NCBI RefSeq assembly: GCF_030684315.1
Contig: NC_081358.1
Span: forward strand, 102,258,756 to 102,322,755
From: Stegostoma tigrinum
Taxonomy: Eukaryota
Direction of reading: 5' to 3'
Length of the DNA: 64,000 bases
Shown: piece by piece, positions 1-64,000 of the stretch
Position numbering within the stretch: the stretch's first letter is position 1
How the letters are laid out: every line of letters begins with the position of its first letter
Notes under the pieces: generated by a model
The model's input: the letters and a program-made list of their open reading frames with translations, nothing else
Told to the model about the DNA's origin: nothing
Database searches by the model: none
Made by a program: the position numbers and the translations under genes

Positions 1-640
1 TGTCATTGAGTGTTAAAAGGAAATATTTCAATACTTTTCTGCTGAAAATGGTCATTGCCTGCAACTTGTATTCCTTAAATGTTGCTTGCCACTTGTCAGC
101 CCAAGCCTGAATATTTTCTTGTTCTTGCTGCATTTGGACAATGACTGCTTCAGTATCTAAGGAGCCATGAATGATACTGAACATTGTGTAATCATCGGCA
201 AACATCTCTTATGATGGAAGCAAGATCATTGATGAAGCAGCTGAAAATAGTTGGACACTACTCTGAGGAACTCCTGCAGAGATATCCCAGTACTGAGACA
301 AATAGCCTGCAATAACTCGAACCATCTTCCTTCGTGTAACTACAACCAGTGAAAAGTTCACACAGCACACCTCGATTCTGGCTTCAGTTTTCTAGAGCTC
401 CTTGATGCCAAACTCAATCAAATGCTGCCTGGATGTCAGGGGCAGTCAGGCTACCTCACCTCTTTGGTTTGGCACAAGGATGTAATGATATCACGAGCAG
501 AGAGTGTTGGTGAGCAAGTGCTACTTGACAACATTGTCAATGACACCTTCCTGCTGAGAATCAAAATGATCTTTAAGGAGCAGTAGCTGGCTGGATTAGA
601 TTTGTCCTGCTTTCTGAGGACAGGACATACCAGGTTGGTG
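1..640 (-). mobile_element. Decayed CR1/L2-group LINE RT fragment (called family B here; its 3' tail is shared with the tRNA SINEs)
   Basis: Homologous by eye to 12300-13400 and 52385-53640 (gccacttgtcagcccaagcctg..., atcattgatgaagcagctgaa). No intact ORF. Confidence 0.7.
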
Positions 641-2299
641 CTTGGCCAGTCTTTGAAACAAGGACATTACTATGAGGTATCCTAACCACCACCTCACTCT
701 TCCTGTTTTGGCACAAGACCTCACCTAATAGTAAGCAGGATTTGTAGCGTCATCTATTGCAGAGTCCCTGGTTAAATTGCTTTTGAAAAACTTTTTATTT
801 CCTTATAAAACTGAGAGTTCATGTTGTGACTACCAGAAAAGATGGTGAACTCCCTCCCAAAGAGAATCATCATCATGAAACTGCCTTAATAAAAGAGTAA
901 AATGAAGTGGCCATATATTTTTGGATAAAAGATGTTGGATACTGTATCATCTTTGATGATAGGAGTTTTAAAAGGCACCACTTTCTCCATCACAAACAGG
1001 TCAGAAGTTGAGACTTGAAGGAAGGGCCTAAACTCAGATTCAGATCAGACCTGAAACCAGAAATCCTGGTTTGTAAATGTGCAGTTTTCCTATGGTGTGG
1101 CTAGTTACACTCAATGCTGTTTTAAAATGTGATGTTTTAAAATAGCATGTGAAACCATGATTTATTTTCACTTCTTACATTTTCACACTCCTCACCCCAA
1201 GTCATGCCAAAAGATGGACAAAAGAATGAAAAAAAGCAACACTTAGAAATGAATGTACTGGTAATTCATTGTGAGGTATACAAGATACTTGGACCAGTAT
1301 TTGTAATTCACTAGTCATACTGGTTTTCCTTCTGGTAGCACTGCCACAGCCACTCGCGTCCAGGGCCAAATCTCAAAAAGCCATTAGCCCTGTGCAAGCC
1401 GTCTTCTGCCTTTTGATATTCAAGAATACACATAGAGTTCTTAAATGATTTGAGTCAAAACTGGAGTTGAAACTGCATTTATGACCTCCTGCTGCTCTCT
1501 ACAGAGCTCTCCTGTGTTCAGAAGAAGGAATTGCTGAGCAGGGCCATTTTTAAGACATTGATTATAACAACTTCAGTTTGGTATTTCCACATTGTCAGGA
1601 TTGACGCTTTCATAACACTATTGCTTCAGACTAGAGCTAAATCTGTACCTTGATGAGGAATAAGGACATCAGTCTGTGAGACTGTCAGGTCTAGTAGGTC
1701 CAGTGAGAGGCAAAGGCTCCAAGTCAAACCTGCAGAAGCAAGACAGAGCAAGAGAGGTCATAAAACAGAGAGTCAGCGGCAGCAACTGGGTGAGTTAAGG
1801 AGTTCAACAGACCACACATCAGAGACTCATCAATTGCAAGAGTTATTGAGTGTGAGAGACCCAAGTTGGAGGGTTGACAGCAAGAAGCCTGGTCAAAAAA
1901 CAGGACTGATTGCAAGTCAGAGGGTGAGAAAGAGGTGGGTTCAGCAGTGACCAGGAGAATTTGAGAAAGGAACGTATGGCTAATGGGGTGATTAAGAAAC
2001 AGGAGTGGTGCTAACTAGGATTGGCAGCAAGCAGTGAGTAAGTGGAAGATACTATATTTCTTTTATATTTTTAACTTTATTTTGTTTTTGAAGTTATTTC
2101 ATTTACCAAAATGGGCATTTAGATTTTCCAGTCAGACTGACAATGAAGTGCATTTATTATCACACAGGACCCTTTTCTTTGCAGAGTGAACAAACATGTA
2201 CACAAACTGAACTTGCTTCAATTCAACAAAATATGACAAAGCTATTCTTTGGTTCATTTCTCAGGACAACCCTTCACTAGTCTGAGTGAGTAAAATTTA

Positions 2300-2500
2300 A
2301 ATAAAGCTTGTTAATTGGCAATCATCATCTAACTGGTGTATTCACCACAGCACAGCTTCAGCCAATCAGAGACCATCTGACAACAAATCAGCACTCTTTT
2401 CTCAGACAGAAATTGTTATTTTCCCTTTATAATGTTATTCTTGTGAATTCTCCTGATGAGTATAACACAGAAAGCTTTGGTAAATGTATCTTTTCATTAG
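2300..2500 (+). mobile_element. Short PLE-type terminal element with a second-family minimal hammerhead motif
   Basis: ctgatga-gtataacaca-gaaagctt at 2453-2477, preceded by a ccaatcag/caaatcag pair. Confidence 0.5.
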
Positions 2501-3074
2501 TACGCAAGCTATCCTGTTGAAATTTAAGTCCTGTCAAATTTTGTTCTGCAGTACTGCTATGAAGAGCCTTGGCAATTCAAAAGTAAATCCATGACAATTT
2601 TTTTTTTGTTATCAATGATAACAAACCTATTAGCCTTCATTGACAAAACGCCAATTTAACACAACAACCCTATTTTTCCCAAAACATTCCTTTACTCCTA
2701 AATTTTTCAAAACATTAACCCTCTTAAGCAGCAGTGAATCACCACCGTATTATCACATCTGAATTCTGCAAGTGTCTTGAGAACCAAAAATCTGCTTAGG
2801 TGAGAGAAGAAAGCAATATGAAGAAACTAATATATAAGAGGTCGTTTTGAATGATGTTTACACATTAAGCCTCACTTCCTACATGTGTAAAAATATCACC
2901 ACACTATTTAACACATCGATCTTAAGGAGGAATACATTCTCAGCTTTAGCACAATCACACAGGTTTTCTTCAAGTCTTTTGTTTAGATTTTCGAAGGAGC
3001 AAAATCAGCTTGAAAATAAATGATGGATGTCCACATGTATTTGCTTTTTATTGACAGGCACCAAAACTATAGTA

Positions 3075-4050
3075 GGAACAAATTACTGCAGATGCTGGAA
3101 TCTATACTGAAAACAAAAACTGCCGGAGATCACAGAGGGTCAGGCAGCATCCCTGGAGACAGAACAAGTGAAAGTTTCGTGTCTAGATGACTCTTCATCA
3201 GAGCTGAAGTGAGGACTGGAGGGGACAACATTTATGCTGTAGTTGGGAGTGGGAGGTGTACTAAGATAGTGAGTCAAGGGTGCTGATGGACAAAAGGTGT
3301 TGATAGTTGACATTAAGTGACTGGAATGTAAGAATTACAGAAAAATTTCTTGTCTCTTGCCAGACGTAAAAGGATAGACAGTCCCCACTGGGATGGGCAG
3401 GAGAGGAGAGAAGGCATGATAATGAACAAAAGAAAGGGAAGAAATAGGAGCTGGTTTACAATTTAAAGATGTTGTAAAGTACCTAATATGAAGTTGAGAT
3501 GTTGTTCCTCCAGTGTGTGCTGTGATTCAGGGGCACACTGCAGCGTGCTGAGGGCAGACATATGAGCATTCGAGCAGTTGTGTTTTTCTTATTCATTCAC
3601 GGGATGAGGCCATTGCTGACCAGGCAGTATTTGTTGCTCTTGCCTAACTGTTCAGAGTGCAGTTGAAATTCAACCACATTGCTGTGGGTCTGGAGGCATG
3701 ATTCGGCCAGACCAGATATGGATGGCAGTTTTCTTCCCTTCCTTAAAATGACCAGCTGTAGGAAGGGAAGGAAACTGCTTACACACAGACTGGAAGTGTT
3801 CTGCAAAGCGGTCTCCCAGTCTGCATTTAGTTCCTCCAATATACAATAGGCTACACTGGGTGCAGTGAATACAATACACAAGATTGGAGGAGGTAGAGGT
3901 GAAATGCTGCTTCACCTGGAAAGAATATTTAGGTCCATGGATGGTGAGCAGGGAGGAGGTGAAGGGGCAGGTATTTCACCTTCTGCAGTTACACGGGAAG
4001 CTTGCTGTCTCTCCAAGGATACTGTCTGATCTCCAACATTTATTGTTTTT
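3075..4050 (-). mobile_element. Penelope-like (Neptune-type) 3' fragment with a decayed GIY-YIG domain and an inverted terminal piece
   Basis: ORF 3670-3915(-) reads HFTSTSSNLVYCIHCTQCSLLYIGGTKCRLGDRFAEH. Hammerhead motif at 3171-3201(-). + oriented terminal piece at about 3999-4050. Degenerate TSD ggcaccaaaactat (3057-3070) / ggctccaagcctat (4051-4064). Confidence 0.85.
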
Positions 4051-4659
4051 GGCTCCAAGCCTATGTTTGGATTAAAAAAAATCACCTGCAACCTACCATT
4101 ATTTCAAGAAGTTTTCACCTCATTTGGCCTTATTTGCATTTGCTAAATTGTAATATGAACTGAAAAAACTTGCATTTCTACGATAATTTTTTACCTTTTC
4201 AAGACAGTTCAAATTGCTTCGAAGGGCAGTTTTTCTTTTATTCCAATCAAATCACTGCTGTAATGAATGAAGATCTACTAGTCAGTTTGAACATAACCCG
4301 AGAACCGAAGGTACAACCTGTCAAAATGGTGTTGGTAGTGTTCATTGAAACAAAGAGGATTGTTGGCCAGATGTTAGGGGTACTCTATTATTTTTCACCA
4401 GTTGATTGGATGTTGCTACCAAAGTCCAAAATTTATTGAGGTTCATGATCCATTAGAATGAAATCACTCCCACGTTAATGGCAGGCAGTTCCATGATTTT
4501 TATACAGTGACAGTAAAGGAATGGAAGTATATTTCAAACTAGCATTCTGTGTGATTGGTGGAAAAAATACAGCATTCCCAAGCTGCTCCTCTTGTTTTGT
4601 CCATCTCGAGACGGCAGCAATACAGAGTCATTCGCTTGTACGTGCCGTAAAGAAACTTT

Positions 4660-5130
4660 GGCAATTAGCTACAGAGCATCATATAGATTGTACAAATTAC
4701 AGCCACTGGTTGATGTTGCAGGAACCAAGTGCCAAGATGGTAGATGGAGTATCAGTTAAGCAGTTCTTTGGAGCAACAGATGAAGAACATCCCATCACTT
4801 TCCTGATTTGTGCTTTCAGATAGTGGAAAAGCAGTGGGAAAATCAGAAAGTGTACCATGCTGCAGAATACACAAATTCTGATCTGCCTTCGAGGCTATAG
4901 TATTTCAGTGGTTGGCCCTGTTAAAATACATAGCTTTAAATTTTTGATCAATGGTAAATCTCTTGGAAGTTGATTTTTTGGGATTCATTTATGGTCATGC
5001 AATTAAATGATACGGGAAAGTGGTTAGACACTCCTTGATTAGAAATGGTCATTAGCTAGTATATGTGTCACAAATGTTACACAACACATGCTGGATATCA
5101 GTTCCAGCTTGAATGCTGCTTGAAAGGAGA
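4660..5130 (-). mobile_element. Decayed LINE fragment (family B)
   Basis: Similar to 12450-12800 and 52800-53160. Confidence 0.55.
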
Positions 5131-5559
5131 GCAGTACCTGTTCATGAAAGAGTCTTCTTTTTGTACAATCTGCTTGCAGCCTTCCAGCCCTGCTCACTGT
5201 CTTAAACCCAAGCCCATTCACTTACACTGCTAGTATCCTTTCCCTTTCAGCAGTACATCACAAGTGGATCTGGGACTTTGAGCAAAAACTCCCTCCTGCA
5301 ATCCCTACCCCTCCTCCCCTTCTAAACTTGAGATTCTTCTCAATAGGGAATAAGGTGTGAGGCTTGGACTTCTGTTTCTCAACAACACCATCGCCTCCCC
5401 CTTGGCCTGCAACTTCTCCAAGCCCAGAATTCTCCTTTTCAGCACAAAATTTCCCAAGTCTGCTGAGTTTCTCCAGTGCGTGCTGTTTGTGTTTCAAATT
5501 TCCAACACCCAATTCTTTGTTTTTAATCAATCTACTCAATCTTTCCTCATAACAAAGTC

Positions 5560-6560
5560 TGTTCATGCTCAAGATCAACACAGTGAACCATATCAAGACT
5601 GCTACAAATACCAGCATATTTTTTACATAAAGGGACCAAAAACTGTCACATCATTGTATTTTGTTCGCCAGTTCCAATCCCCAAGGCTCTCCACTAGTTA
5701 CAGGTTGCCACCTTGAAAATACACCTTTCATTCCAATTCCCTGTCTTCAAATTATTAGCCAATCTTCTATCCATGCTAATCATATCAAATCTTATCAAAT
5801 ATTCTATAGAAATCCAAATAGGTTACATTGCTTCATTCTCCATTATCTATCTTGCTTGTAGCCTCCTCAAGGAATCCTAATAAATTTGTCAGACATGATT
5901 TCCCTTCTTGAAGTCATACTGACTCTGCTTGACTATGTGGTGCATTTCTAAATGCTCTGCTATTAATTAGAATAGTCTGTAACATTCCCCCAATGACAGA
6001 TGTTAAGCTAACTGGCATATTTTTACTTGTTTATCGTCTCTCTCCCATTTGGAATAAGGTATTACATTGGCAGTTTGCCAGTGCTCAGACACATTTCCAG
6101 AATCTTAAGGATTCTTGGATGTTTCCTATAGTACATCCATTATCTCAGTAGTTATTTCCTTTAGTGTCATATGATGCACCCCATCAGTCCAAATGACTTC
6201 GCAATCTTTAGCTCTATCAGTTTCCCTAGTAATTTTTTTTTCTCCAGCAATAGTTATTTTATTTGTTTCTTCCTTACCCAAAATCCCTGATTTATTTTTA
6301 GAATGCTGTTGCCGTCTTTTACCAAGAAAACTGAAGTAAAGTATTTATTGAACTCTTCTGCCATTTTCTGGTTCACCATATTACTTCCCCAGTTTCTTTC
6401 TTTAAGGGGTCTATGCTCACTTTGGCCTCTCTCCCTGATAATGTATTTGAAGAAGCGTTCGCAATCTATTTTTATATTATTTGTTGTTTACCCATGCAGT
6501 TTACTTTTGTCCTTTCTATTATTTTACTGGTCATCTTTTGTTTGTTTTCAAAGCTTTCTT
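5560..6560 (-). mobile_element. Decayed CR1/HER1-like LINE RT fragment
   Basis: Motifs such as aaatttgtcagacatgatttccc and gttaagctaactggc are reverse-complement homologs of parts of 42056-42932. Confidence 0.65.
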
Positions 6561-6589
6561 ATTTGTCTGGTCTCCTACTAGTGTTTGAT

Positions 6590-6750
6590 AAATACAGATG
6601 TGGATTATCAGTGCTAGATTTATATCCCAAGCAAATTAATTGAATTCAAATTCCACCATGTTGGAATTTGAACCCATGTTTCCAAAGGATTTGGCTGTGC
6701 TTTATGAGCTGTTAGGGCAACGTCCCTACTGCTATGTCACTACCTCCCAC
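6590..6750 (-). mobile_element. tRNA-derived SINE head
   Basis: tgaattcaaattccaccatg...gaatttgaacccatg is the reverse complement of the B-box region of 43705-44045. Confidence 0.6.
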
Positions 6751-6975
6751 TACAGGGCAGCAGTCAATGGCCTTCCATGCCTTTCTCTCTCACTGAGTCC
6801 TCCAAACAAATCTGTGAGCCCTGTTAAATTGTTGGAAAACCTGCCAGAAAAAAAAACACCCTGCTGCAAATAGAGAATTTTAATGGAACATTTCAATCCA
6901 GCAACAGTGGTTCCAGGAGCCAGGGTACCACCAATCAATGCTACAAAACAACTACCTCAGTGAAAACAAAAAGTC

Positions 6976-7101
6976 TAGAAGAAGGGTCCCGACCCAAGAC
7001 GTCAACTTTCCTGCTCCTCTGATACTGCCTGGCCTGCTGTGTTCCTCTAGCTCCATAGTGTATTATTTCTGACTCGAGCCGTCAGCAGTTCTTGCCATCT
7101 C
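6976..7101 (+). mobile_element. Solo PLE terminal piece with a degenerate hammerhead
   Basis: gaagaagggtcccgacccaagacgtcaactttcctgctcctctgatactgcctggcctgctgtgttc matches the termini at 50836-50927. Confidence 0.75.
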
Positions 7102-7301
7102 ATCCAGACGTGTTTTTTTTTAACTGACATTATTTCTTCATTTGTTTGTTACTATGCTAAGTAAACGCCTGGCACTCTGTAAATTCTTATTTCTTTACAT
7201 GTTTGGGGGCTGAGTCTATGTTTGCAATCTTTGGTGGGAAGTGGGAACTGTTTTTATATTTTCAAAATTTCATAATACTATAATCTAAATAGGTCATAGA
7301 A

Positions 7302-9014
7302 CCTCTCTCTCCTTCCTGGGCCTCTCTGTTTCCATCTCTGGCAACCACCTGGAAACCGATATCCATTTCAAGCCTACCACAGCTACCTAGAATACACCTC
7401 CTCTCACCCAGCTTCCTGCAAAAAGACCATCCCCTATTCCCAATTCCTTCGGTTCCATCACATCTGCTCCCAGGATGAGGCATTCCACTCCCGGACATCC
7501 CAGATGGCCTCATTTTTCAAGGACCACAACTTCCCCTCCACAGTGGTGGAAAATGCCCTCGGCCATGTCTCTTGCATTTCCTGCAACTGATCCCTCACAC
7601 CCCCTCCCCACAATAACAACCAAAACAGAATCCCCCTCATCCTCATATACCACCCCACCAACCTCCGGATCCAACGCATTATCCTCCGGCACTTCCGCCA
7701 TCTGCAATCTGACCCCGCTACCAAAGACATTTTTTCTTCCCCATCTTTGTCTGCTTTCCACTCTCTCCGTGACTCCCTCATCCGCTCCACCCTCCCCACC
7801 AGCCCCACCACCCCCAGCATTTTTCCCTGCAACCACAGGAAGTGCCACACATGCCCCTACCCTCCCCCCTCACCCCCATCCCAAACCCTAAGAAGATCTT
7901 CCACATCAAACGGATATTCACCTGCTAATGTGGTATACTGCATCTGCTGTTCCTGATGTGGCCCCCTCTACATCAGGGAAACCAACGGGCGGCTTGGGGA
8001 CCGCTTTGTGGAACACCTACGCTCAGCTCACAACAAACAACAGCACCTCCCAGTCGCGAACTATTTCGACTCCCCCTCCCACTCCTTGGACAACATGTCC
8101 ATCCTGGGCCTCCTGCAGTGCCACAATGATGCCACCCGAAGGTTGCAGGAACAGCAACTCATATTCCGCTTGGGAACCCTGCAGCCCAATGGCATCAATG
8201 TGGATTTCACAAGCTTCAAAATCTCCCATCCGCTGATCGCATCCCAAAACCAGCCCAGCTTGTCCCCACCTTCCTAATTTGTCCTTTCTCCCATCTATCC
8301 ACTCCTCCCACCTCAAACCCCACCCCCATCTCCTACCTACTGGTCTCATCCTGCCTACTTGACCTGTCTGTCCTCCCTGGACCGATCTATCCCCTCCCTA
8401 ACTCACCACCTACATTCACCTTTACTGGCTCCAACCCCACCTCTTTGACCTGTCTGTCTCCTCTCCATCTATCTTCTCCTTTATCCATCTTTTATCCACC
8501 TCCCCCTCTCTCCCTATTTATTTCAGAATCCCCTTCCCCTCCCCCATTTCTGAAAAAGGGTCTAGACCTGAAACTGTATCAGTGATAATAGGAACTGCAG
8601 ATGCTGGAGAATCCATGATAACAAAGTGTGGAGCTGGATGAACACAGCAGGACAAGCAGCATCTCAGGAGCACAAAAGCTGATGTTTCGGGCCTAGACCC
8701 TTCATCCTCCGGAAGGAGGAGGGTAACTTCTTCAGGTTAGGCATCCCTGGAAGAGGCTTCGCAGTGGGGTTGAAATTGTATCAGTGATAATGGGAACTGC
8801 AGATGCTGGAGAATCCAAGATAACAAAGTGTGGAGCTGGATGAACACAGCAGGCCAAGCAGCATCTCAGGAGCACAAAAGCTGATGTTTCGGGCCTAGAC
8901 CCTTCTGTTCATCCAGCTCCACACTTTGTTATCTAGACCTGAAACATCAGCTTTCCTGCTGCTCTGATGCTGCTTGGCCTGCTGTGATCATCCAGCTCTC
9001 CACCTTGTTACCTC
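7302..9014 (+). mobile_element. 5'-truncated Neptune-type PLE (RT C-terminus, Cys linker, GIY-YIG, terminal repeat); frameshifted; carries a nested insertion
   Basis: Peptides FPCNHRKCHTCP, ANVVYCICCS and EHLRSAHNKQQHLPVANYF...RRLQEQQLIFRLGTLQPNGINVDF. TSD aggtcatagaa (7291-7301) / aggttatagaa (9015-9025). Confidence 0.9.
8575..8931 (-). mobile_element. Nested PLE terminal-repeat tandem (two units, 202-nt period, plus a short inverted piece)
   Basis: Units start with tgtatcagtgataa at 8575 and 8777. Flanked by a perfect tctagacctgaaac at 8561-8574 and 8932-8945. Confidence 0.9.
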
Positions 9015-9504
9015 AGGTTATAGAATGAAATTATTTTCTATGTGTTTAAGTTAAGAATACATGCTGGTTTATTTCTTACAAGATTGCAGATGGGTAAATA
9101 CATACTGAATTAGCAATCCAGCCTCCTTTATAAAAATTCACAAATGTGGAGGTCAGATGTATAGTGTTAAAGAGGAAAATCAGTTCTACCTCTCCTGACC
9201 TGGTAATAGCAGTGCTCTGAAATCTATTATGCCTGCCTCATTTCACAGTTTAATATCGCTTCTGAAGAATTGTAACTTTGACCACACAGTTCTAAAGTCA
9301 CTGGATAAACAAAATGTACAAGGGGGTGGGACAAAGGAAGAAATAACATGAGGTAATGGTGCTCCTTTAATAAGTTGGTGCTCACTTCCTTTGATACTTT
9401 CCTTTCAAATTTGGGATTCAGATTTTAACCCAATTTTAACTAGTGACACCAAAGGATCCCTGCTTGCTTTATAAAGACATTAAATGAATCTGTGCTACTT
9501 TTTT

Positions 9505-9805
9505 AAAACTTTATTCACAAGATGCTAGCATTGCAGATTGGGTAAGCATTTATTGCCCATCCCCAATCGCCCAGATGGCATATAAAATGGCATATATTGC
9601 TGTGGATCTCGAGTCACATGTAGGCTAAATCACATAAAGTTGGCAGTTTCCATCCCTCAAGGACGTTGATTTTCTCCCAGGCTCTTAATTCCAGACTTTT
9701 ATTGGATTCAAATTCCAGCATGGCAGAATTTGAATCCAGGACCCTTGAGCATTAGTTCATTCACTGGCTTCACTAGTTCAGTGACAATACCACGAGGCCA
9801 TCACT
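9505..9805 (-). mobile_element. tRNA-derived SINE with LINE-derived tail
   Basis: agcatttattgcccatccc...gagtcacatgtagg...gaatttgaatccagg is the reverse complement of 43705-44045. Confidence 0.75.
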
Positions 9806-10284
9806 TCCAAGCCAGCAAGTGCCAGTTTGTTGTACAAGTTCACCAGGGAAGTAATGATTAACAATAGATCTACAATATTGGATCAAGGTAGGGAAAAATT
9901 TCTAAGACTGGTATCTGTTTAAATAGCATATCATTTTACTTATTTAACTAATATACCATATCTGGAATGATTCCTTTCATTTATTCTGCACAGCCAAAAG
10001 CCATCTATACTTTTGATGTATCATATTCATACTGTAGAAGTCAACTAAAATTACAGTGTTTTCTGAGAAACATCAATTTTTTTGGCATCACCTCAAGGCA
10101 CATCTGTCACTATAATGTTTTTTCACAGTTGCTGGCTGCTCGGTCTTCATGGCACTTTTGGATTTTTCCACAGTCCAAAATACAAATAATTGCACACAAT
10201 TAGGAGCAGATAATGAAATCCCAGATCATTGGTTAATCAAGGTAATTATTTATGCAGCTACCCCCAACAAGATACACCTAGAAC

Positions 10285-10530
10285 ACAAAAATAGAACTAC
10301 AGACACTGGGAATCTGAAACAAAACATAATTTTTTGGAAAAGCTCAACAAGTCGGGCAGCACCTGTGCAGAGAAAGCAAAGTTAATGTTTTGAGTTCAGT
10401 GACCCTTCTAAATGAGGGTTCCGAGTTCTGAAAAAAGGACACTGGACTTGAAATGTTGATTCATTTTTCTCTCCACCAATCTTGCCAGACCTGCTGAGTT
10501 TCTCCAGCTTTTTCTGTTTTTGTTTCATAT
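10285..10530. mobile_element. Fold-back pair of PLE termini
   Basis: Minus piece at about 10285-10409 followed by a plus piece at about 10425-10528, each with a degenerate hammerhead. tacacct on both flanks (10273, 10531). Confidence 0.75.
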
Positions 10531-11039
10531 TACACCTGGGAGCTTTTCAACAGACTGTAGTCTTCCTTTCACTTTGCTCCAAGTATGTACTACGTCATAA
10601 TGCACTGATGTGCTCACCCATGGAATTATTTCTTGTTGATAGCTCTATACTTACGGAGTGGTGAAGTTACATAGAGATTTATACATAAACATGACAAAGT
10701 CAAAGCCAACAAACAATCACATTGATTCATTAACCTAATTACTGATAGAGATGCTTAAATCCAAGTTCTCCCCGTTGGTGTGTTCCTCGTCTCAACTGGG
10801 TTGACAAAGGAGACACTGGGCATATTCAACCATTGAGAAAGACAATTACTTTCTCTTGTGGGTCTTCTCTTACTCACTTGAGATCATTTTGATGCACAAT
10901 GATGCTACATGTGTGAGTTATAAGCTTCCTGATCCAAAGAATTTGAATGGAATTGACTTTAGCACTCTGCAGCTGCAACATTCACTTCATTCACCACCAA
11001 CAGACAACGGAAGCAGATTATGCCATTTCAAATTGCATT

Positions 11040-11365
11040 GTAATAAGTCACCATGGCTCCCTCAACAGCACTTTCCAATGCTGCGGCTTGCCCCATAGGA
11101 AAGACAAAGATGGCATTCCCACCTGCAAGTTACCCTCCAGTTGACAGCCTGTCCTGGCATGGAAATATATTGCTGTTCTTCCCGTGTTGCTGAGCGAAAA
11201 TATTGAAAACTCCCTTTCCAACAGCACTGTGGTTATCTTCATAACCAAAGGATTGCAAGAATTCAAGAAAGCAGCTCATCAGCACCTTCTGCAGGACACT
11301 CAGATATAGGCCATAAATACTGGCCAAGCAGGCGATGTACAGATCCCATGAACTAATTAACAAAA
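11040..11365 (+). mobile_element. LINE family B 3' end
   Basis: caagaaagcagctcatcagcaccttct...ataaatactggcc...atcccatgaa tail. Confidence 0.7.
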
Positions 11366-12299
11366 ATAGCTGATCTCATCTGGGCTTGCATTGGGAGCAC
11401 AGATGATCTCAGAGATTCCAGGTCAGACACCTTAGTGTTCCCTTCTAGTGAAAGGAATGGTTATGAAAGTTCCCAGGGGCGAGTACTACAAAAGTTCATT
11501 TAAGTGGAGCAATAGAGTGAGGACAATTTTACACTAGGCTTTGAACTTTTTAAAACCCGTTGAAAGACGAATTTATGAAAAACCATATGGAGGTCAGCGC
11601 AATCAGAATTTATCAGAACAAACCACTGCCCTTAGGCATAAAAGAATTAGGAGAAAGAACAAGCAACGTTACAAACATAATTGTTCATTTGATGTTTCAC
11701 TTCACTCCACCTGCCAACTGACTGGTGTATTGGCCTCCCGTACTCTTCGTAAACTAACTGCAGTTTGGACTGGGTAACGCTCAACTTAGGAAAATTGGCA
11801 GCCACGTAGGGGAGTAAGGAATTCACAAACATTGAAGAGGTGCTCTGAATTCCAAGATTAAAAAAAAGAAAGGCAGACAACCCAAGTGGCTGGCAGCTCA
11901 AGCCTTCTCTCTTTTTTTCACTGTAATTCTTTCCAAGTTTCCCTCTGTAAAAATCAGCTTGCTTGAAATAATTCAGTATTTTTGTTGCAATATCTCTGAG
12001 CATTTTTAATCATCACAAAAACCATCAATTAGTTTCATTAATTTATGTAGCCACATTGTTCCTCAAGCTAATTTGTGCTGCCATTAAGTTCTCAATTGCT
12101 TTCATGTGAAGTCTTGGGTTAGTTTATTTCTTGTAAGACTCACTGTTAGTTCAGATTCACAGTTTACAAACATACTAAAGCACTGGAAAACATGCAGAAA
12201 CTGTTTTTCAAGGAATGTAACATGAACTGCAATGGTGAATTGAGTGAACCCTGAAGATTTTATGACTGGTTAGACAGGATATTTTTGGCTTCTAAGTGA

Positions 12300-13400
12300 G
12301 CCCAGAACAAAAGAATGAATGGCAATTTATTTTGCATTGTATCTTACAGATAGTACACACACTGCTGCTGCTAAACATCAGTGGTGGAGGGAGGGAATGT
12401 TTGTGGATGTGGTGCGAATTACATGTCCTGAATAGTGTAAAGGTCCTTGTCTGGTTAGTTTCACTCATCCAGGCAAATGACACATATTCCATCAAATCTT
12501 GACCTCTGCCTCATTGATGGTAGAAAGACTGCGGAATTAGGAGGTGAGGTACTCACAACAGGATTCCTAGTCTCTTACCTGCTCTTGTAGTCACAGTATT
12601 TATTTGGCTTATCCAGTTCAATGTGTGATCAGCAGTGCCACCCAGGATATTGATGGTGAGACTTTCAATGATGCTACTGCCATTATATGTTAAGGGGTGA
12701 TAGTTAGGTTGCATCCTGCTGGACGTGGACATTGCCTGGCACTTGCATGGTGTGAATGTTACTTGCCAGCTGTCACCCAAAGCCTAGATATTGTTCAGAT
12801 CTTGCCACTTTGAACATGGACAACTCCTGTATTTGAGGGGTCACAAATGGTGCTGAACACTGTGCGAACATCAGTGAACGTTCCTTCTTGCAATCTCACA
12901 AGGGAGGGAAGGTCATTGATGAAATAGCTGAAGATGGTTGGGCCAAGGACACTACCCTAAGGAACTCATGTAGAAATGTTCTGGAGCTGAGATGACTGAT
13001 CTCTGAGAACCATACTGTTGCTCCTTTTTGTAAAGTATGACTCCAACTAGTGTAGAGATTTCTCTCTGGTTCCCATTGACTCCAATTTTGCAAGAGGTCT
13101 TTGATGTCACAGCCTGTCAAAAGTGACCTTAATGTCGCCTCACCTCAGATATCATCCCTTTTTTCTATATTAGGACCAAAACCGATATCAGGCCAGGGAC
13201 TGAGTGGTCGTGGCAGAATACAAACTGAGCATTGGTGAGGAGGTTGTTGCTAAGCAAGCGCTGCTTCCTAGTGATGTTGATGATGCCTTCCATCATCTTT
13301 CTGAAGATTGGCAGTAAACTGATGGACAATAATTGGCCAGCTTCTATCTGTCCTGCTTCTTTGTAATGGATGTATGTGTGTAAATTTCTACATTGTTGGT
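12300..13400 (-). mobile_element. LINE family B RT fragment
   Basis: Frame pieces WQVTFTPCKCQAM and HTLNWISQINTVTTRAGKRLGIL. Confidence 0.8.
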
Positions 13401-13714
13401 AAAAGGAAGTTGTATTTCAACAAAGAGTAAGGACATTGTTAAAGGTCCAGGAGTAAGAATTTGAGACAGGAAAATAGATACAATGAAGATACAATGTATC
13501 CTGGAACAATGACAGCATTGGAAATGATGACAGATATCTGAATAGGTACTATAACCTTAGGAGGGGAGGGGGCCACAATGAAGAAGGAGTGAGATCAGGA
13601 GGGAAAAAAGCAGTACATACAATGGTATGGAAAGGGGCAACTGCAGTTTGACAGGTTAAGGAAATATTCTGTGAACTATGGGGCATAACAACATTCCAGA
13701 GAGAGTACTAAAGA

Positions 13715-14900
13715 CTGGTATTCCAATGCAGCTACAATACTGGCATCTACCTCATTACAGCTTTTGTTCAAACATGGAGCAAAGAAGTGAACTCCAGACA
13801 TGGGATGAAAATGACTGCACTTGGCATCATGCTGTGTGGCACTTTTGACTGTGTGTGGCATCGAGGAGTTCTTGTAAAACAAGAGTCATCAGGAATCAGA
13901 GACAAAACTCTCTGATTTTTGGAGTCATAACTAGCACAAAAAAAGATAAGTTGTGATTGCTGGTGATCAGTCATCTCAGCTGCAGGGTATCTCTGCAGGA
14001 GTTTCTCAGGGTCATGTCCTAGGCCTGCTTCATCAATGACCTTCTATCTATCAGAAGGTCAGAAGTGAAGATATAAACTAATGATTGTACATTGTTCTGC
14101 ACTAACTGCAACTGCCCAGATACTGTGGGTCTATGGAGCAAGTCTGAACAAACTCCTGGCTTGGGATAACAAGTAATATTTATGTCACACAAATGCCAGC
14201 TAATGACCATTCTCAACAAGAAATAATCCAATAGTTAGTACTTTACATTCAATGACATTACCATCACTGAATAACCACTATCAACAACGTGGGGATTACC
14301 ACTGACTAGAATCTGAATTTAAGTAGCAACATAAATACTGTGTCAAAAGAGCAGGTCACAGGCTTGGAACCCAGTCACCTCCTGACTCCTTAAAGCTTTC
14401 CCACCATCAACAAGGTGCAAGTCTGGAATGTGATGGAATACTCCCCACCTGCCTGGATGAGCTCAGCTCCAACTACAATAGTCAAGATGCTTGACACCAT
14501 AGGACAAAGGTATCCAACTGATTGATACCATGTCCAGAAAGATTCACTCCTCTCTCACTGATGTACAGTAGCATCAGTGTGTGCCATCAACAAGAGCCAC
14601 TGTAGAAATTCACCATGGTTTCTTCTCACATTCCAAACCCATGACCGTTTGGAAGGACAAGGGCAGCAGATACCTGGGAAGGCTGACACCTGCAAATTCA
14701 TTCATCATCATGACTTGGAAATATATCACCATTCCTTCATCATTGCTGGTTTAAATCATGGAACTTCCCATTCAACCATACTCTGTGTGTCACTATTTCC
14801 AAAAGACTGCAGCAATTCAAGAGGAACCTCACTACCAACTTCTCCTGGGCAATTAGGATGAGTAATAAATGGTGGTACAGGCAGTAATGTCTTCATACTA
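13715..14900 (+). mobile_element. LINE family B RT fragment and 3' end
   Basis: ctgcaggagtttctcagggtcatgtcctaggcc (GVPQGSVLGP-like) and 3' tail gggcaattaggatgagtaataaat. Confidence 0.8.
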
Positions 14901-15017
14901 GGCAGATCATTTTATTAAAAATCGTTCATTTTCTCAGTACTGAAAACTGGAAGATGTTTCAAGTTTCTACTTCGAAATGTTAGCCATGAAACTCAAGAAA
15001 CATCTGCAGTGTTTTTT

Positions 15018-15185
15018 GAGATAATAGGAGCTGCCGATGCTGGAGAATCTGTGATAACAAGGTGTAGAGCTAATGAGCACAGCAGGCCAAGCAGCATCAG
15101 AGGGTCTAGGCCCGAAACGTCAGCCCTCCTGCTCCTCTGGTGCTGCTTGGCCTGCAGTGTTCATGCAGCTCTACACCTCGCTATC
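15018..15185. mobile_element. Fold-back pair of PLE termini
   Basis: Minus piece gagataataggagctgccgatgctggag...gcagcatcag joined to plus piece agggtctaggcccgaaacgtcagc... Confidence 0.85.
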
Positions 15186-16234
15186 TGCAATACTTTTCTT
15201 TTGTTTAATATGAAATGCTGTTTCTAAACTATGCAATGATGTTCCTCCTGTCTTTATAAGTGACAGAAAGTGTGGCGTGCTGCAACTCCTTGTAACTCAC
15301 ACATGATCTGCTGACTAAATTATAAATAATATATAATTACTGCAAAGTGGTATTTTGCAATTCATTTGGAAACTAATCAGTGTATATTATAAACCATGGA
15401 GAATACGATGCAATTATATGTTTGATAAATCAGAGTGCCTTGCCTTCAGTTGATTATGTGTTTTACCCAGACTAGTTACACATTTTGCATAAATGGATAG
15501 ATGTGTTATGCAAACAATAATTATCGCACCTTCTGAGACAGCAGCAGAGGTTGTTGATTTCATGCTTTTCTCAAAGAAGAGTATGAAGTATGACTTGTGA
15601 CTGATAGCTGATGTAGATTGACACACTCTAATGTGATCACTTCTTTCACAGACATTTATACACCAGTTAATAGGCTGGTTAGTGCTAAGTGGCAGATGGA
15701 TCTTTCACTCTCCCACATCCATAAGGATGTTGAATGATGGCTGCTATCCACCTCAGTGACACACCTCTCACACTGGATGTGAACACAAAAAAAAGTGTTG
15801 TCCTGACGAAAGATATGGATGTGAAAAATTGAGGGTTCTCTCTCCACAGTGACTACCTGAAGTATTGAGTATTTTGTACATTTTCGGGTCTTATACTTTA
15901 GAATTCAGTGTGTTTACTTGATGGGATGTAAGATGTAAGACACAGGAGCAGATGTAAGCCATTTAGCCCATTGATTTGCTTTGCTATGCTATGCAATGTG
16001 ATTATGTCTAATCTGATAATCTTCAACTCCACCTTCCTCCTCATTACTACTGTTTACTAATATGCTGCAGGGGAAACTTTTTAAAATTTTTGATCCTCCA
16101 TTCATTATTCATGAATACTTTTCCATGATGCATAATGCAAGATGTACTGGTACTCCTATAGTGTCTTTATTGAACTTGGGACACCCCAAATAACTTTATC
16201 ACTAATAAAATATAATAGTAATTGCTGTCACTCT

Positions 16235-16580
16235 TATATGGTGGTTGCTAATTTTAATGCAGCAAGCTCATATAAACAGCAATGTGATAATAACAAGTCT
16301 GTCTTCTTGGTGTTGGTTGAGGTATAAACACCGACTAGGACACAAGGCAGCTTCAAAATAGCTGTCTTCTTCAAGGGAGTTCCATCAGATCATTTACGAC
16401 TATCTGCAAGGTACAGGATCATGGTTTAACCATGCAACCAATTCAGCTCATCCAATAATGCAGCATTCCCTCAGCCCAACAGCTCAGTGGAAAGGTAGCT
16501 GTCAGCTTTGTGTTAAATCTCCAATGGGATTCGACATCAAAACGTTTTGACCCAGCTGCAGGTGCGTTGCACCAGAGTGC
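16235..16580 (-). mobile_element. DeuSINE-like element (SacSINE1/AmnSINE1 superfamily)
   Basis: Reverse complement resembles the recalled Deu-domain consensus: ctgagggaatgctgcatt...gttaaacc...gtaaatgatc...gtgtcctagtc...tttatacctcaaccaacacc. Confidence 0.6.
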
Positions 16581-16611
16581 CAAACTAAAGTAGAGATGGG
16601 GGTTTTTTTAT

Positions 16612-16945
16612 GAAGGAGGCAGTGGTGTAATAGTAATATCATTGGTGTATAAATCCAGATTATGGGTTAATGGGATAATGGGTTATAGGGGTCCAACCAT
16701 CAGAGATGGTTATATTTGAATTCAATTTTTAAAAATTGAGAATAGAACTAGTAATGTATCAATTGTTGTGAAATCCCAGTTGGTTTACTAATGCCCTTGA
16801 AGGAAATCTGCCTTGCTTACCTGTGACTCATGGTCTACATGTGATTCCAGATCCCAAACGAATGGTTAATTGTCAATTGCCCTCTGGGAAAATTAGGGAT
16901 GGTCAATAAATGCTGATCTAGCTGGCAACACCTGCTTCACACAAA
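16612..16945 (+). mobile_element. tRNA-derived SINE with LINE family B tail
   Basis: A-box ggcagtggtgtaatagtaa, internal aggaaatctgcc...acatgtgattccaga, tail attagggatggtcaataaatgctg. Confidence 0.75.
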
Positions 16946-18549
16946 TATGTAAAACAGTTGCTGATAAAACTAACGTAGAAGAAGAAACTTTAAATTTGAG
17001 AGTTCTTGGGTTCATAACGATCCAGCAATGCAAAGCAAGGGAACGTCTCCAAACGGAGTGCCAGTGGATTTGTTTGAACACAATTGATATCATTTTCAAG
17101 GCATTATCCTGTGCCGTTGATCATTCCCAGAGATTCCAAAGGGCAATTGACAGGGGAAGGGATCTCGGTTTTATTTCTTTTTTATATAAAAAAATAATTT
17201 TTTTTGGAGATGTTCCCTAAACCAGTCCTGAATTACAGCTTTCCCCGAAATGATGAGATGGTGTTTCATCTAACTCAGGACTAACTACTTTTCAATTTTT
17301 TTTAAACTTGAAGAGTTGGAGCAAAGGGCAGGGTGGGAGGATACATCACCCTTTGACCGGCAGCAGATCCCCTGGCACCGGAGTCACCGTTTTGCTACAA
17401 CCCCCGGGATTGACTAGGTAGCTTTCCACAGTGCAGCGTTCAGACAGCTCAGTTGACAGGCATCATAAGACCCATTTCGGATAGAGTTAGGCCCTACACT
17501 CTCTCCCTTCTCCCATTCCATTCCTCTTTATCGCCTGTCCGCGTTCTCTTCCCCTTCCAGTTCTATCGTTTCTTTTTGATCCCTCACCCTCTTGTCTTCA
17601 CTTTCCTATCCTCCAGGCTCGCTTGGGCTTGCACTTTTCCTGTCATTTCTTTCGATTTAATGTGAGCCTCCCCTTACCCAGACCTTGTCCCCTGTCTTCC
17701 TTTCTACCTGGCGTCCCACTCGAAGCTGCCCACGGTCAGTGAAGGCTCCGCCGGCACTCACTTGGAAACGCCTGGGAACACTGTCGGCAGGAATCCACTT
17801 CCACAAGGAGCCGGGAGCTGTGTGTTGGAGGGGAATGTCAGTGAAAGACTCTAACGACCCCCCAGTTATCGCATCGGTCAGAATTGGAACAGCAAGACTG
17901 AGGCAGACAGACCTGTTTCTCTGAAGTTATGTGAGGGGTGCCACAGCTAACATGACCCAACACACAAGTAGCAGGGTTTAGGTTCATGTCAGTGAGCCTG
18001 TATTAATTATGTTTGTGTACTACATACCATTCGGTCCATTCTCTGATTTTCACACTGTTAACCCTTTGGAGTGAACAATTTATTTTCAGTCCTGAGTTTC
18101 GGATCTCTTCGGTTTTTTTTCTCTCCCCCCCGAAAGAAACTATTTCTGTGTATTTCGCTGATCCACGGGCATTTTTGTTTGAAATTTTGCTGAATTCAAT
18201 TTGGGCCAAGGCAGAGAGGGAGTTTGTCGGGGGGTGGGGCTCGTTTTCCTCACCGGCCGAGAGTTTCGTAGTGTGGACGGATGTTGTTCAATTCTTTGAC
18301 AAGGAGTCTCCTGCCTATGAGGAGAGGACGGCAGGAGGTGGAGGGGGTGACTTAGAAACCAAGCCCATCCCTTCCTCACCGCGCGGTCCCTTTACTGTTA
18401 GAGTGTATGATCCCTTTAAGGGCTCCTGGTTCTGCGGTGTAATGACTGAGTGTGACAGGAGGAGGACAGAATTGGAGAAGTTTTGAGAGCTGGGGTGTGG
18501 GTGGCTGGTGTTGGTGGTATGAGGGGAAAAATATAATCGTCAGTGAGCC

Positions 18550-18557
18550 TGACGTCA
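18550..18557. promoter_or_regulatory. Full palindromic CRE (CREB/ATF site)
   Basis: TGACGTCA about 170 nt upstream of the candidate ATG. Confidence 0.6.
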
Positions 18558-18722
18558 CATGAGAATTAATACAGACTAAATTTGCAAGGGGGAGAGGTAC
18601 AGGGAGGACTGCATTCATGACACTACGCGGTCAGCGATGCAAACGATTGCTATCCTGAGTTTGTGAATCTGCCGGCGCCTGCACTTTCCAGGATTCAATG
18701 AATTTGCAACCGATATACAGGA

Positions 18723-18770
18723 ATGAAGCGGCTGCTGCTTTGGATTCTAGTGGCAGGCGCAACTCTCCAG
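18723..18770 (+). CDS. Probable first coding exon encoding a signal peptide, MKRLLLWILVAGATLQ (alternative donor would extend it to 18819); gene not identified
   Basis: Purine at -3 (ggaATG), basic n-region plus hydrophobic h-region, donor CAG|gtacat at 18770 or TTT|gtgagt at 18819, located inside the CpG-rich region. Confidence 0.6.
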
Positions 18771-19125
18771 GTACATGGACGCATTTTTTGTCTTAATTCG
18801 AGTGGAAGGGTTCACTTTTGTGAGTAAACGATAAGTGGAAAAGTAGAGGATGTCAGCCCGGGGATTCTGTTGGGGGGGGCGGGTGGAGGATGAAAGGATT
18901 ATGGAAAGGAGCACAAGGAGGAGAGAAAATAAAAGTGGCAAGACGAAAAACCTTAAGGGGAGTGTTTTCTTGGGGGGGGGAGAACAACAGGGAGTTTGAA
19001 ATCTAAGAGTGAGAAAATCAGGATTTCTTTTATAATAGTAAGTAGCAGAGGATTATGTATCGCATAGAAAGTGTAGCTCATCTACAGATATTTTACTAGT
19101 CAGCCTAAGAACGTTATTACATGTC

Positions 19126-19201
19126 TCTAGAGCATGTGGGAGTTGAACCCACATGTTGGAGTCGTAGCTTAAAGGTAAGGCCGCTACCACTGCACCGCTA
19201 G
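19126..19201 (-). mobile_element. tRNA-derived SINE head (related copies at about 24345-24430, 45900-45985 and 54370-54455)
   Basis: Reverse complement tagcggtgcagtggtagcgg...gtgggttcaactcccac shows A and B boxes; no complete cloverleaf. Confidence 0.6.
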
Positions 19202-21774
19202 ATTCCACCGGCTGAAGGTTGGGGAAGTAACTGAATGAGAATGGGCTGTCTGGAGAAACACATCAATTCCTCCAAACACGTGGCGAAATTGTTTTGGCAG
19301 AAGAAACCCTTCAATCAGGAACATTCATGAATGACAATTAGATTTCCTCACTTTGTTTTCAGATGTAGTCATTGAAAGAGTGTTTGAATTCCTTGTTTAT
19401 GTGGGAGAGCAGTGGGAAAGAGGGCTGGGGGTGGAGAGGTGGGGGAATCGCAGAACAAGTGTCTTGGAAACATCTGTAAAGATTTCGGGGAGCGAGTCCT
19501 GGCAGTCACAGCTGTGCACCAACTGACTCGCTGAAGCTTGAAGCGACATTCCCGGTGTTTTAGTGGAAATGATTTAATGCCTCAATTTGTCGTGCTACAG
19601 TCGAGACTTAAACTTTGTGGAAGATTCCAAGGCAGGAAACGACAGTACAAGGAAGGTGCCAGGGTAAATACATGATATGTACTCTCCATGCTGTGCAGAT
19701 GAATTTAATCTTGACAATGCGGGGCCCGAATATTTCAAAGGGATCTTTGAGGGAGAAAAAAGCACATCTAGAAAAAAAACTTTGATTGGGAGAAACCAGA
19801 GCTTTTGCGTCTGTTCTTTCCTGCCATTGATGTTGCTTAGAGCTATACACGCTTTATGTACGATAAAATGCCTCCCAAACACTCCCCAAAACAGATGGCT
19901 TTTTTTTCAAAAAAAGATTCTGGGTCCTAAAAAAGAACTTCCGCAAACGCTATACCTCTCGTGGAGTTTTGCAGAGTTTACTTTAGCTCACTGTGCGGTG
20001 CTGCTACTGGTAACTGCAGTGAATGAAACAATGTAAGAAGGACACAGCCTTTTGGGCGGCGGGTGAGTCAGAGGCTCTACAAAATAATTGCTTTCTTGGG
20101 GCCCACTTAAGCCAACATTGACCAAACGCATCATAAACATGAAGTCCAGAAAAATATGCCCTAACAGTATGACAAGCTGCAATATAACTTGTCGCATACG
20201 ATCATGACCACCTTGAAACCTATCTAAGTATCTAGCCCTATGTAAGGGAGGGATTTCATGGGCTTCTATGATCCATTCAATAGGGAAGAAGCCACCCATA
20301 CCCACTTGACAAGTCTATCCTGCTGAAGCAAACCCAGAAGTCAGAAGGGCTCTCATTTTCTCTTGCAAGGGCTCCCTTCAGAGTGGTTAAAACACTTCAT
20401 CTTTGGACACGACCTTCTGTGAACAGTATGACAAAGCCATGTTTGTAGCAAATATATCATATGTGAATGAATTTTCTTTGCCTGGGCTTTTTCTCAGTTG
20501 GTCTAAACCGAAAAGATCAACAAAGATTGAGGGAGCTGTTACTTTCGCTGCTAACTGCAGGCAATGTGATCTTATGTCCCTATTGGAGAAACAATAGTGG
20601 TTATTAACATTATGAAGGATCATGATTTTCCAAAGTAACTGCCGAGGCGGGTTATTGCTTGTCGTAGTGCTGTAGTGTCTGCAGTGCAAGATTTTTATGT
20701 TACCTAGGATATCATTAGAGTTGCTTCTTAAAATGCAAGTTACAATAGTAACTTGCATTTTTATAGCATCCTTTAATATTGCAAAACAAGCAAAGATGGA
20801 TCACAAATATTATCAGATGTGACGTTGCGCCACGTTGGATGTATTCTACTGGATAGTTTTGAGAAGGAGCTTAGCAATATGGGTGTGGAGAGAATAAATA
20901 GCTATCTATCAGATCTCACCAAGCACTTTAATTTGTTTTGGTATCCCAGCATCAAAATATTTTCATTTGCTATTTTTATTCTAACGTTTATTAAGGCTGG
21001 ATTCTCAAATATGCCTGCCAGTGAATCGGCTCTTCATGTTTACATGGCTAAATCCAGATCCTTCCTTCCAGTGGCAGGATTAGAAACCCACAAAAAGAAG
21101 CTGGAGTGTATCAGGCTAAAAACAATAAAAAGCATGAAGAGTTGACCTCTGAGTCCCTGTCTGCCAGAGCGAAAAAACCTCACCTCCATCCCATATGAGT
21201 TGTTCAGTGCAGTCATTGTAAATTCGTTAGCAATTTGGTGAAAGTAGCCCACAAATGAGTTTACATGAATGGATTTACCTTTGCACTGCCAGATGGAAAC
21301 TACGTTCCTGAGTTAGTACAACAATATGCTGGAATATAATATCTTTGAGGTATTGGGTCAGCCTGTGGAGTTTCACGGGATTGTTTAAAACAAACCAAAA
21401 TTGAAAGCCAGGTGAAGAATGAGACATTAAGCCAGATGATGAAATGGATGGGTTGTAAGTTGCATCTTAATGGGAGAGAAAGATTTTCGAAGAGTGCAAT
21501 GTTTATGCGCAATGAAAAATAAGCTTCACTGGAAAGCTTTTACTATATTAGAAGAAATAACTGCTGTAAACTGCATCCAGCTGGCCATGATATTTCTCAG
21601 TTTATAGAGTGTACCATTCGTACAACTGATTCTGTCCAAATGCAACCATTACTTTTACACTGTGACCCTTTTTTCATAAAGATTCCAAAGAAAATTAAGG
21701 GCAATTTCAATATAGCTCTTCAACATGAATTGAAGACATTTTGGCTCAGAGTTTATATTAAGCCAGTCACATAG

Positions 21775-22085
21775 CTTTTTATTCACTCTTGGGATGTGGG
21801 CATCACTGACTGGGTCAGCATTTATTGCCCATCTCTAGTTGCCCTTCAGAAAGTGGTGGTGAGCTGTTTTCTTGAACCACAGCAGTCCACATGCTGTGAA
21901 TAAATCGACAATACCACTAGAGAGGGAATTCCAAATTTTGACCCAGCAATATTGGAGGAATGGTGATTTACTTCCAAGTTAGGATGGTAAGTGTCTTTGA
22001 CGGGAATTTGCAGGTGTTGACATTCCCATTTATCTACTGTTCTTGTCTTTCCAGATGATACTCATCCTGGGTTTGGAAGGCGTAT
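21775..22085 (-). mobile_element. LINE family B 3' end
   Basis: tttattcactcttgggatgtgggcatc...agcatttattgcccatc...gtggtggtgagctg. Confidence 0.75.
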
Positions 22086-22194
22086 GTTTTGTTTTAAATT
22101 AGCTATCGAATTATATGTCCAGAAGGAAAGGAAACTTGTCCACTATTTCAATCAGATGGTATACAGTTTCTAGATTGAAACCGTCTTTAAAGTG

Positions 22195-22775
22195 GTCATA
22201 GAGCTGTACAACACAGAAATAGACCCTTCAGTCCAACTCGCCCATACCGACCAGATATCCTAAATTAATTTAGTTCCGTTTGCCAGCATTTGGCCCATAT
22301 CCCTCTAAAACCTTTCCTATTCATATACCCATCCAGATGCCTTTTAAATGTTGTAACTGTACCAGCCTCCCCCACTTCTGGCAGTTCACTCCATAGATGC
22401 ATCACCCTCTGCATGAAAAAGTGGCCCCTTAGATCCTTTTCAGTCGTTTCCCCTTTTACCTTGAACCTATGCTGTCTAGTTTTAGACTCCCCTACCCTGG
22501 GGGAAAGACCTTGACCATTCACCCTGTCCACACCCCTCATGATTTTATAAACTTCTATAAGCCTCTGACACTTCGGCAAAATATCCCCAGCCTATTCAGC
22601 CTCTCCCTATAGCTCAAACCCTGCAACCTTGGCAATATCCTTGTCATTCAAGTTTCACAACAGCTTTCCTTTAGCAGGGAGACCAGAATTGAACACAGTG
22701 TTCTGAAAGTGGTCTAACCAATGTCCTGTACAGCTGCAACATGACATTCCAAGTCCTATAGTCACTGACCAATAA
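22195..22775 (-). mobile_element. CR1/HER1-like LINE 3' end
   Basis: LIEVYKIMRGVDRVN...FFMQRVMHLWSELP and MLQLYRTLVRPLSEHCVQFWSP. Confidence 0.9.
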
Positions 22776-23284
22776 AGATGACAATTTTCTGTGAATCTTT
22801 GTGTTTTTAGATGTAGATCTATCAATACAATTAGATAGTTCCCTTTCCTCACACATAGTATCAGTGTGAAAGCTTGGCCCAGGGGGTCTGACATAGTTCA
22901 GATGTAATCATTGAGACCTACCCAATTAATGAATGAGATTTTCTGAAAGAAAATATGCCTTCAGAGCATATTTGCAACTGGGATTCAATTTAGGGCAAAA
23001 AATAAGTGAAAACATCAAATGTGAACTCATTTAAGCTTCTATCAGATATTAGTATCTGATTTAAAGTTTAGAATTGCGGTTTCGATTCAAACTAATAGCA
23101 CAAGTTAGCTCACTTTGATGCAAGAAAATGTTGTCAGCTGTTCATTTGGGTGATTTGGTGGTGGGGCTATGAAAATCAAAATAAAATCATGTCAGTGAAG
23201 ATTTTGAGTCTAAAGGTCTCAATCACCTTGAGCAATAATTAACGAAGACCTATGTTATATCGCTGCAACATTGTGTTTTTTTTA

Positions 23285-23482
23285 GAAATGAAAGAACTGT
23301 GGATTCTGTCAGTCAGAAACAAAAACAGGAGTTGCTGGAAAAGCTCAGCAGGTCTGGCAGCATCAATGGAGAGAAGTTAGAGTTAATGTTTCGGGTCTGG
23401 TGACTCTTCCTCCATTCTGAGGAACAGTAACTAGACCCGAAGCATTAACCTGCTGAGCTTTTCCAGCAACGTCTGTTTTAGT
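23285..23482. mobile_element. Fold-back pair of PLE termini
   Basis: Minus piece aaagaactgtggattctg...gttaatgtttcgggtctggtgactcttcct, then plus piece ctgaggaa...gacccgaagcattaacctgctgagcttttccagcaac. Confidence 0.8.
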
Positions 23483-23764
23483 TATTGTTTATTTCAACAT
23501 TCTGAACTAGAGTGAATTCTGGGATTGCACACTGCAATATTTATTATGCTTGTGTTATATTTACTGAAGGAAGCTTCCTGCAGTGAGACTCCTGCTGTAC
23601 TTTTTACTTTTTCTCAGGATGTGTTGGTCATTGGCAAGGCCAATATTTATTGCCCATCTCTAGAATCTTGACTCTATTACACTTCTGCAAAATGATTCGT
23701 TTACATTATAACACAGACCATAATGTTCCTTCTCTCTTCAACTGCTCAACTGTGAATGATAGCT

Positions 23765-24290
23765 TTATTCTTTCACGGGATGTTGGTATCGCCAGTAAGG
23801 CCAGAGTTTATTGCCAAGTTCTAAACATCCTTGAGAAGTTGGTCGTGAGCTGCCTACTTGAACTGTTGCAATGCATCAGATGTAGGTTCACCAACACTGC
23901 TGTCAGCGAGGAGGTTCCAGGATTTTGATCCAGCAACAATGAATGAATATTGATGCAGTTCCAAGTCAGGGTGGGGTGTGTCTTGGGAGGGAACTTGCAG
24001 CTAAGGGTGTTCCCATGCATCTGTTGCCATTGTCTTTCTAGATTGTAGAGGCTGCAGATTTGGAAGGAGCATCGAATGAACATTGATGATTTGCTACAGC
24101 TTACATGTAAAGCAAACTGCTGCACTGTGCATCAGTGGTGAATAGAGTGAATGTTAAGTTTGTTGGCTTGCTGCTGATTGAGCAGGCCACTTTGTCCCAC
24201 ATGATAATTGTTGGACGTGTAGTCATCCAGACAAGCGGAGAGTATTGCATCACACTCCTGATTTGTGCCTTGGTTTAGTTGATATCAGGC
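23765..24290 (-). mobile_element. LINE family B 3' region
   Basis: Same tail motifs as 21775-22085 and 52385-52900. Confidence 0.7.
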
Positions 24291-26173
24291 AGGGATTAGC
24301 TACACCCAGTACACAGTAAATATTTAATGATGGCAAGACTGAGGGCTCTGGTGACACTGCAGTAACATCCCTACCTCGGAGCCAGGACACCTGGGTTATA
24401 ACCCCAACTGCTCTAGAGAAGAATAATAACATTTCCTCAAGGAAAGCAGTGATAAATTATTAAAGGGATTACAGTGGTGTAAGTGTATGAGATTAGATAA
24501 AGCATGTACTCACGGGATGTAAATTCATGGCTGGTTGATGGTGGAGTTGCTGATATTAAAACCATGGTCATTCATTGGGAATTAGTGGAAATTTATTGAG
24601 ATAGTTTCAAAGATAAAAAAAAAGACATGGAAGCATTTGACTCTTCATTAATTTCTCTTTTATCCCACTCATCTCCTGAAGACAGGGTTGATGTTTGGTC
24701 CTACAGCTGACAATAATACATTCCTGAAATATCCACAGTTAGATCAAGATCAACAACAGTTATTTCATCATTGAGCCCACCCACTTGGAGTTCGTATTTG
24801 TTTCTATTATATACATCCTATCCACAGCAGCTGTTGTGATTCCCTCTGTTTCAAAGGAATACCCATGTCCATTCTCAATAGCTCCTGACAGTGTGAGTCC
24901 TCTGGTAACCCAGATAGCGAATGTCAATGGTCTTTCCTTCTGGGAAATGAAAAGTTGAGAATTTCAGATGTATCTGCCTTTGCCTTCCTTTGGAACTTAC
25001 ATTGGAATATGATCAAAAATGGAAATGATTGGTAACCCTTGTTTTCCCTTTCTGAGCAAGTTTAGCAGCTTTCGTGGCAGATACCTTGAGACTTTTTTTA
25101 TAAGGAAAGAGAATAAATTGGACGCAAATAAATAGAATTGAAGCAGCTTGTGGTTTGATATCCCTTCTGAATCCCACCTTGGTAATCTGCGTCCTAATAT
25201 ACATACGGAGAAGATTTTCTCTACTTGAGCGTTATGATAGTCTGACTCTAACTACACCTTCAGTTTTATTATAATTCAAACTATGTTGTAAGCTAGCACA
25301 ACTCCTGTGGTTAGGAATGTTCCTTCTCTCTACAAACTCTAGCACATGGCTTCTGATGTCTAAGATCCATTGTCATCAATATTACTACCATCTTATCGTA
25401 CACAAGTACATACTGGCCACGACTTGACAGGATGATGCAACAGACTGAGGGCCTGGAAGGCCTACTTTCATTTACTCATCCACAGGATGTGGGCAGCGCT
25501 GGCCGGCCAGCATTTGTTGCCAATCCTCAGTTAACCAGTGAGATTAACAACATAGAAGTGAAAGTGGCTGTCTCTTCACAAATTTCCCATTCATTGAAGC
25601 CTGAAAGGAGTTTCAACAGCACACCCTGTAGAGAAGTGCAGAATCGCTGACAGCAATGCCCACATTGCCAAATGGTTCTGAGCATGTGCAGGCTCCCAAA
25701 GCTCATTTCAGTTTTGGTGGATTATTGATGGCAACACTAACAGCTTTACCATCACTAACACTGAAAATCTAAGAAAATTATTTGCATTCTCTCATCACTG
25801 ACAATGAAAGACAAACCTACCATTGTTTGTTTTATCATAAAGCTTACTGTTGAAAACTTCCATCAGGTCACCTAATCTTCACTGATCTAATGAAAATAAA
25901 TTAATTTTCCATCTGTCTTTATAATTGGAACTCATATATTTAGTGAATCCATCTTACAGTTTTCCTAAAGCTTTGATATCTTTCCATTATGGAATGCTTA
26001 AATGTATATAATACTCTCTTGTAGCGTAAGATCGTTTACAATTCCAAATTTTCTCTTTTTTGTATTTAAAGCCACCAGAAAGAAAACTGAGGTTTCCATT
26101 TGTCCTTGCTTTGTCTACACACACTTCCCCTCTAAATCATCTGTGTCTAAGCACACAAACATCCTTCTAATAA

Positions 26174-26289
26174 TGTGAAGAAAAAATCAGAGTTTGTTTC
26201 GGGTCCAGTGACCCTTAAGACCTTGTGAGCTTTTCCAGCAACTTTGTTTTTGTTCCTGATTTACAACATCTGCAGTTCTTTTGGTTTCT
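26174..26289. mobile_element. 116-nt bipartite PLE terminal insertion
   Basis: Perfect 13-bp TSD atccttctaataa at 26161-26173 and 26290-26302. Confidence 0.85.
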
Positions 26290-27509
26290 ATCCTTCTAAT
26301 AACTTTATTCAAAATCCTACCAGTTGTAATTCTACAATATTTCAAATCTCAAAAGCAAGATACAAGGTAGTAGATAATGGTGTTATTTTAATCTCACCAA
26401 AGCCCTGTGCAAATATGTGAGGATAGTACATTAATTTACTTAAACCAGCTCATTTGTATTTCCTTTCTGTTGGATGTGTGCTGAAAGTTCTTCATATCTG
26501 TCTTTTTCATTCAAACACAAGTACTTTTGATCTCATCCCTAACTAGAATCTTGCAGAATGGGTAATGTCACAATAATCTGTGTTTCAGGAGATGAGAAAA
26601 TGCAGTATAAAGGGTAGGTGGCTGCATTACAATGCATGAGAAGTGACTGTTCCCAAAGATTAGAGAGTCTTACCAGAGGTCACTAAAGGAGACACAGTGC
26701 ATCAGGCTTCAGCCATCAAATCAGAGCTCATGAAAAGTGACCCAGGCTAAAATCTGATCTAGACGTCAACATTGTGTACTGATGGAAAGCTGATCAAATG
26801 CACTTCATGAACATGAGGTAACACATTCTGACTAATTTTAAAGGAAGGCAAGAAGACAAGAAAAAGATAGGGACAAGCAGAGAAAGACGAAGGGAGACAT
26901 CTGTATGGATTGACAATCACAAATGAAATAAAGAACGTCAATGTTTTGTTAGACTAGAATGCAAAAGGAGAGAACTTGTGAGCACTATTTGCATGAGCAT
27001 TGAAGCAAAAAGTAGAAAATATTAAAAGCACAGAATAGGCTTATAGAGATCAGAAATCAACAATTTTTTTTGAGTATGATCCTTCATTAAAGCAGGAATC
27101 TGTTTTATGGGAGAGAGAAAACATTGTACTGGAGGCCTCACAGAGAGGAGTCATTAAGCATAGGCAACATGCCAGCTTTGCCCATGATTTCAGCTTGTTT
27201 TTATTTTAAAAACTGCAGTATTTTTATAGGAGCTGCAACCTGCAAATGATAGAAATATGGATGACCAGACCTTGTCCACATTTGGGTCTCCTGGTGCAAT
27301 GAGAATTTATTCTAAGCTGCAATCTGCTTTCCTTAACATTATGACATCGCATAATCTGTAATATTAGACATGAAAAACTGCATGCTGAAAGATCAGTGTC
27401 TTTTCAATCCTAAAGAGTTGAGTCATTGGGACAATGTTACATCTTATCATTCATTTGATAACAGCAGTATTATGCAGATAGGAAAAATGACAGCTACATC
27501 CATTTTTTA

Positions 27510-27925
27510 AAAAAAATTCCTGGCATGTATTTGCTGGGCCAACAATTGTTCTCTATCCCTAATTGCCTTTTAAGTGCTGATATTGAGCTGCCTTCTTGAA
27601 TTGGTGAAGTATGTAGATATACCATTGTCCTGTTAGAAGTGAGTTCCTGGATTTTGACTCAGCAATGTTGAAGCAATAACGGTATGGTTCCCTTTGAGAA
27701 TGGTGTGTGACCTGACGGGGAACTTGTGTGTGGTCGTCCTCCATGCATCTTCTCCCCTTGCTTTTCTGCTGCATGAGATTGCAGGTTTGGAAGGTGCTGT
27801 TGGAGGACCCTTGGTGAGTTAATGCAGTAAGTGCAGATTCTAGAATGGACACACTGGATGTTAGTGGTGGAGGGAGTAAATGCTTAAGATAATGGGTGTA
27901 GTGCTGATCAGACAGCTTTGTTTGT
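27510..27925 (-). mobile_element. LINE family B 3' region
   Basis: gagctgccttcttgaa...ggattttgactcagcaa...gggaacttg. Confidence 0.65.
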
Positions 27926-28505
27926 AATGAAAGCTTTCTTGGAAAAATATCCTGAATTGGGAATGCTCTTCAAACAATGGTGCAATTCCAGCATTCCATA
28001 TAGTTTGGTAATCAAGTGGCTCCCAACTATAAAACCAATGATGAACTGGAACCACGACATTGCACTTTGACACCATTTAGAGAATTGTCCTTGGATTACT
28101 GGTATTGGAACTTGTGCCAGGAACAGCAAGGATCAGAAGTCTCGCAGTTTAAGACCTACACAAAGGCAGGAGATTAACTTTGTTCTTTGAATTAAGAGGA
28201 ATATAATTGTCCTGTTGGATATTCTCATTTAATTTGAATACCGTACCAAAACATTTCACTTAGATACCCTCGGTCAGACCATTATCCTGAAGATACTCCT
28301 GCATTCTGATATGCATTACATCCTTTAAATTATGCACTGAAAAGATGTTCATACTTATTACTGTGTACAGAGCCTTGGGCTATACACAAAGTATTAATTA
28401 ATGTTTCCTTCAATTAGAATAATGGGCAAGAACTATTAATCCTCCCTACCATGTGCAGTTGTGGCTTAAATCATAAATTCGAGTAAAGTCTGAACACACT
28501 GATTT

Positions 28506-28568
28506 CCAACAACAACAACAAAAACAGAAATTGCTGGAAAAGCTCAGCCGGCCCGGCAGCATCTGCAG
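28506..28568 (-). mobile_element. PLE terminal fragment next to a (CAA)n run
   Basis: aaaacagaaattgctggaaaagctcagccggcccggcagcatctg. Confidence 0.7.
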
Positions 28569-28904
28569 ACTTTGTACTTTTACATCTTCAATTCCTAATT
28601 TCCTGGGTCTGGGGCCTGTGGGCTACAAGGGCCGCATACATTTTTTTCAGTCTTGGTTTAACTGAAATCAAACCGAGGGAAGGTGCTTCAAGGAAGGCAG
28701 AATACAATTTTTTACAACATCTTAACATGTTATTAAAAGTTCTCAAAGTGAAGGTGTATCAAACGCCCACAGCTTTGTTTTCACAGTTGGAAGTGTGTCG
28801 ATACTGTTGCCTCACTGCTCCTTTGGTGCTGGATCTTACCTGAACTGTTTCTGGCCTTCAGATTCACAACGTTCAAAAAGAAATATGCAATGTGCTTTTT
28901 TGAA

Positions 28905-29585
28905 ATCTTTTATGGAATAGAGGTGTTATTGGCTAGATCAGCAAGTGTGACTTAAATCTAATTACCCTTGAGAAGGTGGTAGTGAGCTTTCTGCTCAAAG
29001 TGCTGCACGCCTTGGGGTAAAGGAACATCTAGAGTGCGGTTAGGAAAGGAGTTTCAGGATTTTGAATGAACAAAAGTGAAGGAACAGTGATTATAGTTAC
29101 TGAAGGAACAACAGTTTGTTCCAATTAAGTATGGTGTGTGGCTTGGAAGTGAAGAAATAGCTGGTGTTGGTGCTCCCATGTATCTGCTGCCCTTGTCTTT
29201 GTAAGTGTTAGAGATCCTACATTATCGGAAGGTGCTGATAAAGGGACCTTAGCAAATTTTTCAGAGCATGTTGTCTGTATGCAATACATACTGTTGCCAC
29301 TGTGCATCTGTGGTGGAGGGAATGAATTTTGAAGGTGGTGGATGGACTGTCACTCTAATAGGTTACTTTGCTTTGAATGGTTTTGAACTTGAGTTTTGTT
29401 AGAGGAGCACTCATGCAGGAAGTGGGGTCTGTTCAGTTACAGTCCTGACTCATGCCTTGTAGATGATGGATGAACTTTGGGGACTCAGGTGTGTTAGTCA
29501 CCTCTGAAATCCCAACATCTGATCTGCACTTGTAACTAAAGTATTTCTGTTGCTGTTTCCACTTCTGTTTCTGGTCAGTGGTAAC
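28905..29585 (-). mobile_element. LINE family B 3' region
   Basis: Homologous to 52385-53000. Confidence 0.7.
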
Positions 29586-29704
29586 CTTTTAGCAGCATTT
29601 ATTTCAAGTTCCAAAAGTCATTGTTGTACATGGACCTCTGCACAGAAGGAAAACAATTTAGCTGGAACGCTGATGTGAACTGAATGCCAAGGAGAGATGT
29701 TTAA

Positions 29705-30300
29705 TTATGAACATCTAAACCAGGAGCAAAAGTAGGCCATTCAACACCTCTAGCCTGTTTCAGCATTCAATAAGACCATGGCTGATATATTTGAGTTCTT
29801 GATTCAACATTTTCATTCACCCACAAAGACTTTGATCCCTTCATCTAATGAGAATCTATTCACCTTTGTCTTAAAAATATTCAGTGACCTTACTTCAAAC
29901 ACCTTCTGAGACAGATTTTTAAAGTTGAACAACTTTCAGAGAAAAATATTCTTCTTATCCATCACAAAAGGGTGAACCACTAATTTGAAAACAGAGGAAA
30001 CATCTTTTCCAATTCCATCTTGCCAAGACCCTCTAAAACATTTGAATCAAGTTATCCATCACTCTTTTAAACTCCATTAGAAACACACTCAGCCTTTCCA
30101 ATTTTTCTGCATAAGTCAATCCACTAATTTCATGATCAACCTAGTGAATGTTCTCTGAATTGCCTCCAATGCAGTCACATTTTTTATGAAGGAGACTAAA
30201 ACTGCATACAGTATTTGAGATATGATCTCACCAAAGCTCTGTATAACTGAAGTGTAATCTCCTTCCTTTTATGTTCAACACCTGTCATAATAAATAATTG
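29705..30300 (-). mobile_element. Decayed CR1-like LINE 3' end
   Basis: aggagcaaaagtaggccattcaa...cattcaataagaccatggctgat tail. Confidence 0.65.
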
Positions 30301-30499
30301 CATTTAGATTGTCTCTTATTGGGTATAGTAATTACCTGGCAATAATGTGGAGTAAATAATACTTGCCATTTATCAGCCCAAGGCTGAATGCTATCAAGTC
30401 ATCCAGCTGGTTGTAGGCAATTACAACAAATTACACTTCCTCTCAAATTAAAATAAAACGTAAAATGTTTTAATCTACGTAATTCCCCAGAATACAATA

Positions 30500-31080
30500 A
30501 AGGCAAGCATGCCAAATGCCTTATTCACTCTCTTGTCTACCTGGCACTCCATTTTCAAGGAACTATGCACTCCAAGGTCTGTTTGTTCAGCAACATTCCC
30601 CAGGGCCTTCCAGTTAAGTGTGTAAGTCCTGCCCTGATTTGCCTTTCCAAATGTAGCACCTTACATTTATCTAAACTAAACTCCATCTGCCACTCCTCGG
30701 CCCAATGGCCCATCAGATCAAGATCCTGTTGTACTCTGAGGTAGCCTTTTTCACAGTCCACTACAAATCCAATTTTGGCATCATCAGCAAACTTACTAAC
30801 CATAGGTCCCATGTTCACATCCAAATCTTTTACATAAATGATGAAAAAAGTGGACCCAGAACCGATCCTTGTGGCACACCGTTGGTCACAAGCCTCTAGT
30901 CTGAAAAGCAGTGCTCCACCACCACCCTCTGTCTTCTACCTTCCAGCCAGTCCTGTCTCCAAATGGCTAGTTCTCCATCTATTCCATGCGACCAACCTTG
31001 CTAACCGGTTGGGAACCTATCAAACTCCTTACTGAAGGTCATACTGATCACAACCACCACACTCTGCTCTCATCAATCCG
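30500..31080 (-). mobile_element. CR1/HER1-like LINE RT fragment
   Basis: VSKFADDAKIG...LRVQQDLDLMGHWAEEWQMEFSLDKCKVLH (RT ADD motif). Confidence 0.9.
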
Positions 31081-31539
31081 CACACTATCGTCATAATCCT
31101 CTATGCCGGTGGTAATCAAAAATTTCAGTCTCTGCTTTAAAAATGCCTAAAGAGTGAACTTCCAGAGCCAGCTGAGATAGAAAAATCTGAAGATTTACGA
31201 TTCTTTGAATACCATGGCAGTGGCAAGATCTAAGTTTCAGGTTGAGATTGTGATCTTGCCTGCCGTAGCCTGGTTCTTGCTGAAATCTGGTAAATGTTTC
31301 TTTTAGATTCTGGAAAAGGACTTCTTTGCCATTTGTAACTATTTCTTTCTGTTACTTCCTTGGCTGTGGCCTCATAGTAAGCTTATTATCTTTATTCAAA
31401 AACCTGGCTTAGGTTTCATTATTCTTTAGGCTTCCCACAACCATTTCTCTAAGCTAGACTTCTAATGTCACGTTGTACTCACAGTGATGAAAGGGAATTT
31501 TTAATTTGAGAACGCAATTCCTGAAAGACTCACTTGGCA

Positions 31540-31845
31540 TAAAAGCAGAAAATGGTTGGGAATCTCAGCGGGTCTGGGAGCACCTGTGGAATTAGAAAAC
31601 AAAGTAAATGTTTTGAGTGCAGTGATCCTTCTTTGGATCACACTTGACAATCATTTCCAATCACAGAGTTCAACCCTCAGTGCAATCTCATGCTTTATCA
31701 TGCCATAATATGAATATAAAATCAGATTTATTTCAGAATAGTCCATTTACTGGGGCGCATAAGTCTAGGCCCGAAACGTCAGCTTTTGTGCTCCTAAGAT
31801 GCTGCTTGGCCTGCTGTGTTCATCCAGCTCCACACTTTGTTATCA
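31540..31845. mobile_element. Two PLE terminal pieces: 31540-31633 (-) and 31762-31844 (+)
   Basis: gtctaggcccgaaacgtcagcttttgtgctcctaagatgctgc is near-identical to the 50846-50927 terminus. Confidence 0.8.
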
Positions 31846-31899
31846 AGCACTCAGTAGCATCTGGTCTCATCGTCGTTGATAAGACATTTCAACAAGAAG

Positions 31900-32190
31900 G
31901 AGAATTTCACTGAGATTCCTAAGACAGCACAAGCCCAACCCAGACCACTACCATCTAGAAAGACAGGGGCTGTTGGTGCATGGGAACACCATCACCTGCA
32001 AGCTCCCTTCCAAGCCATTCATCTTCCTGACTTGGAAACATATCACTATTCCTTCACTGTTGCTGGATCAAAATCCTGGAACCCCTACCTACAGCACGTG
32101 GACTGCAGCAGTTCAAGAAGGCAGCTCATCACCACCTTCTCAAAGGCAATAAATACTGGCCAGATCCCGTGAATGAATAAATAAAAAAAA
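31900..32190 (+). mobile_element. LINE family B 3' end
   Basis: ggactgcagcagttcaagaaggcagctcatcaccaccttctcaa...gtgaatgaataaataaaaaaaa. Confidence 0.8.
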
Positions 32191-33034
32191 TCTTTATGTT
32201 CAACTTCTCTCTTGTATTATTTCAGTCAGATGTGTTATCTGTTTGGAATTACACCAGTCTTCTTTGTTAGGGTTCGGTTGACCTCAGATATGTTTTTAGT
32301 GGCATATGTTCACTCACTTACTGACTGCCCCTGAAAATGATGTTGCATGAAACAATCTCTCAAGCTGCTTGAACAGCTTCACAATCAATTTCCCTAGTTC
32401 CAAATATGTGCCAAAGTTTAGTTAAATCTTTGTGAAAGTAAATGCCATACCAACCTCATTACCTCTCTGTTGATTGCTGCTCAGCCGTGACAGAACAACG
32501 GCATTTACACCTTCCCTAAAGGCCAGCAGAGAAGCCAGCCTAACAAATGCTCAGCTACTTACACCCTAAGGAAATCCTGCAGAGATGACTTGCACTGAGA
32601 TGACCTGCCTCCAAAAAGTTACAACCACCTTCCTTTGGATTGGATACGACTCCAAATAGTGAAGAGTTTTTTTTCCCAATTCTGATTGACTTCAATTTTA
32701 TCTGACGTCTTTGATGCTGCACTTGGTCATGTACTGTTTGATGCTGAGGGTGGTCATTTCCCCATCTTTGTTATTTCATTTGCAATATCGTTTTGGATTA
32801 CTTTTCAAAAAAATCATGAACTTATTCTGATTTACAGGTGTTAATGTAACAAGTAATTGTTAATTGTTACAGAGATAGGCCCATTTATTTGTTCTCTTTA
32901 GTGAAATTATATTTTGCACTGAACGTACTATTACCCACTTTATGTTAACATTAAATTGGTGAACAGATAAATAATACAGTTCCATATCCAACTGAAATTC
33001 TCGCAGCTTGGATCCCTTTCAGCCACTGGCCAAC

Positions 33035-33052
33035 ATCGCCCTCTGCTGGTGA
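33035..33052 (-). promoter_or_regulatory. Candidate CTCF site
   Basis: Reverse complement CACCAGCAGAGGGCGAT fits the CCASYAGRKGGCR consensus. Confidence 0.5.
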
Positions 33053-33814
33053 TGCCAACAAGTGGGGTCATTATTGCTTTTCAATTAAAAGCAAAGGAAA
33101 CCTGAAGTTAAATCAAAAAGTGCTGGAAATGCTCAGTGGTAGTTATCATTCCACAGATAGGTGTTACTCGTACTTTTGGTTTCTGTTTCTAGAATAAGTC
33201 ATCTTGCGTTCTCACCTGAAAGCAGGCCCTTGATGATTACTTACTGAACCACAGAAAAATGGAAAGATTTTTTCTTTGTGGATGGGACTGGGTGCCTAGG
33301 ACTGAAACAGGAATCAAGCCTGAATCTTTGGAACTGCACACATTAGCCATCCAGCCAACTGAACTAAACAGACCACAGGGCTAGAATTAAAGAGCTAAGA
33401 ATGATGGATGAGTATTTGAATTCTTTTTCTGAAATTGGCACTCCATTATATTTTCCGATAATTTCTGATGTTTTTGTAAGCTCAAACAACCTTAATGCCA
33501 AGTAGCTATCCTTTATTTGTCATTTGGTGGCAGCAGACTGCTTAAGCTGCACTCAAAGTTCATTTCAGTTTGGGCGCACCTTTCTTGCTGTACCAGCACC
33601 TCTTTCCTGACCAAAGATGCACCATTCATTCCAGATGTTCTTCCAAAGTCACCATGAACCTATTTTCACCAGCCTCCATAAAGCGAAGCGGTGACAGTAG
33701 GGCAGAGTTTTCACACTGCAGGCCTCAGGGATGATTGCTGGAAAGTGATTGATTTCTGACAGCTCTTAGACTGTGTGAATTATAAATAACCTCAGCACCA
33801 CTGGACATAACTAG

Positions 33815-34500
33815 TATGGGCAGAAGTAGGCCATTCAACTCAACAAGCCTTCTCGGCAATTCAGTTGGATTGTGTCTGATCTTATAATGCTCAACTCCAG
33901 TTTCCTGCTTTATCCCATAACCTTTGATTCCTTTATAGATTAAAAATCTCTCTCTCATCCTCCAATATCCTTAACAACTCAGCCTCAGCAGCGAGTTTGA
34001 CAGATTCACAGCCCTCTGAGATAACAAATTCCTCTTCGTCTCTCTTGAATGTGCGACCCTCTTATTCTGAAGTTATGTTGTCTGGTTCTAGACTGTCCCG
34101 CAAGGGGAAGCAACCTTTCTGCATTTATCCTATCAAGTCCCGCGATAATTTTATATGTTGCAAAAAGGTCATCTCTCATTCTTCTGTACTCGAATATGTA
34201 CAGGCCCATTCAATTTAATCTCTTCCCATACAACAGTCCTTCCACATCATCCTAATGAATGATCTCTGGAATGCCTCCAATGGCGGTGTATCTTTTCTTA
34301 TTTAGGGGCCCAAAACAGTTCAAAACAGTCCAGCTGTGGCCTGACTAGTGTAGTTTAGACAAAACTTTTATACTCCATTCCCTTTCAACAGTTCCAGTTG
34401 TCTTTACTATCCCTCACTAAATGTGGATGCTAACTTTTTGTTGTATTGTGGATGAGGAGCCCTTTGTTCTGCAACGTCCTGCAGTCTTTCTTCAATTGAC
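33815..34500 (-). mobile_element. CR1-like LINE 3' end
   Basis: LYIFEYRRMRDDLFATYKIIAGLDRINAERLLPL. Confidence 0.85.
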
Positions 34501-35224
34501 AGTTAAGGGTTTTTTTTATTACCAAATGGAAGGAATTGTCAGGGCTGTGTACATCCTGCTGTCTAACTTTTCCTACAGTTTGTCTTGATTTTGGAGGAAT
34601 TGATCAGAAGTGAATGAAAATCAAGAGGTAGCAGAAGATAATCATTTGGTTACAGAACAATTTGTACAGGAGACCCATGTAAAGCCTCATAAAAGATTGG
34701 ATATATTGTATCATATGCTTTCAAAAAATGGTGCCTCCTTTTTAATTTCAACTGTGCCAATTTTGTCGCCTGTTAATACTAGATCACCAACATCATGACA
34801 AATAGCAATTGCTTGTACTGCGGGCGTGTTTGTACGTCTAATTTCTGTGTCTTCTGTTCAGGATAGTGGGGCCTCTCATTAATGCCAATTTGTAAATTAA
34901 ACACAATGAAAGACCACATGTTTGAAATACTTCACAGCCAGCATTCCATTAAGATTTGCCAATACATTACATACTCTATAGCTCTCATCATTTAGAACAT
35001 ACTTTGATTTCATTTTCTCAGACCCCAGCATGTGTGATATCTGTGGGTAAATGGATTCTGTCACCAATTATATTTCCATTCATTGGGCCTAGGGATCTGG
35101 TTTACAGACACAGAAGATCAACCACCAATGAATTTTAATAAGTAGAGGCTTTTGTGTTAACAAATGCAGCTTATTGCATGATAACATTCAGTACATTCAT
35201 GTAAGGCACTTCATGCATTATAAA

Positions 35225-36320
35225 TCCAATGGAATTTTCTGACGATGTGACTTGGAGAATAGATGTGGGAGAACCAGTGGATGTGATGTATTCAGATTTT
35301 CAGGAGGCTTTTGATGATGTTTGCCATGAGAGATGAGTGGACAAAGTTAAAGCATTTTGGTTAACAGGTAATACATTGGCATGAACTGAGAATTTATTGA
35401 CAGGCAGGAAGCAGAAATTGTTTTTTTCTGAGTAGCAGGCAGTGACTAGTGGGGTACCAGAAGGATTAGTGTTTGGGCCCAACTATTCATGTTATATATG
35501 TGAGCTGGATGAGGGAATTGAATGCAAGATTTCTAAGTTTGATGTTTATCTATGACACTAAATGGACAGGATTGTGAGTTAAAAGGAGGCTTCAAGGTGA
35601 TTTTGACAAGTTGAGCAAATACATGCAGTGCAATGTGAAATTGCCTAGTTCGGTGTGAAAATGAAAGGGGGAATATTATTTGAATGGCGATATATTTAGA
35701 AGTGTGAATACACAAAAGAATCTGTGTGTCTTGGTACATCAGTCAGTGAAAATAGACTGGCAGGTGCAGCAAAAGATTCGAAAGACAAATAGTGTATTGG
35801 CCTCCTTTACAAAAGGACTTGAATTCAGAAATAGATATGTCTTACTACGGTTATATACGGTTTTAGTGAGTCTATACTGGAGTAATTTGTGCAGTTTTGA
35901 TCACCTTACATAAGAAAGGCTATACTTGCCATAGACTGAGTGCAGCAAAGGTTTACCAAGTTGATACAGGAGTTGACGAGGCCATCCTAAGATGCTGCTT
36001 AGCCAGCTGTGTTCATCCAGCCCCACACTTTGTTATCTTGGTTTCTCCAGCATGTGCAGTTCCCATTATCTCTCCCATCCTGAGGAGAGATTGGTTTGAC
36101 TAGCCTTGTACTCACCAGAGTTTAGAAGGATGAGAGGGAGCCTGATTGAACATGTAAGGGCCTAACAGGCTGGACACACCAGATGCAAAGAGAATGCTTC
36201 CCTTGGATGGGCAATGAGATTAAGAGGACACAATTTCAGGATATGGGGTAGACCATTTTAGTCTGATGTGAGGAAAGCCTTTTTCACTCAGAGTAGTTAA
36301 CCTGTGGAATTCTGTATTCA
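35225..36320 (+). mobile_element. Decayed CR1-like LINE RT with a nested PLE terminal piece (35989-36074)
   Basis: gattttcaggaggcttttgat (DFQKAFD-like) and gtgactagtggggtacca. The nested piece is flanked by ccatcct at 35982 and 36075. Confidence 0.8.
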
Positions 36321-38860
36321 TTGAGGAATATAGGGAAGGAACATTAGTTGTGAGAAAGGACTGCAGAAAACTTAGATTAGGCAGAAAAGGAACAAGAAAG
36401 ATAATCCATCAATATCTTTCAGAGTACAATGTCATCACCTGACATCTACATACCAGTGTGTTACCACTGAGAACCACTAGACTACAATAAAGTGAAGGCA
36501 GAATTGGCTTAATAGTTGTAATCCTTTGACTAGAGCCTGAGATCAAAGCTGTAGTTTTTTATGCAAACATATTCATTTATATTTGAGTGAAATTACTCAG
36601 GAAAACACACTAAAATGACCGAAGATTGGCATGTAAGAATATATTTATTGACTGAAGTTGCATTGGCAAGATAAAGTTACTTTTAAAAAGCACTTTTCTT
36701 CAGTAATCACTTTGAACATTACAGTAGCCAATTTGAAATGTGCCGTGTTTATTTCTTTAAATTGACAGATAAATCATTTAATTTCTGAATTTGTAGACTG
36801 AAATTTGAATCTTTGCTAATGCTCAATAAACATGGACAGGGGAGAGTCTAGATTGCGAGTCAGAACAGCAGGTTTTAATTGTAACAACGTTGTCAGCGAT
36901 GTTTGAAAATCATCACGCTTAAATTCCAGGTTTGAGGTGCTGTTTCCCTCTTTTTGTTTGATAACTACTTCTTGTAAGGGATGTCCTTATCATCACTCAA
37001 ACTTAAACAGGTATCTGTACACTCAATCCAGGCCAAGAGAACATCAGTAATGATGAGATGACTCCACTAACTCTGGTCAATGATAAAAGTTTTGATGCGA
37101 GGAATCATTAAAAAGAAAAGTCAAGGAGGGAGTAGTGGTGAGAAGACCTGTTTAAATCAGAGAGGTGATAAGGTGGTCTTCCTAATGAGACTGGGTGCTA
37201 AACATCAGCAGCAGCTCAACGCAGGGGAGCCTAACCTTGCTGACTAACATTCTAGTTTTTCTTTGTTCTAAATCTTTCCTTCTTCTGCAGAATATGCTGA
37301 TCAAAAAGAAAAGACATTTTCACTTAGGGCTCTGCAATTTTCGCAGGCATGATCTCAGTGGAATATTGTGCTTATTGCACAAAGGGCTACCCTATCTCTG
37401 CTTTAAAATGTCCCAGTGTCGTTTAGGAACAGGACAGGTAAAGATAAACATTATCCCTTTGGCTTCTTCCAGAAGTACTGAACTTCACAAGCTACTTACT
37501 TCCTTGCTCTCTTGATAGCTTTGACTGCCAAAAATCTATCATCAACCTTTTGGTTTGAAGTTTATAACATTCCTTCATATCCCTGGGTGAACTATTCCAC
37601 ATCTTCACTTATGTGTGAAATTATATCATATATTTTCTTAGGAAAGTATGGTCTCTTGAGTGAGAACTCAGCTCCGAGTAACACATGGAAAACTATAGAA
37701 ATATAAACCTAATACGGTGTTTCCAGTTGGAATTTTAGGGTGACAGTTCTTTTTCAATGAAAAGTCGCAACAAGGTGTTGTCTTAGTGCCCTGTATATAA
37801 AGTTGCATTTTTACAAATTGCCCATTTGCAGAGCCCTTCAGTCTTGTAAAGTTTTAAGTGATCATGACTTTGCGTGGAAAAAATGCTAACAGTCCAATAA
37901 AATTTGGAATACATATCTTTGATACTAGAAGCAAACAAAAACATTACTAGTCATCAATTTAAATCAAAAAACTAAACATAATAGCAGAAACTGAAAGTTT
38001 TTAAATGTCTTTTTTAATGTATTATAACTCGTTCTGTAATGCATAAGGTGCTATTGCACAATGTTGTTCAATGTAAGGGCTAATTTACATTTAGAGGATA
38101 GACTGTCTTTCAATACAGCTCCTAATAGTGACATTTGAAGTTGTGGAAATATTTTGTACTTACCTTTCAGAATGTTCCTGACTCCTCAGCAGACTTCTCC
38201 CAATTAGTGATGAACTATACTGGGAAGGAAATCATGCTTGACAAACCCACTGGATTACTTCCAGGATATAGATAGTTGAGTTGATCAGGAGGAGTCCCCA
38301 GATTACAGTGAATGTAACCAGTCTCAAATACATTCCTTAAAACCGTATTTATCTATTTGTTAATAGTTGCCGATCCCACATAGAAAAATTACCAAAAAGA
38401 CTGAGGGCTGTTTCCTGATAGTTCTGTGATCTTTGACAGTCCAGAATACTTTTTTTTAGTCAGTAGATAATTTCACATTTTCAGTAGCAGTAACATAAAG
38501 GAACTCTCCCCACTTTATTGTTAACAGATGATGTTTTGGGTTTTTTTGTAGCAATCTTCTATGAAAGCTTCAAGCACCAGAAGCAGATTTCATAATTTGG
38601 AGTGCCATTTCACAGTCCGTATGTTTTATAGAAGGATGATAATTTAGGGACAGAAATCATAAATCCATAATCTAAACCAACCACTCCCTCCATCACAGGT
38701 AAATCATAACTGAAGTGCACACTATCTACACAGGCATTGCAGCAAATCATTCAAATTTCTTGAATAGCACCATACTGTTGTATCACGTAGTTAGGACTTT
38801 AAATGGTTAACTGACATTATAAGATAAGGTCCACCCATCAATAACTAAAAGACTATCCTG

Positions 38861-40140
38861 AACAAAAACCAGAAGAACTGCAGATGCTGTAAATCAGGAA
38901 CAAAAGTTGCTGGGAAAGCTCAGCAGGTCTGACAGAATCTGCAGAGGAGAAGACACCCACTGACTCCCACAGCTAGGTGGACTGTACATCCTCACACCCC
39001 AATTCCTGTAAAGACTCCACCCCATTCTCTCAGTTCCTCCGTCACCGTTGTATATGTTCTGATGAGGCCAAGATCGATAAGGGAACCTCCGAATTATCCA
39101 CCTTCTTCCTCAACTGAGGATTCTCCAACTCTGATGTCGACAGGGCCTTCAACCAGGTCCGACCCATCTCTCACATCTCAGCCCTCACCCCTTCTCTTCC
39201 CTCCTGCAACAGCAATAGGGTTCCCCATACCCTCATCTATCATCCCACCAGCATCCACATCCAGAAGATCATCGCACACCATTTCCGCCACCTCTAGCAA
39301 GATGCCATCACCAGACACATATTCCGCTCCCCTCCCTTGCCCTCATTCCGCAGGGACCATACCCTCTGGGTCACCCTGGTCCATACATCCTTCACCTCCA
39401 ACACCTCCCAACAGCTCTACAGCACCTTCCCCTGTAACCGGCGAAGGTGCAACACCTGCCCAGTTACCTCCTCCCTCCTCAGCATCCAAGGGCCTAAAGT
39501 TATCTACCAGGTGAAGCAACACTTCACCTGCACTTCCCAGAATCTAGACGTCTGCATTGGATGCTCACAATGTGGTATCCTCTATATGGGAGAAACAAAG
39601 CGTAGACTGAGTACCGCTTCACAGAACATCTGCGGTCTGCTCACAAAAAAGACCCTGAACTACCCATTGCCTGCCACTTTAATGCACCGTCCTGTTCCCT
39701 GGCCAGCATGCCTGTCTCTGGCTTACTGCAGTGTTCTAGTGAATCTTAATGCAAGCTGGAAGAAGAACAACTCATTTTCTGCTTGGGGACCCTGCAGCCC
39801 TCCGGACTCAATATCGAGTTCAGTAATTTTATGGCTTAAACTCTCCCATGTCCCAGCCCCTTACCCCATACACCAGGCGTTGTTACCTGCCATTACACAC
39901 TACCTGTTATTAGTCACTAATAGTTGCCATCCAACTTCTCCTTTCTTTCTTTAGGCTCTATCCTATCATTTACTCTCTACCCTATCCCCCTCCCCTTTTT
40001 TCTGCATATAAACAGACGTGTTCCCAGCCACCATCAGTTCTGAGGAAGGGTCACCGGACCCAAAACGTTAACTCTGTTTTTTCCTTCACAGATGCTGCCA
40101 GACCTGCTGAGTTTTCCAGCAACTTCTGTTTTTTCTTGTT
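38861..40140 (+). mobile_element. 5'-truncated Neptune-type PLE with an inverted 5' terminal piece
   Basis: FPCNRRRCNTCP...HFTCTSQNLDVCIGCSQCGILYMGETKRRL. Hammerhead motif at 40036-40073. Minus terminal piece at about 38861-38950. Degenerate TSD actaaaagactatcctg / actaaaggactttctg. Confidence 0.9.
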
Positions 40141-41431
40141 GTTACTGACTAAAGGACTTTCTGGGCTGAGCGAACCAGTATTCTCCATGTTTTCACCAGA
40201 GAGCCTATTTGCTTCAGTGACTGTTTTTAGTTTAACAGCATTGAACTAAACTAGAACTTGTTCCCCTCCACACCATGCCAACTTGGTTATTTATCAGTAT
40301 CCCTTCATCATCATCGGATGAAAATACCATAACTCCCTACTTAGCAGCGTTGTGGACTGCAATGATTCACGAAAAATGTCCATCACATCTCCAGGGTCGC
40401 TGGATGGACCACCATTGGAGGCCTCACAAGCAATATCTGCACTTTGAGAATAAACTTTATAAAATACAAAGGTGATGAAGATTGGTACATGAAATATAAT
40501 ATTAAACACCAAGAAACACGTACTTTTTAAAACCAGTGATGTATTTGTAGGTGAACCCTAGGTATACAGTCACAGAAGTCGCGGGACATATTACAGTTCA
40601 GACAACATCTGTGGAGACAAGAGAAGTGTCCCAATCAATTACATGAATTGCACTAGTCATATGAAAGATTACCTTTGGTGAGCTTTTATTATCGATTAAT
40701 TAATAGCAAATCAGCATATAGTAGTAAACATAATGTAAAGGAGCTGTTGATGGAAATAGTCCTGTGTAAATTTTGAAAGATACTGTTGGAGTTTTGACAG
40801 GAATTTCTTATGGAAGAACCAGACAGAAGCCCTGAACATCAAGTACTCTAGTTAACGTGAATAGCAGATGAGTCAAATTTTCTGTGCAAGGAAGCAGTGA
40901 GAGGAGGCAAAGCATGAGATTCCTTGGCAAGTGCTTCATCTTACTGATGTATTATTTTAATTAACTGCTTCACTTTTGCTTGCCTCAGATGATTTGTGAG
41001 AGCTATTTTTCCAACTGCCTGCTCTGTTATTTTTCATTTTACTCTCAAGACCACCTTTGAGTTCCAGCTTCTATGAAAATATAGAAGTTTGGCACATTTT
41101 GTACATTGTATCTTGGAAAAGAAATGCAACAAACCATTTATTACACTTTTATATTTTTCCAATAAACTTTCCACTCTTGGCGGAATAGTATAAGACAGAA
41201 AATGCTTCACTAATACAAGCTGGAGAATCTGCGGCAGGTGTCACTTTGTTTTCCTCTGTATGCTGTATTTCTTCTTAATATTTTTCTCTTCCTTCTCAAA
41301 GGCAGATTGGGCTGAGAGCTCAAAGAGCTGGGCTCAGACACAGAAATCGGAGGGACAGGGCCTGAGTCCACGGCAGAAACAGACCAGGGTCAGACTCAGG
41401 ACAGGCAGGAAGGTCAGCCTGAATTTGGGGC

Positions 41432-41457
41432 AGAGAGAGAGAGAGAGAGAGAGAGAG
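41432..41457 (+). repeat. (AG)13 microsatellite
   Basis: Read directly from the sequence. Confidence 0.95.
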
Positions 41458-41849
41458 CAGTGATTGGGTGCTGGGCACACCGCACAGACAGAATAAAGAC
41501 TGGACCAAGTACACGCTGTGAGAAATTGCCTTTCTTGGTTTCAGCCTAGTGGATTCCTGCCAAAATCCTACCCAAAAATGCCCAAAAATGATAGATAGTT
41601 ATCATGAATTCTAATAATCTGTGCTCCATCATGGAGCCACAAATATCTTGAATAGTCGGGAAATTCATGGCAAGAGAGCAACAATACTCACCAGGAATAT
41701 TTGGATTATAGGAATTGCTGGACATGTTTTCCCAGTATCTCATGACAAGTCACCACCACTATATTGGTGTTTCCCACCCTCCTTCCTCCTCTGACCAAAT
41801 AAAGGGGCTCTGTGAAGAAGACAGCTGGCAAGGTAAAGGTGTACAAGGG

Positions 41850-43680
41850 TGCAGCCATTGAGAGAGTGGGCCAGTGATGATTCCAAAAAGCTGTATAGCT
41901 ATTTTGAGTATAAAAGGGTAGCTAGGGAGGGAAGATCAGCATGGCCGTCTATGTGTGGAGCTACGGGAGATAGGGGAGATTGTTAGTGTTTAATGTTTCT
42001 CCTCAGCGTTTACTAAGGAGAAAATCATGGATGCTAAGGAAATAAGGGATATAAGTTGGGATGTTTTGGGCTGCATACACATTACCAGTCAGGCGGTGTT
42101 GCAGCCTTAAAGCAAATTAAGGTGGATAAATACCCTGGGCTTGATCAGGTTCATCCTTGGAATTTGTGGGAGGCTAGGGAAGAAATTGCAGAGGCCTTGC
42201 AGAGATTTTTGCCTATCTTTAGCCACTGGTGTAGTTTGGAAGGCTGGAGGGTGACTAATGTTGGTCCATTATTTAAGAAAGGTAGCAAAGACAAGCCAGG
42301 GAACTACAGGTCAGTGAGCCTGACATCAGTAGTAGGCACGTTACTGGAGAGGATACTGAGGGACAGGATCAACCAACATTTGGATAATCGAGGTCTTGAT
42401 TAGGGATAGTCAGCATGGATTTGTATGTGGGAAGCCATGTTTGACAAATCTTTTAGAGTTTTTCGAAGACGTAACTAAGAGGATGGATGAGGGTAGGATG
42501 ATGGATGTTGTTTATTGTGGACTTCAGTAAGGCCTTTGACAAGGTCCCACACATCAGGCTAGTCATGAAAGTTAGGTCACATGGGATCTAGGGGAGGCTA
42601 ACTAATTGGATTCAAAATTAGCCCAATAGTAGAAGCAGAAGGTGATGGTTGAAGGCTGTTTCTTGGACTGTAGGTCTGTGACTAGTGGTGTGCCACAGGG
42701 GTCAGTGCTGGGGATGTTATTTGTTATTTACATAAATTACCTGGATGTGAATGTACAAGGCATGATTAGTAAGTTTGCAGATGATACAAAATTAGGAGGC
42801 ATCATTGATAGCAAAGAAGGCTATCAAAAATTACAGAGGGATCTTGATCAGCTGGGGAAGTGGGCTGAGGATTGGCAAATACAATACAATACAGATAATT
42901 GTGAGGTATTGCACTTTGGAAAGTCAAATTAAGGTAGGATCAGTACACTAAATGGTAAGGTCCTGAGGAGTGTTGTGGAACAGAGGGACCTCAGGGTACA
43001 TGTACTTAATTTGTTGAAAGCAGCGTCACAGGTGAACAGGGTGGTGATGAAGGCATTTAGCATACTGACCTTCCTCAGTCGAGGTATTGATTACAGCAGT
43101 TGAGACGTTATGTTACAGTTGTATAAGTCGTTGGTGAGGCCACACTTGGAGCATTGTGTAGAATTTGGCTACCCTATTATAGGAAAGACATAGTTAAATT
43201 GGAAAGTGTGTAAAGAAGATTTACAAGGCTCTACACCTTGTTCTCTCAGATTTAAAAGGATGTTGCTAGGACTAATAGGCCTGAGTTATAGTGAGAGGTT
43301 GGCCAGGACAGGACTTTATTTCTTGGAAAGTAGGAGAAAGAGGTGTATAAAGTCACATAGGGCATAGATAAGGTGAATGCATTTAGTCTTTTTTCCAGGG
43401 ATGGGGAATTGAAGACTAGAGGGCGCAGGTTTAAGGTGACAGGGCAAAGATTTGAGAAGGACCTGAGGGGCAACTTCCTCAGGCAGAGAGTGGTGCATAT
43501 ATGGAATGGCCTGCAGAGAAAGTTGTTGAGGCAGGTACAATAGCAACTTTAAAAAAAATCATTTGGATAGGTACATGGATGAGAAGGGCTTAGAGGGATA
43601 TGGACCAAATGCGGGCAATTGGAACTAGCTCACGGGCAGCATGGACCAGTTTGGGCTGAAGAGCCTGTTTCCATGCTGTC
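41850..43680 (+). mobile_element. CR1/HER1-like LINE, RT region to 3' end, with stops and frameshifts
   Basis: PLFKKGSKDKPGNYRSVSLTSVVG, VTSGVPQGSVLG and ISKFADDTKLGG. Confidence 0.92.
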
Positions 43681-43704
43681 TTTCTGAATATCCACATAAA
43701 TTGC

Positions 43705-44045
43705 GGAGAGATGATGGCCTCATGCCATTATCACTGGAATATTCTCTGAGATCCAAGTAATATTCTGGGGACCTGGGTTTGAATCCTACCATGGTAGATG
43801 ATGGAATTAGAATTCAATAAAAATCTCATATTAAGAGTTTATTGACAGCCATGAAACCATTGCTTATTACCCCAAAAGGCCCATGTGATTGCCCTAATGC
43901 CCTTTAGTGAAGGAAACTGTCTTGTTTGTCTACATGTGACTCCAGATCTACATCAATGTGGTTGACCGTTAGCTTGGGAAATTAGGGATGGCAATAAATG
44001 CTGGCTTGGCTAGTGATGCCCAAAATCCCACGAATGAATTTTTAA
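43705..44045 (+). mobile_element. tRNA-derived SINE, near full length
   Basis: B-box gggtttgaatcc and tail attagggatggcaataaatgctggc...aatcccacgaatgaa. Confidence 0.8.
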
Positions 44046-45531
44046 AAATCTATGTTCATCAATTTATCGACAAACTGTTATAATTATAAGTTATATAAGA
44101 TTATTATATTTTAGCACTGTGCTTTTAAGGTAAAATGGAAGGGATTATGTGACAAGTCGTGAAGTCTGATAGATACTGTGTGTGTTATTAGGGTTAAAGT
44201 TCGAAGGATTGGCCAGATTGTGTTAGTGAGGCAAACAGGTAAGGTGTTCATGGTTAGAGACAATCGTAGCAATCTTTGAGTTCACAAAAGACTGAGTCCT
44301 AGAAAAGTATGAAAGGTACTGTTTTGCTATAAACTATCCATTTTTAAAGATAAAAGAGATTTGGGTCAAATTGCTAATCAGTAATTTTACTTGAAAGTGA
44401 GGCTACAGGCTTTCATTTTGCCATGGGGGAAAGTATCAGGTCACAGGCTGCCCTGAAAATCAGTGAATATCTCAGAAGAGACAAGAGATTTGTAAAAGGA
44501 TAGTGTGGTCAGAAGAGAAAAGAGACCTGCTTGGTTTTTCAAGCTACAATTTGCTATTCTGTGGCCATCTAAGAATTGCAATGATTTTCTTTCCCTGGTG
44601 AGGGCAGAGAAGAAGAATCTTTTGGGGTAGATTTTATTGTTGACATACCGACACAGAGCACTTACAGTGTTGCAAAGACTGGATTCCCACAGCTTCATGA
44701 TATATTTGGCTAAACAGATGCAGCAGAGCTGGCATCTTTGGGACCAACAGGACGGCTTGACAATCGGAAGAAATTCCACTCACTGAATTTTCAGCTCAAA
44801 CCTAAAAATTGAAGTGTTTTAGCGTATGGTTATCCTGGAAGTTTCCATTGTTCAATCATTTTGCAACAGTTACATGCCCCACAGGCTTTTGTTCCACCAC
44901 ACTGGGAGCTTTGACAAACTGACTGATGACACGAGCAAGAAGCTTGACCATGAATACAGAGGAGACTGAGCAAGGCTCACCAGTGGTGAGCTGGAAGCAG
45001 ATTTCCCAGTTGTGTGGGTGAAGGTGAGAGCGAAGGAGACAGTTGTAACAGTGAGCAGCTAGCTTACCATTTGGAACAGCTTGGAAAGTCTTTTAATGGT
45101 GACTACCATTTCTATATGCTGTTAGCCACTGGTAATTTGTTGAGTGCAATTTATTTTGCAGACAAACCAGCAACAGAATTGTAAGCCACTTGGAAACTCA
45201 CACCATGATGCCACCCAGGAGCCACAACTTGAAAGAGTATCTCACAGGCCACTTTAAAAAGAGAGGCACTTCTGTAAATTCTGCCATGCACTTTTCAGGT
45301 GCTAACCAACCGGCTAAGTCCCCAGTGTAGTGGCCACTAAAGCACCCTACCAGCTACAGTAGAAAAGGACAAAATAATTGTCATTCCTAAGATAGGCACT
45401 TGGCATATTTAAGTGGACACATCTTCTGGTTCCTCACTGCAAGACTGGTTTGCTCAGTGGTAGAGGGATATTCCAATTGCATCCAAATATTGAGGGCTTG
45501 TCTCCAATAGCAGTAGATATTTTTAGTCAGA

Positions 45532-45875
45532 ATTAGTAGGAGCTGCAGATGCTGGAGAATATGAGATAACAAGGTATGGAGCTGGATGAACGCACCGGGC
45601 CAAGCAGCGTCAGAGGAGCAGGAAAGCTGACGCTTCAAGCCTAGACCCTTCTTCAGAAATGGGGGAGGTCAAGGGGGTTCTGAAATAAATAGGGAGAGAA
45701 GGGGAGGCAGATAGAAGATGGAAAGAGGAGAAGATAGGTGGAGAGGAGACAGACAGGTCAAAGAGGCAGGGATGGAGCCAGTAAAGGTGAGTGTAGGTGG
45801 GGAGGTAGGGAGGGGATAGGTCAGTCCAGGGAGGACGGACAGATCAAGGGGGCGGGATGAGGCCAGTAGGTAGGT
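45532..45875 (-). mobile_element. PLE 3' region and terminus
   Basis: Reverse-complement homolog of 8330-8570 plus terminus. Confidence 0.85.
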
Positions 45876-46847
45876 GTGTACTTTTGGTCAATTTGATTGT
45901 ATACATTATGGCATACTGGAGCAGGTTAGACTTGTACCCAGACCTCCTTGTTTAAGAGTAGGGACACTACCACAGTGCACAATGGCAGTACACTTCTTAA
46001 TTCCTAGTAATTTCCCACAAATGGAACACATAAGGATAATTCAAAAAGTTAGTTCATCAAGACAGGGAAAAATTAAGGGTGAGCAATAAATATTAACTTT
46101 GCCAGTGATGCACAAATAAAATCAAAGAAAAATCATTGGTTCATCAAATGAATGGATTCTCATAACCTTAGTATGTCTCCTCACTCTGATGATTCAATGT
46201 TCGGCATGATTCACTGTTGGTACGATTCAGTGTTAATGTCCAAGTCCAGATTAGTGCCTAAAAACTTGTATATCTAGCAGAACCTAAACTGAACTCCAGT
46301 GAGATGCTTCTTAATGAGTTAGTGCCACATTACAACAGAATTAATGACTCTTCCTTTTGTTTAACTGATTATTGAGAGGAGGCAGGCAGGGCGGGGTCCT
46401 AATTGCCCTAATTGGACACAGTGGTTGTAAGCTTCCTTGTAGAACTACTGCGAGATGTAAGGACATCGTCAATGCTGTTTGGAATAAAGCTCCAGGATTT
46501 TGACCATTAAGGAACCACAATATCTTTCCATGGATGGGATGGGTATGGAGGCATATGAACCAATGCAGGCAAATGGGACTAGTTTAAGTGCAAATAACAC
46601 AGACAAGTTGGGCCCAAGGATCTATTTCCATGCTGTAAATCTCTATGTTGCTGTGAGTCTAAATCAGGGTGATGTGTGGCCTGGAACGGCAGGTGCTGGG
46701 TTTCCTGTGTACCTGCTCCCTTTCACTTGTAAGTGTTTGATGTCATAGCCTTGGAAGGTGCTGTACTTATCTCCCACAGTTTCCTTGAAATGATGTACCA
46801 AATCGGACTTTTTTGAACCATTTAGGGGGAAGGGCAGGTTTCGTTCA

Positions 46848-47446
46848 GAAAAGCAAAATACTACAGATGCTGAAAATCTATATTGAAAAGATGCTGGAGA
46901 AATCCAGCGCGGCTACAGCATCTGTGGCGAGAGAAAGCGAGTTAATATTGTGTAATCACTATCACTTCTTCAGAACGTAATTTGTTGCCAGAGTGGGAGG
47001 AAGAGTGAGTGGCAAAAGACAAAAGGATTGCTAATGGTAAAACAGTGATAGATAAGCAAAATATGTGTGAATAGATAGGTGTGAAAAGGAAAACATGGGA
47101 TTTGCTCTGTTGAGAGTAGGGTGTTGGGAGCTGGGGTGGTGGTGTTCGAGTTAGGGTTAGGATTAAAAGACAGGACAGAGATCATACTCTGAAGTTGTTA
47201 ACCTCAACATTGAGCATTAAATATTGTAAGATGCATAAGTGGAAAAGGAGGTGTCACTCTTCCAGCTTCTATCAAGCTACATTGGAACACTGTAGCAGGT
47301 CCAAGATAGAAATGTTAACATTGGAACAATATGGTTTATTGAAATGAGAAACAACTGGAAGATTTTCCGCAAAGTGGTTACCCAATTTATATTTGGTCTC
47401 CGCTGTGTAAAGGAGGTTTCACCAGCATTTTTTCTCTTTATTGCAG
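46848..47446 (-). mobile_element. Old PLE 3' fragment with an inverted terminal stub
   Basis: aaagcaaaatactacagatgctg terminus; decayed GIY-YIG DNA at about 47190-47415; plus stub ccagcattttttctctttattgcag. Confidence 0.65.
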
Positions 47447-50370
47447 TTTCTTTTCATGTTGAATGGACCCATCGTTAATGTTGAAGACTCTTCTGATCAC
47501 TCTCCAGGTGAGGAGGAGTGAATGGGCTCCCCTCTTTTAATTCTCCAGGATGGCCATGACTAAATTTTAAAATTATTTTTAGCATGCAGCAATATCACAC
47601 TGTAATTAAATATAATTCAAGAATTCATAATTAGGGAGTCAATTGCAAGGCTTACTTAGATGAAGGAAAGATGCATTTTATTGAAATGTTGAAGAAGTTT
47701 GCCTAGTACAAGAAGGTAGATAATGAATATTCACATTAAAACATTCTTCAAGTCCTTGGGATGTTAGTTTTAACCTGATACCACTGTTGTTTAATTGATG
47801 TTTTGTGTCCCCACATTGGAGAAATTTGTTGCTATCTTTGAGCTCTCGGTAAATGGATATTTTTCTGATTCACTGTGTGTTGTCTTCTGAGATGGTTAGT
47901 GAAAGAGGGAGAGAGTTCTGATATTACAAATCCTTTCTTTTGCCATTTCTGTTTGTCAAAAAGCAATTGCATAAAATATAGTTCTTTTGTATATTCTCAT
48001 GACTGACTTCATTTTTATCAATGCCTGCGCCTTGCTGCCCTCTGCTCTTCTACTTGAGTTTGAAAGAGATAAGGTATGGAGCTTTTGAACTTTTCAAGGT
48101 GAACTTTTAAGTGCCGTACCCACTGATCAAAAACAAGCTGCTTGAGCTGTTCAATTTACAGGTACATCTGGCCACTGCTTGAAGGTACAGGATTTTTATC
48201 AGTACACCTCTGGAACTTATTGGTATGCACTTTTGCTGCCTGATACTCTGTTGCACACTTCTCAAACATTGTGAAACTTCCCTGTCAGTGTGCTCTGCAA
48301 TAACAGTGCTCATTGTTAGACTGGCAACTTGAGCTACAATGTTAACTGTGCCAAAGAGATGAAAGAGGCATCTCCCTCATTAAAAGTGGGGATTAAATGG
48401 CTAAACATGACTTCCTCAGCACTTAAGTCTGAGTTAGGGGTGGATCATGAAGCAGACCGAGTCTCAATGAAATTCTCCCTTCTCAGTTTAAGCTGTTTCA
48501 ATTTGAACTTTCCTTTTCCTCTTTTCTGCCTGTTGCATTTCTTGTCTTCTTTTGCAATTCCTAGACTTTGTTTTCCTCCTTATTCTGTTGGAATTTTAAT
48601 CTGTGTTGCTCCAGTTTTAATTTACCTGGTATCACTATCCTTTCTAACTTTAGATATTTTACAGCCCATGGTGGAATTTCTGTTTGCCTGGCTTTCAGAC
48701 AGAACCTTAACTCTAAGTGACCAGCAACCCCTTTCAATTCATCGAATCCCAATGCCTTTAATTTTTGAGGAATTGCTTTGTCCTGCTGTATGAAAGCAGG
48801 CCCTCCTCTGCACCATCCCTTCTGCCAGGACAAAGCGCTCTCTATCCGCAACAAAAGTGTCAATTTCCAGTTATCTGCCAAGTCTGTGGCAAATGTCACA
48901 AACCGGGCAGGGCAGCTCTGGGCTGCCAGAGCTTGACCGGGTGTATACACAATCTTTGAAAGATGGTGCCAGTGCCGTGATTTCTCAGGATGTCCCAGCA
49001 TTGACGAATATGTCCGACTACAGCACATGGGAGAGTCGATGAGAGGGGAGCCAAAGGAACCTACCGAGTAGTTTATTAGGGAGATTTGGGACAATCATGC
49101 CCGGAATTTGTGGAGACAAATCATCCATGAAAATAACACTCAGGCAAAAATGGGAAGATCCAACCCTTAATTGCAGATTTTTGTTTTAACTGTCCGTTCA
49201 CTTATGGGACCTAAAGTTGAAACCAAGATAAACTTATGAGATTAAATTTTCATCTGTCTAGCAACTGTAAGGCCTTTTGATGAAATGAGTTTCTGAACAG
49301 ACTCAGCTCACTCCTTTCCAAACATGTATCCATAGAGTATAAAATTGCCTCGGTATGGGACAAGTCGATCTCAACTAATGGGTTGCGCAAGAGCAATTTC
49401 TACAGCTGGACAGCTGAGGAGCAAGTAGTTATCAGAACTCAAAAAAGAAAAGTGCTTCATATTTTCCATCTGGAGTAAATTTATCATAAGATGCAAAGCC
49501 CCCATGCCTAATGCCTGGAAAATAGATGTTCCTAGCTGGCAGAACCCAAACCTAGACCTGATGTGTTTGAGTAGAAGGTAGAAGTTGAGGGATTTCACAC
49601 ATCCTGATTTATATGCTTTCTTGACGCTCAGAAATTTGGCAAAACCCCTGAACCACATCCATCACAGTGAGCACTAAAATATTTGTTTCACCGGGCAAAC
49701 TGTTTATCCTGCATTTACATTGCATCCACATTACCCTTCTCATTGTTAGTCCACACCTAGTTAGGCCAATTTGGTTTAAACAGAATTCAGGTTTAATTGT
49801 GATATTTTCAGTCACTTTGTAGCATTGATTTTTACCCACTTTCTTCGAGGGCAGTTACAACCATGAGTCTGTGGTAACTCTCTCTCTCTCCTCTGAATTG
49901 GAGGGTGGTGAATTCTACATTAGAATTTTCAGAGACATGGAGATTTTACAGAGACTCCAAGACAGTGAATTGACCTCAAATCCAGAGTTCACCATAGTTT
50001 CTGACAAATACTATTTTAGTTGGTAAGGGATGTGATCAAGACTTGACCCACACATGAGGAAAATGCAGAGCAGGGCCATTTGAAGTCAATGCTGACTCTC
50101 AACTGACCTCATATTTCCTGTGTTAAGAGCTTTACCTCACATATGGGAATTAATAAACTTTTAAAGTAGCAATCAGATCTCCTGGGTGGGTAATGTATGC
50201 GGAACTGACAGGTCATGAAGCTGCTTATATGGAGACTGTGTCACGATTTTCCTTAGAAACCCACCTAGTTTATTAATGACCTTTAGGGAAGGAAATCTGC
50301 CATCCTTAGGTGGTTTGGCTGACATTTGACTCCAGACCAACAATTGGCTCTTAACCAGTTTCCAAACGTT

Positions 50371-50928
50371 GAGAGATAATAGGAACTGCAGATGCTGGAG
50401 AATCTGAGATAACAAAGTGTGAAGCTGGATGAACACAGCAGGCCAAGCAGCATCTCAGGAGCACAAAAGCTGACGTTTCGGGCCTAGACCCTTCATCAGA
50501 GAGGGGGATGGAGAGAGGGTTCTGAAATAAATAGGGAGAGAGGAAGAGGCGGACCGAAGATGGATAGAGGAGAAGATAGGTGGAGAGGAGAGTATAGGTG
50601 GGGAGGTAGGGAGGGGATAGGTCAGTCTGGGGAGGACGGACTGTTCGAGGAGGCAGGATGAGGTCAGTAGGTTGGAAATGGAGGTGCAGCTTGAGGTGGG
50701 AGGAGGGGATAGGTGAGAGGAAGAACAGGTTAGGGAGGCGGGGACGAGTTGGACCGATCTTCTCCTCTATCCATCTTCGGTCCGCCTCCCACTCTCTCCC
50801 TATTTATTTCAGAACCCTCCCCCCATCCCCCTTTTCTGATGAAGGGTCTAGGCCTGAAACATCAGCTTTTGTGCTCCTAAGATGCTGCTTGGCCTGCTGT
50901 GTTCATCCAGCTTCACACTTTGTTATCG
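50371..50928. mobile_element. Young fold-back PLE terminal insertion inside a tRNA SINE (host at about 50250-50370 and 50938-50995)
   Basis: Minus arm 50371-50750 and plus arm 50755-50927. TSD ccaaacgtt at 50362-50370 and 50929-50937. Confidence 0.9.
50472..50499 (-). ncRNA. Minimal type-I hammerhead ribozyme motif with intact core
   Basis: Reverse complement CTGATGA A GGGT-CTAG-GCCC GAA ACGT C. Activity is not shown by sequence alone. Confidence 0.7.
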
Positions 50929-52384
50929 CCAAACGTTTAGGGATGGGAAATAAATGCTGTCCCAGGCAGCTACAGCCACAGCCCATGGTTTTTTTTTGTT
51001 TAAAAATTGATCCAGGAAGAAATCTCAGCGGCAATAGCTTGTGTGGAAATTAACTTTGGTTACACTTCAGTATTTCTGATAATCTGTGAATAAATTTCTT
51101 TTTCCAATTTAACAGTTAGTTGTCAAAGTACTTTTAAGCCAAAAAAAAGGCTGCAGGAGTAGGCCATTTGGCCCTTTGAGGCTGTTGCACCATTCAACAC
51201 GATCATGACTGATAATCCAACGCAGTATCCTGATGCTGCTTTCACCTCATACCCTTGATCTGTTCAGCCCTACAAATTATATCTAACCCCTTATTAAAAA
51301 CTCTACAAAATAATACCCGGCAGAGTTTTATTCAGATTTTGATAAAGGAACTGTTGTCTAAAATAATGTTTCTGAAAGAGTTCATTTTCATGTTACATTG
51401 AGTTCCACCCAGTCTGGTGAAGTCACACAGTTGTTGGGTAGGAACAGTTAGTTCTCCGTGTGTGCCTGAAGGGAACAGATTTACAGCTCCCGGGAATCCT
51501 TCATAATTATGCTTTTACCTCATGCTGTCAGGCAATAAAGTACCTTATCATATATGATAAGTGCTTCCTCAGAATCATCAGTGTTGATCCTCTCCATTGA
51601 AAATTAGACAAGGCCGAGAAATGGGGGCTGGTGGCAGCTAACTACCTGAACCAGAATACCACATAGTGACTGCATGGTCACTGACAGCATGACATATATG
51701 TGCAAGCCAGTTATTTTTCAAGCATAACAGTTGGATATAGTTGGACATCTAAAACATTTTGTTATTAAACTTTGCATCCTTGCTTTAGTTGTTTTTCACT
51801 TCCCAATGAACTGGCTCCTTACTTTTTTAACTGAAGGAACTGACTTGTTTCTGCATAAACTTTGATTCCAAACCTTTCTGTTCATATAATTGCCAAGTAA
51901 AGACTGTCACTGGAAATGGCAAACATGCTGAATGGGCTAGCAAAATAAAAGAAAGACTCCACTTTGTGGCTGTTGCTTCTTTTCCCCACATTGTAATCCC
52001 TACTGCCAGGTGCTCACATATAGTTGAAAGATATGGTTTACACTCCCTGTTGTACACACTGCCTCGTACAGGAAAAAAGTGTGAAATTTAAGACAGAAGC
52101 TGGCTCCTGTGGAACCACACTGCTGTGAGGCATTAACAATCACAAGAATGAAAGAAGACTGAAGAAAAATGCAAACATTGCATTATATTTTTAAGTTTAT
52201 TGCCTTTCCCATGAGCATCCAATGCACTGGGTTGTAGTTTTTAGTGCTGGTCCTTGTTCTTTGAAGCCTTAATTTTCTCAGACACATAATCGAAAAGAAA
52301 TTAATATAAAATCTGCATTGCAGCAAATGTTGCTTTGGACTTGACATGAATTTCTGAACATTGGGTATCAAATGGAGTTTTCAA

Positions 52385-53640
52385 GGCATTTTGTTTTATT
52401 CAGTTGTGGGATGTGGGTACTGCTAGCTGGGTATTTGAGAAGGTGGTGGTGAGCTGCCTTCTTGAACCACTGCAGTCCACCTGCTGTAAGTTGACCCACA
52501 ATACCCTGAGGGAGAGAATTCCAGGATTTTGACCCAGCAACAGTGAAGGAACGGCAATATATTTCCAGGTCAGAATGGACAGTACCTTGGAGAGGAACTT
52601 GCAGTTGGGGGGTGTTTCCGTGTATCTACTGCCCTTGTCCTACTGGCTCAAAGTAGTTGTGGGTTTGGAAGGTGCTGATGAAGGATCTTTGCTGTTGGTC
52701 TGCAGCACATCTTGTAAATATTACACACTGCAGCAACTGAACATTGGTGGTGGAGGGAGTGGATGCTTGTGAATGTTGTGCCAATCAAATGGGCTGCTTT
52801 GTTTGAGATGATGTCAAGCTTCTTGAGTGTACTTGGTAATGTACCCATCCAGGCAAGTGGGGGATATTCCGTTGTATTCCTGACTTGGGCCTTGTAGATG
52901 ATGGACAGGCTTTGGGGAGTCAGTATTTCTAGCCACTGACATGCTCTTGTAGCCACTGTGTTTACATTGCAAGTCCAGTAAAGCTTCTGGTCAATGATAA
53001 CCTCAAGGATATTGATAGTGGGGATTCAGTAATGATAACACTGTTGAAGATCAAGGGCTCATAGTTAGATTGTCTCTTATTGGAGACGGTCACTGTCTTG
53101 CATTTGTATGATGTGAATGTCACTAAATGCCACTTGTCAGCCCAAGTCTGGATGTTGTACAGATCTTGTTACATTTGAACATGGCTTGCTTCTGTATCTG
53201 AGGATGGTGCTGAACATTGTGCAATCATCATCAGACATCTCCACTTCTGACCTTATGATGGAAGGAAGGCCATTGATGAAGTAGTTGAGGTGCTTGGCGT
53301 GAGGACACCACCCAGAGGAATTTCTGCAGAAATGCCCTGGAGCTGTGTTGATTGATCTCCAAGAACCAGAACTATTTTCCTATGTGCCAATCAGTGGAGA
53401 GTTTTCCCCCGATTCCCATTAATTCCAGTTGTGCCTGGGCTCCCTTGATGCCACACTCCGACAAATACAGCCTTGATGTCAAGGCCTGTCACTCTCACCT
53501 CACCTCTGGAATTCAGCTCTTTTGTCCATGTTTGAAACAAGATTGTAATGAGATCAGGAGCTGAGTGGCCCTAGTGGAACCCAAACTGGGCATCACTGAG
53601 CAGGTTGTTGCTGAGCAGGTGCTATTTGATAGCACTGTCG
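52385..53640 (-). mobile_element. LINE family B RT to 3' end
   Basis: LTPQSLSIIYKAQVRNTTEYPPLAWMG...TLKKLDII. Confidence 0.88.
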
Positions 53641-54459
53641 AGGCACCTGAACTCCCCAATTTTAAAAAAAAGAACAAACTGAATGAGCAGACAGAAATTA
53701 CACCAGGTTCTGATCCTTTTGAGACTAATTGTCATGCAATGGAGCCAAGGTCCCCAACGTCACAAAGCTGCCTACTAAATCTTCCGTTCTGCTGACTTGA
53801 GCCTAACTTCAGCCTATTTTTACTGGCTGTGAACCACCAAATATTCTAGTCACCCTCCCTAAGTATTTAGCCTACCCATATTCCTATTTATCGTTAGAAC
53901 ATTGCCAGAAGCTGGTTGTTTCTTGTGAATATCTCTTCATTAGTTTACTGTTTTCCTTTCATGCCTTCAATGAGCCTGAAGGGAAATCTTTTTCTGTGTT
54001 AACACCAGTGTGTAAATGCAAATTGTTGCTGTTTTAATAGTCTTGGTACTGCAATGTTAACCTTTTATTTTCAACAGGATATTATTTTATTTCTTAATAA
54101 ATTCTAACATCTTCTAGCATATAGAACTTACTTATTTGAGGTCAAAAAAGAAGCTTATAAAGGCAGCAACAATGAAAGTCCTCCCATCTCTGGGCCTGAA
54201 TATTGAAGTTAACTACAATCTTCTCTCTAAATTGCATGTAAAAGATCTCATGACAGTATTTTGGAGAGGAGCGGGGTGTTCACCCAATTGTCCTGGCCAC
54301 TCATTAATACGAAGCTCTGGGGAATTGTGTCTAGTCCTGGTCTCCAGACTTTAGACGGATGAATATTTTTAACCACCCTCCAGGTGTTGAGACACCTCTG
54401 GGGCTGATGAGGCTTGAATCTGGTCCAACTGTAGAGTTACTGCGATTGCACCACTAGGA

Positions 54460-54825
54460 AGGATAGTTTAGCCTTGAAGGAAGTACGGTATAAATTAGCC
54501 AGACTGATATCCAGACTCCAGAAGTTAATTTGCAAGAGGATTGCACGTAGTAAGGTTATAGCCCCTCAGATTTAGAAGCTTTGTTTTCAAGGTGTTAAGG
54601 ATGACAGAGAATGTAGATTTAGAAAACCAATTTCCACTATTTTGGAGAGTCTGGGTTAGGGGATATAGCATGAAAATTGGAACCAGGCATTTGGGGAATG
54701 AAGAGAGATAACAAGGTGTAGAGCTGGATGAACACAACAGGCCAAGCAGCATCAGAGGAGCAGGAAGGCTGATGTTTTGGGTCTAGACCCTTCTTCGGAA
54801 AAAGGAATGAAGTTAGGAAACAGTC
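54460..54825 (+). mobile_element. CR1-like 3' fragment with a nested PLE terminus (54704-54803, minus)
   Basis: TSD ggaatgaag at 54695-54703 and 54804-54812. Confidence 0.8.
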
Positions 54826-55859
54826 TACAGGCAATGGGTGAAAGATATTTTAAAATTGTTTCAGCAGCTGATTCCATGTTAATTGCTAATTTTAAACCTG
54901 CGATTGTTAGGTTTATGGGTATGGGATTTGGATCTACCTACATCATGTGGACTGCTGCTGTTCAAGAAGGCAACCCACCACCATCTTCTCGAGTAACTCG
55001 GGCAGGCAATAAATGCTGGCACAGACAGTGATGCCCACATCCAGGAGTAAATAAAACAAGAGCAGTTTTCTAAATTATTCATGTTCTTCTACTACTCTTG
55101 CAGTTATAGGTGGCATATCTAATTCCCCCATTTACAACTGCCTGCTTGTTCCCCACAAGTTAATCACTTTCACACAATTCTCTTCAGTACTCATGTCCCC
55201 CACCAGTTTTGTCCAATGATTTGAGACAGAGTTGGGTCGTTGTTTAGCTACCATCTCATTAATTGGTAGAACATGCTCAAGAAACTAAATTGGCCTCCTG
55301 TTGTTCCTATAAACCCAAATGAAAACAAATTGCTGATAGTGACCAGATAACTGTTGAATGATCAATCACTATATCTCCCACTTGAGACATGCACGCTCTT
55401 TTTTAATCTACCCTGGCTAGGTTGACATTTTACTGATGGCACCATAAAACATGGGACGAACATCTGTGTGAAACGACACTGCAGGTCTCTGTTGGTTTTC
55501 ACTGTCTGTCATCACAATCACCACCTCCAGCTTCAAAGTATTGTTTTTCTTCCCATCTGTGTCTAATTCTACTGCAATTCGATGTCTTACCCTGTGAATG
55601 TTTCTGATTTATGGCCTGGGCTGATTTTCAGGGCAGCCTGCTACTCCTCTCCAGTGTAGAATCGCTGCCTCTGGGCCTTCACTCACCATTCGCAAGAATG
55701 CAGGATGTTTTCAAAGCTGCATAGCCAGCAGGAACGTTGTTCTGGCCAGGGGTGGTGTTATTCCCTCTTGAATCTGAGAAATTCAGGCCAATTACAGTAT
55801 CTTCTATATTATTCCATTTGAGATTATATAACTCAGCACATACCATGTATGCAATATTT

Positions 55860-56165
55860 TCATTCAAATAAAATGGCATAATCTGAGCATTAAGGTTCAA
55901 CAATTTAAGACAGAGATGAAAATAAATTCCTTCTCTCAACAGGTATTGAATCGATGAAATTCTTTACTGCAGAGGGCTGCAGAGCCTGGGATGTTAAGTA
56001 TATCCAAGGCTGAGATAGAGAGATTTTTATTCATTCATTGAATCAAATATTATGGGGACAAGGAAAGAAAATGGAGGTGAGGATTATCGGATCAAAAATG
56101 ATCTCATTAAATGGCTAGCAGACTCAATTAGGTGAATGGCCTACTTCTGCTTTTATGTCTTGTTG
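55860..56165 (+). mobile_element. CR1-like LINE 3' end
   Basis: atccaaggctgagatagagagattttt...gaatggcctacttctgcttttatgtctt. Confidence 0.75.
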
Positions 56166-56199
56166 TTTTAAATTATATACAGTACAGTATATGCTAATT

Positions 56200-56540
56200 C
56201 ATAAAATCGTAGAATCCCAACAGTGTAGAAGCAGGCCATTCAGCCCATTGGGACCATACCAACCAACTGAAGAGCATACCACACCCCTCCCCGATCCCTG
56301 TAACTCTGTACTTCCCATGACTAATCCACTTAACCTATATATCCCGGACACTATGGGCAATTTAGCATGGCCATTCCACCTAACCTGTACATCTTTGGAC
56401 CTTGGGAGGAAACCAGAGCACTATAGGGAACCTACAGAGGTGGGGAGGATGTGCAAACTCCATACAGACAATCACCCAAGGCTATATTCAAATATGTGCC
56501 TCTGGCACTGTGAGGCAGCAATGATGACCATTGAGCCACT
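56200..56540 (-). mobile_element. HE1-like V-SINE
   Basis: Reverse complement has tRNA head gtggctcaatggtcatcattgctgcctcacagtgccagag, V-domain-like tgtatggagtttgcacatcctcccc...tctggtttcctcc, and CR1-type tail gggctgaatggcctgcttctacactgttgggattctacga. Confidence 0.75.
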
Positions 56541-56814
56541 GATTCTGCAGGATATATACGGACAATGTCATTTTATTTCAAATAGCTATGGCTTATTATC
56601 TACAGTGATCATAATTTCAAAGAATGTGAATAGGTTTTAGTTTATGTTAGATAAATCATGTAAGCTCTATTTAACATCTGTGAGGATAGGCTTTATTGAA
56701 TTGCTACAGGACATTTAGTATACTTCTACTGAGTATCGGATTAGGTGATCAGTAATGGCCCACTTACCTTTAAAAAAGTGGTTGCACTATGGAACAAAAT
56801 ATCTGATGTGGCTT

Positions 56815-56843
56815 AATAAAAACCAAAAGAACTGTGGATGCTG
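56815..56843 (-). mobile_element. 29-nt PLE extreme-terminus insertion
   Basis: aataaaaaccaaaagaactgtggatgctg between perfect copies of atctgatgtggctt (56801-56814, 56844-56857). Confidence 0.8.
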
Positions 56844-57054
56844 ATCTGATGTGGCTTGCTGGAGTAGTACTAAGAAATCCTCAGGTGCTGGAACTGGATT
56901 GCTTACCACATGTATATGAGCTTTCAGCCCAGAGATAACTACCGGGCCAAGAAAAATAAAAATTCTAATCAGACCAAACTTCACCAAATTGACTGTGCAG
57001 TTCAAGAAGAAAACCTGTTACAAACTTCAGAAGCAGCAACGATTAGACATCAGG

Positions 57055-57250
57055 AGAGCTGCTGCATAGTGATGATGTCACTGGACTATTAATTCAGCTG
57101 TTTAGATAAATGCTTTTCAAAACAACGGTCTAAATCCTATTGTACAAACTGATGGAAATTCAAATTAATAAATGAATCTGGATTTAAAAGCCATTCTCTT
57201 TAATGATGACCGCAGAACCATTGTCATAAATTGATAGTACACCCCTGTTA
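57055..57250 (+). mobile_element. tRNA-derived SINE, 5' part
   Basis: gcatagtgatgatgtcactggactattaattcag...ggaaattcaaattaataaat. Confidence 0.6.
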
Positions 57251-58044
57251 TATCTCAAATTTTCCAATGAGAGTCCAGGTTGCGGGATGGTGCGAGGTAA
57301 CCTCCATTCAGCTTTAATTTTCAGCACAGCTTCATTTCTCAGAGCAATAATGCTGATAGCAGCTGAGAAGGACTTTGAAGGAATGGTGACATTGTAGTAA
57401 TGCATCACTTGCTTTAAAGTAGAGAAAGATGGGAAGACAGTGATATGCAAGGTAATGTGCAGAGAAAATTGCCTTGCTGATGTCATTGTGGGTCATGTGG
57501 GACAAATACTTCTCTTGCTGCTTGTAAAACCGTGGCCTAGAGGGCAAGCAGGCTACTGGTATGTGCCCTATTTTACAATCTCATACACAGATGCCCATTA
57601 AATTCTCTCTCCACGTTTCAGTTCGATGACAATTCATCAGGACTGGGATATGTTGTGTGAACACAGATGAAGGGCATCAGGTATTTGACCTTGGGGGAGG
57701 CACTGCGGTTGAAATCTGGCCTGTTTCCAGGATAGTGACATGGCAACAACTCACTTTGGTCATGTTTTCCATTGCCTTACTGTTCTTTGTATAAGAGGGG
57801 CTGCACATGCATCAGCTGTGTTCAGCGTTCATGTTGGTCATGCAAAAAATGGACACGAATGTTTCCACTTAACAGAACATTTCAAAATTTTCCAGATCAT
57901 GTAGTTTTGCTTAACTTTATGTGATCTCTGCTTCGTTTTGGTTAGAACACTCTAGATTCAATGAAAATTGTTAGACTTATTGCTCCTCTAAGGATGGCTC
58001 AGTCTGGTTCCACCCCCCACCCCCCGCAACCATCATACCATCCG

Positions 58045-58065
58045 TAACGTCACCCTGACGTCAGG
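58045..58065. promoter_or_regulatory. Tandem CRE-like sites
   Basis: TAACGTCA (58045-58052) followed by the palindrome CCTGACGTCAGG (58054-58065). Confidence 0.4.
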
Positions 58066-58716
58066 CTCTGTAACTTCTAAGACTGACATTCCCAGTAAAT
58101 AAGCTGGAATGATTGCTATCCCAGCTCTCCGGTCTGCTTTTCACAGTTTTCTGTTGTATCTTGATCATTGTGGCTGTGCAATGCATTGTGCATGAGCCAC
58201 GTAAAGAGAAATGTTGGAAGTAAATGACAGTTCGGAGATTTTGTGCACAGTTTTGACTCCCTCCCAAACTAGTGAAAAGTAGTCAGGATAATGAAATGTG
58301 AGGCTGGATGAACACAGCAGGCCCAGCAGCATCTCAGGAGCACAAAAGCTGACGTTTTGGGCCTAGACCCTTCATCAGAGAGGGGATGGGGTGAGTGTTC
58401 TGGAATAAATAGGAAGAGGGGGGGGGGTGGTGGGCGGACCGAAGATGGAGAGAAAAGAAGATAGGTGGAGAGGAGAGTATAGGTGGGGAGGTAGGGAGGG
58501 GATAGGTCAGTCCAGGGAAGACGGACAGGTCAAGGAGGTGGGATGAGGTTAGTAGGTAGGAGATGGAGGTGTGGCTTGGGGTGGGAGGAAGGGATGGGTG
58601 AGAGGAAGAACAGGTTAGGGAGGCAGAGACAGGTTGGACTGGTTTTGGGATGCAGTGGGTGGAGGGGAAGAGCTGGGCTGGTTGTGTGGTGCAGTGGTGG
58701 GAGGGGACGAACTGGG

Positions 58717-59450
58717 CTAGTTTTGGGATGCGGTGGGGGAAGGGGAGATTTTGAAGCTGGTGAAGTCCACATTGATACCATTGGGCTGCAGGGTTCCCAA
58801 GCGGAATATGAGTTGCTGTTCCTGCAACCTTCGGGTGGCATCATTGTGGCACTGCAGGAGGCCCATGATGGACATGTCATCTAAAGAATGGGAGGGGGAG
58901 TTGAAATGGTTTGCGACTGGGAGGTGCAGTTGCTTATTGCGAACCGAGCAGAGGAGTTCTGCAAAGCGGTCCCCAAGCCTCCGCTTGGTTTCCCCAATGT
59001 AGAGGAAGCCACACCAGGTAGAGTGGATGCAGTATACCACATTGGCAGATGTGCAGGTGAACCTCTGCTTAATGTGGAAAGTCATCCTGGGGCCTGGGAT
59101 AGGGGTGAGGGAGGAGGTGTGGGGGCAAGTGTAGCATTTCCTGTAGTTGCAGGGGAAGGTGCCGGGTGTGGTGGGGTTGGAGGGCAGTGTGGAGCAAACA
59201 AGGGAGTCACGGAGAGAGTGGTCTCTCCGGAAAGCAGACAAGGGTGGGGATGGAAAAATGTCTTTGGTGGTGGGGTCGGATCGTAGATGGCGAAAGTGTC
59301 GGAGGATGATGCAGTGTATCCGGAGGTTGGTGGGATGGTGTGTGAGGACGAGGGGGATCCTCTTTGGGTGGTTGTGGTGGGGGCGGGGTGTGAGGGATGT
59401 GTTGCGGGAAATGCGGGACACGCGGTCAAGGGCGTTCTCGAACACTGTGG
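58717..59450 (-). pseudogene. PLE ORF C-terminal part (thumb/linker and GIY-YIG), left arm
   Basis: RIPLVLTHHP...AFRRDHSLRDSLV...FPCNYRKCYTCP...VVYCIHSTWCGFLYIGETKRRLGDRF. Confidence 0.9.
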
Positions 59451-59822
59451 CGGTTGTGGCGGGGGCGGGGTGTGAGGGATGTGTTGCGGGAAATGCAGGA
59501 ATTCCATCCCCTATTCCCAATTCCTCCGCCTCCGCCGCATCTGCTCCCACGATGAGGCATTCCACTCCTGCACATCCCAGATGTCCAAGTTCTTCAAGGA
59601 ATCCTCCGACACTTCCGCCATCTACAATCCGACCCCACCACCCAAGACATTTTTCCATCCCCACCCCTGTCTGCTTTCCGGAGAGACCACTCTCTCCGTG
59701 ACTCCCTGGTTTGCTCCACACTGCCCTCCAACCCCACCACACCCGGCACCTTCCCCTGCAACCGCAGGAAATGCTACACTTGCCCCCACACCTCCTCCCT
59801 CACCCCTATCCCAGGCCCCAAG

Positions 59823-60293
59823 ATGACTTTCCACATTAAGCAGAGGTTCACCTGCACATCTGCCAATGTGGTATACTGCATCCACGCTACCCGTTGTGGC
59901 TTCCTCTACATTGGGGAAACCAAGCGGAGGCTTGGGGACCGCTTTGCAGAACACCTCTGCTCGGTTCGCAATAAGCAACTGCACCTCCCAGTCGCAAACC
60001 ATTTCCACTCCCCCTCCCATTCTTTAGATGACATGTCCATCATGGGCCTCCTGCAGTGCCACAATGATGCCACCCGAAGGTTGCAGGAACAGAAACTCAT
60101 ATTCCGCTTGGGAACCCTGCAGCCCAATGGTATCAATGTGGACTTCACCAGCTTCAAAATTGCCCCTTCCCCCACCGCATCCCAAAACCAGCCCAGTTCG
60201 TCCCCACCCCCCACTGCACCACACAACCAGCCCAGCTCTTCCCCTCCACCCACTGCATCCCAAAACCAGTACATCCTGTCTCTGCCTCCCTAA
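59823..60293 (+). pseudogene. Uninterrupted GIY-YIG endonuclease domain of the PLE ORF (RT portion truncated)
   Basis: FTCTSANVVYCIHATRCGFLYIGETKRRLGDRFAEH...PVANHF...EQKLIFRLGTLQPNGIN, preceded by a CNRRKCYTC linker. Confidence 0.9.
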
Positions 60294-61799
60294 CCTGTTC
60301 TTCCTCTCACCCATCCCTTCCTCCCACCCCAAGCCGCACCTCCATCTCCTACCTACTAACCTCGTCCCACCTCCTTGACCTGTCCCTCTTCCCTGGACTG
60401 ACCTATCTCCTCCCTACCTCCCCACCTATACTCTCCTCTCCACCTATCTTCTTTTCTCTCCATCTTCAGTCTGCCTCCCCCTCTCTCCCTATTTATTCCA
60501 GAACCCTCACCCATCCCCCTCTCCGATGAAGGGTCTAGGCCCGAAACGTCAGCTTTTGTGCTCCTGAGATGCAGCTGGGCCTGCTGTGTTCACCCAGCCT
60601 CACATTTCATTATCTTGGATTCTCCAGCATCTGCAGTTCCCATTATCACCGAAAAGTAGTCAGGATTGGCTTACTGAAACCTCCAACCAATTTTTCAGGC
60701 ACTGCAGCGAATTCATCAGCGTTCATTTTTAGGGTCACTAGAGGAAGTTTGCAGGTAAGTTTTCTACCAGAACCTAATGTGGTGCAGTCATAAATGCAGA
60801 CTTGTGTGTGCCTCAGCTGGCATCTGAGCCACAGAGGGCTCTGGAATGGCAAACTACATGAGGATGTCAGGCTGCCCCTTGAGACATGCCACAATTATTA
60901 AAATGGAGCCTGAGATCCAGTTTAAGGTATTGCTGGGGTCTCTTAGCCCTGGGGCCCCTTGACTGCTTGTCCCAAGGAACATTCTTAGTTTCAGATGTGA
61001 ATGCGTTAAGGCCTCACTTTTCGCCATGGTTCAGGAACTCGGAACAAGGGTAGGTGGGTGGGGAGCTTGTAAATTCTTCTCATACAGAGCCTTATGAGAC
61101 AATGCAATGTACGACTAAACTAAGTTGTTAATACAAAGACTGCACCGAGACTAGAGAAACAGATTAAGATTTCAAAATACAGCAAATTTTTATGAATTGA
61201 CACTCTTGATAAAATGGCAAAAATTATAAGCCTGAAATACCACAAATTTTACTGTATTATTGTATCTAGTTATCATAGCATTTTAATTTATTTACCTCAA
61301 TGTAAATGCTGTTCAAGTGAAAAGCTCAAATTTCTGCGATCTACCGCAATGTCTGAGTAGTCAGTTGAGGGTGAGGGAGAAAGCTCTCTGCCAGAAAGAT
61401 TTATTTTAAGGCAGAGTTGCGTTATTATTTATGCAATTTATGCTGTGAATAAAGCATAACAGCGATGTATATATTCTTGTATTACATTTCTATTAGTGTG
61501 TGTTTTTACGTGGATTATGTGGATCTCAAGAGCAATCAGAATATTTGATCTACCAGCAAAATCCTGGTCCCAAAGGTACTGGCTAATAAAAAGTTTGCTG
61601 TAAAACCAGAAAGTGCCAGCAGGTCTGGCAGTGTCTGGTATAGAGAAACAGGATCATCCTATTTGGTGATGCAGGTGGGATTTAAATGCTCTCAGGAATA
61701 TTATCAACTGAGCCATTACAGTGCTCTCTTAAATCGCAATATGGTCAGTGGCCTTGAAGCAGGTTATTTTATCACTGTTTGCATCTTTCTCTTGCTTGC

Positions 61800-63830
61800 A
61801 ACATCTTTGCACCCAATGAGTTCCAGATCATTCACTGCATAAAAATGCTTCACTTTACATCTACCTGCATCACTTGTCCAAATCCTTAAATCTGTGTTCT
61901 TTGGTCTTGTGGCTTTGGCGCAACTTTTCTTTATCTTCCTTATGTAAATCTTTCATAACCTCAAAAACTTCTACCAGACTGCCCCTTAATCTTCTTTTTC
62001 CTAGAAGACCACAAACCAGCTTCTCCAACTTAACCTTGTACCTAAAATCTCATGGACTTTGCTATTGCTATTGACTTTGTTGACTGTGTTGCTCTCATGA
62101 ACTCAAATCTGTTTTATTCTGTCTGATTCTGCAGACCTTTGGATTGGACCTTTGAGTGTTTGCTTTGCTCTCTTAAGTCTGCTGTACTTAGCTAGACTAT
62201 TCCTACGTCAAGGCTGTTGCATCGCTATCCCTGCCTCATATAAGGGTGACTGTTGACTGATTCTCAGGAGCCCCCATAAGTTTTTACATTTAAAGACTAA
62301 AGAACAGAATGTTGATTACAACTCTGTAGTACAGAACCTCCATTCCCTCTTCTCAGAATCTCAGTAACTTATGATTGTAGATGATAGAGTTGCATCACCT
62401 GGAGTTAAATCTGACATCCCTGAAACCATTCTGAAAAATTCCTTCTGAACAATCTCAAGTACGTCCATGTCCTTTCTAACATGTGATCACCAAAATTGAA
62501 TGCAGCAATGCAGTTGTGACCTAACCAGGGCATTAGAAAAGTCCAGCATAACGCCCGTGGCTTTGTATTCAATGCTGTAATTCAATGTTGGTACAAAGAT
62601 AAGTGTGTTTCTCTACTCATTTCTTATCTACATTGCAAGCCCACTGTAGTGGGTGCTTTACTCTGCAGCTAACCTCAGATGAAGCTAGTTTCTGATACTA
62701 AATGTAGACACTCAGAAAACATTAAATTTCCCAGCTCCTTGTTGAACATAAATTTCATCAGAATAGTTTCATGTTCAATTTTTTGTCCTGTAGGTATATA
62801 TAACCAGGAAGGACTTCCTGGAAAATATGTTATTTATTTGAGCCACATCCCCCTCAAACTTGATATAATAAAGGGAGGAGTGCAACTTGGCCTTTGTGTA
62901 TAATTGTGTTTGCTGTGTAAAAGGACTTTTTTGTAAACAATGTACAGTACAGATATAAACCATTCATCCCAACAACTCCATGCTAGTTTTTATGCCCACC
63001 TCAGAGCTCCACCCTCCTCCTTCATCTAGCTATTAACGGAGCCTTCAATTTCCTTTTCTCGCATTTGCTTGTTCACATCTGTACAATCCCCTTCAAAACT
63101 CCTTGCAATAGCAAGTTCAGTAATCTCACCACACTTTGGATATTTAAAAAAAAATTCTTCTAATATCTCTGTTTAGTCTCTGGATGACCAAATTATGTTG
63201 ATGGTCTCTACTTTTACTCTTCTCCACAGTATCTACTTTTCACTTCTACTTGAGAAGTTTAACATTCCATCTAAAAGTTATCATCTTGGATAATGCAACA
63301 CTACACAGTCTGGATCATGTCTCCAAATCTTGGGCCACAATTGAGAGAGTTGGCAAAAATAGTGCCATGTATAAACATGTTTTTGCCATTACTTCAAAAT
63401 TAGCGGAGATCATTTGTGCAATCCTCAGTATTCTCACATATTTGCTTAATTATTTTACATAATTACAGCATCTTCAACATTCCACAGTGAATCATATATT
63501 CCCTCTTCCAGTAAAGTGATTGCTAATGTCAAGTCTAGCTTTTCATTGTTACTTTTTCTCCTATTCCTTCACTGTCTTAATTCTGGAGATGATGATTACA
63601 TTTCATAATTCCCAGTTTTCTCAACTCTTCCTGAAACATTACATGCCCTCACTCAAAGTTAGCCTGATAACAATCAGGGTAGGAGGTTCTGAATATCTTT
63701 TCTCAGTCCCCTCCCTAGTCAAGAGGCCAGTTCTTGCAATCTGGATAAGATCACTTTACTCAGTAACAATAAGGAATCAAAACTAGGATGATTTGGTAAA
63801 AGAGTAAAACAAATGATCCAAGGATGCCAA
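61800..63830 (-). mobile_element. Cluster of highly decayed CR1-like fragments plus a DeuSINE remnant
   Basis: Motifs gtgatcaccaaaattgaatgcagca, gcaagttcagtaatctcaccacactttgg and ttgctaatgtcaagtctagc. Confidence 0.5.
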
Positions 63831-64000
63831 AAGTGATTATGCACATTCCCGCATCTGTCAAGTGAGAGGAATTAGTAATAAAAAAAATTGTTGCTATTTT
63901 ATTTAGAAGAGTCCAATTCAAACAGAAGTTAAATCTTGGACCTTTGCAATGACTGAGGCACTTTGTCCTGACTCATACAAAGCGCTGGTGTCCCCTGATC

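Follow-up and report, generated by a model that had tools for sequence, protein, structure and literature searches.

Minimal hammerhead motifs of Penelope-like elements in a Stegostoma tigrinum window, and a probable RNA start at helix I

A stretch of 64,000 nucleotides from Stegostoma tigrinum (GCF_030684315.1, contig NC_081358.1, positions 102,258,756 to 102,322,755 of the forward strand), called the window throughout, carries a short hammerhead-like motif scattered over both strands, and the question it raises is what these motifs are, how so many short copies were made and whether they matter to a host gene. The original prediction, made from the letters alone, had described such a dispersed family, and recognisable motif remnants were present at all 19 of the sites it named, on the strands it gave. 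This recurrence lies far above the controls: a structure descriptor returned 64 matches in 604 kb compared with 10–15 in five Markov controls, and exact searches of the genome gave counts of 96,611, for the core of one family, and 1,683, with 0 for the reversed-pattern controls. A search for additional families yielded point variants of A and B and no new family. An Rfam scan gave eight matches at E<=10 with no hammerhead among them; the motif is without helix III.

The copies had been said to be in varying states of decay, and although all 19 can be recognised, a complete core is kept in only one, that with C3 at 50499(-). Elsewhere in the window G12 has changed to A (40040+, 58378-), U4 to C (60523+), C11.1 and the helix III palindrome are gone (50836+), the core or a helix is damaged (45656-, 54798-, 8550+, 3201-, 10428+, 23417+), or the C3–A9 box is partly or wholly missing (6978+, 8706-, 8905-, 10409-, 15101+, 23412-, 26195-, 31763+). 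No intact pair of motifs on the same strand occurs in the window. Seven sites (3201, 8550, 40040, 45656, 50499, 58378, 60523) are the ends of longer 5'-truncated insertions of Penelope-like elements (PLEs) with coding or 3'-UTR sequence, and the 50836 copy has 82 nt of 3' UTR attached. Of 156 motif-spanning family A copies, 88 had an intact core, from which roughly 200,000 intact cores are extrapolated for the genome. The window features are as follows.

50468–50503, minus strand: the one minimal hammerhead of the window that is intact, from young family A, with C3 at 50499, a cut predicted after 50472, a 2-bp helix I and a 4-bp helix II
50528–50533, minus strand: TATA-like box, lying some 30 nt before the putative transcription start at 50503, which is placed from copy ends
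50372–50927, both strands: head-to-head PLE insertion with a 9-nt target duplication; 3' UTR, intact motif and tail (-) joined to 82 nt of UTR and the damaged motif 50836 (+)
58284–60650, both strands: two 5'-truncated PLE copies in inverted orientation that keep GIY-YIG coding remnants, with the damaged motifs 58378(-) and 60523(+) and a 16-nt target duplication
7298–8574, plus strand: older 5'-truncated PLE (thumb, endonuclease and 3' UTR) with the damaged motif 8550 at its end
8576–9015, both strands: family A stub cluster; 8576–8706(-) from G5, 8708–8905(-) from G8 to +200, into the ORF start, and 8932–9015(+)
38956–40133, plus strand: old PLE remnant with the family B motif 40036–40073 at its end (G12>A; helix I of 4 bp, preceded by a TATA box at a distance of about 29 nt)
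3113–4005, minus strand: old PLE endonuclease remnant (3745–4005), then a motif of family D with C3 at 3201, damaged and accompanied by a TATA-like box
45530–45876, minus strand: older family A 3' UTR and damaged motif (C3 at 45656)
54703–54801, minus strand: solo stub of family A whose start lies near -3, with a 9-nt target duplication and a damaged core
6978–7091, plus strand: old stub of family A, its start lying within the core
10290–10524, both strands: head-to-head family B stubs, 10290–10409(-) and 10424–10524(+), the plus copy starting at -4 after a G
15018–15186, both strands: head-to-head family A stubs, the plus copy starting at about +8
23283–23500, both strands: head-to-head family B stubs, both damaged
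26172–26287, both strands: family B fragments in opposite orientation
31564–31863, both strands: family B stub 31564–31633(-) and family A stub 31763–31863(+), the latter starting in helix II
35985–36073, plus strand: stub of family A with no motif, its start lying downstream of the ribozyme
28517–28565 and 38865–38941, minus strand: family B stubs likewise starting downstream of the ribozyme

These motifs are the known minimal hammerheads of PLEs. Their placement on PLE termini and their minimal type I architecture, both foreseen in the original prediction, held good. The motif flanks an intact PLE unit of 3,670 bp (locus L023), where copies at 4542 and 8212 lie on either side of an RT-EN frame. 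The frame has 1,101 codons, with RT, a CX4CXXC linker, a C-terminal GIY-YIG and a CCHH motif; its first Met is at +167. Pfam matches to RT and GIY-YIG were both below the curated cut-offs, and 648 relatives were found, the best being 77% identical and named Chiloscyllium punctatum. A partial tandem, an inverted 5'-truncated copy and an optional tail of 30–40 bp were all present, and no microsatellite targeting was seen in the junctions inspected. Judged by its frame, CCHH motif, linker and copy structure, the element is an EN+ PLE, probably of the Neptune/Nematis type.

The C3–A9 and G12–A15.1 boxes, U16.1 and H17 were invariant across families A–E in rows mostly fetched by core patterns, and were also found in the consensus lines collected by BLAST. 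An extra base after A9, the G10.1–C11.1 pair (G-C in 10 of 10 rows) and palindromic 15.2–16.2 were all present. The extra A had been likened to a tolerated viroid variant; its status as a special variant was rejected, since an extra base between positions 9 and 10.1 is standard in PLE minimal hammerheads (PMC4209133). Stems had been expected to differ between subfamilies and still pair, and covariation agrees with this: 90% of the cells of helices I and II were paired compared with 61% after shuffling (ten related rows, not to be read as a probability), and seven of eight stem pairs had changed on both sides across families. Pair 2 of helix I is U-A in the oldest subfamily, then U-G, and C-G in the youngest. 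Helix I has 4 bp in families B, D and E, 2–4 bp in C and 2 bp in A; the original description holds for the 4-bp stem I at 40036–40073 (agtt/aact) and for both stem II variants. Genome-wide, the catalytic G12 decays like any CpG, being changed in 50 of 209 copies compared with 158 of 701 at other CpG positions. Non-CpG core positions diverged slightly less than the downstream flank (4.2% vs. 5.8%, p=0.006), which is tentatively attributed to subfamily variants not yet separated. The family A monomer was predicted to form an inactive rod at -11.4 kcal/mol, against -3.6 kcal/mol for the hammerhead helices, in energy models that do not score the catalytic core.

How the short copies arose was approached from their ends, in a position-picked sample of 1.404 Mb holding 279 family A and 108 family B copies. 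Their 5' ends stop sharply 1–7 nt before the core, with 180 of the 279 family A and 98 of the 108 family B copies starting at -7 or later. For family A, 57 of 279 ends fell at -7 to -1 (8.1 per nt) compared with 23 at -100 to -11 (0.26 per nt), and for family B 46 of 108 compared with 6; family C had no such pile-up at the motif start (1 of 22). The 3' ends lie at two points, about +93 and +128 from C3 (123 of 279 at +89 to +97; 73 of 279 at +125 to +133), and both match the two RT starts and the tail described in the available text of PMC11167929. A TATA-like box was found at -33 to -35 in all seven window copies examined that retain upstream sequence, from families A, B and D.

The base preceding the junction was also informative. 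Counted by eye, G stood before -4 in 88 of the 100 matches listed out of 4,939, and in 47 of 59 once cases explicable by an inverted partner were removed, about 26% being expected; among non-selected copies it did so in 5 of 7. The element itself has no G at the position preceding -4, and three of the listed joints re-enter at -4 with one intervening G. The excess was seen in young family A alone (older A 2 of 12, family B 3 of 20, both small samples), and for three solo copies (L164, L167, L172) the extra G also fits the target duplication. An untemplated G has been attributed to cap copying for L1/SVA. Two other causes of the 5' cliff were considered and rejected: a splice acceptor, with no common upstream exon and no AG before -4 in family A, and RT stalling at structure as the chief reason, since the ends pile up beyond the fold, on its 5' side.

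From these sequence patterns we consider it probable, at about 0.72, that a capped RNA starts at helix I and that the short copies are dead-end run-off cDNAs of mostly uncut RNA. Pol II transcription would begin at -4, the first base of helix I, some 30 nt below the TATA-like box. Reverse transcription would then start in one or other terminal repeat of the RNA, at the internal sites known from Anolis; a start in the 3' repeat would give long 5'-truncated copies, and one in the 5' repeat would have only 95–135 nt to run to the cap, which would be copied as an extra G. If reverse transcription from the 5' repeat reaches and copies the cap, most templates must have been uncut. In source elements that are active, selection would maintain the fold, likely for a slow cleavage of element RNA assisted by protein or by dimers, and after insertion it would decay neutrally. 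A start at the first base of helix I would mean that any cut removes the cap. An extension can be offered tentatively, although it is itself unlikely: with helix I opening the capped mRNA, the hammerhead might be a self-decapping switch, cutting 32 nt from the cap when triggered by the element protein or by pairing with the 3' motif. Such a cut would remove the cap with a short upstream reading frame and so sort RNAs between translation and reverse transcription, and the hundreds of thousands of stubs would be a fossil record of the cap and, more rarely, of the cut.

The short units had instead been proposed to be mobilised in their own right, as a SINE- or retrozyme-like non-autonomous element transcribed and remobilised by itself. 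It is true that most copies are short units with the ribozyme at their start, that several carry target duplications of their own, and that the 3' repeats of truncated copies keep a TATA-like box and could make short RNAs. Head-to-tail repeats of 94 nt also occur in 18 contigs of run X2, which may be the same source as this DNA and thus not independent. Animal non-LTR retrozymes derived from pLTRs, including one chondrichthyan case, are described in the available text of bioRxiv 10.64898/2026.07.22.740005, and these too are short and non-coding with a type I hammerhead. There, however, they are tandem repeats with at least two intact motifs, whereas the window has dispersed or inverted stubs with one intact motif and no tandem array of intact units, head-to-tail units being rare elsewhere; nor was a lineage distinct from the autonomous element found. 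Short and long copies share the same consensus in all five subfamilies, with broadly similar divergences of 3.4 vs. 3.5, 5.8 vs. 3.3, 10.7 vs. 14.9, 3.6 vs. 2.5 and 7.4 vs. 8.3%. Because of this common consensus, and because solo stubs are without an upstream TATA-like box, a separate non-autonomous lineage is not supported and we regard it as improbable.

It is also quite doubtful that the ribozyme cuts efficiently in vivo and that cut or circularised RNA is a main template of new copies. The covariation indicates selection on the fold, the genome has 3,206 matches for junctions at the cut position (a count covering that position alone), 6 of 295 5' ends fall there against a local background of about 1 per nt, re-entry lies exactly at +29 in one listed joint, and in long copies a ligated circle would go unseen because ligation restores the cut site. 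Against this, +28 to +32 holds 11 of 279 5' ends (2.2 per nt), which resembles the neighbouring shoulder (1.7–2.0) and is far below -7 to -1; among 20 loci inspected at +29, 15 are inverted junctions in which a 4-nt palindrome, or its first three bases, provides microhomology, and microhomology with an inverted partner explains four of the six cut-position ends. For Anolis, the available text of PMC11167929 describes uncut RNA as the dominant substrate, with no reads having an end at the cut. Junctions at the exact cut site do occur with some frequency, so a minor part of the templates may have been cut.

That inserted copies cleave host pre-mRNA on both strands and matter for a local host gene is very improbable: the many intact family A cores, some of which could pair as dimers in introns, are set against a single intact window site with no same-strand partner, CpG-rate decay of G12, the 2-bp helix I and predicted inactive rod of the young family, reports of minimal motifs with no monomer cleavage or needing element protein (PMC11167929 for the protein, as far as its available text goes), and no host exon identified. 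A Pfam scan covering 120 of 309 open frames (45 codons or longer, repeats excluded) gave none reaching a curated cut-off, and contigs of run X1, whose RNA status is guessed, had no spliced joint over five pieces of 17.7–21.7 kb. The proposed seeding of a putative host intron with working cleavage sites is thus unsupported. Inserted copies decay neutrally, nearly all of those in the window are dead, and as a host-regulatory discovery the locus is weak.

The kind of motif and element was already known, and the capped start at helix I adds a modest mechanistic extra. The role of the hammerhead in PLEs is stated to be unclear in the available text of PMC8557442. A start at the first base of helix I, if true, would define the natural RNA for assays and explain why helix I is at most 4 bp in these families, and the stubs document RT starts and RNA ends in vivo on a very large scale. 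In the available texts no account was found of shark PLE hammerheads, nor of a start site or cap G at the hammerhead of a PLE; shark elements or 5' end maps may be given in the supplements of PMC4209133 and PMC11167929.

The metazoan PLE minimal hammerheads of PMC4209133, in its available text, share the type I motif in both terminal repeats, the G10.1–C11.1 pair and palindromic 15.2–16.2, and likewise occur as several families per genome, mostly solo or in opposite-strand pairs. The 2-bp helix I of family A is as described there for D. virilis, whereas helix II is 4–5 bp here (families A, B and D) and 7–8 bp in Schistosoma; Xenopus is credited there with 9,000 copies, about a tenth of the number here, and no shark is among the organisms named in that text. 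Neptune/Nematis EN+ PLEs (PMC8557442, in part) have in common with this element the C-terminal GIY-YIG with CCHH, the CX2-5CXXC linker, the terminal-repeat hammerhead, partial tandems, an inverted 5'-truncated copy and a 30–40 bp tail; microsatellite targeting was not seen here in the junctions inspected. In Adineta vaga and D. virilis Penelope (PMC3846280 and PMC2377424, in their available texts), the promoter lies inside the terminal repeat, as would hold here, junctions are head-to-head and palindromic, as here, and a putative TATA plus initiator was noted for Adineta Pen2a; the start was not tied to helix I in those texts. D. virilis differs in having no TATA box in its promoter, an intron that precedes the ribozyme and a start well upstream of the motif, so the proposed layout of TATA-like box and helix I start is not general. 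The Anolis Poseidon element PAc (PMC11167929, whose available text does not map the start site or a cap-derived G) likewise has two internal RT starts downstream of the hammerhead, defining an optional tail, uncut RNA as dominant template and a promoter presumed in the terminal repeat; the element here differs from it in its Neptune/Nematis CX2-5CXXC linker and in a first Met that is not in helix II.

Each of the 19 window sites at which a recurrent motif had been predicted proved to carry remnants of one motif type, a minimal hammerhead ribozyme consisting in order of a C3–A9 box, one extra base, a helix II of 4–5 bp, a G12–A15.1 box, a 4-nt palindrome that substitutes for helix III, and the cut triplet. 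With C3 numbered +1, the predicted cut falls between +28 and +29. The core claimed to be intact was found so at the copy with C3 at 50499(-), the only intact one of the 19; at the remaining sites the core is altered, often at CpG, or the copy starts within the motif. A structure descriptor gave 64 matches in 604 kb (the window and sampled genome) vs 10–15 in five Markov controls, and an Rfam scan of the window returned no hammerhead match. Within 46940–47418(-), a further decayed motif outside the 19 (C3 at 46973) lies directly downstream of an old endonuclease remnant (47098–47418), and there is another weak candidate at 57640(-). The window also holds old LINE-like fragments, which are 63–74% alike and fall into at least two kinds:

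39–463, old LINE-like fragment
12356–14889, old LINE-like fragment
21771–24153, old LINE-like fragment
30500–31079, old LINE-like fragment
42038–43627, old LINE-like fragment
52434–53623, old LINE-like fragment

Several of the window motifs adjoin GIY-YIG coding remnants, among which is an inverted pair of 2.4 kb with a 16-nt target duplication, and a genome search with the window's GIY-YIG protein listed at least 150 matches, the window itself first. The carrier is a real Penelope-like element (PLE) of known kind. A complete unit was found at locus L023, where two motifs 3,670 bp apart enclose a 1,101-codon open frame with matches to RT and GIY-YIG; a truncated copy lies inverted upstream. 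The closest relative of its protein is from bamboo shark (77% identity), which suggests that this 3.2-Gb genome is shark-like. Among the five motif families (A–E), exact cores numbered 96,611 genome-wide for young family A, 1,683 for family B and 63 for families D/E, and a looser core pattern gave 13,158, with family C predominating. Family C (L116–L145, L132) represents a distinct, young PLE family; its helix II has 6 bp and its helix I 3 bp, and its intact cores number roughly ten thousand.

Copy ends were surveyed in 1.404 Mb comprising the window with 200 kb of flanking sequence and 114 position-picked stretches, edge-cut copies being excluded, and 414 copies were found. The 5' ends of family A (n=279) are concentrated at the motif start, with 57 at -7..-1 (8.1 per nt), 2 at -10..-8, 23 at -100..-11 (0.26 per nt) and 74 beyond -100, followed by 39 at +1..+8, 70 at +9..+45 (1.9 per nt) and 14 beyond. 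Of the 108 family B copies, 46 start at -7..-1; family C has no peak at the motif start (1/22 copies at -7..-1). The 3' ends of family A fall mainly at +89..+97 (123/279) and +125..+133 (73/279). In the sequencing-run contig set X2, possibly from the same DNA source and so not independent, the largest two piles of loose ends are at -1 and +93.

All seven of the window copies examined, as well as L023, have a TATA-like box at -33 to -35 (families A, B, D); that of family C lies farther upstream, at about -46. From this box to -4 is about 30 nt, the canonical TATA-to-start spacing, and in families B and D the 4-bp helix I begins at position -4, which is also the A of an initiator-like word. Young family A has 4,939 junctions at -4, and by eye a G precedes 88 of the 100 listed, or 47/59 once junctions explicable by an inverted partner are removed, with about 26% expected from base composition. 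At several of 30 inspected loci the G is supplied by neither side (e.g. L165, L171, L173, L175), while three solo copies have an ambiguous G; three joints in run X2 re-enter at -4 with a single G between. Small samples of older families did not show the G excess. Passages of PMC3287187 ascribe such an extra G in L1 and SVA to cap copying. We infer that the transcript would be capped and start at -4, and that RT initiating in the 5' repeat would give run-off cDNAs.

Ribozyme-cut RNA as template would instead place 5' ends at +29. Their density at +28..+32 in the 1.404-Mb survey was not above that of neighbours, and young copies starting exactly at +29 were 6 of 295 vs about 1 per nt nearby (all examined loci minus +29-selected ones, including 30 chosen for -4 junctions), microhomology accounting for four of the six. 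The 3,206 such junctions genome-wide included inverted joints in 15 of 20 inspected, and G preceded 7/25 (counted by eye after removal of palindromic and microhomology rows). A minor cleaved component among the templates is possible.

The original prediction of a separate lineage of short units was not upheld, as short and long copies give one consensus in 5/5 family A subfamilies (258/279 copies clustered), with divergence broadly alike within each. Solo stubs are without the TATA-like box. The preferred reading of the short copies is that every successive active element left them as by-products. Short units joined head to tail are rare (L148, L170, L171, L173, run X2), one type going back 94 nt (18 X2 contigs); such joins could bring two intact motifs into tandem, an arrangement expected to cleave.

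Stem cells were paired in 90% vs 61% in shuffles, with two-sided change in 7/8 stem pairs, among ten real copies of five families; the result is supportive rather than a probability, since the rows are related and seven of ten were fetched by core patterns. Across five BLAST-gathered family A subfamilies the second pair of the 2-bp helix I is U-A (11.5% divergence), U-G (7.7%, 4.9%) or C-G (3.5%, 3.0%). The family A monomer is predicted to favour an inactive rod (-11.4 kcal/mol vs -3.6 for the hammerhead helices alone), the two energies being within about 1 kcal/mol in families B and D. In inserted copies the essential G12 is altered in 50/209, like other CpG positions (158/701), and non-CpG core divergence is slightly below flank (4.2% vs 5.8%, p=0.006), a difference for which unresolved subfamily variants may account. 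The proposed core conservation thus stands between families, where pairing is kept, and inserted copies, with CpG-like decay of G12, bear no clear sign of selection.

At L023:4588–4710 (+47 to +167) a 27-codon stretch beginning with an AUG at +47 shares the frame of the main ORF and is parted from it by a single UGA at +128..+130 that coincides exactly with the second RT start. Six of seven copies spanning this codon have UGA (UGG in the seventh), the frame being open either side, and read-through, selenocysteine or re-initiation is possible. The corresponding stretch in the window is 8708–8815(-), and in young family A a 13-codon upstream frame begins within the catalytic core.

An exon search in the window identified none. 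Positions 16929–21775 form 4.8 kb without repeats, parts of which are conserved (about 90%) in another organism's contigs; CpG observed/expected is 0.5–0.64 at 17–20 kb, within a CpG-richer stretch at 17–20.5 kb, with a CRE-like palindrome near 18551 and minus-strand donor-like sites near 17676 and 17761. The region is likely a promoter or first exon. Since the 17–20.5 kb stretch resembles a promoter region, some of the window may be intronic. An effect of the motif on a host transcript is unlikely, since just one copy is intact and it has no intact partner.

The putative start at the ribozyme was not found in print in a literature search and is a modest addition. The motif itself is of a known kind, since passages of PMC4209133 describe the same architecture for PLE minimal hammerheads, including the extra base after A9. 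The L023 element has a CX4CXXC linker, the type given for Neptune/Nematis PLEs in part of PMC8557442, and the 3' end classes of family A match the two internal RT starts and tail known, from sections of PMC11167929, for an Anolis element.
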